Source: Marsupella aquatica (Eukaryota; Plantae; Marchantiophyta). From it: a stretch of DNA of 64,000 nt. The notes beneath the pieces are model-generated. The model was not told where the DNA came from. It searched no databases and saw only the letters and a list, made by a program, of their open reading frames with translations. Below, one piece after another: positions 1 to 64,000 of the stretch. The first letter of the stretch is position 1, and each line of letters starts with the position of its first letter. The DNA is taken from contig OZ316891.1 of assembly GCA_973895155.1 (NCBI GenBank), positions 17,015,651 to 17,079,650 of the forward strand. The letters run 5' to 3'. The position numbers were made by a program, and so were the translations under genes.

Positions 1-1998
1 GAGGGGAAATGAGAGGAGCACAGCAAGTTGTGGGACTCCTTAAGGAATGCTTCAACTTTTGTTGGAGCGTACAGGATTTCAAGGGATATTGATTTATGGT
101 GGAGATCTGGGAACTATGTTACAGGAAAACTTCGGATGCTCCAAGGCTGGCTTTCGTGGTGGGTTGTCCGATGGTGTCAATGGGGAAATTTTATTCGTCT
201 GGTGAGTTTCTTAATCATATTTGTTCCTCATAATTGACATTAATACCAGCGCTCGGCGCTAGCATTACTAAGTCATTCTTCGGATTACCCAGGACTGTTA
301 TTCCGTTCTATTTGTGAAATTATTTTGATCATATTCATGGTAGCGCCCGGCGCTAGTTTACTCGTAGCTTTATAATATGATACTGTGGCTCATAATCATA
401 GTTGACGCTGTTTGGATATTGCTTTATTTAATATGGTTTCAAATACACATTTCCTTAACATTGCTCCTATGTTTAATCCAGGACAAAAGTGTCAAAGAAA
501 GTGCTATGATTCCCAACTGTACAACTTCGGAAGCGGCCCATTCTATAATGAAAGCTTGGCAAACAAAGAAGAAAGCTGGTCTATTCGAAGCTTGTGAGAT
601 GGATCAAAACAGAGCATTGTCGCAAGTTGCGGCATATACAGCCTATCGGAGGGGGCTAAATCGTGGTAAGGGGCCTACGATATGGGAATTGGCATTCCGT
701 TCTACAGATCAAGCTGGTTCTTCCAAACTTTTCCAAGATGCTTCTAATATGCTCCTTTTCGGTGCGGCTGAATTCAACCTGGAAAGGAATGCCCCACTGA
801 ATGGGGATGTTATGACAAAGTCCATGAAGAGGAAAGGACAAGCCACAGGGAACGTCTCTGCACAAGACTCCCATCGGCATGACACTATTCTGGTAACATC
901 GCCAAATACTCGTGGTATGAAGAGAAAAAATTTGAATAGGGAGGAGTTCTCCCTGTTGAGCAGACTCCTCCTGTCTGTGAGAATGTTGTGGTGGATATAT
1001 CTGATAGTGATATCGGAGAAGACATTGATTGGACTACTCCACCTTGGAGGAGAACCACCAGGTCTTGTTTGGATCCGCGAGCTGCACCTCCCACTTGTGA
1101 ACGGCCTTTCAATCAGTCGTTAGTGTTGGAGACGGATGTCCGACCTGGTGAATGGCACCTACGAAGAACGACCAAACATGGAGCAGGCCCTCAATGTAAT
1201 GGATCGTTGGGTGGGAGATCAGATCGAGATGAATGTCGCAATCGTCTGAAAAAGGTTGGGTACCCGTCAACAGATGGAGTAGTTGGCATTGTTGTGAAAG
1301 GTCATTGTATATTCAGGGGAGAACCACATCCTGAAATGATTTGGTTTTGTGCGAACAATGCTTGCTATAAGAGTTGGCCACGTCGTAATGTCGTGAATCT
1401 TCCACCATTTCCCTATACGCTTCCTGTTCTGAAAGGGACTAACCTTTCTGAAGCAGAAGTCCAATTCTTGACGGAGAAAGGGGTCCAAATCGGTCGTGAG
1501 GCCGGAACTCAGCATGTTCCATCTCCGTTTGAGTTGCGAATCAATGTAAATGTTTTCCCTGAGAAAATCAATCTCCTAGAGCCAAATATTCGCCTTCGGA
1601 GTAGAAATGGGAAGAATACAATCCCACGATCAAATCTTTCACAAGGTCACTACACGAGAATTGAATCTGCCAGCAAGGAGCCCATGACCCTAATTCGGCA
1701 GTGCGATGTTTCCAACGGGAACTCTTGGGGAAAACAATTTCAAATCCAAACCCATGAGAAACTCCGAACTGCAAAGACGTACTGGATGCAAATTTGCATT
1801 TTCCCGTGTTGTTCTTGTGAGGACTTCTATCATCGCCATTCCCATGGAAGACCCTACATGCCTTGCAAGCACCTATACTGGGTGTATACCAACGTCCTCA
1901 AACTTGATGTCGTGGATTCAACACTGGCTAGTCAGCCGATTCTCACTGTGGGGGAGATTAGGCTCATTCTTGCACGGCAGAATGCTCTGAATTTATAG
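1..1998 (+). pseudogene. Mutator-like transposase, copy A1 (3' part: end of DDE core plus SWIM finger), one intron at 202-481
   Basis: WLSWWVVRWCQWGNFIRL|GTGAG...ATCCAG|DKSVKESAMIPNCTTSEAAHSIMK (third catalytic E region) and C-terminal SWIM CSCEDF..PCKH. Frameshift near 940. Colinear with the copies at 40600-44417 and 15695-28958. Confidence 0.8.
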
Positions 1999-2663
1999 GG
2001 GAGATATTTAGGAACGTTGAACGGCTCCTATCTTGTTTGTCGCATATGCAAGTTTTATTTCCTTTTTTTATACCAAACACTCTTTGCATTTTCATAACAT
2101 ATTGGTCGATTTTTTATTCTGACTCTGGTTAGCGTCGGGCACTACTTTGAATTGGTCAAACCTATTTGGGTGGTCCAATGTGTTTCAGATTGTATAATAC
2201 ACTATATGTTTGTTTCCTGAATCTAAGGCAAGATTGATACGCGGAAATATAATATGGGTAGCGCCAAACGCTACTATACTCTGATGATACTCCACTCATA
2301 ATGTTGTATGTCATGTTGGAATATACGGAGCTTGAAGGCATTACTATTTCATTTAGTTGTACCCATTGGTATAATGTATTAATGTAAATATGATGGCGAT
2401 AGTTTTGAACATGTACATTTTTTAAAAATGAGGCTCATCTTATTATTTTTATCAGGGTGGGACCCACAATATTGACTCACGCATATTGTCAGTACTATTA
2501 TAGTCAGAACTAGCGGGTAATTTGTACAGCAAATCCTGGCTACCATGTCTATCCTTGGGACCGTAAAATGACCCTAAAACCTAATGAGTTTCTTGGTACC
2601 AGAAACTGTTTTGCTGTTAACAGGATTCCTGGTTTGCTGTTTCCTGTCTCGGTGGCCATGCCC
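1..2663 (+). mobile_element. Right part of DNA transposon copy A1; ends at the conserved terminus CTGTCTCGGTGGCCATGCCC (2644-2663)
   Basis: Terminus resembles the reverse complement of GGGTATAGCGACGGAGACAG at 40001 and 60526. Contains four TAGCGCCNGGCGCTA-type palindromes (247, 341, 2130, 2259). Confidence 0.65.
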
Positions 2664-2669
2664 ATAGTC

Positions 2670-3775
2670 TGTACCTAGGAAAGTCTACTGGCAAAATCTC
2701 AGAGTTTTCTGACTTATATTTAGGAAGTTAAAAATAGTTGAATTCGCTAAGTCTTCAAGTATACTGCATTACGTTTTTACTAGTTTACGAGTTACTAGTT
2801 TACTAATTACGAGTTCCGATAGACAGGCGATTACGAATTTACTAGTTCACAGCTTTTACTAATTTACAAGTTTACACTTAGCCAGTTTTCCGGCTTTTCA
2901 CTAACTGAATCGTCATTTTAACTTTTTGAGGAGTATGAAGAGGCATGTCTCTTCGACCCTATGACCTCTCACTCTGTAGATTTTTACTATAAGACCCCTC
3001 CACCACTAGTGTAGTGGATGGTAAAGTTATGCATTTTTGCCTCTTCTTTGTGTTAAACTAGTTGATCATGAATCTATGAGTTCGAGATCAGGTTTAACAT
3101 TTGGAAAGACTTACCTCCTTCTTGTGTTTTTTACCCCTAATTTTAAACACAGGAAGTAAAATTCCTTTTGTGCAAATATTTGGATGTTGTGATGATAGAT
3201 TCCTTTTTGGTGATTCATTGCAATCTCGTGAGTTCTTAGAGTTAACTCATTGAGTTTAAGCCTTACTGAAATCGATAGATTTTCTTTCATGTTGCTTAGT
3301 ACCATCTAAATGTTGAAGTAGTCACTCTTTTAGATCTTGTCTGAGTACCCCTTAGAAAGAAAAGACAAGACGTGTTGACGGCACTTTAAAAGAGTAATCT
3401 AGTAAGCATTTTAGACCTGAAAAGCAATATGGATTTGAATCCTTAAGTCTTTTCATTTTGACTTATGTCTAAGGAGCAACCTTGGTCAATTCCAGACTCC
3501 CTTAGCATACTTTAAGATATTTTCCCTTGTGTTTTGTTAATCATTCCCTTTTCAATAATTTATGGTTATACAATGCTGAGTTACCATTAAAAACTACTCA
3601 CCGCTGTGGAGCGATCTTCAGAATACCTTAGTAAAGTAATCAAACTTGATTACTATGTGTGGAAAACATTTTAAGTCTATTATTGTTGTTTAAATCTATC
3701 AAACCAACCCCATCTTGTTCTTTACGGGAACGAATACCAAGTTTGAAGCCCATTAAGTGTGTTTTTGGTTCTTCA
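2670..3775. repeat. AT-rich non-coding repeat, possibly an LTR fragment; short TTAC(G/T)AG iterations at 2770-2890
   Basis: Abruptly replaces the LINE RT at ~3770, has no credible ORF and contains short tandem iterations. Ends not resolved. Confidence 0.25.
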
Positions 3776-5136
3776 TAGCAAACTACATTCTTCAAAAGCA
3801 TTCTCAGATGCAGGGATAAACATCCCCACATCATCCGCAAACAGTCTGTAACAAATAGTGAGATCAAGCGAGATCTGCAAGCCACACAGTCTACCCGCTG
3901 CCAGCTCTGCATCAAGAAAATCCATGAGTGGCTACGTGGAAATCACAAACAGCAATGGTGATAAAGGGCAGCCCTGTCTTACCCCACGCTTGAGCTCAAA
4001 TGTGTTTGTTAGTAAGCCATTCACCAAGGCACGTGAGGATGCCTAAGCCAACAACGCTCTTACCAGAGTGATGAAACGTCCGCTTATCCCTAGCAGCTGC
4101 ATACATTCCCATATATATTCATGCAAAACACGGTCAAAAGCCTTCTCAAAGTCTAGTTTCAGAAACAATGCCTCTCGTCTCCTTTTGTGAACCCAATCAC
4201 AGGCAAGCCAAGCAAGGGAAATGTTTTCTAATATGTGGCGTCCAGGGACAAATCCAGTTTGTTGCGGACTGATTATCAAGTGTAGGATAGGTTTTAATCG
4301 CAAGGCAAGGATCTTGGCTATTAGCTTGTATATAGTATTTAGCATTGTCAATGGGCGCCAGTCACGTAAGAAGCACTTGTCCGGTTTCTTGGGTATGAAT
4401 TTAACAATCCCTTCACAAATACCAGCATCGAGGGCACCTGTAAGCCAAAATTCCTGTATCATATACACTAAATTCTGACCAATAAAACCCCAACATGCTC
4501 TATAAACCTCAGCTGTCATACCATCAGGCCCCGATGTTTTATCACTTGGCAAGAGCCACAGCACATCCTTCACCTCTTGGTATGTTGGGAGCTTCTCCAT
4601 CTTTAAAATGTCCTCTCTTGAAAGGGCAAACCTTGTGTTGCTGAGCAGTCTATCGCGAGCCAGACGTCTCTCTTCAGCCTCCGCTTCGGAAAAAGGCTCA
4701 GGTGAGTACAGTGTTTCACAAAACTCTTCAACCTCCTTCAAAGTCATTCTCGGGTCAGAGATCGTACTCCCATCCACCCTGCTCAAAGAAGACATAGCCT
4801 CCCTGGATCTCTTGGCTTTCACTATGGCAAAGAAAAATTTAGTGGATTCATCTCCTTCCCCCAACCACTTAACTTTGGCTAGCCTGCATCCTTTGTGAGC
4901 TTCCTCCAGTTCCGCAGCATGCAACGTGTCCTCAGCATCCATGAAATCAGCAATGTCCTCGTCCGAATGATTTTCTAGAATGGCCATCTTAAGTGTCCTC
5001 AATTGAGCTCTCTGAAAAGCCATCTCCACCTCCGTCGTCCTTGGCTTGGCTTGTATCTCCTTAAGAGTTTGTCTCAGTCTCCGGCTTCCATTAGTAAATC
5101 AAATACGCGGGTCTACACAGTTCTCTCTTGACCACT
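3770..5136 (-). pseudogene. L1-like LINE ORF2 fragment (linker plus reverse transcriptase)
   Basis: KWLGEGDESTKFFF, SGPDGMT, DWRPLTMLNTIYK, QTGFVPGRHI, LKLDFEKAFD, GVRQGCPLSP, YRLFADD; stops and frameshifts present. The frame appears to continue (LVINEW|SREN) across the LTR inserted at CCACT. Confidence 0.88.
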
Positions 5137-8100
5137 TACCTCCGGCACCGGTGCAAGTGTCTCAGCATGTCCTTCGGCCAGTACTACTCCTGGCAACTCG
5201 GTTGCCCCTATTGGAGTTGGACTTGAGAAAGCTAAGCACATAAATAGTGCGGCCTGTTTCTTCAGCCGCTCCGTTTGGTTGTCGGCTCGCCACTGTAAGT
5301 TCTCCATCTTCCGCGTGCTTTCCTCCAACTCCTCCTGCAATTCGTCCAGGTCCTTGCGCGCCTCCTCCAGCTCCTTTTGGGCTTCCTCCAACTCTCTCTA
5401 GGCTTCCTCTAGCTCCTTTTTTAAGGTAGCCCTCTCCTCCTGGGTTGCTCTTAGCTCCTTGTCGAGCTCCGTTACGACCTCAGACTCCATTTTATTCATC
5501 TTGGCATAAGTCTGGTCGAGCTGGTCGTCTTTCTCACGGAGGTCAGCCTTGAAGCTGGCCGTCAGGGATGCAAGCTCCTGTCGTAGCACAATAATTGCCT
5601 GATAGGATTTCCCTAACTCGGCCTCCTTCTGCTCAAGGGCTCTACGGCTATCCTCGAGCTCCCCCTTCAACTCCTTCTCCCTTCTCTGGGTCTCCGCCAT
5701 GGCCTGGTTGTTGGCTGCTATGTGGGCCTCCTTTGCGTCTCTCAGCTCTCGCTTCCACTTCTCCTTCTCCTTGATTGCATCAGCCAACTCTCCTTGGGTC
5801 CGAGTCAGTTTATCCTTGATAATCTGATTATCAGACTGCACGGTATCCAATTGCCCCTACATGATGTTTAGCTCATGCCGCTTAATCCGCAGCTCATCTT
5901 GGGCTTTCTTGGCCACCTTCAGGTCTTCTACCTCGGCTTCCCTTGCCCTAAGCCGACGGATGACCTCATCCTTCTTGCTTCTCTCCAAAGCCACCGCTTC
6001 TTCTAATCGGTGCTTCTCCAACATCTCCCTCTGGAAAAAGGGTCCCTGCTCCAACTCCTCCCCAAAGATGCTGAGCGCAAGTTCCCCACACATCTCCCCA
6101 TACTCCATGGCTCTTTCTTTAGCATAGGCGGAGTGAGTAGAAGTCATCGGCATCAACCATTGCGGCCTTTGTTCCCAAGCCGCCTTGCGGATTTCTTCTA
6201 TCGTGGCTGGAGGGTTGCTTCATTTTTTTGCAAGCCGCCTGATGTGTTCTGGCCATTCTCCCCCTAGTAAATCTTTCTCCCTAGCCAGGGCTGCCCTCTC
6301 TTCCTCCGTGAGTCGCTCCTGAAACTCTTGTGCCATCTGTTTTATGCCATCAAAGCTCGGGGAGCGACATCTGGTGGGGGAGACTCGGGGCTGCTCTGTT
6401 GGGTGGGGTCCCCTCGAACTCTCTTGGAAGAGTGGGGATGAACTTGCCACAGGTCCTTACTCCTGGAACATGATGGTCCGACCCGTAGCCGGAGTCATCA
6501 TTGTTGTAGCCTTCTACCGCCTCCCCCGCGGCTTGGACTACCGGCTCCCTCCGCTGCTCTCCTGGTTTTGCCGTGAACACGGCCTCACAGATCACGGGTC
6601 GTGGTTCCTCCTCGGGCTTCCAGGTTGATCTCTTCTTCTCTCTGTCGCGACCAGGAGCTACGGGCTGCTTTTCCTCGGCTTCGGGACTTGAGGCTCCTAC
6701 ATACATTTGGACTCTCGGATCGTGTTCCGGCCTCCCTCTCTCCTTGGCCCCGGTAAAGGGGTTTTCCCTGGTAAGTCGGCTTAGGCCGACTTTGGGAGCA
6801 GTATTCTATACCGGTCCCGTTGTCGTTGCCGTTCTCCTTTCCTTCTCTAGCAATTTCAGCAGATTCTGCATGCCTGGTTGCTGCATCGGCAAGTCTTCCT
6901 TCCTCGGCCTAAACACCTGCTCGATTGTAGGACTGTCGGGCTGGGTCGGTTTCTCTGTTGTCGGCCTCTGTTCCAGAACCTCCTCTGGTGCTCTCGCCTG
7001 CAAGGGAAGTACCGGGGCAAATATATGACTTGGAGCATACCGGCACAACAGCGGCATATGATAGCCAAGCCGGGACACGCTTCCCTTGCCGATCACGTGT
7101 TGTTCCTCCTTCAAGATTTTCTTCAATTGGGTGAGGAGGTATTCGTTGTAGTCTCGGTTGGGGTCTGGCCTCTTTGCCAGGTAAACCTGTGCCTTGCCGA
7201 TCTCTGGCCTTGGCAAGTTGCAATGCATGGTTACCCGCAAGAAATCGATCATCTCCCCAATGTGCGGGTTAGTGCAGGTGTTCCGGAAGAAGCCATTCTT
7301 CATTGATGGCCCTGGGAACGACCAGAACTCCTTGTCAGGCAAGGTCTTCCTGGTATCAACGTTGGTCTTATTGCCCATCGGCAAGCCAAACGCTTTGGCA
7401 ATTACTCAGGGAATGAGATAGAAATCCTTCCCATACACCCTTGTGGAATTGGACTCGGGCTCCCAAGATCCCACAAATTCTAATAAGTCTGAATCCGGCA
7501 CCTCCGGCTTCAGCCATGGTAACTTCACAAAGGCTTCCAAGCCGGATCCGGCCATGAAGCCTTGGTACTTCCGAGTCTGCATAGTCGTAAAGCATGCATC
7601 CTCTTCACGTGCAAAGTGTAATTGCACTTCCTTGGGGAGGGTCGCTGCCCAGTCTTTCCAGGTGTCATCTCTTGTCGGAACGGCATTGATGGGGTCGACC
7701 TCCTCTTCTTCGGCTTCTTCCTGCCTCCTGCTCCCTTGCTCTACTGGCTTCCTTGGTGCCGCCGACCTCGTTCTCTTTGCAGGGGTGGTCTCTTCATTGA
7801 TGTTCCCTTTCCTCTTCATAGCGGCTGCCGTGGATGTTTCTCCTAGCACGGTTGCCTTTGTCCACCCCTCCGTGCTACCCTTCAACTCCCAGTGTATGTC
7901 GTTGCAGCGAGTGATGGCTTCCCGGATGCGGACTATTCTGTCTTCACAAAACAGAAGATTGTCGAGTTTGTTGGCAGTAGGCATCCACAAAAATTCAGCC
8001 GTGATGAGTTCTCCTCCTAAGAAGGCAGACTTTTGCAGCTCCCACAGTCGAGCGAGCTCCTGCCATTCTCGAGAGGCTCTCTCTGATTCTTTGTCCTCGT

Positions 8101-8430
8101 AGGTCCCAATGTACTCAGTTGCCCGTTCTAATAGGCATCCCCAAAAATGAGCAGCTTGATTGACGTTGCTCATACCCTTCTTGAGTTGATTGTCGGTATC
8201 TGCTTCCACCCCAAGTGCTTGCCTGAGCAGCAGACAGTAGTTGGCCTCCCATAGTCGTCTGCTTAGTTCATGCTTGCAAATGAGCCACCATTCCTTGCGA
8301 TCGATCCTTACCCCTCCCTGACTAGTCTTCCTTCCCGTTAGTTACCTATAGCCGCCGGCACTTAGCGCACCCTAACCCTAATTGTGTTCCCTCCCTCGAC
8401 GTTTTTACTTCCGGCCTCGGCTCGGGTTCC
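5113..8430 (-). pseudogene. LTR-encoded PMD/Transposase_32-like plus coiled-coil protein, degraded copy
   Basis: ORF pieces 7406-8209, 6806-7384, 6350-6706, 5857-6156, 5398-5850 and 5113-5391 align to the 10525-14166 protein, with stops at different positions. Confidence 0.8.
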
Positions 8431-8549
8431 ATAGCCACCCTTAATTGTTTATATTTTCCATCTTTTTGCTACTATACTAATGTGTTTCCAGGGTTTACTC
8501 CTTATTTTATCATTTAAACTGGCCTAGTGATTCCTGGCTAGGCATCACA
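5137..8549 (-). mobile_element. 3'-truncated copy of the giant protein-coding LTR
   Basis: Starts TGTGATGCC on the minus strand at 8549 and is colinear with 10410-13737. Flanked by direct repeat CCACT (5132-5136 and 8550-8554). Confidence 0.85.
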
Positions 8550-8869
8550 CCACTCATTGATTACAAGTGGTAGGGGCCACGAGAGGAAGTTGACATGTTA
8601 GCAATTTATTGGCTTATATGTAGTCGTACTCTGATAATGATGAATGCCTAGATTTGACTCATGTCAGAGTCGCAACACTGAAGTACCCATACAAATGCTT
8701 TCATTATTATTACCCCTTCACGCCATAATGTCCTTGGTACGATTGATTCCAGACCAGATAAGATTTCCTATCATTCCTTGGTATTAATGAGTACGATCGT
8801 TCAACGACCGGATTTCATTCCAAAAAATATACAGTACTCGCATGACATGTCAGGCCAGTCTCAACTTCC

Positions 8870-10312
8870 TCATTGTCTCCGAGATGACATCACGCCATGA
8901 CCCATGTCAGATAAGCTCTTCACTTTGACATGTAAAGTCAGGACTTAAGTCGGAGAGGCTCTCCGAGATGACATGTAAAGTGGGGACTTAAGTCGGAGAG
9001 GCTCTCCGAATTGACATGTAAAGTGGGGACCTAAGTCGGAGAGGCTCTCCGAGATGACATGTAAAGTGGGGACTTAAGTCAGAGAGGCTCTCCGAGTTGA
9101 CATGTCATGGAGGACCCATGTTAGAGAGGCTCTCCGAGATGACATGTAAAGTGGGGACTTAAGTCAGAGAGGCTCTCCGAGTTGACATGTCATGGAGGAC
9201 CCATGTCAGAGAGGCTCTCCGAGTTGACATGTAAAGTGGGGACCTAAGTCGGAGAGGCTCTCCGAGATGACATGTAAAGTGGGGACTTAAGTCGGAGAGG
9301 CTCTTTGAGTTGACATGTCATGGAGGACCCATGTCAAAGAGGCTCTCCGAGTTGACATGCAAAGTGGGGACGTAAGTCGGAGAGGCTCTCCGAGATGACA
9401 TGTCATGGAGGACCCATGTCAAAGCCTCTCCAAAATTGAATATTACACAAGATCAGACCTCTGAGAGGCTCTCCAAGATGACATATCAGGTTGGTGATAA
9501 CTTTGGAGAGCCTCTCTGACAAATATTGGGCCTAATCCTTGCTACACACCTGAAGATGGCATCTCGGAGAGCCTCTCCAACATCCCTAAACCCTTCATAC
9601 CTGCGCAAGATGGTATCTCGAAGAGCCTCTCCAACATGGGTCAAGGCTACATACCTCTGCAAGATGGCATCTCGGAGAGCCTCTCCAAGATGAAACTTGG
9701 TGAGATCCGGTGCAAGATCTAATCTCGGAGAGCCTCTCCAAGATGGGTCAAGGCTACATACCTGCGCAAGATGGCATATCGGAGAGCCTCTCCAAGATGA
9801 AACTTGGTGATATCCGGTGCAAGATCTAATCTTGGAGAGCTTCTCCAAGATGGGTCGAGGCTACATACCTCCGCAAGATGGCATCTCGGAGAGCCTCTCC
9901 AAGATGAAACTTGGTGAGATCCGGTGCAAGATCTAATCTCGGAGAGCCTCTCTAACATGGGTCGAGGGTACATACCTGTGCAAGATGGCATATCGGAGAG
10001 CCTCTCCAAGATGAAACTTGGTGAGATCCGGTGCAAGATCTAATCTCGAAGAGCCTCTCCAAGATGGGTCGAGGCTACATACCTCCACAAGATGGCATCT
10101 CGGAGAGCCTCTCCAAGATGAAACTTGGTGATATCCGGTGCAAGATCTAATCTCGGAGAGCCTCTCTAACATGGGTCGAGGGTTCATACCTTCGCAAGAT
10201 GGCATGTCGGAGAGCCTCTCCAAGATGAAACTTGGTGAGATCCGGTGCAAGATCTAATCTTGGAGAGCCTCTCTAACATGGGTTGAGGCTTCCAGATGGC
10301 ATCTAAGAGAGC
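8870..10312. repeat. Tandem arrays built on palindrome ATCTCGGAGAG-S-CTCTCCGAGAT (upstream of transposase B)
   Basis: Units of ~39 bp with centre G (8940-9480), then units of ~45-55 bp with centre C (9500-10310). Spacers are themselves repeated. Confidence 0.92.
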
Positions 10313-10409
10313 CTAATGGATACCCTAAACTTGTTGTCAAAGGTTCTTAATTGTTGGTCCAATAAACTTAGTCACTGTCAATAATAGTTTTCACGCTCAC
10401 AAGGGTACA

Positions 10410-13400
10410 TGTGATGCCTAGCCAGGAATCACTCGGCCAGTGAAGTGGGTAAAGCAGGAATGCACCCTAGAAACACCTTAGTATAGGGACAAAACAAGGA
10501 AAATATAAACAATTAGGGGCGATTATGGAACCCGGGCCGAGGCCGGAGGTAAGGACGCTGGGGGTGAAAACTCGATTAGGGTTAGGGCGCGCTAAGCGTC
10601 GGCGGCTAGGAAGGATCAACGGGAGGAAGGACCGGAAGAGGAGAGGGGTAAGGAGCGCTTGCAGGAGATGGTGGCTCATTTGCGAGCATGAACTAGGCAG
10701 ACGACTACGGGAGGCCAACTACTGTCAGCTGCTTAGGCAAGCACTTGGGGAGAGAATAGATACTGACGATCGACCTAAGGAGGGTATGAGCAACGTCAAT
10801 CAAGCGGCACATTTCTGGGGATGCCTGTTCGAACGGGCAACTGAGTACATCAAAACTTACGAGGACGAGGAATCAGAAAGGGCAGCTCGAGAACGGCAGG
10901 AGCTCGCTTGATTGTGGGAGCTGCAGAAGACGGCTTTCTTAGGAGGTGAACTCATCAAGGACGAGTTCTTGTGGACTCCTACTTCCAATCAGCTCGACGA
11001 TCTTCTGTTTTGCAAAGACAGCGTCGTCGGCATCCGAGAGGCCATCAAGAACTGCAACAACATACACTGGGAATTGAAGGGTAGCATGGAAAGGTGGATC
11101 CAGGAAACGGTGCTAGGAGAAACCTCCATGGCAGCAAAGATGAAGAGGAAGGGAGCCGTCAACGATGAAGCCACCCCGACAAAAAGAACGAGGTCGGCGG
11201 CACCAAAGAAGCCAGCCGAGCAGCAGAGCAGGAGGCAGGGAGAAGCCGAAGAGGAGGAGGTTGATCCCATCAAGGCCATTCCAACCAGGGATGACACCTG
11301 GAAGGGCTGGGCGGCAACCCTACCGGTGGAGGTGCAACTACATTTTGCACGGGAGGAGGATGCATGCTTTACGGCCATGCAGACCAAGAAGTACCAAGGC
11401 TTCATGGCCGGATCCGGCGTAGAGGCCTTTGTAAGATTACCATGGCTGAAGCCGGAAGTACCGGATTCAGACCTATTAGAATTGGTGGGGTCATGGGAAC
11501 CCGAGACCAATTGCACGAGGATATATGGGAAGGATTTCTATCTTACTCCCAAAGTGATTGCCGAAGTGTTTGGATTGCCGATAGGCAATAAGACCAAAGT
11601 TGATACCAGGAAGACCTTGCCTGACAAGGAGTTTCGGTCGTTCCCCGGGCCATCAACGAAGAATGGCTTCTTCCGGAACACCTGCACCAACCCGCACATA
11701 GGAGAGATGATCGACTTCTTGAGGGTGACCATGCATTGTAACTTGCCGAGGGTAGAGATCGGCAAGGCACAGGTCTATCTGGCAGAGAGGCCAGACCCAA
11801 GCCGGGACTACAACGGGTACCTCCTCAACCAATTGAAGAAGATCTTAAAGGAGGAGCAGCAGGTAATCGGCATGGGGAGCGTGTCGCGGCTTGGCTATCA
11901 CATGCCGCTGTTGTGCCGGTATGCCAGAGGTCAGACTTTTGCCCCAGTACTTCCCCTGCAGGTAAGGGCACCCGAGGAAGCTCCAGCACCGAGGCCAGTA
12001 GCAGAGAAGCCTCAACCACCTGTTAGCCCTATGATCGAGCAGGTGTTTAGACCAAGGAAGGAGGACTTGCCGATGCAGCAACCAGGCATGCAGAGTCTGC
12101 TGAAACTACTAGAGAAAGAGAAGAGATCAGCATCGGCAACAGCAACGGCAACGACAACAATGCAGGACACTACTCCAGAGGTAGGCTTACACCGGCTTAC
12201 AAAAGAAAACCCCTTTGCTGGAGACAAGGAGAGAATCAGGCCGGAATCCAAGCCAGGTGTTCGAATGTATGTGGGAGTCTCAAGCTCTGAATCTGAGGCA
12301 GAATTGCCTGAAGCTCCTACCGACAAAGAGGAGAGGGAGAAGCCGGACGTCCAAGAAGTAGAGGAGGCAGTGGAGGACTGCAGCCATGATAACTCCGGCT
12401 ATGGGTCGGACCATCACGTTCCAGGAGTAAGGACCTGTGGCCGGTTTTTCCCCACACTTCCGAGGGTAGTACGAGGGGACCCCAACCAGCAGAGTAGCCC
12501 TGAGTCTCCCCCACCAGATGTTGCTCCCCCGAGCTTTGACGGCATAAAATAGACGACGCAGGAATTTCAGGAGCGAATCAGGCAGGAAGAGGAGGCAGCC
12601 CTGGCTAGAGAAAAGGATTTGCCAGGAGGAAATTGGCCGGAGGACATCAGGCGGCTAGCCAAAAAAGGAAGCAAACCTCTAGCCACGATTGAAGAGATCC
12701 GCAAGACGGCTTGGGAGCAGAGGCCGCGATGGGCGATGCCGATCACTTCTACTTACTCCACCTACGCTAAGAATAGAGCCATGGAGTATGGTGAGATGTG
12801 TGGGGAACTTACGCTCGGCATCTTTGGAGAGGAGTTGGAGGTAGGACCCTTTTTCCATAGGGAGCAGTTCGAGAAGCACCAATTAGAAGAAGCGGTGGCT
12901 TTAGAGAGAAGCAAGAAGGACGAGGTCATTCGGCGGCTTAGGAGGATGGAAGCCGAGATTGAAGATCTAAGGGCGGCCAAGAAAGCCCAAGATGAACTGC
13001 GGATTAAACGGCATGAGCTGAACATCATGCAGGGGCAACTAGACACCGCGCAGGCTGATAATCAGAATATCAAGGATAAACTGACTCAGACGCAGGGAGA
13101 GTTGGCCGATACGATCAAAGAGAGGGAGAAGTGGAAGCGAGAGCTGAGGAATGCAGAGGAGGCCCACATAACCGCCAACAGCCGGGCCATGGCGGAAACC
13201 CAAAGAAAGGAATGGGCGTTGAAGGGGGAGCTCGAGAAAATCCGCGGAGCCCTTGAGCAGAAGGAGGCCGAGTTAGGAAAATCCTATCAAGGGATTATGG
13301 CGCTGCAGCAGGAGCTTGCATCCCTGACGGCCAGCTTCAAGGCCGACCTAAGGGAGAAGGACGAGATGCTCGATCAGACTTACGCCAAGATGAATCAGAT

Positions 13401-15083
13401 GGAGTCTGTCATCATTGCAGAGCTCGACAAGGAGCTAAGAGCAACCCGGGAGGAGAGGGCTACCTTGAAGAAAGAATGGGAGGAAGCCCAAAAGGAACTA
13501 GAGGAGGCACGCAAGGACCTGGATGAGACCCAGGAGGAGTTGGAGGAGATCACGAGGAAGATGGAGAACCTCTAGCGGCGGGCCGACAACCAAACAGAGC
13601 GGCTGAAGAAACAAGCCGCAGTATTTAAGTGCTTGTCTTCATCAGGCCCAACTCCAATTGGGGCAACCAAGTTACCAGGAGTGGTACTGGCCGAAGAAAA
13701 AGCCGCGCCACCTGCACCAGTGCCGGAAGTAAGTGGGAAGGGGAAGGGACCAGCTGCCGAACCAAAAAAGAAGAAGAAGCGGAAACCTTCAGGGTCAAGG
13801 AGTAATACGACTCCACTAGCCGTGGTGACCAAGGAGGTAGACCCAACACCAACCTCCGGCAGGAACACGGCAATAGATCCCGCTATCACCAAGGGTGGGG
13901 AGGGTGCGGCCCAAGCCGAACTACTCAATCATGAGGCCGGTATCCCAGATCCGCCTCTTGAGCAGGCCGGGGAGACCGTAGCCGAGGCTGAGGCCGTAGC
14001 CGATAATGATTCCCAAGCCGATGCCGACGCCGATGGTGGACCCAGTCAGGCCGATGGAGAGTTGACTCAATTAAGGGCAGGTAATCTGTCAGAAAACGAA
14101 CCTACGGCAGTGGCTGAGGAGGAAGCGTTGGGGGCGTCCATTGAGGATCCACCACCGGTGTTGTGACGGTGCAAGGGCGCCGTTCCTTTTAGGAAGGGCG
14201 GACGTGGAGGGAGGAGGCGTGAGCAGGCAGGGCGGGCGCTGATCTCCAAGTTTAGGATTAGGATCAGGACCAGGAGCGACCCTGACACTTAGCTTAGTGG
14301 GATTGCGGTTCCACTGGTAGGAGCAACACTTGTGCTCCTGCCTTGCTGTACATAGGTAGATCTGGGCAAGGAGATTACTGTTAGGTAGATTAGGCTTACG
14401 CTGCAAAGAATTAGGCGGATCCACTACCAGGATAAGTACCTGGGCAGCGGGGAGCTCAGGGCCTCTTCTTTAGCAAGTTTTTAGTTTGCACCAGCCGGGC
14501 TGGGATCAAGTAGTAAGGGAAGCTCTCGGTTAGTCATACAGTGACCCTTGTGTATATTCATGTTTCCTCATGCCTAAGAGCTGAATAGAGTTGGCCTCAC
14601 AGCTTAGTTCGCAGAGCTTGTGTATGAGATGTACTGTTTGTATGACAAGTGCATGGTATGACTCAGTCAGAAGGAGTCATTTTGCTATTTGTGTGTCGCA
14701 TTAACTTGTGTGAAGAGTGCCCACATCAACTAACAGTAGGAAGGAAAGTAAGCAGGGGAGTGAGAGTTGGATGTGTCGAGCTGAGAGAGGTCTTAGCGGC
14801 TTAACCAAGCCTATTGGGGATCATTCCAGCGACGGAATCCAAACATACCTAACAAGACAGAGGGGAAGACAAGGGAAGGCCTAGATTAGGCCGGCTACGT
14901 ATCTCATGACCCGATGAAGGATCTGTCCAGTATATGTGTATAAAATGTTAATAGTAGTAGTAGAAGGTTAGCAGCGTCCCATGCCGCTAAGCCGCAGAAA
15001 CGGCCTCGCCAAGCGCAAAACCTGTGGGAATCGGCTTGAGCTGGGGGGTTTCTTGGGTTTAGGGAGCCATGGGACGCACCACA
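10410..15083 (+). mobile_element. Giant solo LTR (4,674 bp) of a Ty3/gypsy (Tat-like) retrotransposon
   Basis: TGTGATGC...GCACCACA termini and 5-bp TSD GTACA (10405-10409, 15084-15088). The same 3' end at 20758 is followed by a PBS-like TGGCGCTAG and gag. Confidence 0.9.
10525..14166 (+). pseudogene. ~1,213-aa protein encoded inside the LTR: PMD/Transposase_32-like central domain plus long SMC-like coiled coil
   Basis: Four ORF pieces in one frame separated by three single stops (10909, 12550, 13573). Motif LLELVGSW...GKDFYLTPKVIAEVFGLP; E/K-rich heptads at 12860-13570. Confidence 0.8.
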
Positions 15084-15130
15084 GTACATTGTCAAGAAGG
15101 ATTCTTACATATTCAATGAGGGAAGAATAT

Positions 15131-15512
15131 TTGTAACAATTTTTACGCTTGGTCTGGGTGATAAGGTACTTTGACAAAACAATCTTGACATATTCAACAA
15201 AGAAAGAAGCGAGTCTAACAATTTTTACGCTCTGTCTAGGCGGTAAGGTACTTTGACAAAACAATCTTGACATTCAACAAAGAAAGAAGCGAGCCAGTGT
15301 AACAGTTTTTACGCTCAGTCTGGGCGATAAGGTACTCTGACAAAACAATCTTGACATATTCAACAAAGAAAGAAGCGAGTGTAACAGTTTTTACGCTCTA
15401 TCTGGGCAGTAAGGTACTCTGACAAACAATCGTCACATATTCAGAAAGAAAGAAGCGACTCTAACAGTTTTTACGCTTTGTCTGGGCGATAAGGTACTTT
15501 GACAAAACAAAG
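15131..15512. repeat. ~82-bp tandem repeat, ~4.5 copies, just upstream of transposase B
   Basis: TAACA(A/G)TTTTTACGCT...AAGGTACT(T/C)TGACAAAACAA...AAGAAAGAAGCGA recurs at ~15133, 15215, 15299, 15381 and 15461. Confidence 0.85.
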
Positions 15513-17640
15513 TCATAAGAATGAATAACAGTTTTCACATACTGTTTGCTGATTAAGTTACGCTCTTGAGAAACAAAGAGGAATTGAGCAAGCCGGAAAG
15601 GCAATAACATCCCTTACATGAACGAGGCATCTCTTGGTAGATGCCACTTGAACTCTCTTGGTGCTCATTTTTAGTCTTTCTTCAAGTGGTTATCATGGCT
15701 GGCCGTGTGAGGATCACGTTTCCAGACAATGGAGACGTTGTTGTGCTAGTGACTGATGGTGTTGTTCGGCATACACCAGACAACGAATTAGCTCGTCGGT
15801 TCGATGTTGAGATTGGGGAGTGGGCACTCTTTGAGGCCGGCGATGTCTTACCATTGATTGAGGCAGACTCAGAGGAGAGTGGAGAGGAAAGGATATGGCA
15901 TCTGAAAAGTGAAGTTTCGTACGTCCTTCAGCAGAGGGTGTACTCTGTTCCTCTTACTGAAGTTGGTTTGCAATCTCAAACTGGAGAGAAGATTTCAGAG
16001 TGGCCGGCAGAGGTAGAGCAAGCCAAATTGTAAGTGTTGTTGCTGCAATGCTGAAAGGGAAAGGCACTTTGTGATGTGTAAAGGCTGCCCATTCCATTCT
16101 CAGAGTGCATTATCCACAACGAGTCATGACTCTGCCGGAATGGTATGATGGGGATTGCATTTTTGAGCTCCCCCCATTCACAGGTATCCACACAAAGGGT
16201 GCCTTCTTCTTGGGTATGGAGCGGAGAAATGACTGCTACTTGTGGAGCAAGCTCATCGAGACAGGGGCCCAAATTGGACCCAACCTGAACAAGGGAGGCT
16301 TCAAGTATAAGATTGGGAATGTGAGATGTCTGGCTCTTTGCAATGTCCACATTCAGATTGTCCAGCTTTTACAAGTAAGAATTAGCGCAATTGCACAGAA
16401 TGGCAGCGAGATAGGGGTGGGAGAAATGAGGTTCAATTTCCTGTTGGGCGACTAGTTCCAGCAGAGAGTGTGATTTGCGCCTTTTGTGATCGGCCTCCTA
16501 AGTGTATAGCCAAGTTATTCGACCCCTCAAGCCGTACTCAAACCGGTACCAACCTCCGGCATGAACACGGCAATAGATTCCGCTATCACCAAAGGTGGGG
16601 ATGGCGCGGCCCAAGCCAAACTACTCAGTAATGAGGCCGGTATCCCAGATCCACCTCTTGAGCAGGCCGGGGAGGCTGTAGCCGAGGCTGAGGCTGTAGC
16701 CAAGAATGATTTCCAAGCCGAGGCCGAAGCCGAGGGTGGACCCAGTCAGGCCGATGAAAAGTTAACTCGGTCAGAGGCAGGTAATATGTCAGAGGACGGA
16801 CCAACGGCAATGGTTGCAGAGGGAGCGTTGGGGGCGTCCATTGAGGATCCACCACCGGTGTCGTGACGGTGCAAGGGCGCCATTCCTTTTAGGAAGGGCG
16901 GACGTGGAGGGAGGAGGCGTGAGTGGGTAGAGCGGGCTCAGATCTCTAAGTTTAGAATTAGGATCAGGACCAGGAGGCGGCCGTAATACTTAGCTTAGTG
17001 GGATTGCGGATCCACTGGTAAGATCAACACTTGTACTTCTGCCTCGCTGTACATAGGTTGATCCAGTTAGGTAGATTAGGCTTACGCTGCAAAGAATTAG
17101 GCGGATCCACTACCAGGATAAGTACCTGGGCAGCGGGGAGCTCAGGGCCTCTTCTTTAGCAAGTTTTTAGTTTGCACCAGCCGGGCTGGGATCAAGTAGT
17201 AAGAGAAGCTCTCGGTTAGTCATACAATGACCCTTGTGTATATTCATGTTTCCTCATGCCTAAGAGCTGAATAGAGTTGGCCTCACAGCTTAGTTCGCAG
17301 AGCTTGTGTATGAGATGTACTGTTTGTATGACAAGTGCATGGTATGACTCAGTCAGAAGGAGTCATTTTGCTATTTGTGTGTCGCATTAACTTGTGTGAA
17401 GAGTGCCCACATCAACTAACAGTAGGAAGGAAAGTAAGCAGGGGAGTGAGAGTTGGATGTGTCGAGCTGAGAGAGGTCTTAGCGGCTTAACCAAGCCTAT
17501 TGGGGATCATTCCGACGACGGAATCCAAACATACCTAACCAGAAGGAGAGGAAGACAAGGGAAGGCCTAGATTAGGCCGGCTATGTATCTCATGACCCGA
17601 TGAAGGATCTGTCCAGTATATGTGTGTAAAATGTTAATAG

Positions 17641-20621
17641 TGTTGTAACTCATACTTGAGTTAAGTCTACCTTTGGGATAACTACCTATGTAACTACCCT
17701 AACTACTTAGGCTGTAGCCACATGTACATATTCTACCAAGAGTAAAGATGGAACCAACTCTTTGTCTCATTTCTCCCACAACACGTTATCAGCACGAGCC
17801 TAAGACTGGCTGAATTTTTAGGCCATGACTGATTCAACCTAAGACAAAGAAAGGAGGGAGAGCCCTGAAGACGTGATTTGAATGTGCCAAAGTTTTTTTA
17901 GTTTTTTTCTGCTAGAACTGCTTGAAGCGCTGCAGCTCGCTTTGCACTCTGAATTGAGGCGGAATGTGGACGAAGATGGCATTTGATGTTAGCTTGAATG
18001 CGGCCAATTGTGTGAAGGGAAAGCGGAATGTATTGTGAGCAAATGGCGTCCGCATCGTTTGTTGTTGGCTTGGGCTATGCACGTTGGGATCCTGCTCGTC
18101 CTAAGTTTCATGGTTGCTATTGGATGTCTTCTTCTCATTTTTAACAAATTTTTTGAGCAATGGATTCCCTCGATCTTGGTGTCTCTGTCAACTTTAAGTG
18201 CAGAATTGCGATGATGCCTCGTCGATATTTCAGTTTTGAAGCGACCTATTGCCTCGGAAGTTATCAAATTCCTAGGTTAATTCTGCACAGTGGCAAGGAT
18301 TACGAAGATATCATGGTCCCTGCGGAATTCCTGCTGTGTCTCTTCATTCCTGCCGTGCAATGAGGACTGCGGGAAAGGCAATGCTATCCCCGCTTAGGGT
18401 CTTAGTTCCCAAAGTCACACAGTGATTCTTTCATTGTTATCCGCGAATGAATTTTCATCGTAGTCCTGCTTTGCATTCTGAACTGGCCTGCGCCACATTA
18501 GTTCACACATGCGTCAATAGTCCTGGTCCAGTCCGTTTCACTATGTTCTCTTACTCTTTCTCCACCGGTACTACCAATCTGTTTGTGAGTTCCTGGAGTT
18601 GATGAAGTTAATTGGATTGATTTCTCATTCTTCTTACCGAAAACTGTGACCAAGAAAACTATGCAAGCACATTGAATTGAGAGCGAAGCCACTGGAAACT
18701 CCTACAATTGTCCGGAGGTCTGCTACGTTGAAAGATAGCAATGCAAGGAATGCGGTGAATTGTGTCATGCAACTACATTACGGTAAGCCGCGGATAAAGG
18801 CCTCGGCTGCTCAGGAGATGTCGCCCGAGTACGAGGAAAACAAAGTGGAGAAGAGAAGAGGGGACTCGGACACTCTGTCGCGCCGCGGAAAGTTCTCTCC
18901 CTTAGGCATTTTTTGTGCCTTCGTTTTCTTCTTCCTCGTTATCAAAGGCAAACACAAGGATGAGGAAAGTAAGGAGGATAGCGATGACCAATGGGAGTCC
19001 CAAAGTTACGGCACCTATAGCACAGAAGGACACAGAATGCCAATTTTGGTAAACAACAGTTCTCGTGAGATTGGCAGTATGCATGGATAAGATGGAACAA
19101 TCCACGACCAGGGGTAGGGGCATTGGTGTTATGAGCTTACGAGTTGACCATTGGAAGCACGAACCAAGAGAAGCTTGGAGAAAAGAGGATAAGAGCACGA
19201 AGGGAATGCGCGCAGCAAAGAACAAATCTCGCAACAAAAATGCTGAAACGTCGAGAAAACGTCGAGAACATACCGCTAAGTGCAAACCCTCCTTAATTGC
19301 AAAACCCATCAAATAGATTTGCGTATACAAAGAACAATGTGCACTGAACCAGGGAAACACACATACTAAGAACGGGGACGAAATGGCATTAAAATGAAAG
19401 ATATCTATTGGAAAGATTACCATATAAGAATTGCCATTCACAAATTCAGGGGGAGAATTGTTTTTCCCAACGTGCCTACTGCATTTAAAAGCTGCCTACG
19501 GCACTTAAAAGTTCAGCTCCGTGCCTACTACACATGGAAGCCAATGAGTGCGTACTGCACATGGAAGTAAATGACAAATTGAGGGGGAGACCTCAAGTAA
19601 GACTTGACATCAAGCAATGTAACCCATGGGATGTGCCTATTGCACAAGTGCCTTTCGCACCAATGAATACCTAAAAATGGAACTCTATTCCATGCATATG
19701 GCAAATCATGAAATCTAAGGAATTTTTATAAATGATTGAACATGGTGTTAACACAATCACTTACCAATACTTGATGAGGTATACTGGATATTAAAGTACC
19801 ATATGATAATATGAGGTACAGTACAAGGTCATAAGGTACCATAAGGTGAGACATGGCATGGTAAGGCACCATAAGAGATGGTGCGCCATATGGGATGATA
19901 ACCCTATGTTATGGATATGGTACGTGATATGGTTCAAATAGGTTATGCCCACACCAAATCTAGGATTGGACACCCAATCCAATTCCAAAGCCATGGATTA
20001 CACCATATCATCTTCATTTTGTACTAATACTTTGCTTTGTCATGGCATGTAATCTGTGACCATCAAGGAGTCTCCATTTCCCGATTGGAAGGAGACACGA
20101 GAAACAATCAACCAAGGAGGATCTTCAACAAGCCTATAGTGCTGACAAGCACCTTAAGAGACTTTGTAGAAATTACACATACACTATATGCTTAAACCCA
20201 ATTATGTTACACCCATGGGGATGGTAATACTCTTTCCTCCCACAAAGAAAGTAGGGGAGGTTTTAATGAGGTTACATCCCCCACTTACACTTTACCATAC
20301 AACATGAATTATAAGACATCTATTAGGAGAAGCTTGACATTCATTTATAGTAGACTTGAGATGACTACACCACTTATAAAATAGGCTAGACATAAACAAA
20401 ACCTATTGTATACCACTGAATATACCCAAAGTAGACTCTTGATTGTAACATTTCAACCCCAATGTTACAAAGGGGGAGTGTTGTAACTCATACTTGAGTT
20501 AAGTCTACCTTTGGGATAACTACCTATGTAACTACCCTAACTACTTAGGCTGTAGCCACATGTACATATTCTACCAAGAGTAAAGATGGAACCAACTCTT
20601 TGTCTCATTTCTCCCACAACA
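17641..20621 (+). mobile_element. Non-autonomous Bianca-like Copia LTR element (143-bp LTRs at 17641-17783 and 20479-20621)
   Basis: TG...CA LTRs identical by eye; TSD AATAG (17636-17640, 20622-20626); PBS CGTTATCAGCACGA (17784-17797); PPT AAAGGGGGAG (20469-20478); no gag/pol motifs inside. Confidence 0.9.
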
Positions 20622-20762
20622 AATAGTAGTAGTAGAAGGAGGTTAGCAGCGTCCCATGCCGCTAAGCCGCGGAAACGGCCTCGCCAAGCGTGAAACCTGC
20701 GGGAATCGGCTTGCGCTGGGGGGTTTCTTGGGTTTAGGGAACCATGGGACGCACCACATTTT

Positions 20763-20780
20763 TGGCGCTAGATGGAGGGG
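20763..20780 (+). promoter_or_regulatory. PBS-like sequence TGGCGCTAGATGGAGGGG of the giant-LTR retrotransposon
   Basis: Begins with TGG four nt after the LTR end (CACA, 20758) and precedes gag. Cognate tRNA not identified. Confidence 0.55.
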
Positions 20781-20827
20781 GCATTTCTTAAGCCGTGAGA
20801 TATGAAGTTAGAAAGGAAGCATAGGTA

Positions 20828-22582
20828 ATGACTGACCTTACGCCGAGGGAAGAAAGAGTGATTCAACGGGAGAGAGCTCGACTGCAGCAGCTCGCCGGGT
20901 GGCATGATACACAGCGACTGAGAGGAGCAGAAAGAGCTGGTAGCTCCGAAGCTGGAAGTGGCGTCGAAGAAGACATACCAGAAGAAGAGTCGGTAGGAAG
21001 AAACGAGTACCCAACCAACATGGGGGAACCAGAGGCGCGGCCAGACGAGAGGCCAGGGACCAGACTGAGCCAACGGTCACGCATTCATTACAAAGCATTT
21101 CATGGAAGAGGAGATGAGGATCCGGACGAATGGTTGGATGATTTCGAGGGAACCGTTGCAGCAAATGGAGAATCGGCCATCAAGATGCAGATTCTTCCCG
21201 GCCTGTTCAAGGGTGAGGCTAGGCCTTGGTACAGAGCATTAGATGTGGAAGATCAAGCCGTCTGGGATATCTTCAAAACACTCTTTGTTAAGGAGTTTCG
21301 ACCCATTGGAACTTCAGAACTAGCAGTGCTGAAGTTGGGACGACTTCGGTTCAAGGAGAACAAATCCTTCAAGAAGTTCTTGCAACGCTTTCAGAAACTG
21401 GTAAGACATACAAAGACCAATGCATCTGAAGGTATGCAACTTCAATGGTTGGTGAATGCTTTGCCACAGAAGATGAGTTTTGCAATTAGGAAGGAGAACC
21501 CGGAGACCTTGGCCGAGGCAATTAAGGATATTCAATTATACATTAATGCAGATATCACCAGCCGGAAGAAACAACTTAAGTCTGAGAGTTCCTCATCAGA
21601 GGAGGGATCACCCCATAAGAAAAAAGATAAGAAGAAGAAACATTCTAAGAAGTCAAGAAGTGATAACTCAAGCTCGGATAGTGGAAGTAGCAAGAGTGAG
21701 TCATCTTCTAGTTCTGAAGAAGAAAAAACTAGGAAAAGAAAGGCCAGAAGGAGAGGGAAGACGAAAGTCAAGTTGGAGGCTAAGCCACCAGATAACATTG
21801 TGGCCCTTACCGAGCAACTTAAGGCTATAATTGCAGAGGTAAAGCCAAAGAAGAAGGTAGTACAGGAGGATAGCTCTGTATGGTGTGCCTTATGTTATAA
21901 AACCGGACACCATAAAGATGCGTGTCCTAAACTTAATACTAATCATGTTCGGCATGTGGCCAAGATCAGACCATGTCAGGGAGAAATAGAGTACTTTCTA
22001 GGAGATGCCGCTGATAGTGTTTTCGGCATCAGTGAGACTGGAGCACGAGACCTATCCAACAGACCTGCATCTCTGTGGTCAGGATTAAGGAACAACCCGG
22101 GAGAGATGTATCCTCGGATTATTCAGAACCCGTCAGTACCTCCTAGGCCGAATGTACAGAGATTTGCGGCATGCTATAACTGTGGTCAACCTGGCCATTT
22201 TGCTAGAGAGTGCCCGAATACACGCAAACAGGGTGATGGACAACCAGCTCAGCTATGTATGGGATGTAGACAGGAGGGTCACATGCTAGGACAATGTCCT
22301 ACTTGGTTGGCAGGCCTGGCCGCAAATCATAAGCTCTTGCCAGTTAAGGTCTTACCGCCAGGTACTACCCCCGGAGGAGTTCAAATCAACCACATCGAGC
22401 TAGGATGGCAAGCGGATGCCGAGGCAGAGTTCGTACCATCTGATGATGAGGCCGAAGCCCTATCAACCTTCTCAGAAGAGGATTTAGATCATGATTGCTA
22501 CCGGGTCTCTACTCGATCAACCAGAAGGAAGGAAAGGTGGGATGGGCTGGCCAAAAATAAAGGGAAGGGGCAGAAGTACTGA
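20828..22582 (+). CDS. gag: Ty3/gypsy Gag with three CCHC zinc knuckles, truncated at the LINE junction
   Basis: FHGRGDEDPDEWLDDFE...LFKGEARPWY capsid motif; CALCYKTGHHKDAC, CYNCGQPGHFAREC, CMGCRQEGHMLGQC. Confidence 0.85.
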   Translation: MTDLTPREERVIQRERARLQQLAGWHDTQRLRGAERAGSSEAGSGVEEDIPEEESVGRNEYPTNMGEPEARPDERPGTRLSQRSRIHYKAFHGRGDEDPDEWLDDFEGTVAANGESAIKMQILPGLFKGEARPWYRALDVEDQAVWDIFKTLFVKEFRPIGTSELAVLKLGRLRFKENKSFKKFLQRFQKLVRHTKTNASEGMQLQWLVNALPQKMSFAIRKENPETLAEAIKDIQLYINADITSRKKQLKSESSSSEEGSPHKKKDKKKKHSKKSRSDNSSSDSGSSKSESSSSSEEEKTRKRKARRRGKTKVKLEAKPPDNIVALTEQLKAIIAEVKPKKKVVQEDSSVWCALCYKTGHHKDACPKLNTNHVRHVAKIRPCQGEIEYFLGDAADSVFGISETGARDLSNRPASLWSGLRNNPGEMYPRIIQNPSVPPRPNVQRFAACYNCGQPGHFARECPNTRKQGDGQPAQLCMGCRQEGHMLGQCPTWLAGLAANHKLLPVKVLPPGTTPGGVQINHIELGWQADAEAEFVPSDDEAEALSTFSEEDLDHDCYRVSTRSTRRKERWDGLAKNKGKGQKY

Positions 22583-25260
22583 GCGCATGCTGGGAGTTTC
22601 TGGGACAGGACTTGGTGGAAATGATACAAGAATTCTGGATGACAGGAGAGATTGATAGTGCGTTAAAAGAAGGGATAATAAAGCTCATTCCGAAGAAGCC
22701 TGATAAGAGATCACTGAAGGACTGGCGTCCCCTTACAATGTTGAACACAACGTACAAAGTCATTGCTAAGATCCTGGCATTGCGGTTACAAGAAATCATG
22801 AACAAGATAATCAGCCCCCAACAGACCGGATTTATACAGGGGCGCCACATTCTGGAAAACATCTCACTGGCCTGGCTCGCATGTGACTGGATACAGCACA
22901 AGAAGACGGAGGCACTTTTCTTGAAGTTGGATTTCGAAAAGGCCTTTGACAGGGTGAATCACGAATACATATGGGACACAATGCACTTACTGGGAATAAG
23001 TGGCCACTTTATCACACTGGTACGGGCTCTGTGGCTGGATCTTTCTCAAAGGCAATGGTCAATGGTTTTGCGACGGGTATGATTGAGCTTAAGAGGGGGG
23101 TGAGACAGGGCTGCCCCTTGTCGCCCCTACTTTTTGTCATCTCGACACAACCGCTGATGGACTTCTTAGCTGCGGAGATGGAGGCTGGGAGACTTAGTGG
23201 ACTGTCAATCACGGACACACTCACAATATGCTACAGATTATTCGTAGATGATGTTGGAATGTTCATTCCTGCCACGGAGGAAGCTTTCACCCAGGCACAA
23301 ACTGCACTTGCATGTTATGAAATGGGTTCTGGAGCAAAGCTGAACCTACGAAAATCTGTGGTGATTCCCTTGGCAATTGAGGTCATCCCGGATTGGCTGC
23401 TGTACTCTGGCTGTCAAGTGAGTGCAATGGGGGAGGTTCAGAAATATCTGGGCGCTCCCTTGGGGGCCGGGCTGAAGATTGAGCAACTGCACAGATTCTG
23501 CCTAGATAAAATCAGCTCACGACTGTCATCCTGGACAAATAAGCTCCTCTCTTTCACAGGTCGAACCTTATTGGTCAAACACGTGCTCCAGGCCATCCCA
23601 ATCTACCATGTGATGCACCTCAAGGCTTCAGCGGGTCTGGCCAAGAAACTCATTGCCCTCAGTAGAGATTTTCTGTGGGGATATAATCCTGCAGGTGGGA
23701 AGAAAATTCCGCTGGTGGCATGGGACAAGATGACACTTCCAAAAATAGAGGGCGGCCTGGGATTCAAGGACTTCAGAAGCCACTCCAATGCATTATTATC
23801 ACAATGGTTCACTAAGGCCCTAGAGTATCCAGACAGGGAATGGTCGAAGATGCTGGCAGCCAACTTATCTTTAATGGGATGGTTGAATTACAAGGTGATC
23901 AGAAGAAACAATTACACGTTCAAGGATAGGCTTCTGCTCTGTACTCTGTCTCAGGTATACAAGTGGTCTATGGAAGGCTTGGGAGGAGCTGCGTGCCCAT
24001 CTGGCTTTTTGTCCTGGGAGATATGGTGCCCCTGGACGCTGGAGCATTAACGATGCAATTAGATGTATGGTAGATTTCAATTCATTGCCAAATGTGGACA
24101 TTGTAGGAGTCACTGCTATTTGTGGACGCTTGGGAATGAGATCAATTCAGGACGGATGGTCGGTGGAGACAGGGGGCTAGAAAGACCTTCCGCTTAGGGG
24201 GCAGGTGCTACGAGGATTCACGGGGGAGCACAGAGGGCTGGCTAGAGCGTTCCTAGGGAGAATTTGGGAGTCAACTGCCTGCAGGTGGGACAGGGATCCT
24301 CCGGCCAGACAGTGGCGCTGGTCTGACAGGGCAGAACCTCTCAAGGACTTTCAGATCACCAACTGCAGGGTCTACCAGTTCTTGAGACCCAAGATGAGCC
24401 TTCATGTGCTGCTTAATAGGTGCTGGTCCTCACACCGGTCGGAAATTGAATGGTGCATTGGATGGAAGAAGCTGTGGATTTCTGACCTCTCCTGCAGGGC
24501 AAAAACCTTTATCTGGCGGATCCTGGTTGGTGGATTGTTTACTGGTCAACGGGCCCTCCATATCCAGGCTGGTACTGGGAATTGCAAGCTTTGCTGTGGG
24601 GTCTTGGAGACGATGCAACATTTGTTCATTGAATGTTCCCATGCCTCATGTTGCTGGAGGATGTGTGACAGGATTTTGACGGAGCTTCGCTTACCCATTG
24701 GAGGTGGTCTGCTGGCTATTCTTGATGCATCGACAGGACCGGAGCCTATTCACACTGCTAGGATCTTTTGTGTATATCAAACTCTCTGGATGATTTGGCT
24801 GGGAAGAAATGAACATATGTTCTCTGACAAGGTGGGACGTTCATTTGACTTGGGCCTGATGCTTGTTGAGACTGCCAATCACATCCATGCGGTTGGGGCT
24901 GGTTTACGCTTTGGGCGGCGTCGCTCTCGGTTGAACCGGGCTCAGGAATGGTTGCGGGGAACGAGGCAAATCTGGCTGAGACGGGGTGGGGACAGGATTC
25001 TCTTGGTGCCCTCTAGCGGCGGCGTTGCTGATTGAGGGGTCTGCTTTTTGGGGGGCTGCTGTGGGAAGGGCATGGGTGCTCTCTTGATCGGTGTTATTTC
25101 CCTTCTTTGAGGGGGGGCTCTCCCTGGGGCTTTGATGCTCTCTTTTGTGCTTTTGGGCTCTCTTTGTGGCTCGCTAGTGTGCTGTTGCTGTCCCTGTATT
25201 AAGGGCTGTTGTTCCCCCTATCCGTGGGGTCTTTCACGGTATTAAAATTTATAAAAAAAA
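22571..25260 (+). mobile_element. 5'-truncated L1-like LINE (RT + zf-RVT, 3' UTR, poly(A)); ORF2 pseudogene
   Basis: DWRPLTML, LKLDFEKAFD, GVRQGCPLSPLLF, YRLFVDD, KYLGAPL, EGGLGF, CKLC..ETMQHLFIEC; frameshifts at ~23030 and ~23950. Confidence 0.92.
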
Positions 25261-26414
25261 CCATTCCAAGGAAGTGTATAGCCAAGTGTCCAACCAAAAT
25301 GTTCTACATCACTCCGACCTCTTATGACCATTACATTTACAAGCACATGACACGTGTTGCTATGCATGTTGGGAGTCACTCACATCTGGCCAAATTTGTT
25401 CTCAAGAAAGATCGAAAAGCGTTCTTACATAAGTTGATGGAGGAGAAATTGAAGAAGAATCCTCATGCAATGCCGTCTGTGATCAAGAGTGACACAATTA
25501 AAGCTCTAAGGGATATTTTCGATGACAAGGTTGCTGGGATTGTCACACTTGTGGAAGCACGGGATCTGAATGAAACATTGGCGATCCTATCAGATCGATC
25601 AGTTGTAAGATCTATGATACAAAGCATACGCAAGTATACCCATGCCTCATCCGACCTCCAAGTCATCCTTGATCTTCAAAAAGAAACAGTGTTTTCATTT
25701 ATCCAGAGCACTCTATTTCCAAACCAAAAGCTAGATATAGATGAGCGCCCACACATTTTCAAGATGACTATAAAAGGTCCAGGGTCTAGAATCGATCTCA
25801 TTCAAAGGATGCAGCATGGTGGAGATCTACAAGACTCATGGGTGATGTTTGATGTCATGCATCGGATGACTGAGAAGCAATGGTGCACAATATCATCTCA
25901 TGTATTTGACCACCTATATAGAGGTCTCTACACAATTTTTGTATGCGGGCCAGTTTCGGAAGATACTGCTGCACTACAAACTGCATGGAAGGTCATGAAG
26001 CGAGTGTGTAAGGCAAATGGGCTTGATAATGTTACGTTTTGTGGGTTCATTGCCGATAATGCTGCAACTGGGTGGAATGCAGTTCGAAACACATTCTGGG
26101 ATGGAAGAGTTAATTCTCAAAAGAAGCGATCTGATGCATTTAACTGGGTGCAATCAGTGGAGAAGATGACAAAGAAATGCATGCTTCCTGGCAAAGCAGT
26201 TGAGCATAAGGAGCTTTTAGATTCATTGAGGGACGCTGCCAATGTGGTTCTTGCATTTCAGACTTTTGAGAAGATGAAGGATTGGTGGAAAAATGAGAAT
26301 GCAATCAAAGGAAAAACCAAGTCATTGGAGACATGGCTTTCGTGGTGGATTGTGCGGTTCTCCCAGTGAGGAACCTTTATTCGGCTGGTAAGTCTATGAA
26401 TTCTTAGTAATATT

Positions 26415-27240
26415 CCATCTCGGATAGGCTCTCCGAGATGATTAATCTTGGACATGTCAGAGAGCCTATTCGAGAACAACAAATGGGTCTTCTCGGAGAC
26501 CCTCTCCGAGATGGAACATATGGGTAATCTCCAAGATGGAAGACGGGTCATCTCGGAGATCCTCTCCGAGATGGAAGAGGTGGGTCATCTTGGAGAGGCT
26601 CTCCGAGATGGAACATATGGGTCATCTTGGAGAGGCTCTCCAAGATGGAAGAGGTGGGTCATCTCGGAGATGGAACATATGGGTCATCTTGGAGAGTCTC
26701 TCCAAGATGGAAGAGGTGGATCATCTCAGAGAGCCTCTCCGAGATGGAACATATGGATCATCTCGGAGAGCCTCTCCAAGATGAAAGAGGTGGGTCATCT
26801 CGGAGAGCCTCTCCAAGATGGAAGAGGTGGATCATCTCGGAGAGCCTCTCCGAGAGGAACATATGGGTAATCTTGGAGAGCCTCTCCGAGATGAAAGTGG
26901 TGGGTCATCTCGGAGAGCCTCTCCAAGATGGAAGAGGTGGGTCATCTTGGAGAGCCTCTCCCAGATAGAAGAGGTGGGTCATCTCGGAGAGCCTCTCCGA
27001 GATGGAACATATGGATTATCTCAGAGAGCCTCTCCGAGATGGAAGAGGTGGGTCATCTCGGAGAGCCTCTCCAAGATGGAAGAGGTGGGTCATCTCGGAG
27101 AGCCTATCCTAGATGAAATAAATGGGCGACTAGGAAGACATGTTAGAGAGCAAACTTTTGTTTTATAAACACATGGTTCATCTTAGAGAGGCTCTTCAAG
27201 ATGGAACACTGGTCATCTTGGGGAGTCTCTTCAGGATGGA
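26415..27240. repeat. Array of palindrome ATCTCGGAGAG-S-CTCTCCGAGAT filling the transposase B intron
   Basis: ~37-38-bp units (palindrome plus GGAAGAGGTGGGTC or GGAACATATGGGTC) between donor GTAAGT at 26388 and acceptor TAG at 27320. Confidence 0.92.
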
Positions 27241-29034
27241 TCCCGTTGGACATGTTGCAAATGTACAAGATGACCCATGTATATTTTTTGGTAATACTCT
27301 TTTCTTTGATTTTTGTGTAGGACATGGACAAAACTAAGTCTGCATTGATGTTGAACCATAGCGGGGCAGAATCCGTGCATGCCGCGATGCGCCAATGGTC
27401 TTCCACAACAAAGATTGGGATAGTGCAATCTTGTATAACAGATGCAACCCGTGCATCAAATCAAATTGGTGCCCTTGTGAACTACACAATCCACGGTAGG
27501 AAGGGCCGTGGCCCAAGCCTCTTTGAACTTCATCTCCGAGATGCCAGGATGGTTGGGAATGTTAAGAGTTTCTTCTCAAAGTTAAATACGGTGATGACTC
27601 AACTGGAGAGGGTTGAATATGCTTCGGGGGACCCAATTCCTAGTGACTATGAAACTCAATGAATGTCGGCGCGAGGCAAGGTTCCAGCTGATGCTATTGC
27701 AGTAGAAGACTCCCACCGCGATGATGTCATTCTAGTAACGTGACCTAAGAAGCGGAAGTTCAAGGGGATTTCAAGCCAAGATGCAAACTTGAAAAGTACC
27801 ATTCCTGACGTGGTCGACTTGTCAACCTCGTCATACTCTCCTACAGGCTCTGGTGGATCAGATGTGGTAATTTTGGAGAGCCCAGTACAGCGTGAGACAA
27901 GGTCAGCACGTGTCCCTCCACCATCAATCCCAAGAAGGTCAACTCGAGTGCCTCCTCCGCCCCCAACAAGGGCAACACGTGTTCCACCTCCTCCAACCCC
28001 AATAAGGTCAATACCAAGGTCACCTCCTGTTTGTCCACCAACGCGGTTTGCTGAACCTTTGCATAATGCTGGCAAACAGAGACAAGTTTAGGAGAGCAAT
28101 GTGATGCCAGGAATGTTGTTTTTATCTCGCATCAGTCGCCATGGAAGTGGTCCCGCTTGTAGAGGTGCCTTCAAAGGCACAGAACGTCCAACATGCAGTC
28201 TATACATCAAGGAGGTGGGGTTTCGTCATGCAACGTTGGGTGTGGTAGGATTGTCCTTATTGGCTAGGAGCAGTTACAAGGATCCAAACATTCCACAAAA
28301 GTTTTGGTTTTGCCCAAACAATGAGTGTTGTCAGAAATCCTCCATGGCATATGTTACTGGGCGGTTGCCCCCACTACCGGAGAAGGTCCCAGTTGCTTGA
28401 GGAACCTATCTAACACAAGAGGAAGTTGATTTTCTCCATGTCAATGGATTGAATGTGGTACAGACCATCATTCCTGGTGATTCAATGGTGAGTCCTAGCG
28501 ATGTAATTGTGGACTTGAATAGTTACCCTGAGCAGATGGATCCATTGAAGCCTGATGTCAAGTTGAGCCGACGCAATGGTCGCTTACGGCGAAGGAGATC
28601 GGTTGTGACGGCAAATGCAAAGAAACGTATTGAGAGTGCCAAATCCGAGTTGATGAGGTTCACTTCCATGACTCGAATTGAAAAAGGGAATGCAACTGGC
28701 TTACGAGTGGTACTTTCCAACACTCATTGTGACCGCAATTCAACCCATTGTGTACAGATATGTGTGTTCCCAACTTGCTCTTGTCAAGATTTCATCATGA
28801 GAGATACTGAAAGATACTTCTTTCCTTGCAAACACTTGTATTGGTGCTATAAAAACATTTGTGGACAAGATCTAGAGAGCGACCAAGAGATCCACCAGCC
28901 AATCTCGACACTTAGCAAGGTTCGTAAATTGGTGTCAAATGTAGCAGGCTCAAAGTGAATGCATGTCAAAGATGTTTCGGGTTTAGTGGGTAGAACGATC
29001 TACTTTTGTATCCTTTCATAATAATAAATGTTCA

Positions 29035-29605
29035 AGATTCCAAGTGATGTTGATCCCATCTCGGAGAGGCTCTCCAAAATTGAACAAGTGATGTTGATCC
29101 CATCTCGGAGAGGCTCTCTGAGATTCCAAGTGATGTTGATCCCATCTCGGAGAAGTTCTTCGAGATTCCAAGTGATGTTGATCCCATCTCGGAGAGGCTC
29201 TCCGAGATTCCAACCCAGTGTTGATCCCATCTCGGAGAGGCTCTCCGAGATTCCAACCCAGTGTTGATCCCATCTCGGAGAGGCTCTCCGAGATTCCAAG
29301 TGATGTTGATCCCATCTCGGAGAAGCTCTCCGAGATTTAAACCCAGTATTTTTGGCAATCTCGGAGAGGCTCTCCGAGATTCCAACCCAATGTTGATCCC
29401 ATCTCGGAGAGGCTCTCCGAGATTCCAAGTGACGTCGATTCCATCTTGGAGAGGCTCTCCGAGATTCCAACAATTGTTGGAGACTTTGGTGACCAATCTC
29501 GGAGAGGCCTCCGAGATTGACACAAAATAGGACGTCAATCTCGGAGATGCCTTCGAGATTGATTAAAAAGAAGGGGTCAATCTCAGAGAGGTCTCCGAGA
29601 TTGTC
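29035..29605. repeat. Array of the same 23-bp palindrome downstream of transposase B
   Basis: ~42-bp units (palindrome plus TCCAAGTGATGTTGATCCC or TCCAACCCAGTGTTGATCCC). Confidence 0.92.
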
Positions 29606-29789
29606 CAAAAAAATGTCGGTGATTGATATCAGTCACTAATAACTGATGAGATTGCTCCTCTCGGCTGATAGTCTAGAACCAACCTTGTCAAGGCAGAATT
29701 GGTGAAGCTGTTCAGTGAAGAGTCCCACCCCTAAAGGCCCTCCCCCTTCTTACTGACTAGGCACCCAAGAACCTGCGCCATAGCCCAGG

Positions 29790-30210
29790 GCTAGGTTCCA
29801 TGGGGGCTGGGAGTGCACATGTGTGTCAGCATGATTGAGCCAATAAGATCATAACTTTTCCACGGAGTGAGGAGTGTACAAATATCGAAGTAGGGAGTAT
29901 GATTTTCCCTCACACTCCCTGTTATACTCTAGGGGCACCCCCTGCCCTTGTATAGTGATAGTACAATGCATCCTCATTGACTCAAAAGTCAAAACTCATA
30001 CATTTAAAATACTGTGTACACCTTGGCATAAGGTGTATTTGGGCCCCAGGGGTGTCAGAGGGAGTGATGGTAGTCCCGGCCCATGGAACCTAGTGCTCCA
30101 TAGGCCTTCTTTTAGCAACCGACTTCCGAGTATCACAAGCCCATCGCTTGCCCATGGAACCTAGTGCTCCATAGGCCTTCTTGTAGCAATTCCGAGTATC
30201 ACAAGGCCAT
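29790..30210. repeat. Possible MITE: inverted repeat CTAGGTTCCATGGG / CCCATGGAACCTAG, right end tandemly duplicated
   Basis: Arms at ~29791 and ~30080, with a second right arm at ~30151 inside a ~70-bp direct duplication. No TSD established. Confidence 0.35.
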
Positions 30211-31306
30211 CCCTTATCACTCGACGGTGTTAGGCATTAGTTGCTCCCATTAATTAGTCACTCATGTGTTAAACTTTCCTACTCCAGCGAGACAGTCAAG
30301 ACGACTCAGTCGAGTGCCCAGCAAGGTCAACCGAGAGCTCAACAAGGTTAGCCGAGTGGAAAGTTTACAGTTTAGCGGGCCGCCCAGAGAAAACAGCTGA
30401 CCACAAAATTGATGTTCAAGTTGGGAGGCTGTGGAGCTTCACCGATATGGTGATTGATATTGATGCAGTCAACAACCTCTAGCAGAACGAAGACAAAGAA
30501 AAGACACTAAAACGGTATTCGACTAATGGGGACTTCCTTCAGTAAGTTCAGAGCATTGCCAACCATCTAGCCCAGATGCGGGCTGGTGTTGCATCCAAAG
30601 ACCGACCAATTTCGGAAAACATTCTTGAAGAACGACTCGTAGAGAGCCGTCCCTGGCATGTCTAGGGAGGGGTCTAAATTCATTTCGCTCTCGCCGGTAT
30701 TTAGGTTGGTGTTCGGCATGAGTGTTCGTAGTCGAGGGTGAAAACGAATCCTGATACTATCAATGGCCCTTTCCGGTGTTGGTTTGTGCAGTCTAAATCT
30801 GGAGGAGTTTTCTCTCATCTCAGCAACCCCTACAGCTGTTGGGTAGTCAGTTGACCGTGGAGTGTGTTAGAGAAAGGGGTCTGCAACGAGGCCTAAGGCT
30901 GTGGACTGATATTTTCGCCGTTTGGGAAAGGTTGGTCTTGGATATGTTTCAAGGTGGAAAACTTAGTGGAGGAGTTTCGTCCTAACAGGTCAATTGGCGC
31001 AATCGTGGGAACGTAGTGGAGGATTTTCGTTACAGTAGCTAAATTGGCGCACCTGTGAGAACTTAGTCGAGGATTTTCGATATAATAGCTCATTTGGGGC
31101 ACCTTGTGAAAACGTAGTCGAGGATTTTCGTTAAAAGCTCTGGCACCTGTCATAGGTGTCTTGTTCACAGGCGACAAAATGTTGAATTAAAAGGACAAAG
31201 AGCTCCCCACTGCGCTTTGATGCTGCGTTTGCGAAATAGATGCACTGAGCAATACCGATCGACAACTCTGACTCGTTAGTTGCAGGAGAAATCAAAGGAA
31301 CTGGAC

Positions 31307-34300
31307 ATGTCTGACGCTATTGTGAATGGTTTGGCGGGGGCCGGCGGCGGCATTGTTGCGCAGCTCTTGACATATCCGCTTCAAGCAGTACGTTCCTGGT
31401 ACTTCTTACTTTTCACAGTCTGGATGAGATTTGTTGCATAATCTTAAGTTATGCATAAAAATATGAATACAACCTAATCAAGGGGAGGTCTCCATCACAC
31501 GTGATCCCTGGTGTATTTCTTTGGACGTAAGGCCTGCTGTCGTAGTTTGAAAGCTGATTTGTCATTGACAGCGGTACTTTTAAGACAGCGGTCTCTCACC
31601 TTGTCTCCCCTGTAAAAGTCCCTGTATTGTACGTCGAAAAATAATTGAAGAGCCCTGACACCAATCAACAGGTAAATACACGGCAACAGATAGAAAGAAA
31701 AGCGAAGAAAGGAGACACGGATTCGGCGGGTTTTGCGATTTTATCTCTGGAGGAATCTCTGGGGAAGAAACAACCACAGAACGAATTTTTGAAGGTACCA
31801 ATCACTCTCTTTACGTTGCCACTCCCTCAGTTGTGCGAGCAATGTTTTACTTACATATGTCCCTCTCTACTTCTGTATTACAGGTGATCAAGCAAGAGGG
31901 CTGGGGTCTATATAGGGGTCTTGGACCCTCTTTGGTCGGAACGATCTGCTCTCAGGTACAAAGCGAGTTCCGTCTGTATGTGTTGACAAACTTTTAACTG
32001 CAGTGTTATGGTGGTTGGAACAACCAAGGATTCTCAACGAAAATGCTCACAGGTGGTGGTTAGTATATTATCTGCCGCACCATTCTAGATCTAGTGCGGC
32101 AAGGAGAGGTTAACCAGCCCTGAAATTTTTGGTAGGGGGTCTACTACTATTTTTATCAGCTACTCAAAGACGAGGCCGAGACTCTTTACCGCAAAAAGAA
32201 GAAACATGGTTCGGGTGACGGCACAGTCGGAATGTTCGGCTCTCTACTTGTTGCGGCTCTCGCAGGGTAAGGTGATTTGCCCTGACAATATGGTAAATCC
32301 ATCGTCATGTTCATCTAGGGACTTTAAATGCTACCAATGGAAAAAATTGGCGAAAGTTTAATTCGCTCTTTAACTGCAGATGCGTTAATGTATTGTTGAC
32401 GAATCCTATCTGGGTCATAGTTACACGTATGCAGGTAAGCCTAACTTTCAAAGGGCATGTCTATTGCAATTATGGCTTTCTTCTCCGTGAATCTCGATTT
32501 GTCCTGAGTGCTATAGTAGAAAAATGGTCTCCTTGGCCTTGACTTAGTTCTGATAGTTACGTTACTCTTCCCGTTTCCTGTCTTTCCGGGACTCGAGTAT
32601 ATTAGCCTGCCATTTGCGCAGAACGGCATGAGACAGCTTCTCATCTTCTGACCATCACCTCGAAGGCTTGAGGTTAGGAGACTCGAAAGACTGACCTTCG
32701 AGGATAAAAGCCCATATTCTAAAATTTGGGATATCACCTAAATTCTGCGACTTTAGAAAGCTACATTTTATGACCAAGATAGATCAATTGTGAAGCCAAG
32801 TCAGATAGACTCGGCCCACAGATTTCTTGACAAGTTTGTTTATGAATAGGACGTTGCGTGTCCAAAGACAGTCATGCCTGCTATCCTGCACGAAAATTCG
32901 CAACCTCTCTGTTACTTTTACATATCAGAAGCAGCCTTTGTTTAGATATTCTTGTTGCGTTCTTCAGACCCAAGCTAAAGCTCAAATAAAGCCTTCCCCA
33001 GCACTGCGTTCTACACGAGGAAGAGATGCCAGCTCCGTCGTTGATCCATGTGATATGGGTTCAGTTGTCCGTGCTGATGGAGCAGTTGCCACGGTAAGCG
33101 TTTGTGAGTTAATATTTGTAGAAAATCTTTCACCTAATGACTGTCAGACGTTTCCCAGGCTCTTCTGAGTGCCTGGTAGACCAATAGTCAAGTTCATATT
33201 ACGGTTTAGCTCTTCATGCCTTGTGCATTGTGGCAGGTTCGTGAACTTTATGATGAAGCAGGTTTGGTGGGATTCTGGAAGGGAGTTCTTCCAACGCTCA
33301 TTATGGTTGGTGGATAGACCAAATAATCCTTATCAAACATTCACATGGTCTTTCCCTTCATCTTGCCACCAGCAAAGAGGTTGATTATAGCCGTGAGCGT
33401 TGCCAAAGTCTCCTGAAGGATAAGGGAATAGGAAGATAGCTTGACTTTTATCCTATCAAATATCATCTCGATTCAATTTGAAGTTCAAGGTTAAATTCAT
33501 GACTTGGAATTTAAAGGCAAGTCTTGAACAGAAGTCACTGAAATCTTACTGAACCAGGTGAGTAACCCAGCGATTCAGTTCATGCTTTACGAGAGTCTGG
33601 TCAAATGCCTGACTAAGAAGCGTCCTGTGAGAAAATACGGCCTGAAATACATGACAGCAACCGAGGTGAGTCTTTCTCAGATTTAATGTCCGTCCTCCAT
33701 TTCCTTGTAGGGTTCGATAGCTAAAGTTGTATTGCATTGACAGATTCTCTTCCAACATGATGGCCGTATAACCATGTGTTTGGCAGTCTCTCTACCTTTA
33801 CTGCTGAAGAACTCCTTCGTCTGCAGGTTTTCACTTTGGGTGCGATTGCTAAGCTTGGTGCTACTGTTGTAACATATCCACTCCTTGTGGTCAAGGTGAC
33901 TATGTTTTCTGATCACAGCTTTTTAAAGTAAACAACTTGAGTGCATTACAAATATCTCTCAGTAAGTTGTGTAGTTTTTTTCTGGGAATACTAGCAATAT
34001 GTCTACAGATTGTTCTTGTTTGAATTTGAAGTGACTTTGCCAAAGTCACCGGTCCGCCACGTACATCATAACAGGACTGTTCGTCATTCTTAGCTGGTTG
34101 ATGTGTGCAGTCGCGACTTCAAGCTAAGCAAGCGAGGGGTGAAGATATTTCACAGCAGTATGCAGGTAGGATGTGACTTGATGATGTCCAGATTTCCACG
34201 GAAATTGATCAGATTCAGATTTTTTTTATCGCCTTGGAATGTAACCTTCCAGATTTGCTCACGTACAAAGTCTTTCGTTTGGATTTTTTAGAATTTGTAA

Positions 34301-34554
34301 ACAGTTACGGACTTCCTAGGTTTACGATACAGGGAATTTCGATATTGAAAGAGTTGTTGTCGATGACAGGCACACTTGATGTCATCATCAAAATGGTGCG
34401 ATATGAAGGACTTCTGGGTTTCTACAAAGGGATGAGCACAAAAATTGTCCAAAGTGTCGTGGCAGCGGCGGTCCTTTTCATGATCAAAGAAGAGTTAGTG
34501 AAAGGAGCACGAGCTCTTGTTTCCAAGACTAAAAGTTCTCATGGGTATGAGTAG
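31307..34554 (+). CDS. PXN: Peroxisomal NAD+ carrier (mitochondrial carrier family), 357 aa. Exons: 31307-31387, 31672-31794, 31884-31955, 32136-32266, 32380-32434, 32968-33093, 33237-33305, 33558-33665, 33827-33895, 34111-34165, 34370-34554
   Basis: MSDAIVNGLAGAGGGIVAQLLTYPLQAVNTRQQ, GVYYYFYQ, LLTNPIWVIVTRMQ, VSNPAIQFMLYE, TYPLLVVKSRLQAKQ, GFYKGMSTKIVQSV. All introns are GT-AG and the spliced frame is open (1,074 nt). Confidence 0.93.
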
Positions 34555-34989
34555 CTAATCTGTAGTGCACACTAGATCATTATTTTGTAATGTCATTTTT
34601 TGGACAGCCAAGAGACGCGTTGTCACTAATTTGTTGAGTGAAACAAATTTAGCATCTACGGCCTTCAAGATGTCCACATCTGCCAGCAGTGGGTGCCTAT
34701 CAAGGTCAGACTAATTTGGTTATTGTCTCTCTCTCACAAAACAGTGCCTGCAATGTAGAATCAAATCATTGTCTCGTTTTTGAACTGAAGCTATATAAAT
34801 AGGCACAGAAGGGGGTCCTTAACACGCAGGATGTCTGAACAAGTATGTCACCTGTTCGCAAGTTATGCTTTCAGGATTTCTGTTACACGGTGTTCATTTG
34901 ATCTTTCGCCTTGATCTTGTAGGATTGACTGGGTTTCAAAGTCCAGATTGGCTAGTTGTTTTGAATTCTTGATCTCACACGAAATAATA

Positions 34990-35200
34990 ATTTTGGGGAA
35001 CTGCTTTAGAGATGCACTGTTTATGTTCCTTTGATGCCCTTAGGCACGAGGAAATTGCTTTTTGGTGAATTGCTTTAGAGATGCACTGTTTATATTCAAT
35101 TGATGTCCTTAGGCAGGAGGACATTGCTTTTTGGGGGAATTTCTTTAGAGATGCACTGTTTATGTTCAATTGATGTCCTTAAGCGGGAGGAAATTGCATC
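34990..35200. repeat. ~60-67-bp tandem repeat, ~3 copies
   Basis: CTTTAGAGATGCACTGTTTAT...TGATG(C/T)CCTTA recurs three times. Confidence 0.75.
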
Positions 35201-35589
35201 GATTCAGTTTAGTTTTCTTGATTAGTTTTCTTGATTTTATACGGGGGATGGACACTAATGTGCTTTTTGGACACATCCATGCCTCCAGGTGCACTATGTC
35301 CAATAGCACAACGAATTTGAAACCCCTAGCAGTGTGGTAGAAGTTTATTTGCGGCTACAACTCGTAATATGTTTGTAGATAACCAAATTATATATATCAA
35401 ATTGTTTGATGACATCGATTGTAAACAAAGCATTACCATGCTTTTACATATTGTGTCATTCATCAATCTCATGTTTGGAGATGCTTGAAGCCATATATCA
35501 AACTGGTTGATGACATTTGACTGTAAATAAAGCATTACCATGCTTATAGCCTGCTCTCACTTATAGTTTCATTCATCAATCTCCATGTC

Positions 35590-35720
35590 GGTTCATCCTT
35601 CTATAGCATCCCAAGTAATTGTACAGAACATCTCTTTCGTTTGGTTCATCCTTCTCTAGCATCCCAAGTAATTGTACAGAACATCTCTTTCGTTTGGTTC
35701 ATCCTTCTCTAGCATCCCGC
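35590..35720. repeat. ~53-bp tandem repeat, ~2.5 copies
   Basis: GGTTCATCCTTCT(A/C)TAGCATCCCAAGTAATTGTACAGAACATCTCTTTCGTTT repeated. Confidence 0.75.
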
Positions 35721-38700
35721 CCAATAGCACAAAACATCTCTTCCATCTGTTGCACTCACAACAAATAATCTGACCTTCATACTTCCTAACCTCAAATTTG
35801 GGACCTCCTAAATATACATTCTCCTTGCTGCCATCGACAACTCTGGTAGCAAGATGCTTCTTTTACCACTTGTAGCAAGATGCTTCTTTGACAACTCTGG
35901 TAGCAAGATGCTTCTTTTACCACTTGCCTAACCGAAGAAAACTCCTCTTCCAACTTAAAGAACCACTAGCATGACAAAAACATGGCTACACATATTTCAC
36001 CATTTTTAGTATTCTTTACGGACCCCCATTGGAAGTTCCTTCCAAAATCCCTAGCACCAGGTTGAGCCACATCAGCAGGAATGGTCACAAACAAGAAAAT
36101 CTAGATGTGAAAGAAGAACAAAACCTGATGGTTCCTGTTTGTTTCCTAAATTTGTGGAGCAAGTCTCCTAGCAGAGGAGAGAGAAAAAGAGAAAAAAGTT
36201 GGGCACTTCTCTGGTTATATGGCCACTTCTCTTATTATATGGCAAAGGAGAGAGAAAAAGAGAAAAAAGTTGGGCACTTCTCTTATTATATGGCAAGTGG
36301 TTGTTTAAGCCACCTTGGTGAGAGCACTTACTCTTCCTTCATTGACTACTCCTGTGACAATCTTGCTTCAAGGTCAATGTCCTCTTCACCGACAACAAAA
36401 TCCTCCTTCAAAACACTCATGGAAAAAAATGATGATTTCCTTAACTACTAAAAAAACTCAAAATTAATTATTACTGCTTAGCCCATGAGCCTAGTATTCT
36501 AATCAAAATTCAATGAAAAACTTATTAACTTTTTGGTATGGGTGGACAAAATCTTGAAAAAATGCACATTTTGTTACGATAAGGACACCATAGCCATGAA
36601 ATGTACTCCAATCTCCAACATCACTACTACTGTTAATATTTGATACACATGTGGGGTTATAGGGAGGTAGTTATGTAACTACTCCTTAACCCCTATTATC
36701 TAGGGTTAACGGGTTAGGTTTAACTCATAACACTCCCCCTTGGTTGAATTGATTATAGCTAAAATTCAACCACATTAGGGGAAAATTTAGCCCGTAGTGG
36801 TTCCCATCGATTTGGTTTGGTCTCATCAAAACCCTTCTTCTAACTATAAGGGAAAGAGTGCCACAACCATTACATAATGTGGGATCAATGAAGGGGGAAC
36901 TATTCTTGGAGGAAATAATTAAGATTAGTTAATGTCTAATTGATCTAGAACTGTTTATAAGTTTAACCTAAGTTAAGGCGAGGCACTTATGCAGAGTATA
37001 TGAGGGATTGCTTGGGTAACTATCGAGAGGGAGAATAAGGCTAAGTGATACTAAGGAAGGGCGCCTCTTGTTAGTAAGTTTTGCTTGTAGTCTCGTAAAG
37101 GTAATGGGGACTTTATCGGGGATTAAGTCTTTGATCGGCCAGTGACGGAGTCGATGTTTAGTCCGTGGAATTTCTGGGCTGTTGCTCCGAAGGGAGGGAA
37201 TCGCATTGTAAGCAAAATATAGGTTCTTTGTTCGCTGTCGATGGCATTTTGTTAGTAGTAATGTTCGGGTTATGGACGTTGGTCTGTTGGGGAGAAAGTT
37301 CTGAATATGAGCAGAATCATAAGTGAAGGAAGTGTAAGGTGAAGCGCGAACACTTGGGCGGTGCTGTTGGATGAGGTTGTGGTAGTCATCGTTCGTTGAG
37401 TTGCAGTCTGCCTAGGAAAGATGAGTAATTTCGGCTTTCATTCTAATTTTGTTCTGTTTCTAGGCGTAATAAATCTTTGAACTGTCTCATGCCGATGCCA
37501 AATGTATGCGCTCTGTGTAGAGCGGGGGGCAGGGGCTTTGTAAATAGGAGTGGTGGACCTCGCCACCCAGCGCCCTCACCAATCCCAGCACTCGTGCCTA
37601 AGTGCCCTTGGTGCCTGAACGCCTCCACGGAATACCTCGAGCAAGCACCCTAGTGCCTCTTGCACCACCAGCGGCCCCTCCCATACGAAGCCGCACTTGC
37701 TCACCTACACGACCGCTACTCAACGGTCCTCACTGTCTGCACAAGCAATCAAGCACCTCGGTAAGTACCCCTTCAGGATCTAGAACTCGCCAAGTCTAGC
37801 ATCCTAACTCAAGCTCAACAAACGTTGGTAAATTGGTCAGCGATAGGTCCTCCCAATACCATAAGCCGGAACCAGAACCCACGCCTACTGTTCGTCCAGA
37901 ACAACTCCTTCCTTGGGCGCGGCCCGGGTTCCCCCTCATACCTATCCATCACCAACTGACCGCCCTGACCTCAGGACATGCTCATAGCCCAAATAGCGTA
38001 GCTTGTCCTAAAGCTTGTCCCAACACGCCGGGACCAGAATGGCCCCAACTCTAGCAACCGCTCCCGGTTTTCCCCACTGGTGGTCTAGGGGCCGAGCACC
38101 CTTGGAACTCAGCCTCCACACCTACTTGGCCTTACCTCCCCAACGCAAGCTCCCTTGGGAGACTGAACGCGGCTTGGCTGCTGTTCGGCAGGATTTGACA
38201 AGCGGGCGAGCTAACACCTGCAAACCACAAGAACCTATGGCACCCCCAGACCCAGCTGAGCTCAGGGCGTAGCCCTCCTCAAGAGCTTTCCAACGCACCT
38301 AAGAAGTCCTCCAACGGACTTTCTGTTGGGAAGATATCGCCATTTCCGTTTGGCGGTTTCCTTTAGTGTCGCGACCGTCGCGGCTCACGACTTTGGCTCG
38401 CCCTTAGCCCCCAGGGAGACACCACTCCCCTCATATATGATTCTGGAGACCTGCCACCCCTGGACCAGCTTTGGTCCCTAAACATTTGGCCCCCAACCCG
38501 GATCCCATCGCGCAGAATGGGCGCGCCACCAACTGGCAACGCCCATAACTTTCTTGATAGGCAACCGCAAGCGGAGTGCCTTAGCCCGTTGTGACTGGGC
38601 CGACCCAATGCTCATGCATAGGCCCTCAGGTCTGATCGCCGCTCGGGACCCCCGACCGGCCCAATCCGGATCGGACCACAACTTGTGCCCCAAGCGTCCG

Positions 38701-39466
38701 TTGCCAATGGTGTCAACTCCATTGGCCTTGGGCCCAAGAGGAGCTCACTCCCAAGCCCTCAAAACTCAAAGTCCATCCGGAGGTCCGGACGGCCATCCTT
38801 GAGTGCGGCCCATTTCCCCTTGACCCGACCAGCCATCGGCTAGTCCAAGTCCTTAGTGTGTGCCCCCAGCTTGGCTCCTTGCCTCGCTAGTTCCACGTCT
38901 CATTGCCCACAAGTCTCCCTATGCTAAGTCCTCCCTGGATGGCCTATCCGGGCCTGGACCATAAGGGAGCTCGGCGTCGGAGTCAGTGATGCCGGAGCTA
39001 AGTGTTAAGGTAGTCGAGTTCCGCGACTTGCACCCCCCCTTAAAAATGGTCACGTCCGCATGACCTCAGTAAACGTTCCACCACGCCTAGACCACTTTGG
39101 GCCTTAAAAATTTTATGGGGTAACAAATGGTTTGCCCATAAGGCTGATGCAAACCAGGTTGGTATGCGCATTCCAGACTTAGGAAATTCCAACCTATCCC
39201 ACTTATCCCAGTAGGATGCCAGTCCAAACGGGTAAGCTAACTCCAAACCCGTCGGACCCATTGTCCTCCCCTTGGGGTACTCCCCTTTGGTTCAAACCAG
39301 CCCGCCCACAGATGTAAGGCGGGCACCATCAACTTCCACTCGCAAAAAGAAAATCGGTCGCCCAACAACCTCTAGCACCAACGCAATCCGACTTTATCCT
39401 TAAGAGGTCGAGAGGAGTGAAACTAGGATACAACTCACAAAGGTAGCTACAGCTACCTATACCAGT

Positions 39467-39979
39467 TCACAACGGTGGTAGGCCGCTTCGCTTACGATAG
39501 CTTCCAAGGATCTCTGAGGCATTACCCAAATTTTCCTCCGGTTTCCAAGTACTCTCGGCCTGATCATAGCCAGCCCACTTCACCAAATACTCTAAGATTT
39601 GCCTTCCCAACTTGCGTTTGTAACGGTGGTCCAGAATTGCCTCCACCTCAAACTCCTCAGCGTCCTCCACCAGCATGGCGTCCGGACGCCAGACCTGATC
39701 CCGGTTGGGATCATCGTCTTTGACAAACTTCTTGAGCCGGCTAACATGGTAGCTTTTGCCCACGCCCATTTCCTTGGGTGTCTCCAACACCACCAAAACC
39801 GGATTATCCTTGTGGGCCCATCGTATAATGCAATAGGGCCCCGCATATCTAGGAGCCAGCTTCCTACTTATGTTCCCATGGTATTGCTCAGGTCTCAGTT
39901 GCAACCAGACGCTCTCCCCAATTTCAAAGCTTACTTGGAGTCGATGTTTATCCCCTTGCTCCTTGTACCAACTTTGGGC
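39467..39979 (-). pseudogene. Chromovirus integrase C-terminus (GPY/F motif and chromodomain)
   Basis: KLAPRYAGPY, YHVSRLK, FEVEAILDHR...EYLVKWAGYDQAESTWKPEENL. Confidence 0.9.
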
Positions 39980-40599
39980 AAGGGTCGTACCCCTGGTAGC
40001 GGGTATAGCGACGGAGACAGCAAACAGGCAAACAGGAAATACTTTTCCTGTTTGCCTTATGCTGTTACCAGGAAAAAACATCTTGTACCAGGGGAAAGAA
40101 CACACAATCAGCAGTTTAGAATTGTTGAAGTTGGAGTTAGTCCATTGCGGTGAGGGAGGATACCTTGTAATGAATTGTTGAACCACATAATAATTGAACC
40201 TTATATCCCAACACAAACAAGGGGGAGCATACATAAAAATGTCAAGGAATGCGCACAAAATGGTAGGTCCCACCACAATCGGCAACAAAATATATGAAAA
40301 TAATACAAAATCAACGCAGCCCAAAACTTTATGTCATTATGTGGTCCAAAATAAAAGCGAACAACGGATTGACTAGCGCCTGGCGCTATCTTATCGTTAT
40401 TCAAGGAAACAAATAGTTGGCGTTGAGAACATAAATCACAACACAATGACATTTAACGGTGTAGCCTAGACGAAAAATTTACCAGCGCCTGGCGCTAACA
40501 AAAAATGATGCGACATCAATAACACTATACCGTTGACATACGACAAAATCAATATAACCGTTTGGACCAATAATACAACCTACATCATCATGATTCATG

Positions 40600-43500
40600 C
40601 TATAAACGATGAGCATTTTGCCTCTCTAATATGAGCCGAACCTCTCCAACAGTGAGAATTGGTTGGCTGGTCAATGTAGATTCCTCAACGTCTAGTTTGA
40701 AAACGGTAAGGAAAATCCAATACAAATGTTTGCAAGGCATATATGGATGTTTCCGGGAATGTCGCCGGTAGAAATCCTCACACGAGCAAGTGGGGAAAAT
40801 GCAAATTTGAACAAAGTAACAATTTGGCGTCCGCATATTTTCGTGCGTTTGCACCTTAAACTGTTTTCCCCATGCATTCCCAATCGCAACATCCCACTCT
40901 CCCTGAATGTACATCGTCTGTTTTTTTGCAGACGCAATTCTGTTCATGTGACCCTGGGTAAGATTTGACCAAGGAACCGTATTCCTCCCATTCCGGCTTC
41001 GGAGATGAACATTGGGTTCGAGAAGATTCACATGTTCTGGAAAGATATTGACATTGATTCGAAGATCAAAATCTGACGGGGGTCTAGTTGTAAGTTCATT
41101 TCCGTGCACTAGGGAGATTCCGTTGTCAAGAAGATATTGCAGCTCGTCCTCCGAAACATTTGTCCCTTTCAAAACGGGAAGAACATCAAGGAAAGGGGGC
41201 AAATTCAAGACACCTCGACGCGGGCGGCTTCTGTAACATGTATTGTTTGGGCAAAACCAAATCATTTCGGTTATGGGTTCCCCCCTGAAAATCCGTTGAC
41301 CTTTGACAACAATTCCGATAACACCATGTGGTGAGGGAAATCCAACTTTTTTCACGCGATTGCGACACTCATCTCTTTCAGAATTACGAGAAAATGATCC
41401 GTTGCACTGAGGACCAGCGCCAAATTTTGAAGTTCAACGTAATTGCCATGCAGCTAGAGCAACCTCCGTCTCACGGACAGGACACTCTTGTAACGGTTGC
41501 TGAAGCACGGAGGGAGCAGTCTGGGGAAGCCTCGTTGAACGCGTTTGGTCTCGAGCAGGAGGGGTATTGAAATCGACATCTTCTCCACCACCCGATATGT
41601 CACTTCCAGACAGATTAACAACAGGATCAACTTGAGGCGTGGGGCCAGGGATAGCATCAAACGCCATGCGATTAAGATTCTTCCTTTTCATCGATCTAGT
41701 ATTGGGCGAGGTGACAAGGATTTTATCATGCCTATGGGAGTCTTGTGGCGAGATATTCCCAGATGCATGTCCTTTCCTCTTCAAAGACTTGGTGACAACG
41801 TCTCCATTGAGAGGTGCACGTCTCTCCAAGTCAAACTCGGCAGCGTTGGACAGTAGCATATTCATTGCGTCTTCATACAACTTGGGGGAGCCTGCTTGGT
41901 CCGCTGATCGGAAAGCGAGTTCCCAAATTGTGGGACCTTTTCCTCTATGCAACCCTTTCCGATACGCAGTGTAAGCAGCAACCTGAGAAATAGCTCGATT
42001 TTGGTCCATTTCACATGCCTCAAAGAGCCCAACCTTTTTCTTCATTACCCATGCTTTCATACCTGCGTGCACGGACTCTGATCCTGTACAATTAGGAATC
42101 TTAGCCCCTTCTTCGACACTCTTGTTCTGCAATCACATAGAATAAAGTGTCTGTTACAGAACAAGAAAACACTAGCGTCGGGCGCTAGTGAAGTGGACTC
42201 TATCCTTAGAAGTTAAAACTGGCACTGTACATTAAGGGACAACTTATTTCGTCCTATTGTGTCATATGACAGTTTGAATAAATGATAGCGCCAGGCGCTA
42301 GTATTAAAGGATGCTATGGTATTGTAATATTTGAATATGGATACAAACATTTTGAAATGAGAATATAGCACTGCAATACCTAAAGAGCGGAAAGCAAAGT
42401 AAACTAACTTACCAAACGAATAAAATTTCCCCATTGTCTCCACCTGACGACCCACCATGAAATCCAACTCTGGAGCATCCGGAGCTTCCCGAGGACACAG
42501 TTACCCGACTGCCACCACAAATCAATCTCCCTTGAAATTCTGTAAGCCTCTACAAACGTGGGGGCATTTCGCATCTTATCCCAAAGCCTACGATGCTCTG
42601 CTTGACTATCTTCAATCACTCCTTCAATCGAATGGCGATGGAAGGCTTGGTAGAAATGGAATGCGTCAGTTCGCTCACGCTCAGGGTTTGGATGCCCTCC
42701 AAAAAAGACATTTCGGACTGCCAGCCAACCAGCTTGAGCATTGTCCGCCATGAATCCATGAATAATCGGATTTTCTAATCCATTCTCTTTGGACACCTCA
42801 ATCATTAGTCTCCAAGCCTTCTCGAACGACTCTGTATCCTCTGCTTTTAGTTCGCAGGTGAATAAGGTACACAAAGCGCGATAGTTGTGATCATAAATAT
42901 GCGCACTAAAAGTAACCCAGTCTTTTGTAAGCCGTTTCATCACATCAAAACTTACCCAAGCACCTTCGAGACTTCCACCAGGTTGCATTTGTCTCAAAAG
43001 ATCGACGCCTGATCCATGGCCGATCGAAGTCATCTTGAATATGTGAGGACGGTCTTCTTGAGATCCTTGACCTGGTAGGAGGTACCTTTGGAGGAAAGGC
43101 ATGTTGATATTTCTTTGATACCGAACAAGAAAATCTAGTTCACCTCGACCTTTCTGGTCTTGTCTAACACTACGAAAGAGGGACGCAAACTTCTGGGGTG
43201 TGGAAACTACCATGAGAGACTCAAATATCTCTGTTTCTTCAATATCTTGAATATCTTCCATACTTTCACACAAGGACTTTACAAAGGACCCTGTCGCCAC
43301 ATTTTTTACACCAGCAGGGGTGAAAATTGGATTTCCTTCCAATTTCTTTTTGATAACCTCCTCAACAATCTTCTCTGCGCTCCGAGAAAACACCTTTCTT
43401 GAAGGATGGTTGTGGATCCCCATATGAATTGCCAAGCGGGACATGTGAGTACAGGTTTCTGAGTCAACTAGAACCTGGGGGTACATGTAAAATAACCTTG

Positions 43501-44417
43501 CTGGACAGGATTGGACACAAAACGGAACTTGATCACAAAATTGGCAAACAACTCCACCTTCGTCAATGAAGGAGCCAACACGATGTTGCCCGCCAAGTTT
43601 GGGGGTTCCACCCCAGGCCTTCTGGTTCCTCCTTTTCTTCCGCTGAAAATAGTCGCACGTATTATTCCTACACTCAATGGAACCAGTGCACGTTACTTTA
43701 CCAAATTCCCAATATTTCTTGGTATGAACATTAGCTGATGTAGGAAATATTCTGGTCCAGATGTAGCAATCCTTTGACCGGTCCATGTCGCGTAGACGTG
43801 ACCCCTTCGAAAGAGCTGTCGTCGCAGGAGGCAACTCGAATACAATATTTCCATTGTATTTCTTTGGCAAATAGTCAACTTGTTCATGGAAGAAGTCCCC
43901 AGCCGCGATGAACCTCAAGATTTCACTGGAACCAGTTGACTTGAGAATGGTATCCATTGCACTTCTCCGATACACAATGGAATTTTTGGTAAAAACTGTT
44001 GTAACCTCTTGTTTAACAGGGGTAACCTCCTGTTTAACAATGGTGTGAGGGGATTTAGCACTATGCTCAGGCAAAGCACGTCCATCATCGTCGCTATCTG
44101 AAAGCAGGACAACATCAACAAAGGGTTTGGATGAAGATGGGAGATCATGCGACTGGTTTTCGAATGACAATAGAATACCGAATTCCTGCATTCAGGTGCC
44201 AAAAATGAATCCCGTCATCAACATCAAAAGAAGCAGTGGAATTAGACGCTTCATCTCCATTTCCCTCCTCCAAAATGTCCTCAATGTCGTTCAAATCCAA
44301 ACCAAAGCGCCCACAGAGATAATTCTCACTAACTTGCTTGTATACGTCATTGGCCGACAATGGAATGGATACAAGGTCACCGGTAGACGGACGCGTCAGA
44401 ACGATTGACCTCGACAT
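40600..44417 (-). pseudogene. Mutator-like transposase, copy A3 (GCM-like Zn domain, DDE, SWIM); exons 44417-42413 and 42126-40600
   Basis: CTGSIECRNNTC...CQFC...SCPAR...IHMGIHNHP; WVSFDVMKR (D1), GFMADNA (D2), DAFH, NCTGSESVH (E); CSCEDF..PCKH. Frameshifts near 44160 and 41400. Confidence 0.85.
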
Positions 44418-44662
44418 TTTAAGATCATCCAACCCAAAAACACTCAGTTCACGATAATGAATGACGTCTTCGAATGTACACAATGGTATTCATAGTGAAT
44501 AATCCGTTTGTCAGAGCCGTTATAATACGACAAAAACACTACTGGTCGAAAGCACATCTGACACAATAAATGTTTTTTGTCGTTATGTCAACGACATTTA
44601 CACTAATGAGCCTAAGATGTCCGTTTCCAAAGAGCATAATCATGATAATTAAATCATGTTAA

Positions 44663-45048
44663 TTGAGTAGCGCCCGACGCTACTCAAACATCCTACCTTC
44701 AACATGGACCCAAAATGGTGAAATATATGAGTAGCGCCAGGCGCTACTCAAACACACACCGTAAATTATGGTATAAAACTGGTATGTTTTATCCGGGGTT
44801 TCAGAATAAATACTAAATGTTTGTAGCTAATTTTTTTAATATTATCTAAAATATTACCAAAATGTGCCCATTTAATATTAGCGTCGGGCGCTAATCCAAA
44901 ACGGTAATCATGACATTCATTTATGGAAAAATATTCAAAAATTGTATTCATTTGGCTTTTTATTGTATACTTGACAGCAATGTTGACCTAACTTTGGGAA
45001 ATTTTATGGTTTAAATTGTGATGATTTTGAGTAGCGCCTGGCGCTACT
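44663..45048. promoter_or_regulatory. Cluster of four TAGCGCCNGGCGCTA palindromes in the divergent intergenic region
   Basis: Copies at 44668, 44732, 44879 and 45032; two have extended arms (TTGAG..CTCAA 44663-44687; TGAG..CTCA 44728-44750). A regulatory role is inferred. Confidence 0.55.
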
Positions 45049-45376
45049 ATTGACCAATATCCGATTTGAACTAGGAATATATATTAAATTCAACGAACTG
45101 TTCTTTAACGGTCATATTCAACGGTAACGTTAGGTCGCGTAACGTCGAAGATATGCCAACGGTATTCGGACAACTAATCCAGAATTGACAAGTGGTGCTC
45201 AAGAGATAGAAATCAATGTAGCAAGGGGATAGTTTAGAGATGATACTCTCCCCCCCTCCCTTGTCCGCTGTATTTAGGTTCCGTTTCGGAGGTTCTTCGT
45301 GCAAGAATTCTCTAGAAGAAGTACGGTACGAATGAGGTACTCATCACGATCGTGAAGCACTTCGTGTCTGAGAAAC

Positions 45377-48300
45377 ATGGACCTTCTCCCCACTACCTCG
45401 CATGGGTATAGTGCTAATGGGCAGAGAGAGCAGATCCATTCGCAGACATCCGAGTGCTCGTTTTCTGGATCTGTTTACAATCGTCGAGTGACACGGTCTA
45501 CAACATCCCAAGCTCCCAAAATAGTCTCTGTAGTCACATTTCCGAAGAGCAGGAGAGCGAAGATGGACGATCTCAACACATACGCTGTGGAAGATCGAGG
45601 AGAAATGTCGCTGACGATGTCCAACGTTATCTCCAAGCACGTTATGGTGTTTGGCAAAGATTTTCGAGGGCACGACAAAGACCCCCCAAGGATTCCAATG
45701 TGCCGCTTGGTTCACATGGAAGTTGTCCGCACCTTACAGAAGGGAAGTCCTTCAATTGAAAAGTTGAAGGACTCTTTTCGTAGCACAGGATACAACTCAA
45801 AAATCGGAATGTTATTCTATGTCCAGCCGACAGATTCGAATGGGAATGTCCAGACGTGTACTCCAGAAATTCGAGCTTCCTGGGACCCGATGTGGGTGGC
45901 CGAGAACGAGAAGTTTGAAGCTGAATGTGCGGCCGATCCAGACTTCATGGTGTTACAAGATAAGATGTTTTACATTTTTGACGGTAACCATCGACTTTAC
46001 ACATGGTCGATCGTTACAAAAGAAAATCCGGAAGATATCAAGTATCACCCGCGTGTGCAATGTACTATCTTCAAGGGTGAAAAGGGATCTTTGATTGAGA
46101 TTGAGGCGGCTATGCATACTGTGAACCAGTAAGTCTCTCGTTGAATTTCACTTATCCTTATCTTTTATAGTGTAGTTTTTACTAGCGCCTGGCGCTATTG
46201 ACTGACAAATTCTTCTGTAGACTTGGACAGGCCGTGGTGGAACCTTCCTGGATACTTGATGCAGACCGAATTAAGAGGATTTTGTCCAATGATCTAGAAT
46301 ACTACAAATCAATCATCGATGGGGCAAACTTCAAGAAGTTTGGGCAGGTGATGCAGAAGACTCGAAAAGGATCGTGGTATTCCAAGAAAATGCCTCAAGA
46401 AGCACTTCTGTATATCTTATGCGAGAATAAGATTAAATCCTATTCTCGACAATTCAAAATGGACATGGAGTCGGCTACCGCTCAGGGAAATCCTTGGTCT
46501 CGGGAAGAGACATCCAAACGACATGCGGTCATGATGAAAGAAGCAACGAACGATTGGGCGATCAAGGTCTCAAAGATCACTCCCTTGTTGAGTCCAGAGT
46601 TTGAAGACTTCATGACAACCTGTGCTGAGATGTATTCGATGACCGAGGTGAACAAACGCGAGAAGAAACTGGATGCGGTTGTCTGTACCATGGATCGTGC
46701 CAGGTTATTTACAGCAGTCTCCGCCCTTGACCCCAAATTGAGGAGCACTTTGTTAGTAGCGCATTGCACGCCAGAGCTCAGGAAGCAGTTCTTTCATCCA
46801 CAAAGTGTTAGTGATGACCCTGTGAAGCAGTGGTGCCACACTTGGCAAACTTGGAATAGCGTGGAGGGAATTGCTATTGGTATGCTGTAGACTGCCCTCC
46901 AGAAAATCAGTGAAATAATTCCTTCCAATCGATTGGAGGAATGGAAGTGTGAGTCTTATGATTCACTCATTGAAATAGTGTGCAATGATTTCAAAAAATT
47001 TGGGGATGCAGTGAAAGGTAAGTTTTTCAATACAATGTGGATGTCCAAGTACCCGGACAAGGAAGACTACACACTCAAGAATCAAAAGCGAGCGAAACGA
47101 TATGTCTATCGTTTCTTCATGCACATGGAGATTGTGAAGCCTGACTATTTTTGGGCTTACCCAACTGCTTTCCAGAATTGGGTCATCTGCGCAGATGGAG
47201 ACATTTTGGCCGAACTGTATTCGATGTATCCGGCTAAGGGTATACTTCCACCGAGGAAATTGTCAGAGTGGGAGAGAATTCACTGCCCTTGGTATCTTGA
47301 CACCGATAGATGGGATTCTCCTTTTGACGACACTGAGAAGGATGCTTTCCATAAACTGTCTAAATCCCAAGTTCCGAGACAATTTGTCTCCGACATGAAG
47401 CAAGGAATTGAGGGAGACGTCAACTCGTCGACGACTGAGTTGCAAAAAAAATGTGAAACCACAGTGGTTCATGTTGATCGAAGCCGAAAACCAAGAGCCA
47501 AAGCCAAGGCGGATGCCCCTGTGGCAAGTGCTAGTGCCAAGTCTGGGAAAAAACGTAAGCTACACCTCCTTTTTCCAACTTCCTTCTTTGTTAGCGCCTG
47601 GCGCTATCATGTGTCGTGAGTTTAATGTGTCATATTTCCCAAAATTAATGTGGGTGTTTGGTCAGCGCCTGGCGCTAACACTCTTTCTGTGCTTGACACC
47701 ATTTTGGGTAGGTGGTCGAAAATCTGATGCCGCCACGGATGACACAAAAGTCGATGCAACACCAGAAGTCTCTGAGGCCAACACTAGTGCCAATCCAGAC
47801 CCCATCACCCCTGTTGAGAAGGGGAAGGTTATAGTTCCTGTGGATGCTACAAGCACAAAGAAGAAGAAGAAAAGGACCGTCGATGTCTGGGAATCTTCGC
47901 GAGATAATGCTTCTGGGGCCGGTATCCAACGGGATGTGGGGACTTTCAAGACCAAACTCGGAAGACACTGTATGGTTGAATCAAGCTTGGCAGAATTTAT
48001 TGATAGTGCATTTAGTAAGGAAGAGAAGCCAGATTGGGTCTCAGACGCTGAGAAGTGGGGTAAGGATTTGATCAAATCGGGGTGTAGAGATAAAGGAATC
48101 ATTCGAGGTGGGAAGGAACGATCATTTGGGGTGAATGCGGGTTTCATCTATCTCCCAACTGGTTTGAAACCCACAATTGTTGACCGTCGGGTCCCGAAAT
48201 GGAATGTCACAGATCACACAGCAGCCGAATCATTCTTTCGGGCGATGGACCCTTTCCTTTCCGATGACGGAATGCTCGCTATCTTATACTCGGATGACCA

Positions 48301-49529
48301 CGATCAGATTTCCCAGGTCATTTCTGCATGTCAGCAATCCAAGAAGTTCATGTGCATCAATACGCACAACGTTTTCATGTCTGTCCCAATGTACAGATCC
48401 AAGACAGATGTCCAGGTAAATATTCTCTCTCAGTATAGCTATACTAGCGCCCGGCGCTACTCTTTCTTTCTTAGGAGGTCTTCTCTCTTGAGTAAAAGAT
48501 TTTTGAAATCCAGTTGGTTGGTCAACTTTTGCAAGTCTTCACTCTTAGACTGGACATATTTTGTCGAGTTTCTTTTAAAGGAAAGGTCCCAAAGGATCCA
48601 AGATTCAAGCCATTATCTAGCGCTGAAGATCCTTCAATCTCGAACCTTATTGGGCTACAATCTTTGAAGGAAGATCATTGTCCTGAACTCCATTTTATTG
48701 GGAATTCCCGACTGCCGGTTGGTTTTATGCAAACTGTCCTTGAACTCTTTACAATACCTAAGGATATTGTAATTGATTGGACCGTCGGCTCAGGTAGTAC
48801 GTTCATTGCTGGGGATTACTCGGGCCGTTTTGTCATCGGGTTAGAAAATCGTCTGGAGTTTGTTGAGACCGCTTTGAGGATTTTTTTGGACCTCATTTCT
48901 CCCAACCCTTTGGAGACACAACCTCCCCCTCCTCAAATAACCGGACGAAAAAAGAAAGATAGACTTAGATCTGTCCTCAACTTTGATTCGAACGAAGATG
49001 ATGGGACGCCAGAAGATGATGTTCCTGAGGATGTCAATGACGGCGGGAAAGAGGAAACCCGACATGATGGGTCAACGGAGGACAGCGAAGAGTCTTCCGA
49101 GTAATTTTCGTCTCTCGTAAGCTCCTTTATCCTTTCAATTGTTGGCTAATCTTCAATTCCGCCAGTTCTATCGGTTAAGTACTTACTTCCTCTTTCTCTT
49201 CTGCTTCTCTTTTGAGCAGGTCAGAATGGAACCAAAGAAAATGGTTTCAACTCCGGAGGAAAGTGGCTCGAAATATAATCATCACTCCCGAGAAGCCGTT
49301 TGTATTGCCATCATACGCTGAGAACGTCGCGAGGAAGGTAGAGAAATTTAGAACGCTCTGCTGGGAAACAAAAGGACTTAGGCTTCTTAGGGGAGTAGAC
49401 AGGAAGTTCATGAGGAACCCCTACGTAGATAATGTTTCTAGAAGCAAGTATATTGATGATGAGGCAGAGTCGACCGACAGATCTCATAGCTCCCAGAATG
49501 AGAGCTCAGAATCTGACTCTGAAGGGTAG
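45377..49529 (+). pseudogene. ParB/Srx-like domain + helical region + beta-class N4C/N6A DNA-methyltransferase-like domain, ~1,228 codons. Exons: 45377-46128, 46221-47554, 47712-48415, 48514-49100, 49220-49529
   Basis: ParB-like FYIFDGNHRLYTW; MTase-like FLSDDGMLAIL and RLPVGFMQTVLELFTIPKDIVIDWTVGSGSTFIAGDYSGRFVIGLE. GT-AG introns keep the frame; one in-frame TAG at 46888-46890. Confidence 0.75.
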
Positions 49530-50605
49530 CAATTTTCTCCTCTCTCAGGTCAAACTTCCTCCCAACTGTACGAGTATGCCCTTGGTTTTTGTTAGCGCCG
49601 GGCGCTATTGAATTTATTAAAAATGAATTGAGTTTTAGGGATGTTGCCCCTTCCTTTCAATGGTTAATGTGGTCTTGAGTACCGTCCTTTGTGTGGGTTC
49701 CTCGGCTTGGTTAATTGGCGCCCGCCGCTACCCAAAAAACACGTCGGAAGCTTCCGTTTGTTATTTGTCGTTTCTGCCCTAGTGTCATTTGGCTTTCACT
49801 CGAAGACTGGTACCGACAAGAGGACCTATAACGATAAATCCAAGCCCCTTATTGACATACTATTGTTTCTTTCAAAGTCCATTTCTCTTATTTTTCTCCT
49901 TCTTGATTCCATGGAAGGCCAGTTTATCAATGGCCCACGAGAGCATATGTCAACTTCCGATTAGATGGTTTCCACCAAGATCCAGATTGTCAGGACTCTG
50001 GGATTGATGATGAATGTCACTCTTCGAGATAGGACATTGTACGAGGAGGCACCCACCGGGAGTGTTAGCGCCTGGCGCTAGTTACAATTGTTCTGGAAAC
50101 TTTAGTGTTCCTAAGTAGAAATATTTGTACACCGAGGACAATATGTTTCACTTAAATAAAAAATCTCGGGTTTCTTTTCTTTCAATTTCCCTTTAGAAGT
50201 TATGACTCAGATACCTTGGTTAAGTCCTACTTCCGTGCTTTGATATTGAACTTAGACTATTATTAATGTTTGGTTTCTACTTGGATCTCAGCCTGAACAT
50301 CAATCCTAGGTTCTCGTGATTTTCTGCACAAAGAATTGGAAGCAGCCGACTCTAGTATTCGGCATGTTTGGGCGATTAATGTGTCATTATTTTGGGTTTT
50401 AACGCCCGGCGCTAGTATTCGGCATGATGCGTTTGTGATTATTTTTCCTGTAGACTCCCGACGCTAATATTTGGCATCGCATAATTATCAGTATTTTAGG
50501 AACGGATTTTTTTAATTTTGCCACAATACCAGGAGAAATGTGCTCCCAAAACAGGAAATTTTGTTGTTACCAGTTCCTGTTATATTTTGCTGTTTGCTGT
50601 TTACT

Positions 50606-53600
50606 GCCTTTTGTAAACACCTCCTGGTAGCCGCTTCCACAACTAGGCGCCGCTCTCGAATAAAATTGTCTACGGAAGGAACCTTGCTTTCCGTCCGCCA
50701 AGCTTCCGGATTTATAAACCAACACAAATGGCGTAAACCCCGTCGCCAAATGCTTGGTCAAGTTATACCTAAACTCGGCCATCGTTAAGTGCTTTGCCCA
50801 ATCCTTTTGATTGGTCGTCACAAAGTGACGCAAGTAGTCCTCCACGATACCATTAACCCGTTCCGTTTGGCCATCTGTCTTGTGATGATACGCTCATCCC
50901 CTGGCCAGGTCCGTTCCGGATAACCGGAACAACGCCTTCCAAAAATGGCCCGTGAACTTGGTATCATGATCGGACAGGATATGCAACGGCAATCCCCATT
51001 GTCGGAAGACATTGTCAAACACTAGACCGGCAACCTCTTGGGCCGAAGTAGGCAAGAAATACACCATCTTGGAAAATGATCCACGATGGTCAAGATGGAG
51101 TTACAGCCGTGGGACTCAGGTAACCCAACAATGAAGTCCATGGAGATAGACTCCCATGGAGCCGCAACTACTGGCAAGGGTTGCAACAGTCCTCCTTTTG
51201 CCCTATAGACCGTTTGGTTCTTTTGGCATGAGTAACAACTTTGCACGTGTTGAAGGACCGATTGCTTCATTCCAGCCAATACACATCTCGCGACATGCTG
51301 CGATACATAGCGGCTTGTCCTCCATGCCCTCCCCAGGGCTAGTCGTGGTACTTTTGCAGAACCTCTAACCTTAGAGACTCTGGTATGTACACACGCCTCT
51401 GCTTGTATCACCATAACTGAACATTATGCATCGTATCCAACCCCAATGATACATGCCTTACCTTGCCTTGGCTACCCCCATTGCTTTGCCATTCCTTAGC
51501 TAACCTGTCATCCCCATACGCCGCGGCCAGAACCTTTGGCCACTCGGATTTGAGCATCGTGATCCCATTGACACGATGTTAGTCCTTACGCGATAACGCA
51601 TCCGCTGCCGTATTTGTCTTCCCTGGAACGTGGCGGACTTCAAAATCAAAATCCGCCAAGAACATCTGCCAGCGCATTTCCTTGGGGTTCAGTCTTGGCT
51701 TAGAACTGAAATACCCGGCCGACGAGCTATCTGTGTGGATTACCACTTTGGGACCGTTCTTAAGGTAAATCTCCCACTTCTTCAACGCATAGATCACAAC
51801 ATACATTTCCCTTTCCGGTGTGATCCAATGATTTTCCAACTTACATGACTCAAAGGCCACAGGACGCCCATCTTGGCAAAGACAGGCGCCAATGGCGTAA
51901 TCACTTGCATGTGTCCAAATCTCGAACGGTTTCCCATCTTAGGTAACTTTAGAACCAGCGGCGTTATCATTAGCCACTTAAGTTCCAGGAATGCTAACTC
52001 GCAATCCTGAGTCCACACAAACACTTTGTTTTTCAATGTTAGCGCGTTTAGGGGCCTCGCGATCCTTGCATAGTCTTTCATGTATCTTCGATAGAACTCC
52101 GTAAATCCTAAGAAGGCTCTAACCTGCCTTACATTGGACGGGCGCTCCCATTCTTTGATCTCCTTAAGCTTGTCCTGACTAGGCGTAATCCCTTCCAGGG
52201 TAAAGGTATGGCTGAGGAACTGAATCTTGTTCATCGCAAACTTGCACTTGCTAGGTTTAGCAAAGAGACAAGCCTTACAAAGGCGAGAGAACACTTCTCT
52301 GAGCAACTGCTCATGTTCCTCCAACGTTTTTGAGTAGATTAGGATGTCGTCAATAAAGACGACCACTCCTTGGTCCAACAAGTCATGAAAGATGGTATTC
52401 ATCATCTTCATGAACATTGCGGTTGCATTACACAACCCAAACGGCATAACCAAAAACTCATAGGATCCGAACCTTGTGCGCATTGCGGTCTTATACTCGT
52501 CTCCCTTAGCCATGCGGATCTGGTAATACCCAGACCGCAAGTCCACCTTTGAAAACTTCTTAGCTCCGGAGAGGCAATCGAAGAGGTCATCCATATGAGG
52601 TAACGGGTACTTGTTCTTTATCATTTGCTTATTGAGTGCCTGGTAATCTGCGCACAATCTCAAAGTACCATCCTTTTTGGACAAAAACAGTGTGGGCGCC
52701 CCGTAAGGACTCTTACTAGGGCAAATGAACCCTTGGTCAATCAACTCTTCCAAGGCGTTCTTCAACATTATTCGCTCGTTCAGGTTCAAACGATAAGGAG
52801 CTTTAGCCTGAGGAGCCGATCCCGGCTCCAACTCAACTTGGTGATCCACTTCTCTCCTCGGGGGTAAACCTTTAGGTAGCTTCTGCGAGAGCATGTCGTT
52901 GAATTCCTCTAAAATTTCAGGAATTCGACCGCAGTCAGGCCTGACCTTAGCTGACTTGACCTTTGGCTGCGAAACAGCCTCCTTAGTTGGGTGGAGATGA
53001 AAGAAGAAACATTCATGTCCACCCTTGAAGTCTTTCCACCATTGCTTTGCCGATACACACGGAGACAACCATGACACTTTACTTACTTTGAGAAATCTTT
53101 CTTTATTTTTGGTAACTTCGTGTACAACGATGGGCTCACCACCCTTATTGGGAAAATGGAGCACCTCACCCCCCGGTTTCAAGGTAATATTGTGCTTTGT
53201 GAGATAACCTACCGACAAAATGAAGTCTACGGCTAGACCGTCTAGAACGTAGAACATCTCCTGACTAACAAAATTTTGTTGCTCGCCTATGACCTCTACT
53301 CAAAGTCTATGTACCACTCTCGACACTATCCCCTTTGTGTCGTTGGAAAACTTGCACACTAACGGTTGTAGCAACTCTTGCACGTCCACCCCAAGACGTG
53401 TTGTCGCCTGCCCACTTATGAAGCAGGCGGTCGCGCTTGTATCCACCAACGCAACACCCAGACTACCGTTAGAAGTGACATTCACAAAAATCAGTTTTTC
53501 AGGATCCATTGTCTTAACCTTAGGTATCTTCTCTTGCAACAACCCCCTCTCTCCGGCAGGAACATCCCCTATAGGGACTTTGTCAGCTACTAAGGGTTTG

Positions 53601-54684
53601 GTTAGAGCGATACTTACCTTAATGCTCTTCTGCCCTCCACCATCTCCGCTCGGCTTGCCACCTTTCGTGGAACAATCCTTACTTTGATGGCCCATGACAC
53701 CACATGTGAAGCACAAACCTTCAGCCCGCCTTTGCTCCATGGTTGCCTGCTTCTTTGCTTTTTGGGCCGATGAGGCTCCTTTCTTGAAGTTGTCGGCCTT
53801 CCGGTTTTGCTTAGCTTCTCCATTCAGGGGCTAAGAATCCGAACCACCGCCCCCCGCCCCCTCAGGTTGCTTACGCTTATTCCCAAACCTTTCGCTTTCC
53901 CAGCTTTCCCAGCTTCCCCCTCGGATCCCTTGCCACCCACCTTCACCAAGTCCGTTCGGTTGTTCACCAACATAGTGGCCTTGTCAAAGGCGTCAGAAAG
54001 TGTTTTGAACTCATGACACTTTTCCTGCAACTTTTCCCTTAGCAACGGCGGGAGCTTCACGATAAAGTTGTGAAGCTGTGTATGCAGGGTCTCTTGTCCT
54101 GTCGGGATACACGCCAACTGATTCTAGTAATAAGTGATGAACTTTTGGATATCACCCCTGAAGCTCATCTCCGTTACACATTTTTGAGCGTGCCGCTCTG
54201 GGTACTTAGTGGTGGCATGAGCACAGAGACTCTCAACCAGGTTTTCCCAAGTTAACGGCAAGGAGGAGTCCTCTCGCGACTTCTTCCATGACTTGTACCA
54301 AGTCAAGGCATAGTCCTTCAGGTAAGGAGCGGTTGCGGTAGCCCAAGTGGAACGCTCAATGCACGCTTGGAGATGAATCTCCATCGTGGAGAGCCAACTC
54401 AAGAACTTTTGTCCACTTTGTTTGTAGGCCCCATCATAAGTTGGAGGAGTCGGTAGCTAGTTCACTTGGAACATACTTCGTCCAACTACCATTCCCCCCT
54501 CAAGACACGACGCACTCTGACTACCCAAACTAAGTAAGTACTTAATCTGGGCCCCCTTGTTGTGTTCCAACTCCTCATAGATGAGTCGTTGGTCTTGAGT
54601 CAACGGACCCAGACCGTCGTCAGCGGCCGGGCCCTTGCGGTTGTATGAGGACGGTCCTCCAACCGTCGTTCCTTTGCGGGCCAC
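50606..54684 (-). pseudogene. Chromovirus gag-pol (Gag, CCHC, protease, RT, RNase H, integrase core), degraded
   Basis: CFTCGVMGHQSKDC; VALVDTSAT; KVDLRSGYYQ, YEFLVMPFGL, VFIDDILIYS; ADALSR; PWESISMDFIVGLP. Many frameshifts. Confidence 0.92.
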
Positions 54685-57374
54685 CTGTCCTTAGGTTCTC
54701 TTGTGGATTTTGGTGATACCCCCCGTGTCTTGCAAGCACCATGACCTCCCGGGACTGAGGTATCACCTGCGTCATCCTGGTTTTGCTTGGTCAAATTATC
54801 CACGATGACGTCCGGCTTGACATCATCCTTTGGTTCCGCATTCAACCCTCTCAAGGTTGGGATCAGTTCCTCCTCTGGGTCCTGACCCTCTTTCTCTATT
54901 TCGGCTTCAGCCTCGTCGTCGCTTCCTTCTACGTCGGAGTCGTCGTCATCCAACCCATCCTCTGAAGGATTAGCCACCTCCTTCCCTTTAAGTCGACGGC
55001 GCTCTACACTTGACGTGTTCGCCGCAGCGGTCAACGGTTTGGCCATTGCGTCTTCTTCGTCCTACTTATAACGTTTGTCTAGGGAAGTTGACCCGTCCTC
55101 CTTCTATTCATCTTGAACTTGGGCTCTCCCCTTGGTGGGGGGAGCCTGTTTGCCACTCTTTGATTGAGTGTTTTTAGCCATGTTCCCAGTGCCCGAATCT
55201 GCCCGCAGTCAACCCGCCGGGCACGTTGAAGCACTAAGTCCCCGCAAAAATCCGTTAAGATTTTTGGATTCCGACTTAGCACAACCCCGGCCCGGTGTCT
55301 ATGCCAGCAATCGTTCTGATACCACAAGTGGTGGACCTTGCCACCCAGCGCCCTCACCAATCCCAGCACTCGCGCCTAAGTGCCCTTGGTGCCCAAACGC
55401 TTCCATAGAATACCTTGAGCAAGCACCCTAGTGCCTCTTGCACCACCAGCGGCCCCTCCCATACGAAGCTGCACTTGCTCACCTACACAACCGCTACTCA
55501 ACGGTCCTCACTGTCTGCACAAGCAACCAAGCACCTCGGTAAGTACCCCTTTAGGATCTAGAACTCGCCAAGTCTAGCATCCTAACTCAAGCTCAAAATA
55601 CGTTGGTAAATAGGTTAGCTATAGGTCCCCCCGATGCCATAAGCCGGAACCAGAACCCACGCCCACTGTTCGTCCAGAACAGCTCCTTCCTTGGGCGCGG
55701 CCCGGGTTCCCCCTCATACCTATCCATCACCAACTGACCGCCCTGACCTCAGGACATGCTCATGGCCCAAATAGCGTAGCTTGTCCTAAAGGTTGTCCCA
55801 AGCTTGTCCCAACACGCCGAGACCAGAACGGCCCCGACTCTAGCAACCGCACCTGGTTTGCCCCACTGGTGGTCTAGGGGCCAAGCACCCTTGGAACTCA
55901 GCCTCCACACCTACTTGGCCTTACCTCCCCAATGCAAGCTCCCTTGGGAGACTGAACGCGGCTTGGCTGCTGTTCGGCAAGATTTGACAAGCGGGCGAGC
56001 TAACACCCGCAAACCACAAGAACCTACGGCATCCCCAGACCCAGATGAGCTCAAGAGGGCGTAGCCCTCTTCAAGAACTTTCCAACGCACCTAAGAAGTC
56101 CTCCAACAAACTTCTTGTTGGGAAGATATCGCGATTTCTGTTTGGCGGTTTCCCTTAGTGTCGCGACCGCCGCGGCTCACGACTTTGGCTCGCCCTTAGC
56201 CCCCAGGGAGACACCACTCCCCTTATATATGCTTCTGGAGACCTGTCATCCTTGGACCAGCTTTGGTCCCTAAACATTTGGCCCCCAACCCGGATCCCAT
56301 CGCGCATAATGGGCGCGCCACCAATTGGCAACGCCCATAACTTTCTTGATAGGCATCCGCAAGCGGAGTGCCTTAGCCCGTTGTGACCGGCTGACCCAGT
56401 GCTCATGCCTAGGCCCTCAGGTCTGATCGCCGCTCGGGGCCCCTGACCAGCCCAACCCGGATCGGGCCACAACTTGTGCCCCAAGCGTCCGTTGCCAATG
56501 GCGTCAACTCCATTGGCCTTGGGCCCAAGAGGAGCTCACTCCCAAGCCCTCAAAACTCAAAGTCCATCCAGAGGTCCGGACGTCCATCCTTGAGTGCGGC
56601 CCATTTCCCCTTGACCTGACCAGCCATCGGCTAGTCCAAGTCCTTAGTGTGTGCCCCCAGCTTGGCTCCTTGCCTCGCTAGTGCCACGTCTCATTGCCCA
56701 CAAGTCTCCCTATGCTAAGTCCTCCCTGGATAGCCTATCCGGGCCTGGACCATAAGGGATCTCAATGTCGGAGTCAGCGATGCCGGAGCTAAGTGTTAAG
56801 GCAGTGGAGTTCCGCGACTATAGGTCAGCCCTATTATCTTTTGTTGGAATCCACTTAACCTGGGTCTTCTCTTGATGTTGTTCGTGTGCGTAGAAGAGCT
56901 TTGGGGCAATGTGTTTGATTCTGTCGCCCTTGATAAAGCCTTTTATCTAACATTTCACTAACTCTGGAGATTGTTTTGTCCAAAGTTGAAGGATGAAATT
57001 GCCAAAACATTCATTTCAAAAATCCAAAAAGGTGATCTGAAATTTCCAAAACCCAAAATTGAAGTTTCCAAAAGCATACTTTTAAATTTCCAAAACCTAG
57101 TCCATTGGATGAATTACGAAAGGCAATGAAAAAAGGACTCCTTCAAATGAATGACTGAAATTACATCTTTATAATAAATGGGACACTAACAGTGGTGCCG
57201 TACATATAATTTGATATCCCTTCATGGTACTTCATTGTTGGGTTTTTTGCTAACTACAACATCGTCTTCCGCTAAAGTGACTACAAAGTTGAATCTCAAC
57301 CTTGGCCAACACATATTTGACTAGACAACTACACTAATCATATCAAGAATATATGTGAACTAACAAATGAAGGA

Positions 57375-57473
57375 TGGCTTTGTCACAGACACCCATTTCT
57401 TCTCCTTCCTAAACTCTGTCCATCTTCCAAAACCCCTACCAAAGCCTCCCCTCTCCCCTCCGCGTTCCGCCAT
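57375..57473 (-). pseudogene. RPS2: Fragment of the 40S ribosomal protein S2 (uS5) N-terminus
   Basis: MAERGGERGGFGRGFG...EKKWVSVTK resembles the plant RPS2 start (MAERGG...FGRGFG...EKWVPVTK); the rest of the gene is absent. Confidence 0.55.
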
Positions 57474-57965
57474 AGTCCAAATGTGTCCGCCTTCAAGCCA
57501 AAACGACTCCTCCTCTCCTCTGCTACTGGGCCAAACTGAAAGGAATAATTCCAGGGTTGCGCATTGCCCTTTACCCCTCCCTCCCAATGGGGCTAATTCT
57601 ATCTATATGAAACATATTCACTAAATTCTATCCGTAATATGAACTACTATGTCCTACCTACTCTTTACTCTTGAGTTGATTCTTTAGAATTTTGACGTTT
57701 GTCTGTGAACTTTGTTGACTACTTTCACAAACTCCCTAAAATTTGTGGCGAATAGCCCATGCGTAGCTCCTAGGCCTTTTGCGCATTGATTAGTTTCATG
57801 CTCAGTGAAGTCTTCCTTATGAGACATCCACAATATGATCTCTATGTGCCGAGGAGTAAGTTCTGAAGTTGTCAGTTGGAGAACATCATATTTGCGCACT
57901 GGCCATGACGCAAAAAGCGAGTTAGATTCCCTAAACCCCTGGAGTTGAGTGTATATCTGTTGATA

Positions 57966-58670
57966 CTATTTTTTATCTTCAGCCAAATTCAGACTGGACC
58001 ATTTTGGAGTGTTTCGCCACAAATACACACGCACATCTCTTGCCAAGGCTAACTCCTGCAACACTGGTTGAAGTTTGTTGCTTATAAACGTATCTGCAAG
58101 GAAACCATTATTATTGCCGTTGAAGCAATCACAAAACAGCGTCGAGTATTCGGGGTTAAAGAAACTTCTATGAGGTAAATCATCAAGAAGGATGGTGTTG
58201 CTGTCATTATAAAGTGCGCTTGTCCGATCTCCATTTAAAACGAGGTCATCCCAAATATTTTTCAGTAATTTCACAAAGCAATTTTTCCCTTTGTTTCTTC
58301 CAGCCACATAAAATATCCCAGTCAACAAGCTCCAGTTCTCACAAAGACAAATCAATGCTTCTTGTTGGGAAACACTTTCTCCAAAATCTCATGCACATTA
58401 TGATATTAATACAGTACAGGACCATATCCCCACATCAAATGTCTGAAGACACCATTCAACGAAGCGCCGCATTCCCGGTCTTACATAGATGATTCTATTC
58501 TTTAGAAACAATGTTTCCCCATTTTCAGTATTTATATCTCTAAGAGACTTTGCTCGCACGCCCGATATTTGCACAATATGTAAGACGACATTCATCTCAA
58601 GTACGAGCAGTTTACGAGGAACGGTGTTTTGTATAATAGTTGCCATATCGTATGTTACAATATCTGCAGT
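57966..58670 (-). pseudogene. FCP1/NIF-like HAD phosphatase domain, frameshifted
   Basis: RKLLVLEMNVVL, YVRPGMRRFVEWCLQTFDVGIWS, YNDSNTILLDDLPHRSFFNP. The catalytic DxDxT is degenerate. Confidence 0.7.
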
Positions 58671-58791
58671 GACAAAACAATAAATGAACATCGATATCAT
58701 AAAGTCAATGCAAGAGCGTAACATCAATTACGACGCATTGCAGCGTATGGAAATCTGACGATAACCTATTCCACAGGAGAATCGCGTAGAT

Positions 58792-59896
58792 CTAACTCAA
58801 ATGATGACGATAAAGGCTTAGAACAATTTTCCTCCTTTCAGCATCCATGTCCTCGGCTTTGAAATCAATAGGCTTCTCCCTACTCTGGTAATCGGCAAAT
58901 TTCATGACAAACACTCCGCAGTTGTAGTCATCGGTTTGAAGAGGAATGTCTTTACAAAAGTTTCTCGGCCACGACAAAGCATTCAGTTCCTTATGAATTC
59001 TGAACATGGCTTCATCATCTAGATATCTTGCTAGGTTCTCAAGAACTTCAGGGTTATCTCCGTGCAAAGAATCCAAATAGTCCAGTTTCTTAAGACCCAT
59101 GTCGATGACGACCAGTGCCCAATGGTTATGTCCCTCATGAATAGGGACCATGACCATCTCTACATCAGTTAAAAAGTACTCCAATTTTGAGGTCCATGTT
59201 TGGACGTCCTCATACTTATATCCACCTCGAGCAAGTTCAGAATAGAACCAAGTATAAAAAATATGAACCTACGGGAGCTCACTGCCCGCGGATTCTGCTC
59301 TTGAAGCAATCAGAATTTCAAAAGTTATCCATCGCTCAGGACCTAGACATGCCACCTCGCAGCGAGTTATGACGCATCCACTGATTGTCGACAAAACAAA
59401 ACCCTGATCCAAGTCAGGGTTGAGGCAAAAGTTTATTGCCACATCATCGTTCAGGTTGAGAGAAGTGGGAAAAGAGTGAATTGGCACCTGCCTCATTTGC
59501 TGGATCCGCTGCAAGTTTCATGACAACATTACCAAAATGTCTGATGATGGGCTCGACCTCGACCTCGTAGGGACCCTGATTTTCTGCCCAAGTGTGGGGA
59601 GGGGATGGATTGACAATGCTAACGGCTTCTTGAACTCCAGTTACAACCCAAAGGTAATCGGAAGGATCCTCAGACACAACCGGTGCAATATCATTTACAA
59701 TTGAGTCCACCTCGCCAAACAATCCCACACGAGGCTCGCCTAGAGGGCTATGAGATTGTGGGAGAGATAGAGTTATCCCACCGTGATTGTGTTCTTCCTC
59801 CACAAGAGGTCCTTTGGAACTCCCTAAGTGGTAGATCGGTCTTTGGGCCTCACCAAATTCCCAAGGACGGCGAATCTGTTCTCCGACATTAATCAT
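58792..59896 (-). pseudogene. Ulp1/C48 SUMO-protease-like gene, frameshifted
   Basis: LGPERWI..., GYKYEDVQTWT, VPIHEGHNHWALVVID, YLDSL, PLQTDDYNCGVFV (H-D-C triad and oxyanion Q). Confidence 0.85.
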
Positions 59897-59949
59897 TCCA
59901 ACAAAAGGATCAAAAAAATTGTTATTGTCTTCTAGACGGGTATAATGGG

Positions 59950-62645
59950 AGACTGTTCGGACAGTGATATGATAGTGCCTCCCTTCCTTTGCGCCACTTG
60001 CATTAGAGTTTTGCGTTGAGCTACCTTCCCCTCCTGGAAGTTTCCATAAGGATTTCGCGAATCATGCGACACCCTCCAACGACAGTCACCAAGTCGTTGG
60101 CGGGGACATTCACGACAATCTTCAATAAATGCAGCAGCTCCGATTGTGTCCACGTATTCTGAATTGAGAGTGTCATATCGACAATAGCAAGTGATGCCAT
60201 AATCCTCTCCCTACAACTCGTCAAATCAAAAGGAGGCTCCGCGGAAGCAAGAAGATTCCCAAAGTAAAATATTCGATATGGATCCATTCTCTCACGGACA
60301 GTTCCACCAAATTTTTTTGGTAAATATTTCGTAACCTATTCTTCAAAGGTTCTGGCATATTGGATTTTGCAGAGACTTTGACTGAACTCTTGAAATAAGC
60401 ATTGTCCACCATCGAGCAACATCGATCCAATTCTTCATTGGTGAAATCCCGGGTGAAATTAAACTCGCGGACCACGTCCGACCAAACGGCCCTAACATTG
60501 AAAACATTTTCATAGGTCTCCGCGGGGGTATAGCGACGGAGACAGGAAACAGGTAAATAGGATTTTTTTCCTATTTTTAACATGCTGTTACTAGGAAAAA
60601 ATCACTATTACCAGGAAAATGACAATTTAAAAATGTATTCTAAAACATGTCATTTTCAAAAAAAATTAACAATGCAACATTTTTGGCTAGCTTTGGGCGC
60701 TACTATTAGCAACGCCGGGTGCTAGCAAAAAAACTGGTCGACCGAAAGAAAAAAGAATTAAATTTCAAAAAAAATTCAAAAAACATTTGCACCCATTTTC
60801 CTGTTACCAGTGTTTTTCCTGTTACCAATTTCTGTTATTCCTTACAAACCAGTTTCTGTTATTAACTCATGTTTCCTGTTTTGTTGTCTTGAGAGAGGTA
60901 GTACCGCAAGATTGCACCTTTCAGCTTTTCCGTATATTTGGCTTTCATTGCAAGGTCGGACATTGAAGGTATATCTGTCCTTGCATGTCTTCTCTTCATC
61001 AAGAGAACCTCTCCCGATTGAAATTTATTCAAGATAGTGGTAATGCCGGATTCTTGCGCCCCCTCAAATACCCTGAATGTCATCCCCGTTAGTTGCTTTG
61101 CTTCCCTCTTCTTCCCAGTCATCTCTCCATTGTTGTCAGGTAAACTACCGGACAACCAACTATTGCAGACGGACATCCACAACTTATAGAGGCTCTCCGA
61201 TGCAAAAAGGATCCAATTGTATTTGCTGATGCTATTCGCTTTTAGTGTGACTTTGGCCAACCCTTTGTAATCTTGAAAACCAACAACAAATGGTAAGAAC
61301 AACACACTAAACCAAACCTTTGGAGAAGGTATCTTAGAGCCAAGTCTTGGATTCTACACGAGGCTCGTGTGGACCACAAAAGAATTATGGTGTCAACAAC
61401 AACGGACCTGGAATTCCTGGGATTTTGCCCTGACGGCACTGGCCAAACTGGTCAATTCATTTATGAATATTGCATTCTGGCATGCCTCACCTGGTCGATG
61501 AATGGTGACAAGAAACGATGTGCTTCAACTTGCAAGTTGTTTGCATGTGAAATCTCAACCAACACCTTAACAGGTGTTGACCCCTTGAGAATTCTTGCAC
61601 GATGGAATTTGAGGAGGTTGGCAGTCTCAACCAGAGATGGCTGCGTTCGAAAACTTTGAATGATTTTCCTAGCGGCCATAGTCAAGTGTTGACCACTAAT
61701 TGCAAAATATTGATACTTGGATAATTGTTTTGAATCAAAATCTTTGATTGAAAGATCAATAAGATTGTAAACACCATTAATCATCTTGTAAGGCACCAGA
61801 TCTGCAGGCAAAGGTTCCTGATTGGCATTTGAAATCATCAACTGAACAAGATGGTTGACATGGTCTTTGTTGAGTAACCGCTCATTCATTTTTGTCGGCG
61901 GAGGATAGATATTCATCAAAGGAACCAGGAAGAATTTTGACAGCCCAAAAGAATACCAGCATCGGTTTGGCTGCAAAGTCTTTTCTGCCCTCTCAAGTTG
62001 AGCTCGATCAACGATTACTTTAGAACTTGAGTCAGCATTCATCTCAACATTCATGTCAACAATGTCATCCATGACATCCATCTCAATCATCTCCACTTTC
62101 TTACGTTGTTTCTTTGGGATTGGGACACCGGTTTCCGGAGCCTCTTCCTTTCCGTTAGTCTCTCTTTTGCGGCCTCTTCCACGCTTGGACTTCTCTGATC
62201 TTGTAACGCCAATGTCTGTGGATACGTCTTGCACTTGAGTATTCACCTTTTGAGAAGTCGGATTTGGTGCAGATTTTGAGGGCACCTTTTGTTTCACGAC
62301 AGAGGAAGGCTTTGCAGTGGAGGCCTTTGCAGTGGAGGCCTTCCTAGATAATTCCTTCTTCACGATACCCTTTGATATGGGTTTTCTATCTCTTTGACAA
62401 CTACTTGCTTCTTTTGAACCTTCTTCCTCACAGCCTTCTTTTGTTCTGGCATTTCAACTACTTTAATCTTCTTCTGTGGTTGTTTGGACTTTGCGATCTA
62501 TGGCCCTTTCACCTCAGTAGAGCTATTGCGGATTTTTTCCTGAGGGACTTTGACTTTCTCAACATTCTTAGAACCCACAATTATATTCAGAGCAATCTTT
62601 GAAGACAATCTTTTCTTGTGGGAAGGAGGAGCTTCTTCTTCAATT
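59950..62645 (-). pseudogene. Second ParB/Srx-like gene (K-rich N-terminus, ParB-like core ~61500-61950), interrupted by a MITE and truncated by an LTR
   Basis: ERLLNKDHVNHLVQLM...YQYFAISGQHLTMAA...LVEISHANN; downstream ORF pieces 60862-61305, 60221-60526 and 60021-60287. Confidence 0.55.
60526..60866. mobile_element. ~340-bp non-autonomous derivative (MITE-like) of transposon family A
   Basis: Starts GGGTATAGCGACGGAGACAG, identical to 40001-40020. CCTGTTACCAG-rich right end; degenerate palindromes at 60688 and 60710. Removal rejoins the host frame (GNM|xAETYENVF). Right boundary uncertain. Confidence 0.7.
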
Positions 62646-64000
62646 TGTGTCGCGTCCCTAACCTGGGCCTTAAATCCAGTTTAGTTCCATGGCGCAACCT
62701 TGACCACCAGTAGGGGTGAGGGTTCGGGCAAGGAGGTGTGTAGTGGCCCCGTTTAGCCCTAAGTCGGGCTAAGTTGATAAACTTACTGGTATAACACTTA
62801 CGCAATTTGTAGGAGTCATAGGTATATTTATTTTCCACCGCTGGAATTTTCCCTTAGTTAGTGACTCGGACTAACTCACGGCTTGGGGCTTTCAAGCCAT
62901 CGATGCGATAGAACCTTGTGACATGCAATGGGTGGCAATCCCTACCATTAGTCCGCACCCGGTATGTCCCTTGAAATGGCGCCTTTGCCCAGACAAAGCA
63001 TACACACAACACCAGTTACTCGCGGAAACATTAGAGGGAAAAGACTACATTTACTCAGCGAAGCATCAGTTTACATGGTTGACTCGACTTCTAAGGGGGT
63101 CAGCAGGCCCAACGGCAGTCGATGCCCAGTCTCTACGAGGCCCCGCCTTGCACTTGCCCAACAAGCTCGACTCTGGCTCTCACTCCTTGGTGCGCTCTGA
63201 CCCTACTCAGGCCGGGACTCCCCGTGTCTCGTCTTTTTTTCTGCCGAGATAACTAAGCCTTCTCCCTTCCATAGCAGAAGAGGAAGCCTAAATACTACGT
63301 TTGCGAAAGGGAATCGGAGGATACTACCTTCCAGGGCAATACCTACTGACTAACTACAGACTAACTGGTCATGCCGTACTGACTGGTTGACCATTGACGA
63401 CAAGAGTGCTAACCGGAATGGCAGTAGCTAAGCCTACTGACAAAATCTAGTCCGTTGATGGACTCCATCCTACGCTGGCTGCTCCTAACTGATTTGGTCC
63501 TAATTCTTCCTACTACCGCTAATCAGCGCCTAATGACAGCTATTCTGTTGTTACGCTTAACCAAAAGATGCCGTTGACTCAACTACCTCGCGCGGCGCCT
63601 GCTTCCACCCTTCGCTAACCACCCCTTACGTGTGTGTTGTGGTCGGACCAGGGTTTGTCCCCCTGTCGGGGCAAGACCTCAAGCCGCCTTGATCAGAGGT
63701 GGGCCCAGGTTTTCCCCGCTGGAGGACAAGCAGGGCAACGCGATCCTGCAAGGCCTTGTTGTCCCGCACCGCCTCCTCCGCCTCGTTTGCAGCTTCATCG
63801 GCCTCTGTCTAGAGCCGCGCTACCTCCAAGTTGAGCTGGTTCATGGAGTCACGATGGGTCTGGTCCTGTGCCAGCAATTTATCCCGTTCGGCGGAGAGAC
63901 TAGCTACCTGCTGAGCTGCCTACAGGAACTGTTTATTGAGGTCGGTCAGACTGGTAACCCGAGCCAAAGATTCTGAGCACAATTGAAGCACGATGTCGTC
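62646..64000 (-). mobile_element. 3' end of a related long LTR with an internal coiled-coil ORF remnant
   Basis: TGTGTCGCGTCCC mirrors the giant-LTR end (reverse complement TGTGGTGCGTCCC). Shared motif ATTCCAGCG..GGAA at ~62835 vs 14823. Minus-strand coiled-coil reading at 63620-64000 with stops. Confidence 0.55.

What the first reader, a model, noticed from the sequence alone, without database searches (positions are those of the whole stretch)
247..60724. A 15-bp palindrome TAGCGCC-N-GGCGCTA marks the non-coding DNA of one transposon family (candidate parS-like or self-recognition array)
Seen: about 23 perfect or near-perfect copies. A1: 247, 341, 2130, 2259. A3: 40374, 40483, 42173, 42286, 44668, 44732, 44879, 45032, 46183, 47592, 47663, 48445, 49593, 49716, 50066, 50400, ~50451. 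MITE: 60688, 60710. They lie in introns (two in the transposase intron of both A1 and A3; three of four introns of the ParB-MTase gene), the divergent promoter and subterminal regions. I saw none in exons, the retroelements or PXN. Flanks are unrelated, so these are dispersed sites rather than tandem duplicates, and most mismatches are C>T/G>A. Established: bacterial ParB binds ~16-bp palindromic parS sites, and CCWGG/CCSGG are targets of beta-class N4C methyltransferases such as M.MvaI and M.BcnI. Inference: the sites are bound by an element-encoded protein (ParB-MTase or transposase), coating the element for anti-silencing, self-marking or synapsis; the CCNGG centre could be the methylation target.
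Basis: partly seen in the sequence, partly recalled or inferred. Interest (0 to 1): 0.92.

Follow-up and report, generated by a model that had tools for sequence, protein, structure and literature searches.

The report
Transposon-borne ParB with family-specific palindromes
A plant DNA transposon family has a short palindrome throughout its non-coding DNA and carries a gene for a protein predicted to fold like bacterial ParB, which likely binds those palindromes to keep the element active.

Summary
The motif is real: 20 sites at up to 2 mismatches against 0.09 expected. It is really a 19-bp site, R-N-TAGCGCC-N-GGCGCTA-N-Y. All 16 sites in element A3 are non-coding (P about 1e-7). A3 (40001-50622) is a multi-copy, Mutator-like transposon with a 9-bp target duplication and degenerate ends. 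Between A1 and A3, the transposase introns share nothing but the motif. A metagenome relative has the same half-site with no spacer in the same intron. A distant relative in this window (A2) has a different palindrome, in tandem arrays, in that intron. So the palindromes are family-specific and selected. A liverwort homologue of A3's second protein is predicted to fold like ParB's nucleotide-binding plus DNA-binding domains (Z 8.5). Its methyltransferase-like domain lacks the catalytic aspartate in this family, and the central CCNGG is the least conserved part, so self-methylation is unlikely. Best reading: a VANDAL/VANC-like self-recognition system built on a ParB fold (about 0.55); binding by the transposase is the main rival. 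A similar ParB-plus-inverted-repeat arrangement was already proposed for red-algal Plavaka transposons. Binding is untested.

The parts
40001..50622 (.). Element A3: complete Mutator-like DNA transposon with short degenerate ends, inserted in a chromodomain Ty3 retrotransposon
   Evidence: 9-bp duplication CCTGGTAGC at 39992-40000 and 50623-50631; empty-site joints 39997>50633 and 39991>50628 in one run; host has Pfam Chromo/SH3 at 39470-40333 and RVT at 51797-53299
40600..44417 (-). A3 transposase gene (exons about 44417-42413 and 42132-40600): GCM-like N-terminal zinc domain, DDE-type core, C-terminal CxC..CxH cluster; this copy has a frameshift near 44150-44190 and a private stop at 41434-41436
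   Evidence: translation; 8 homologues at 44-63% identity; atlas score 0.93 to a cluster in which 12% carry GCM; other contigs have a sense codon at 41436; no Pfam hit at E<=0.01
45377..49529 (+). Divergent accessory gene, predicted exons 45377-46128, 46221-47554, 47712-48415, 48586-49100, 49220-49529 (about 1204 aa): ParB-fold N-terminal domain (DGNHR), helical ParB-DNA-binding-like domain, acidic linker, degenerate beta-class methyltransferase domain; private stop at 46888
   Evidence: splice sites read from sequence; homologues of 1191 and 1207 aa in Riccia; Pfam N6_N4_Mtase E 4e-8; fold of a homologue; stop absent in other contigs
40374..40497 (.). Two palindromes (40374, 40483) 3' of the A3 transposase
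42173..42300 (.). Two palindromes (42173, 42286) in the A3 transposase intron (42133-42412)
44668..45046 (.). Four palindromes (44668, 44732, 44879, 45032) in the divergent intergenic region
46183..48459 (.). Four palindromes in introns 1-3 of the accessory gene (46183; 47592, 47663; 48445)
49593..50470 (.). Four palindromes (49593, 49716, 50066, 50400) and one decayed unit (50451) between the accessory gene and the right end
1..2663 (+). Element A1: 3' part of a sister element (66% nt identity to A3 in transposase exon 2), with sites 247 and 341 in the transposase intron (202-480) and 2130 and 2259 downstream; its end at 2663 is homologous to the A3 left end
60526..60890 (.). Short non-autonomous derivative: left end 79% identical to the A3 left end, two 3-mismatch sites (60688, 60710); right end approximate, no target duplication found
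15695..29630 (+). Element A2: distant sister transposase (35-37% aa to A3), broken by insertions (pieces 15695-16511 and 25266-28958), with a different palindrome ATCTCGGAGAG-N-CTCTCCGAGAT in tandem arrays in the same intron (26391-27322) and 3' region (from 29058)
8947..10279 (.). Two further tandem arrays of the A2-type palindrome, with different unit flanks; probably a remnant of A2-family non-coding DNA between two head-to-head LTR-like insertions (inferred)

Best explanation
The palindromes mark the non-coding DNA of a Mutator-like transposon family and are likely binding sites for the element's own accessory protein, which is predicted to fold like bacterial ParB and would keep cognate copies transcriptionally open. 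Steps. SHOWN: the sites are confined to non-coding DNA of the family, are conserved where all flanking DNA has diverged, and change between sister families (7-1-7 in A1/A3, the same half-site with no spacer in L001, a different 11-1-11 palindrome in A2). PREDICTED: the accessory protein has ParB's nucleotide-binding domain (conserved DGNHR) followed by a ParB-like helical DNA-binding domain. INFERRED: it binds each palindrome as a dimer, may use a nucleotide to clamp and spread between sites, and counters host silencing of its own family in trans, as VANC does for VANDAL and VirB does against H-NS. Its methyltransferase-like domain is likely catalytically dead and would act as a scaffold or base reader. 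The short derivative element would borrow both this activity and the transposase.
For: Motif statistics and non-coding placement. After masking the motif, the A1 and A3 transposase introns align no better than shuffles (score 19 against a null mean of 20; 34 unmasked). L001 has three copies of the same half-site in the same-position intron. A2 has 53 copies (<=4 mismatches) of another palindrome in four arrays with different unit flanks. An unbiased palindrome scan of the window finds only these two families. Mismatches are mostly one-sided and flanks show no excess pairing (P 0.09), which fits a double-stranded DNA site. The termini carry different repeats (AAACAG, TGTTACCAG), and the palindromes start 162-390 bp inside. 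The AlphaFold model of Riccia homologue P0163 (pLDDT mostly above 85 over residues 10-580) aligns over nearly the whole of M. xanthus ParB (7o0n: Z 8.5, rmsd 5.0, 193/194), C. crescentus ParB (7bm8: Z 8.5), B. subtilis ParB (6sdk: Z 8.2) and Noc (7ng0: Z 8.2). KorB is the top hit among 48,161 chains (Z 7.5, rmsd 6.1, 192/201). DGNHR or EGNHR occurs in 110 of the 163 proteins then held. Precedents: VANC binds a motif in introns, intergenic and terminal non-coding DNA of VANDAL21 (PMC5735166); VirB is a ParB-family anti-silencer that loads at a palindrome (PMC10653881); Plavaka PAG3 is a ParB-domain accessory next to inverted-repeat arrays (10.1101/2025.02.11.637652).
Against: There are no binding, expression or methylation data. 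The fold was predicted for a Riccia homologue, not the window protein (27-37% identical). The window's exon-2 pieces were misplaced in that alignment, and the single-sequence model of the window domain failed (pLDDT 37). Foldseek gave no hit at E<=0.001 (best 0.31). The Z-scores sit near the tool's own caution line of 8, with rmsd about 5 A and a long helical insertion in the putative helix-turn-helix. Pfam ParB was not hit. A2 carries its palindrome, but no ParB-like gene for it was found in the window (A2 is fragmented), and L001 is too short to show one. The transposase has its own candidate DNA-binding domain. CpG content gives no clear sign of hypomethylation (observed/expected 0.77-0.78 in A3, 0.67-0.73 in its host, 0.55 in A2).
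Confidence: 0.55

Rival explanations
1. The transposase itself, through its GCM-like N-terminal zinc domain, binds the palindromes, either to activate or autoregulate cognate copies or to assemble the transpososome on elements with degenerate ends; the ParB-fold gene does something else.
For: GCM-like domain (atlas 0.93, 184 shared features, GCM in 12% of cluster members). The motif type follows transposase distance: A1 66-80% identical, same site; L001 42-60%, variant; A2 35-37%, different. The short derivative keeps two sites. A2 shows a palindrome with no ParB gene found in the window. AtMu1 transposase alone binds and activates cognate copies (10.64898/2026.08.24.746577, section 7).
Against: In that paper the AtMu1 transposase acts at the termini, whereas these sites fill introns and the promoter and avoid the first 160 or more bases. 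The termini have their own repeats. Any element-encoded protein would co-vary with the transposase.
Confidence: 0.25
2. The sites are targets of the element's methyltransferase domain, which writes 4mC or 6mA as a self mark.
For: Pfam N6_N4_Mtase hit and beta-class order of motifs. A GxG SAM-binding-like motif is retained. One fern homologue has DVPF. Liverworts do use 4mC (10.1101/2021.02.12.428880).
Against: Motif IV reads FIYLPTG in the window family, with no Asp, and no variant restoring it reached 20% in 3 runs. 19 of the 20 homologues showing the motif (33 examined) have D[LM]P[ST], without the aromatic residue; MpDN4MT1 has TSPPY. CCNGG is intact in 13 of 20 sites, broken in the majority of copies at 48454, and absent in L001 and A2.
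Confidence: 0.08
3. The palindrome is a tiny mobile unit or footprint (TA-flanked) or a hairpin by-product that is tolerated only in non-coding DNA.
For: It begins and ends with TA. One L001 copy is the centre of a 60-bp perfect inverted repeat. Non-coding placement alone would follow from selection against exon insertions.
Against: It is absent from 44 kb of other, mostly decayed, repeat DNA in the window (1 weak hit). A purine is conserved outside the TA (39/40 half-sites). Sister families have different palindromes in the same intron, and the A2 type spreads by tandem duplication.
Confidence: 0.06
4. The sites are bound by a host transcription or chromatin factor, or work as RNA hairpins in introns.
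For: Many sites are intronic, and transposons often carry host-factor sites (general knowledge).
Against: Family-specific change of the palindrome fits co-evolution with an element protein. Mismatches break pairing without compensation. Sites also lie in intergenic DNA. No Rfam match.
Confidence: 0.06

Closest known systems
Plavaka accessory cassette of red algae (PAG2, PAG3; bioRxiv 10.1101/2025.02.11.637652)
   Same: A DNA transposon carries a ParB-like accessory (their best HHpred hit 7BNR is also among my top fold hits) next to inverted-repeat arrays, plus a PF01555 methylase gene. The authors propose self-binding and report homologues in Chondrus Mutator elements.
   Different: There the element is EnSpm/CACTA, ParB is fused to a 2OG oxygenase, the methylase is a separate gene fused to SET, and the repeats are tandem arrays beside PAG3. 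Here a Mutator-like land-plant element fuses ParB, a helical domain and a degenerate methylase in one protein, with sites spread through all non-coding parts and differing by family. Sequence homology to PAG2/PAG3 was not tested.
VANDAL/VANC of Arabidopsis (PMC5735166)
   Same: Non-TIR Mutator-like element with an accessory gene; a family-specific motif in introns, intergenic and terminal non-coding DNA; spread by tandem repeats (as in A2 here).
   Different: The VANC motif is a 9-bp non-palindromic motif arrayed in one orientation. The accessory here is ParB-fold. Anti-silencing is proven for VANC and untested here.
Bacterial ParB-family regulators on mobile DNA: VirB (PMC10653881), KorB (PMC13584720), BisD (PMC12409273); ParB-parS
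   Same: Predicted N-terminal nucleotide-binding plus helical DNA-binding domain; palindromic sites; regulation without partition (VirB has no ParA partner).
   Different: Eukaryotic intron-containing gene; DGNHR instead of GxRR (recalled consensus); long helical insertion; C-terminal methylase-like domain; no ParA. CTP binding and clamping not tested.
Spm TnpA and AtMu1 transposase as sequence-specific activators (bioRxiv 10.64898/2026.08.24.746577)
   Same: An element-encoded protein binds clustered family-specific motifs and activates cognate copies.
   Different: Their motifs and effects are terminal, and the binder derives from the transposase.
Marchantia MpDN4MT1 and phage ParB-linked beta-class methyltransferases (10.1101/2021.02.12.428880; PMC4738411)
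   Same: PF01555-type domain in a seed-free plant context; ParB-methyltransferase linkage in phage ParB-Tls loci.
   Different: The catalytic motif is degenerate here. MpDN4MT1 is a host gene with TSPPY that methylates genic CG broadly.

Membership tests
Mutator-like element (MULE) | 8-11 bp target-site duplication | tested here: met
   9-bp CCTGGTAGC both sides of A3; empty-site joints; range from PMC6446971
Mutator-like element (MULE) | MULE-type DDE transposase | tested here: inconclusive
   Conserved FD, ADNA, DxFH and ES motifs plus C-terminal Cys/His cluster fit the recalled MULE pattern, but no Pfam MULE hit and no structure was predicted for it
Mutator-like element (MULE) | Long terminal inverted repeats (absent in non-TIR MULEs) | tested here: not met
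   Ends share only short degenerate repeats: non-TIR type, as in VANDAL
VANDAL/VANC system | Family-specific motif in non-coding DNA of the element | tested here: met
VANDAL/VANC system | Accessory protein homologous to VANC | tested here: inconclusive
   No VANC sequence was compared directly; no Pfam family matched exons 1-3, and the predicted fold is ParB-like
VANDAL/VANC system | Accessory binds the motif and hypomethylates cognate copies | not testable with these tools
   needs EMSA/ChIP and methylomes; the CpG proxy was inconclusive
ParB CTPase family / parS | ParB N-terminal nucleotide-binding fold | tested here: met
   Homologue model against ParB, PadC, Noc, KorB and Srx, e.g. 6t1f Z 7.4, rmsd 2.8, 91 aligned; PadC Z 7.0, rmsd 3.2; atlas ParB_N lead 0.92
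ParB CTPase family / parS | Helix-turn-helix DNA-binding domain after the N-terminal domain | tested here: inconclusive
   Alignment spans ParB NTD+DBD (193/194 residues, model 27-390) but at rmsd 5 A, Z 8.5, with a long insertion
ParB CTPase family / parS | CTP binding, dimer clamp and spreading from the site | not testable with these tools
ParB CTPase family / parS | Partner ParA and role in segregation | tested here: not met
   A3 holds only two genes, neither a ParA
beta-class N4C/N6A DNA methyltransferase | Motif order IV ... I and PF01555 match | tested here: met
beta-class N4C/N6A DNA methyltransferase | Catalytic (D/N/S)PP(Y/F/W) motif | tested here: not met
   YLPT in the window family; D[LM]P[ST] in 19 of 20 homologues that show the motif, DVPF in 1 (33 examined)
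Plavaka PAG cassette | EnSpm transposase with PAG1-3 (ParB-2OG oxygenase; methylase-SET) | tested here: not met
   9-bp duplication, one accessory gene, no SET or 2OG domain hit; direct homology to PAG proteins not tested

The most novel reading that the evidence does not exclude
Seed-free land plants harbour a transposon-borne ParB/parS-like system. A bacterial-type nucleotide-dependent sliding clamp, fused to a dead methyltransferase, loads as a dimer at family-specific palindromes and spreads along its own transposon to defeat host silencing, with protein and palindrome co-evolving family by family. The same fold may underlie the uncharacterised DUF3723 cargo of fungal Starships and Plavaka PAG3, making ParB clamps a recurrent self-recognition device of eukaryotic transposons.
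Probability: 0.3. Interest if true: 0.92.

Novelty: new variant of a known kind. Interest (0 to 1): 0.74.

Why it matters
VANDAL/VANC is, by the Bostrychia authors' account, the only transposon system shown to bind and modify its own sequence. ParB-domain accessories beside inverted repeats have only been proposed, in red algae. This locus gives a sharply defined 19-bp site, two natural variants from sister families and a candidate binder with a predicted ParB fold. That makes it directly testable whether a ParB-type CTP clamp works on eukaryotic chromatin and how a transposon changes its specificity. Homologues of the accessory form at least 252 clusters at 50% identity, with named members in Riccia and Adiantum, so the system could have shaped repeat content in liverwort and fern genomes. 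Orthogonal protein-palindrome pairs could also serve as locus-labelling or epigenome-editing tools.

Tried and rejected
Genome-wide scan: impossible, no whole genome held. Single-sequence fold of the window ParB domain: pLDDT 37, not used. Sequence searches of solved structures with the transposase alignment, the ParB-domain alignment and a methylase domain: nothing below E 0.16. Word-based search for longer relatives of exon 1: none of 232 candidates scored, although the full HMMER scan found 252 clusters. Viral contigs: 38 pattern matches, none a transposase relative. Metagenome scan: 1 relative among 74 pattern matches. Prokaryotic or viral relatives of the ParB domain: not scanned, because the alignment gave no usable pattern, so the origin is untested. 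Homodimer prediction: tool unavailable, no verdict. Expression: no RNA holder listed, which is no evidence either way. CpG depletion as a proxy for hypomethylation: inconclusive and confounded by age. RNA hairpin: no compensatory changes, no excess flank pairing, no Rfam hit. Tandem Repeats Finder on A3: no array containing the motif. Target duplication for the short element at 60526: none found at <=2 mismatches near its right end. The KorB operator TTTAGCGGCTAAA shares TAGC with the half-site; four bases is too little to use. Earlier findings of the scan: none in three look-ups. Literature: no paper describing this land-plant element turned up in the listings. The library lacks most subscription journals, and Repbase-type reports (the Chondrus elements cited by the Bostrychia paper) were not seen.

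Full report
OBSERVATION. The two sites in the short element have three mismatches, and 50451 is a decayed unit. Counting both halves, the base two positions outside the core is a purine in 39 of 40 half-sites, so the site is R-N-TAGCGCC-N-GGCGCTA-N-Y. Of 14 mismatches, 9 are C>T/G>A and 8 fall at positions 6-7. The central CCNGG is therefore intact in only 13 of 20 sites (counted). At three mismatches, 22 of 23 hits lie in A1, A3 or the short element, and one lies in the other 44 kb. Flanks are about as unrelated as random non-coding positions (14.5 against 13.6 matches in 46), with traces of local duplication at 44668/44732 and 50346-50470. No genome was available for a genome-wide test.

THE ELEMENT. 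A3 runs from 40001 to 50622 between 9-bp duplications, inside a chromodomain Ty3 retroelement. Contigs of one run join across the empty site. All four runs laid cover every bin of it with many divergent contigs, so it is a multi-copy family. The stops at 41436 and 46888 are private to this copy. The ends are short and degenerate. A3-left, the A1 end at 2663 and the short element's left end at 60526 are homologous and carry AAACAG and TGTTACCAG repeats, and the nearest palindromes lie 162-390 bp inside. The transposase has 8 homologues at 44-63% identity, conserved acidic motifs, no Pfam match and a GCM-like N-terminal lead. I class it as a non-TIR Mutator-like element from the duplication length (PMC6446971, passages) and recalled motif pattern. 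The divergent gene has five predicted exons and about 1204 codons (splice sites), matching Riccia homologues of 1191 and 1207 aa. Its first exon has relatives in 252 clusters at 50% identity. Of the 18 such relatives looked up, 14 carry a species name: 10 Riccia sorocarpa and 4 Adiantum. A seed-free plant host is therefore inferred.

THE SITES ARE SELECTED AND FAMILY-SPECIFIC. All 16 A3 sites avoid coding DNA that makes up 62-67% of the element (P 1.6e-7 to 1.6e-8). The A1 and A3 transposase introns each hold two sites. Their best local alignment is centred on the motif, and with the motif masked they align no better than shuffles (P 0.70). The one metagenome relative recovered (L001; 1 of 74 pattern matches) has three palindromes in the intron at the same position, with the same half-site, no spacer and longer arms; one of them is the centre of a 60-bp perfect inverted repeat. 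A third, more distant member in this window, A2 (35-37% aa), has no copy of the motif. Instead it has ATCTCGGAGAG-N-CTCTCCGAGAT in tandem arrays in the same intron and downstream, and two more arrays lie at 8947-10279. That gives 47 copies at three mismatches (0 expected) and 53 at four, with different unit flanks in each array. An unbiased scan finds only these two palindrome families in the window. Mismatches are mostly one-sided, flanks show no excess pairing (P 0.09), and Rfam has no match. This is the pattern of a site for a dimeric DNA-binding protein that evolves with the element (inference).

THE CANDIDATE BINDER. A single-sequence model of the window domain failed. A model of the Riccia homologue P0163 on a 111-row alignment is confident over about residues 10-580; the window's exon-2 pieces were misplaced in that alignment. 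Foldseek gave no hit at E<=0.001, but Noc, ParB and sulfiredoxin lead its list. In the wide structural search KorB is first (Z 7.5, rmsd 6.1, 192 of 201) and PadC second (Z 7.0, rmsd 3.2). Re-alignment of Foldseek's rows puts ParB of M. xanthus, C. crescentus and B. subtilis and Noc at Z 8.2-8.5, rmsd 5.0-5.6, covering nearly all of their N-terminal and DNA-binding domains. These scores are near the tool's caution line, but the leading rows agree on one family. DGNHR or EGNHR occurs in 110 of 163 proteins held, and the language-model atlas points to DUF3723 (0.95) and ParB_N (0.92). The C-terminal domain matches PF01555. Its motif IV, however, reads FIYLPTG without Asp, and no restoring variant reached 20% in three runs. 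Of 33 homologues examined, 20 show the motif: 19 as D[LM]P[ST] and one fern protein as DVPF. In those runs, most copies of the intron-3 site carry G>A at 48454, which breaks CCNGG. I read the domain as likely inactive, and the methylation-target idea as unsupported.

MECHANISM. Best reading (0.55): the accessory protein binds the palindromes as a dimer, may clamp and spread with a nucleotide cofactor, and keeps cognate copies active against host silencing. The placement, conservation and family specificity of the sites are shown; the fold is predicted; binding, dimer, nucleotide use and anti-silencing are inferred. Main rival (0.25): the transposase binds them. For this rival, AtMu1 transposase alone activates its copies (10.64898/2026.08.24.746577; abstract and sections 4 and 7), and no ParB-like gene was found for the fragmented A2. 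Against it, those activities are terminal, while these sites are internal. CpG content does not decide the matter. Self-methylation (0.08), a micro-element or footprint (0.06) and a host factor or RNA hairpin (0.06) fit worse.

COMPARISON. It works like VANDAL/VANC, whose motif lies in introns, intergenic and terminal non-coding DNA and spreads by tandem repeats (PMC5735166, passages), but the motif here is palindromic and the protein ParB-like. It resembles VirB, KorB and BisD, which are ParB-family regulators on mobile DNA (PMC10653881 passages; PMC13584720 passages; PMC12409273 abstract). The closest precedent is in red algae. Plavaka transposons carry PAG3, a ParB-like domain fused to a 2OG oxygenase, beside tandem inverted repeats, and PAG2, a PF01555-SET protein; the authors propose self-binding without testing it (10.1101/2025.02.11.637652, section 8 and passages). 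I did not see its supplements, which may give the repeat units. The element here is not a member of that cassette. MpDN4MT1 has an intact TSPPY motif (10.1101/2021.02.12.428880, passages), and phage ParB-linked methylases are noted in PMC4738411 (passages). DUF3723 is uncharacterised Starship cargo (passages), and no paper held both DUF3723 and ParB. Listings showed no description of this land-plant element.

VERDICT. A real and well-supported feature, and a new variant of a known kind: transposon self-recognition by an accessory protein, proven for VANC and proposed for Plavaka. What is new is the land-plant Mutator-like setting, the ParB plus DNA-binding-domain plus dead-methylase fusion, and three family-specific palindromes in a homologous intron. 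Interest 0.74; about 0.92 if it proves to be a ParB-type sliding clamp (probability about 0.3).

Noticed in passing
window 26417-27202, 29058-29600, 8947-10279: Second palindrome family (11-1-11) in tandem arrays of sister element A2; four arrays share only the palindrome. No accessory gene for A2 found in the window.
   Followed up: partly
L001 1168-1227: One of three intronic palindromes is the centre of a 60-bp perfect inverted repeat, hinting that fold-back or template switching can create or extend sites.
   Followed up: no
window 45563-46126: Atlas look-alikes of the ParB-fold domain include DUF3723 clusters (0.94-0.95), the uncharacterised cargo of fungal Starships; DUF3723 may be ParB-fold.
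   Followed up: partly
window 57966-62453 (-): Another element with a Ulp1 protease (Pfam Peptidase_C48, E 4e-30) and an ORF (61464-62453) whose 'AISGQH' aligns to the DGNH box, not significantly (E 0.47). The short derivative element sits inside it.
   Followed up: partly
window 5132-8550 (-) and 10412-14166 (+): Two head-to-head, 84% identical LTR-like units starting with TG; their ORF resembles a plant mobile domain by recalled motif, but Pfam gave no hit.
   Followed up: no
window 40504/46179 and 42307/49585 (tables 5 and 5c): Other contigs join two motif-bearing pieces with 33-36 unrelated bases between, suggesting further subfamilies with the same palindrome in other flanks.
   Followed up: no
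window 15117-15510; 34990-35197; 35590-35748: Tandem repeats of about 82, 69 and 53 bp without either palindrome; the first lies just upstream of the A2 transposase.
   Followed up: no
window motif half-site: Shares TAGC...GCTA with the KorB operator TTTAGCGGCTAAA, and KorB is the top wide fold hit; too short to count as evidence.
   Followed up: no

Follow-up and report, generated by a model that had tools for sequence, protein, structure and literature searches.

Family-specific palindromes in the non-coding DNA of Mutator-type transposons from a liverwort

We found that Mutator-type (MULE) transposons of the liverwort Marsupella aquatica carry long palindromes that are repeated in non-coding DNA and differ between families. 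The window, the whole 64-kb stretch of contig OZ316891.1 that was analysed, contains elements of two families, here called B and A. Our preferred reading, which we hold at just short of an even bet, is that the palindromes likely serve to load a dimeric protein which the elements themselves encode, most likely a predicted ParB-fold/methyltransferase accessory protein, and that through them an element's own family is recognised and probably de-silenced. The window has a GC content of 46.7%, is rich in retroelements and contains one host gene with many introns near 31300-34600.

Element B is one decayed MULE, and its parts are as follows.

8550..10409, + strand: surviving part of the left arm, truncated at 8549, where an inverted LTR copy interrupts it, with loose ends before 8549/8550 in all four runs
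8947..9479, no strand: upstream array 1, period 42-43 bp, two spacer types
9500..10279, no strand: upstream array 2, period 53-54 bp in a 107-bp dimer
10410..15083, + strand: solo LTR (TG..CA) within B, with the 5-bp target duplication GTACA
15132..15510, + strand: 82-bp tandem repeat in the 5' region of B, free of the palindrome
15695..16515, + strand: 5' part of transposase B, matching the region of the predicted GCM/WRKY-like zinc domain of A3, with stops and frameshifts
16516..25271, + strand: composite insertion in transposase B (partial LTR, small LTR element, gag, LINE)
25272..26387, + strand: catalytic-core part of transposase B exon 1, with one in-frame stop near its end
26388..27320, + strand: transposase B intron, with palindrome sites at a period of 37 bp
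27321..28958, + strand: exon 2 of transposase B, with four in-frame stops and, C-terminally, a SWIM-like CxC..CxH motif
29058..29605, no strand: downstream array, its last site at 29465 followed by degenerate copies

Since a solo LTR and a composite insertion are nested in B, the upstream arrays now lie 15 kb from the catalytic exon. An X4 contig joins the two sides of the LTR directly: from its loose end at 10408 it runs on into what follows 15088. The composite insertion is flanked by a 16-bp duplication (16500-16515 and 25272-25287) and is bridged as well, with loose ends at 25272 in X1 and X2 running into sequence that ends at 16499. With the LTR removed, 736 bp separate the last upstream site from the start codon of B. 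The preliminary description had placed the 23-bp palindrome upstream of B, which is correct once the two insertions are taken out but not as the sequence stands. Membership of the upstream arrays in flanking LTRs was ruled out, since the arrays are placed beyond the two LTR ends and the LTR is bridged in other copies. Leftwards of 8550, other copies of B continue into sequence that is absent from the window. The right end of B probably lies near 29662, and unique contigs start at 29633 in X2 and X3; the AACAG repeats found at the ends of A elements are absent from the B ends. In X4, the long contigs covering the left arm, the start of array 2 and the transposase had similar depth (133, 111, 131 and 109, against 15 in the unique flank), although depth does not equal copy number. 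The copy of B in the window appears to be dead and decaying neutrally.

The B palindrome is a 23-bp motif, ATCTCGGAGAG.CTCTCCGAGAT, present in 6 exact copies in the 64-kb window, with 24 copies at up to one mismatch, 39 at up to two and 47 at up to three. Under a looser rule (at most 6 of 23 mismatches, at most 3 of them within the 13-bp core) we found 57 sites. All 57 lie in non-coding DNA and inside the four arrays (12 at 8947-9479, 15 at 9500-10279, 20 in the intron and 10 at 29058-29465), which bears out the earlier report of dozens of palindromes upstream, in the intron and downstream. Ten Markov-1 simulations of 64 kb, in contrast, gave 0-1 sites each. The B palindrome and a 15-bp motif of the A elements were the top two palindrome cores of the window (31 and 12 of 130), and the next core reached 3. 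Sites recur in the arrays every 37, 42-43 or 53-54 bp, close to 3.5, 4 and 5 helical turns, although so small a set of four values carries little weight.

Both motifs had been called perfect palindromes, but only 8 of the 57 B sites are perfect over 23 bp, and the 13-bp core is perfect in 31. Changes of C>T or G>A at two CpGs make up 51 of the 117 mismatches; the commonest variant is G19A (24/57), and array 2 has a CpG G>A change on the right arm of 14 of its 15 sites. The central base is C in 29 sites, G in 26 and T in 2, and the bases next to it are kept (G11 in 53/57, C13 in 55/57). When spacers were compared between arrays, none of 24 pairs scored above shuffles (p<0.05), against 2 of 4 pairs inside arrays. 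On contigs of other B copies, the motif surrounds spacers that are missing from the window, with the joints at the motif edges. Spacers therefore do differ between arrays, as had been described, but to call the palindrome constant is an overstatement given 117 mismatches in 57 sites.

The A family is represented in the window by three elements or remnants.

1..2650, + strand: 3' part of element A1, with a transposase whose intron holds two 15-bp sites, and two more sites downstream
40001..50622, no strand: element A3 with complete ends, its degenerate terminal inverted repeats bearing AACAG repeats
40600..44417, - strand: A3 transposase, whose model resembles the IS256-family ISCth4 and GCM/WRKY domains
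45377..49104, + strand: accessory gene of A3, placed head to head with the transposase gene; each of its three inferred introns holds a 15-bp palindrome
60526..60880, - strand: remnant A-type terminus with two degenerate 15-bp sites at 60688 and 60710

All 16 of the 15-bp palindromes in A3 lie outside the exons as placed (chance 7e-8 under random placement), and every intron of both A3 genes holds at least one. The claim that the two motifs are amplified in the same compartments thus stands in so far as A and B sites are both non-coding; the A sites, however, are dispersed singletons and pairs with unrelated flanks and form no tandem arrays.

The transposases of the two families are homologous. 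A3 frames matched B in tblastn with 36.5% identity over 378 aa (E 1.5e-83), 32% over 199 aa and 35% over 275 aa, and further pieces of the B N-terminus were found at 16111-16520. In B, A1 and A3 the intron follows FIRL and has GT..AG ends, and it measures 933 nt in B against 280 nt in A1 and 286 nt in A3. Homology, intron position and intron length were therefore described correctly at the outset. An identity to A3 of about 35%, however, makes B a separate family and not a close sister subfamily. In a tree of 34 rows that cover at least 130 of 185 core residues, taken from 92 blast rows, B and P0031 were sister to a clade with A3 and L001, the support of that clade being 93/94. A transposase profile search returned 858 clusters at E<=0.001. 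Seven of ten relatives carried an organism name, Riccia sorocarpa in six cases and Calypogeia fissa in one. With the transposase alignment, 7 relatives were found among 251 candidate stretches in metagenome contigs, none among 17 in viral contigs and none among 87 in prokaryote genomes.

We found that the model of the A3 transposase (pLDDT 56.5, weak) had ISCth4 in all four of its top Foldseek rows (E 1e-3 to 8e-3), and VIA gave Z 8.1 with rmsd 2.7 over 74 residues. A3 is flanked by a 9-bp target duplication, CCTGGTAGC (39992-40000 and 50623-50631), which falls within the 8-11 bp range of MULEs. MULEs have long terminal inverted repeats or, in the non-TIR type, degenerate ones; the termini of A3 have only the AACAG repeats in common, and blastn gave no terminal inverted match. 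The ISCth4 fold match and the likeness to GCM/WRKY domains fit a MULE as described in PMC6446971, and A3 resembles MULE/IS256 transposases (ISCth4, PDB 6xg8/6xgx; PMC6446971) in its 9-bp duplication, DDE-like core and fold, to which a possible SWIM-like finger would add. Unlike MULE/IS256 transposases, the transposase frames of the window matched no Pfam family at the curated cut-off, the SWIM match in transposase B (E 0.037) being under it, and 42 relatives scanned with Pfam matched no transposase family.

We then turned to whether the palindrome itself is under selection, as had been proposed. A1 and A3 have 123 of 158 and 183 of 275 residues in common, while only 40 of 130 four-fold sites are alike (31%), so synonymous change is saturated. 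Each element has nevertheless kept four copies of the motif, half of them intronic and half downstream. When aligned, the two introns score better than shuffles as long as the motif is in place (p=0.007) but not when it is taken out (p=0.30). Survival of the A motif despite saturated synonymous sites and unalignable introns argues for selection on this deep timescale. On the recent timescale the proposal fares differently. In 41 recent B units, grouped by spacer type and counted at non-CG/CHG sites, the motif differed from consensus at 24 of 722 positions and the spacer at 20 of 807 (p=0.36). Such equal decay is expected if the B copy in the window is dead, and it lends selection no support.

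Relatives from metagenomes extend the comparison. Of seven metagenome loci, only L001 spans the intron and has a close enough transposase, 60% identical to A3 in the core. At the same intron position L001 holds three copies of a 26-bp even-centred palindrome with the halves TATTGCTAGCGCC and GGCGCTAGCAATA, which is the A half-site without the central base (spacing 0 instead of 1). Odd centring, which had been noted for both motifs, therefore applies to B and A but is ruled out as a rule. The protein P0087 shares 77% identity with L001 over 64 aa. Its reading frame runs on into the intron and gives LLAPALAI there two times, the peptide that the L001 motif encodes; a short tree leaves L001 and P0087 unresolved as a clade. 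In L002-L007, comprising five distant loci and one 5' fragment, no repeated palindrome rose above the AT-rich background, and several of these are too short for the intron. Judged from DNA or from read-through, motif type follows protein kinship in three groups (A1/A3, L001/P0087 and B). Three motif types in three groups are consistent with co-evolution of reader and site, although three groups are too few to test it.

The best candidate for such a reader is the product of the A3 accessory gene, whose exons probably encode one protein as judged from their splice signals. The model of its first exon is confident (pLDDT 79.5), and 12 of its top 15 structural matches are ParB/Srx-family or ParB-containing proteins, the best being KorB (Z 6.6, rmsd 3.1, 95 residues). 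ParB/Srx-family proteins head both structure searches, with modest scores (Z below 8; Foldseek E 0.06). The GxxR-like motif DGNHR is invariant in 9 of 9 aligned sequences. A lead to PF02195 came from one protein-atlas cluster, at 11%. The C-terminus matches PF01555 (33.5 bits against a cut-off of 26.7, E 5e-8), the region of SAM-binding motif I gives a DpnA-type match (E 1.5e-4), and the last exon matches phage methylases (109 records). In Pfam the accessory frames matched N6_N4_Mtase and, weakly, one unrelated family. N6A and N4C amino-methyltransferases are expected to have DPPY or SPPY as their catalytic motif. The likely position of this motif in A3, placed by eye in an exon without a significant match, reads IYLPTG, so the A3 methylase may be inactive. 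We identified no helix-turn-helix in the accessory protein, and its second exon had no Pfam or atlas match. The chief weakness of this candidate is that we saw no accessory gene in B, where the A3 ParB and methylase frames matched nothing and the left arm is missing.

The ParB alignment found no relative among 136 candidates in viral contigs, and none of 287 candidates was a longer ParB relative, which is weak evidence. Neither this alignment nor the putative catalytic exon had a significant match among PDB sequences, and the A3 ParB alignment did not resemble the frame at 61464-62453 (probability 0.1). The B pattern had no match in viral contigs; one single site in a bacterial MAG was taken as chance. 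Peptides translated from the B motif gave only scattered single matches among the retrieved proteins. A literature search of partial coverage returned nothing on these liverwort elements.

Our data can be arranged into the following scheme. A dimeric protein encoded by the element, as the palindromic form of the site suggests, would load at palindromes of its own family, and would thereby recognise and probably de-silence the copies of that family. Sites would be gained in any non-coding space, in B they would have been multiplied by short tandem duplications, and the spacers would be replaced around a retained site. Palindromes are where ParB proteins load, and VirB counters silencing by such loading (PMC13768133), which makes the ParB-fold protein the best candidate for the reader. 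In a bolder version, which we regard as rather unlikely in full, the reader would be a sliding clamp of the bacterial ParB type, joined to an amino-methyltransferase and at work in the nucleus of a land plant. Each family's clamp would load at its private parS-like palindromes and spread protective 4mC or 6mA, or displace silencing, over the copies of that family, and reader and site would drift apart between families, even by a single base in the spacing of the half-sites.

The layout appears to work like that of VANDAL elements and their VANC proteins in Arabidopsis (PMC5735166), a known strategy of self-recognition from which the present form differs. VANDALs are likewise Mutator-type, have poor terminal inverted repeats and an accessory gene, and have amassed family-specific motifs in intronic, intergenic and terminal non-coding DNA, often via tandem repeats (PMC5735166). 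In contrast to the 15-26 bp palindromes found here, VANC motifs are 8-9 bp long and asymmetric and are not termed palindromic in the main text of that report; their binding was shown by experiment (PMC5735166), whereas our motifs are known from sequence. In the VANDAL system the accessory protein also acts in trans to remove DNA methylation. The A3 accessory protein differs as well: it is predicted to combine a ParB fold with a methylase and has no Pfam match of VANC type.

The closest precedent for the parts is a cassette of red-algal Plavaka/Mutator elements, in which the accessory genes PAG2/PAG3 encode ParB-domain and PF01555 methylase proteins and tandem inverted-repeat arrays beside the ParB gene are proposed as its binding sites (bioRxiv 10.1101/2025.02.11.637652). 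In the algae ParB and the methylase belong to separate genes, the former as a fusion with a 2OG oxygenase and the latter with SET, whereas here the two apparently form one gene. The present host is a land plant, and its palindromes occupy every intron and vary from family to family; we saw no mention of such variation for the red-algal elements, although their repeats may show it too. KorB with OB and VirB with virS (PMC13768133) resemble our case in the ParB fold, the GxxR-like patch and palindromic loading sites. KorB loads at an odd-centred palindrome with a central G/C, VirB is a ParB-family anti-silencer, and both show ParB repurposed for gene regulation on mobile elements (PMC13768133). 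In contrast, the A3 accessory gene is eukaryotic and contains introns, its product has no identified helix-turn-helix, and a CTP clamp for A3 is an analogy. Phage ParB-methylase loci are described in PMC4738411. A prokaryote-like amino-methyltransferase also occurs in the liverwort Marchantia, whose MpDN4MT1 N4-cytosine methyltransferases are however host genes acting in sperm and not transposon-borne enzymes (bioRxiv 10.1101/2021.02.12.428880).

The palindromes of each family are likely landing sites through which a protein of the element recognises its own kind, a role with demonstrated or proposed parallels in a small number of other transposons. Recognition and modification of their own DNA is known for few transposons. 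The palindromes described here are long and discrete and vary between families, and they include a natural pair in which an identical half-site occurs at spacing 0 or 1, so that they lend themselves to direct tests of cross-binding. If the ParB-methylase is the reader, land plants would have evolved anti-silencing a second time and independently; the red-algal proposal would be put to the test, and orthogonal pairs of protein and site could become available for epigenome targeting.

The reader could instead be the transposase, acting through its N-terminal GCM/WRKY-like zinc domain, with the palindromes used for end pairing and trans-activation. We consider this unlikely but deserving of serious weight. 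The transposase is the sole protein known for all three motif groups, and its A3 model matches GCM and WRKY domains (Z 5.3 each), although less well than ISCth4. The downstream array of B ends about 60 bp from the probable end of the element, where AACAG repeats are lacking; at the A ends, however, these separate repeats could serve the transposase, and the A palindromes are intronic and far from the ends. GCM and WRKY domains, moreover, bind asymmetric sites. The transposase of AtMu1 needs no partner to bind and activate its own family, but there the binding is at terminal inverted repeats (bioRxiv 10.64898/2026.08.24.746577). Given AtMu1, we rank the transposase next after the ParB-fold protein.

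It is also conceivable, though we find it quite improbable, that the palindrome is no binding site at all but a self-copying hotspot of template switching or slippage that seeds arrays, with exons free of it because insertions there kill the element. The B arrays are ordinary tandem and higher-order repeats, their recent units decay equally in motif and spacer, and by eye arrays 1 and 2 appear to have flanking letters in common in opposite orientation. This does not fit the unrelated spacers between arrays. Nor does it fit the A sites, which are dispersed among unrelated flanks and kept across saturation, or the half-site that A and L001 have in common although the central spacing changed.

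We give little credence to the motifs being sites of host transcription factors or chromatin proteins recruited by each family. Non-coding placement and conservation would suit any binding site, and we saw no element-encoded reader for B, in which the A3 ParB and methylase frames find nothing and from which the left arm is missing. However, within the 64-kb window no A or B site occurs in the host gene region at 31300-34600 or elsewhere outside the elements, and a private reader is the better match for motifs that are long and vary between families.

Least probable by some way are RNA or single-stranded DNA hairpins acting on splicing or small-RNA processing, since although 4 of 4 tested motifs fold (z -2.1 to -3.4) and palindromes occur in every intron of the A3 genes, many sites are intergenic, sequence is conserved beyond pairing, and a double-stranded binding site is the better fit to centre-flanking bases that are kept although unable to pair and to a commonest variant, G19A, that breaks a pair and weakens the fold from -14.2 to -8.2 kcal/mol.

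The following features surround or interrupt the palindrome-bearing MULE-type transposons B and A3.

5132-8549, (-) strand: long LTR copy
10410-15083, (+) strand: long LTR copy
17639-20621: 3-kb element inside a partial LTR, itself inside B
29790-30095: short element with inverted ends, just outside the right end of B
31310-34553, (+) strand: intron-rich host gene
37549-39028 and 55327-56819: Gypsy LTRs flanking A3
57700-62453, (-) strand: further decayed element

We found that the upstream arrays of B sit between the two long LTR copies, which are arranged back to back and share 81-83% identity. This LTR is of unusual length (4.7 kb) and itself contains a long coiled-coil ORF. The 3-kb element within B is probably a recent insertion, and its 145 bp terminal repeats are identical. 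The short element, a probable MITE, has the inverted ends CTAGGTTCCATGGG ... CCCATGGAACCTAG, and contig depth over it was far above its flanks in all four runs.

Another short palindrome, TGACATGTCA, is repeated at 8850-9410, 26450 and 27120, and its copies adjoin and overlap degenerate half-sites of the B motif. At L001, a metagenome locus with a related transposase, one intron site extended to a near-perfect 60-bp inverted repeat (L001:1172-1231).

No palindrome sites were found in the host gene, a possible gene for a mitochondrial or peroxisomal carrier. The A3 insertion interrupts a Gypsy element within its integrase region (39467-40000 and 50623-56819), and the two Gypsy LTRs are 94% identical. 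The decayed element contains a Ulp1 protease match (E 4e-30), a frame that is possibly phosphatase-like, and an ORF whose GQH motif looks ParB-like; this ORF showed no similarity to the A3 ParB. A remnant of an A-type terminus is also located within this element.

Follow-up and report, generated by a model that had tools for sequence, protein, structure and literature searches.

A Mutator-like transposon in the liverwort Marsupella aquatica carries, head to head with its transposase gene, an accessory gene whose product is predicted to join a ParB/Srx fold to a beta-class amino-methyltransferase fold, and it harbors 16 copies of a 15-bp palindrome, TAGCGYCNGRCGCTA, all of them in non-coding DNA. 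The explanation that we tentatively prefer is that the cargo protein binds these palindromes and keeps cognate copies of the element unsilenced, in the manner of the VANC proteins of Arabidopsis VANDAL elements, and that it is probably not a classical DPPY/SPPY methylase. The element was analyzed within a 64,000-nt window of contig OZ316891.1, and all coordinates given here are positions in that window.

The boundaries of the element (40001..50622; 10,622 bp) were placed by comparing its ends and by a 9-bp direct repeat, CCTGGTAGC, which is present on the plus strand at 39992..40000 and again at 50623..50631. The element splits a minus-strand Ty3/gypsy integrase whose reading frame runs uninterrupted over the insertion site. 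The C-terminal part of this integrase, with its SH3 domain and chromodomain (39467..40000; Pfam Chromo 3.9e-16, SH3_Tf2-1 3.7e-9), lies outside the element on the left, and a part of its core, recognized by frame continuity, lies outside on the right (50632..50893). A previous reading made from the sequence alone had fixed the limits by this interrupted chromovirus integrase; the insertion and the duplication are borne out, but the right end falls at 50622 rather than at 50605. The duplication agrees with the 8-11 bp (typically 9 bp) of Mutator/MULE insertions. The proposed assignment to Mutator-like elements, with a conserved accessory gene, is supported. The long terminal inverted repeats of this class are absent. 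The ends are short and imperfect and share only short gapped similarity with each other, which fits the non-TIR MULE type exemplified by VANDAL. Within the window, the left end is common to two other element ends, and a short derivative at 60526 has kept one element end and two degenerate palindromes. The observed/expected CpG ratio is 0.83 in the element, a small excess over the flanking retroelement (0.67-0.78), and an Rfam search of positions 36000-64000 returned no match.

The putative Mutator-like transposase is encoded on the minus strand (40600..44417, with an intron at about 42127-42412) and is broken in this copy by a stop at 41434-41436 and a frame break near 44147. The stop is missing from 97-100% of the depth in contigs of other copies from three sequencing runs. 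Reading by eye, we take D (42952), D (about 42745), DxxH (42667) and E (about 42078) to be the transposase motifs, the region at 40788 to be a C-terminal SWIM-like finger, and the Cys/His-rich N-terminal region to be a putative DNA-binding domain. A SWIM match found in a paralogue is weak (E 0.037), and the transposase itself has no match in Pfam, NCBIfam or PDB, nor in any of 198 proteins compared. Its comparison with the transposase of a sister element gives pS 0.77-0.89 and pN 0.15-0.21.

The cargo gene (45377-49529, plus strand) was correctly read from the sequence as having four frame-preserving GT-AG introns, and hence five exons with 1,228 codons, and a single internal stop, at codon 474 (46888-46890). 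The acceptor of intron 3 calls for revision. A G is present at 48534 in all depth of the contigs of other copies (four of four runs), so the acceptor of the family probably lies there, which would make the gene 1,221 codons long. The present copy has a mutation at this acceptor, and an alternative is available at 48513. The internal stop is likewise absent from all depth (contigs of other copies, three of four runs covering the site), and contigs at 80-100% identity span all 30 bins in all four runs. Because other copies lack the stop and retain an intact intron-3 acceptor, we regard the present one as a decayed member of a multi-copy family.

Exon 1 (45377..46128) encodes a domain of the ParB/Srx fold and the DGQHR/DndB type, as judged from relatives, from its motifs (IPxCR..VR, DGNHR and AMHxxN) and from the predicted structure of a relative. 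That model, of protein P0155, has pLDDT values mostly above 90 over residues 26-177, and this segment aligns with KorB-CTP (Z 7.0, rmsd 2.8, 93 residues aligned), PadC (Z 6.5), Pnob8 ParB (5.8) and Srx (5.4); all of these Z-scores are below 8, and the corresponding Foldseek matches are weak and concordant. Identity between exon 1 and the domain in Riccia is 38%. The phosphate-binding GxxR motif is conserved among relatives (G in 134/143 and R in 117/141 non-gap rows), as is the closing Asn (101/115 non-gap rows). Thus, a ParB/Srx fold is predicted for the N-terminus of the cargo protein by way of the modeled Riccia relative, and the suggestion that DGNHR is a ParB/Srx signature holds up. The TIGR03187 DGQHR model matches exon 1 at E 0.068 and relative L004 at 3.5e-5, with scores far below the curated cut-offs, and Atlas scores for exon 1 are 0.95 for DUF3723 (clusters 0.94-0.95) and 0.92 for ParB_N. 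The Pfam matches that had been expected were found in part, with N6_N4_Mtase appearing in exon 4 but no ParB family or DUF3723 match among the 63 members scanned. PDB sequence searches with exon 1, exon 3 and a ParB profile gave no true match. Exon 2 (46221..47554), which holds the copy-specific stop, encodes a conserved all-helical middle region that is 24-29% identical to Riccia paralogues on either side of the stop. It is helical in the model of a relative and has no clear fold match there, with helix-turn-helix matches at Z of about 4. Canonical ParB CTPase clamps, which bind nucleotide, close and slide away from a palindromic site, have a helix-turn-helix domain in the center and a dimerization domain at the C-terminus.

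The predicted methylase fold begins in exon 3 (47712..48415), where a Lys-rich linker precedes its N-terminal half, and continues in exon 4 (48535..49100; from 48514 in this copy), which encodes the SAM-binding half and an acidic tail. Exon 4 matches Pfam N6_N4_Mtase (PF01555; E 4.9e-8) over profile positions 163-219 of 221 only, as well as M1.HpyAVI, MboIIA and CcrM, and positions 16-217 of the same profile cover residues 41-230 of the relative P0175. CcrM is the best beta-class match by both profile and fold (E 3.3e-6), accompanied by M1.HpyAVI, M.BceJIV and MboIIA. The methylase region is poorly modeled (mean pLDDT 47.6), and with a second aligner this fold is tied with IF3-C and Alba; a methylase-like stretch of L004 does not align to the family profile. 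The profile coverage on P0175, the CcrM match and the Atlas results support a beta-class fold in circularly permuted order, with motif IV first and motif I last, and motif I is recognizable as DWTVGSG in this copy and as D[FY]xGG in 22/22 rows that cover it. From models of Riccia relatives, a beta-class amino-methyltransferase fold is predicted for the C-terminal part. Some Riccia paralogues carry the UniRef label 'trimethylguanosine synthase', which we set aside because their domains are ordered as in beta-class DNA methylases. Exon 5 (49220..49529) encodes a C-terminal tail and is the least supported exon, resting on a frame-preserving splice and giving no BLAST match among 167 proteins compared.

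The beta-class pattern that had been read from the sequence covers the SAM-binding half alone; that half and the fold stand, but the catalytic motif is non-canonical. With the register against solved enzymes inferred from the residue pattern, secondary structure and aligned ranges, motif IV does not take the form (D/N/S)PP(Y/F/W). This copy has YLPTG there (the Tyr codon is at 48149), with Tyr in place of Asp, and a Riccia-only profile aligns dlpsg to it (E 1.4e-6). Riccia rows covering the motif read D[LM]P[ST] (20/23) or D[LM]SS (3/23) and never carry the aromatic residue (0/23), in a tally drawn from a single genome, some of whose rows are near-duplicates; the fern relative P0146 has DVPFG and so keeps it. 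SPPY, the hallmark of DN4MT1 and N4CMT, occurs in no row, and both its Ser and its Tyr are required in N4CMT, according to the accessible part of PMC8885841. Since motif IV is neither DPPY nor SPPY, the writing of N4-methylcytosine is doubtful. The implied link to Marchantia-type N4C methylation is not supported: S/DPPY is found neither in this copy nor in any of the 23 Riccia paralogues that cover the motif, and enzymes acting on N6 of adenine are the best structural matches.

Clustering at 50% identity yields 244 relatives of the cargo gene, the named ones being from Riccia sorocarpa and Adiantum ferns, and all 26 matches to the methylase domain are dispersed R. sorocarpa paralogues. The position of intron 1 is identical in relatives L001, L002 and L003, and exon 1 compared with L001 gives pS 0.87 and pN 0.42. 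A tree of the relatives holds 78 of 148 rows, short rows having been left out. That the gene is more than a single capture is supported by the other copies and relatives, and the defects are private to this copy. A prokaryotic origin of the module, as first proposed, is suggested by its folds and domain order only; contig scans with close alignment, which reach close relatives only, returned no viral (0/84) or prokaryotic (0/27) candidate. A metagenome scan retained 4 of 321 candidates, all shorter than 4.4 kb and none with a transposase, and word-index searches with exons 1 and 3 for longer proteins gave no match, though such proteins exist. We found no description of this family in the literature searched, a scope that excludes supplements, subscription papers and Repbase.

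The palindromes had been overlooked in the sequence-only reading. The window contains 21 matches against 0.12 expected, with 16 in this element, four in the end of a sister element and one in a short derivative. Exact TAGCG-N5-CGCTA occurs 12 times, and no palindrome family exceeded three copies in 60 shuffles. Within the element, two copies lie downstream of the transposase gene (40374 and 40483; 40374..40497), two in the transposase intron (42173 and 42286; 42173..42300), four in the divergent intergenic region (44668, 44732, 44879 and 45032; 44668..45046), four in cargo introns 1-3 (46183, 47592, 47663 and 48445; 46183..48459; none in intron 4) and four downstream of the cargo gene (49593, 49716, 50066 and 50400; 49593..50414). 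The probability that all 16 would be non-coding is about 1e-8 to 2e-8. Twelve copies have the core CCNGG, and bacterial N4C methylases with sites of this kind are known beyond the example cited below. A second palindrome, ATCTCGG-N9-CCGAGAT, occurs 27 times in the window and never in this element; it accompanies the diverged sister transposase at equivalent intron and downstream positions, and two copies reside in intron 1 of the cargo relative L001 (0/2,000 shuffles). No cargo gene was detected within the window in the sister element that carries it, and the 1.8 kb scanned for L003 contains no repeated palindrome.

Because the palindromes are non-coding and element-specific, the analogy with VANC anti-silencing proteins is better supported than when it was first drawn. 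In the explanation that we prefer, the cargo protein would dimerize through its ParB domain in a nucleotide-dependent manner and dock on the two-fold symmetric sites. The methylase fold, with its SAM-binding loop kept and the aromatic residue of motif IV lost, might then grip DNA or shield CG/CHG sites instead of methylating them. By analogy with VANC, silencing would be lost locally at the promoter, introns and ends, and protein and palindrome would change in step between subfamilies. Inactive adenine methylase domains borne by transposons have a precedent in DIRS elements (PMC4738411, accessible part). We count against this explanation that transposases may act alone, that no cargo gene accompanies the second palindrome in the sister element within this window, that the scanned stretch of L003 lacks a repeated palindrome, that P0146 reads DVPFG and that the CpG contrast is slight.

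A somewhat unlikely alternative is that the protein is an active, atypical methylase of N6-adenine or N4-cytosine. It would deposit its mark on the element that encodes it, on or close to the palindromes, with the ParB domain serving to load it under nucleotide control, and the mark would block or replace host 5mC. The conserved SAM-binding motif, the Asp and Pro that Riccia rows retain in motif IV, the fern DVPF and the best matches, which are active beta-class enzymes, would suit this possibility, as would the CCNGG core, which is an N4C-type bacterial site (CCSGG is named in PMC8885841). MpDN4MT1 adds no N4 methyl group to 5mC in the accessible part of its description (bioRxiv 2021.02.12.428880), and C5 methylases on retrotransposons are active (PMC5890265, part accessible). 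It is opposed by the absence of the aromatic residue from all 23 Riccia rows and of SPPY from every row, by the Tyr at the Asp position in this copy, and by the R. sorocarpa nanopore methylome, where strict filters leave only 4,071 6mA calls versus 404,506 for 5mC (PMC11735767, accessible part). That part of the study does not address 4mC. Also unlikely is a scheme wherein it is the transposase that binds the palindromes, and the cargo protein takes no part in silencing but aids transposition by pairing the ends, choosing the target or sensing nucleotides. The presumed DNA-binding region of the transposase would be consistent with such sites, as are the retention of one end with two degenerate palindromes in the derivative and the tandem palindromes of the sister element with no detectable cargo gene. 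Transposases are themselves capable of binding cognate copies and activating them, and the AtMu1 transposase activates such copies alone (bioRxiv 2026.08.24.746577, accessible part). However, 12 of the 16 palindromes are over 600 bp away from both ends, including four within cargo introns, and a site with two-fold symmetry is what a dimeric protein of the ParB type would be expected to bind, as is established for parS. Chance capture of a host gene or fragment (Pack-MULE) that now decays neutrally is very improbable. It could draw on the stop and dead splice acceptor and on the lack of a transposase match in 198 proteins compared, but the private nature of these defects, the full span of 80-100% contigs, the 26 dispersed paralogues, the shared intron 1 site, the excess of pS over pN against L001 and the presence of the element's palindromes inside cargo introns all argue otherwise.

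Like VANDAL/VANC, the element combines Mutator-like organization and weak ends with an accessory gene and a short, element-specific motif, here enriched in non-coding parts; VANC21 and its motif occur in introns, intergenic and terminal regions, and VANC motifs are subfamily-specific and can form tandem arrays (PMC5735166, accessible part). In the same source, VANC carries DUF1985/DUF287 domains, and its motif is 9 bp long and not palindromic. The protein of our element has predicted ParB and amino-methylase folds, and its candidate motif is a 15-bp palindrome; no exon or relative matches DUF1985/DUF287 in Pfam. Phage and prophage ParB-N6_N4_Mtase fusions share the N-terminal ParB fold with GxxR and the C-terminal beta-class amino-methylase (bioRxiv 2025.10.10.680097), and ParB-Tls loci are further such fusions (PMC4738411, accessible part). 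The cargo protein differs in its size (about 1,220 aa), long helical middle, spliceosomal introns, plant DNA transposon setting and non-canonical motif IV, and in having no close relative in the viral and prokaryotic contig scans. MpDN4MT1a/b of Marchantia and N4CMT of bdelloid rotifers are likewise prokaryote-type beta-class amino-methylase folds in eukaryotes, but they belong to the host, carry TSPPY/SPPY and have been proven to write 4mC, and the accessible descriptions, on which this comparison is based, mention no ParB domain. DIRS and other retrotransposons also bring methylase domains onto eukaryotic transposons, the DIRS adenine copies being thought inactive, but these are retroelements with PCIF1-like or C5 enzymes, and the accessible parts of PMC4738411 and PMC5890265 describe neither a ParB fusion nor palindromic sites. 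Finally, DGQHR/DndB-type domains and fungal DUF3723 share the D-G-x-H-R motif and closing Asn, but differ by the sub-threshold scores and missing Pfam matches noted above.

The short list of known counter-silencing factors encoded by transposons (VANC, TnpA and the AtMu1 transposase) comes entirely from flowering plants in the accessible literature searched, and the present family is a candidate from liverworts and ferns. Because its folds are recognizable as those of enzymes and the palindrome is an evident candidate target, its mechanism is directly testable. If our explanation is correct, the ParB nucleotide-switch fold, represented in eukaryotes chiefly by sulfiredoxin, would gain a role in chromatin, prokaryote-type amino-methylases would have another route of entry into plants, and natural protein-palindrome pairs might become tools for sequence-specific epigenome editing. 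A more far-reaching and rather unlikely version is that a widespread family of DNA transposons in non-seed land plants operates a parS/ParB-like system in chromatin: a nucleotide-gated ParB-type clamp would load at subfamily palindromes and spread over the 10-kb element, and its methylase fold would shield the DNA from host 5mC or overwrite this mark. Prokaryotic mobile elements would then be the source of a sliding clamp that regulates epigenetic state in a eukaryote, and protein and palindrome would evolve together.

The element and its cargo family are real and conserved. The insertion occupies positions 40001-50622, because the 9-bp sequence CCTGGTAGC at 39992-40000 is repeated at 50623-50631 and the minus-strand frame of a Ty3/gypsy integrase continues unbroken across the site. 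The sequence-only reading had proposed that a chromovirus integrase is interrupted here, and the Pfam domains SH3_Tf2-1 and Chromo in its left half agree with this; the proposed left end at 40001 stands, and the right end moves from 50605 to 50622, where the duplication puts it. The two ends of the element resemble each other only weakly; a nearly exact copy of the left end is present at 60526 and a looser one at 2657. The copy at 60526 opens a short non-autonomous derivative (60526 to about 60890, plus strand) with two degenerate palindromes and no target duplication on inspection. The host chromodomain element, within 37549-56000, has two similar LTR-like repeats (94-96%) about 17.8 kb apart and several stops. 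A host gene of the mitochondrial carrier family has its last exon at 34177-34554 (plus strand; Mito_carr, E 3.6e-8).

The transposase gene runs from 44417 to 40600 on the minus strand and encodes a Cys/His-rich region, a D..D..DxxH..E pattern and a SWIM-like finger, motifs that we take to be of Mutator type. Pfam, NCBIfam and PDB searches gave no match to it. Because of this motif pattern and the 9-bp duplication, the element is best called non-TIR Mutator-like, with the transposase as a putative, pattern-based assignment. Two diverged relatives reside elsewhere in the window. The close sister (1-2657, plus strand) comprises the 3' part and end of an element with a related terminus; its transposase is 66-80% identical, with pS of 0.77-0.89 and pN of 0.15-0.21. 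The distant relative, broken and split by other insertions (15641-16520 and 25203-29600), has 32-45% identity, and short direct repeats lie upstream of it at about 15150-15500. Separately, at 57966-59268 (minus strand), a Ulp1-type protease (Peptidase_C48, E 3.8e-30) precedes a disrupted NIF-like phosphatase; the pair is possibly the cargo of a different transposon. Two related sets of long coiled-coil ORFs (5398-8341, minus strand; 10471-14166, plus strand) belong to no clear Pfam family, and one adjoins a LINE-type reverse transcriptase.

Recomputation from the window reproduced the proposed cargo gene of five exons and four GT-AG introns, with one stop in 1,228 codons. Contigs from four public runs, none spanning the whole element and their depth not equating to copy number, align at 80-100% identity to every one of the element's 30 bins, which argues against a single-copy capture. 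In these contigs position 46888 is C in all depth of the three covering runs, removing the stop, and position 48534 is G in all depth of the four runs, which makes the intron-3 acceptor canonical and the gene 1,221 codons long; in contigs of other copies the stop in the transposase is nearly absent as well. The window therefore holds a decayed copy from a multi-copy family.

Exon 1 as query retrieved 244 representatives with E values no higher than 0.001, of which 89 pass 1e-10. Thirty, picked mainly by length, were looked up: nine are from Riccia sorocarpa, six from Adiantum and 15 are without an organism. Among automatic gene models, R. sorocarpa P0153 (1,207 aa, KAL3677308.1) aligns collinearly to exons 1 to 4, and the fern models P0146, P0141 and P0115 have the shared N-terminal domain fused to portions of the methylase; in the exon alignment, exon 5 had no match in the relatives, P0153 included. 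Searched with the methylase part, 358 candidates yielded 26 matches, every one an R. sorocarpa paralogue; these are spread over several chromosomes. The position of intron 1 is identical in three contigs with relatives (L001-L003), and 55 of 150 matches stop directly after the conserved Asn preceding it. A tree built from 78 of 148 rows groups the window's ParB-type domain with the main Riccia clade (95/81) and keeps the ferns separate. A liverwort or some other non-seed plant is the likely host. Scans of viral and prokaryotic contigs found no close relative. A fourth contig, L004, holds a distant, apparently eukaryotic DGNHR gene (383-666, 707-2695, 3115-3235; DGQHR E 3.5e-5, DndB E 3.7e-4). 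A hairpin repeat of about 115 bp occurs three times there, upstream of the gene and inside what is likely an intron.

No Pfam family names the N-terminal domain or its relatives. Weak DGQHR and DndB matches and DUF3723 look-alikes point to a divergent branch of the ParB/Srx superfamily. The predicted model of the relative P0155 is confident over residues 10-330; Foldseek matched it weakly to Noc, ParB and sulfiredoxin, in no case reaching E 0.001. An exhaustive structural aligner ranked KorB-CTP first (Z 7.0, rmsd 2.8, 93 aligned), next to PadC (6.5) and plasmid ParB (5.8) and then Srx, SerK and SbnI, all on residues of about 20-180, a ranking consistent with the ParB/Srx fold first suggested by eye. 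The family keeps a GxxR motif, an Arg ahead of it and a closing Asn. No structure clearly matches the helical middle region. Elsewhere, an ORF at 61461-62453 (minus strand) shows by eye a second, divergent ParB/DGQHR-like motif set (ERLL..HV, ISGQHLTMA, HANN); its alignment to the cargo family failed and library searches gave no match.

The proposed beta-class amino-methylase is likewise favored by comparison, the model being poor. PF01555 matches exon 4 at the SAM-binding end alone and a Riccia paralogue over positions 16-217, and profile and fold searches rank CcrM first, then M1.HpyAVI, M.BceJIV and MboIIA. On the N-terminal half of the model, however, a second aligner put Trm14, IF3-C and Alba level, with MboIIA at Z 6.2. 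The alignment retained 31 of 47 examined rows above the score cut. Motif I, D[FY]xGG, is kept in 22 of 22 covering rows. The putative motif IV, so placed by its position at the first-strand end and the V-VI pattern that follows, reads D[LM]P[ST] in 20 of 23 covering rows and D[LM]SS in three; P0146, under the cut, has DVPFG. When rows from the window are left out of the profile, its dlpsg lines up with YLPTG of the element copy. Known enzymes depend on the aromatic residue of (D/S)PPY for catalysis, and changing SPPY to APPA kills N4CMT (PMC8885841). Since that residue is replaced, classical activity appears doubtful.

Allowing up to two mismatches, the palindrome TAGCGYCNGRCGCTA is found at 21 sites in the window, where 0.12 would be expected. 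All 16 copies in the element fall within its 32% non-coding share (p about 1e-8): two downstream of the transposase, two in its intron, four between the genes, four in cargo introns 1-3 and four downstream of the cargo gene. The close sister carries four TAGCG palindromes at equivalent positions. The distant relative has zero copies of the element's palindrome and tandem arrays of ATCTCGG-N9-CCGAGAT (23 bp; ATCTCGGAGAG-N-CTCTCCGAGAT) in the same intron and downstream. Intron 1 of the cargo relative on L001 holds two copies of this second palindrome; therefore cargo gene, transposase and subfamily-specific palindrome are indirectly tied in a second lineage. Against this tie, the 1.8 kb of L003 has no such repeat, and the window yielded no cargo gene for the distant relative. 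A further palindrome array lies at 8900-10400.

Beyond anatomy, conservation and predicted folds, we can only infer the mechanism. In the VANDAL/VANC plan (PMC5735166), an accessory gene is combined with motifs specific to the element that lie in introns, between genes and in terminal regions, and the anatomy here, an accessory gene with non-coding palindromes, fits the VANC analogy drawn earlier. We tentatively favor over all rivals, as a possibility short of even odds, an accessory protein that would bind DNA and counter silencing, its methylase fold writing no marks; a palindromic site suits a dimeric ParB-type protein. An atypical but active methyl writer, to be set beside the intact motif I and the altered motif IV, seems unlikely. 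Slightly less probable is that the palindromes are bound by the transposase and the cargo has another role: the distant relative has palindromes and no cargo gene was found for it in the window, but the two-fold symmetry suits a dimeric ParB-type protein. Chance capture of the cargo gene, given the multi-copy coverage, is very improbable.

Phages often carry fusions of ParB with an N6_N4 methylase, according to a survey whose main text contains neither 'plant' nor 'transpos' (bioRxiv 2025.10.10.680097). A review describes a haptophyte clade from ParB-terminase loci, inactive DIRS domains and few adenine-methylase-type enzymes in land plants (PMC4738411). A term search of PMC6446971 was without match; related literature includes bioRxiv 2021.02.12.428880, PMC13229309, PMC11735767, bioRxiv 2026.08.24.746577, PMC10853773, PMC12344493 and PMC5890265. 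Literature searches found no description of the family, and supplements, subscription papers or Repbase may hold one; the family is apparently undescribed so far. It represents a transposon accessory system put together from prokaryote-type parts.
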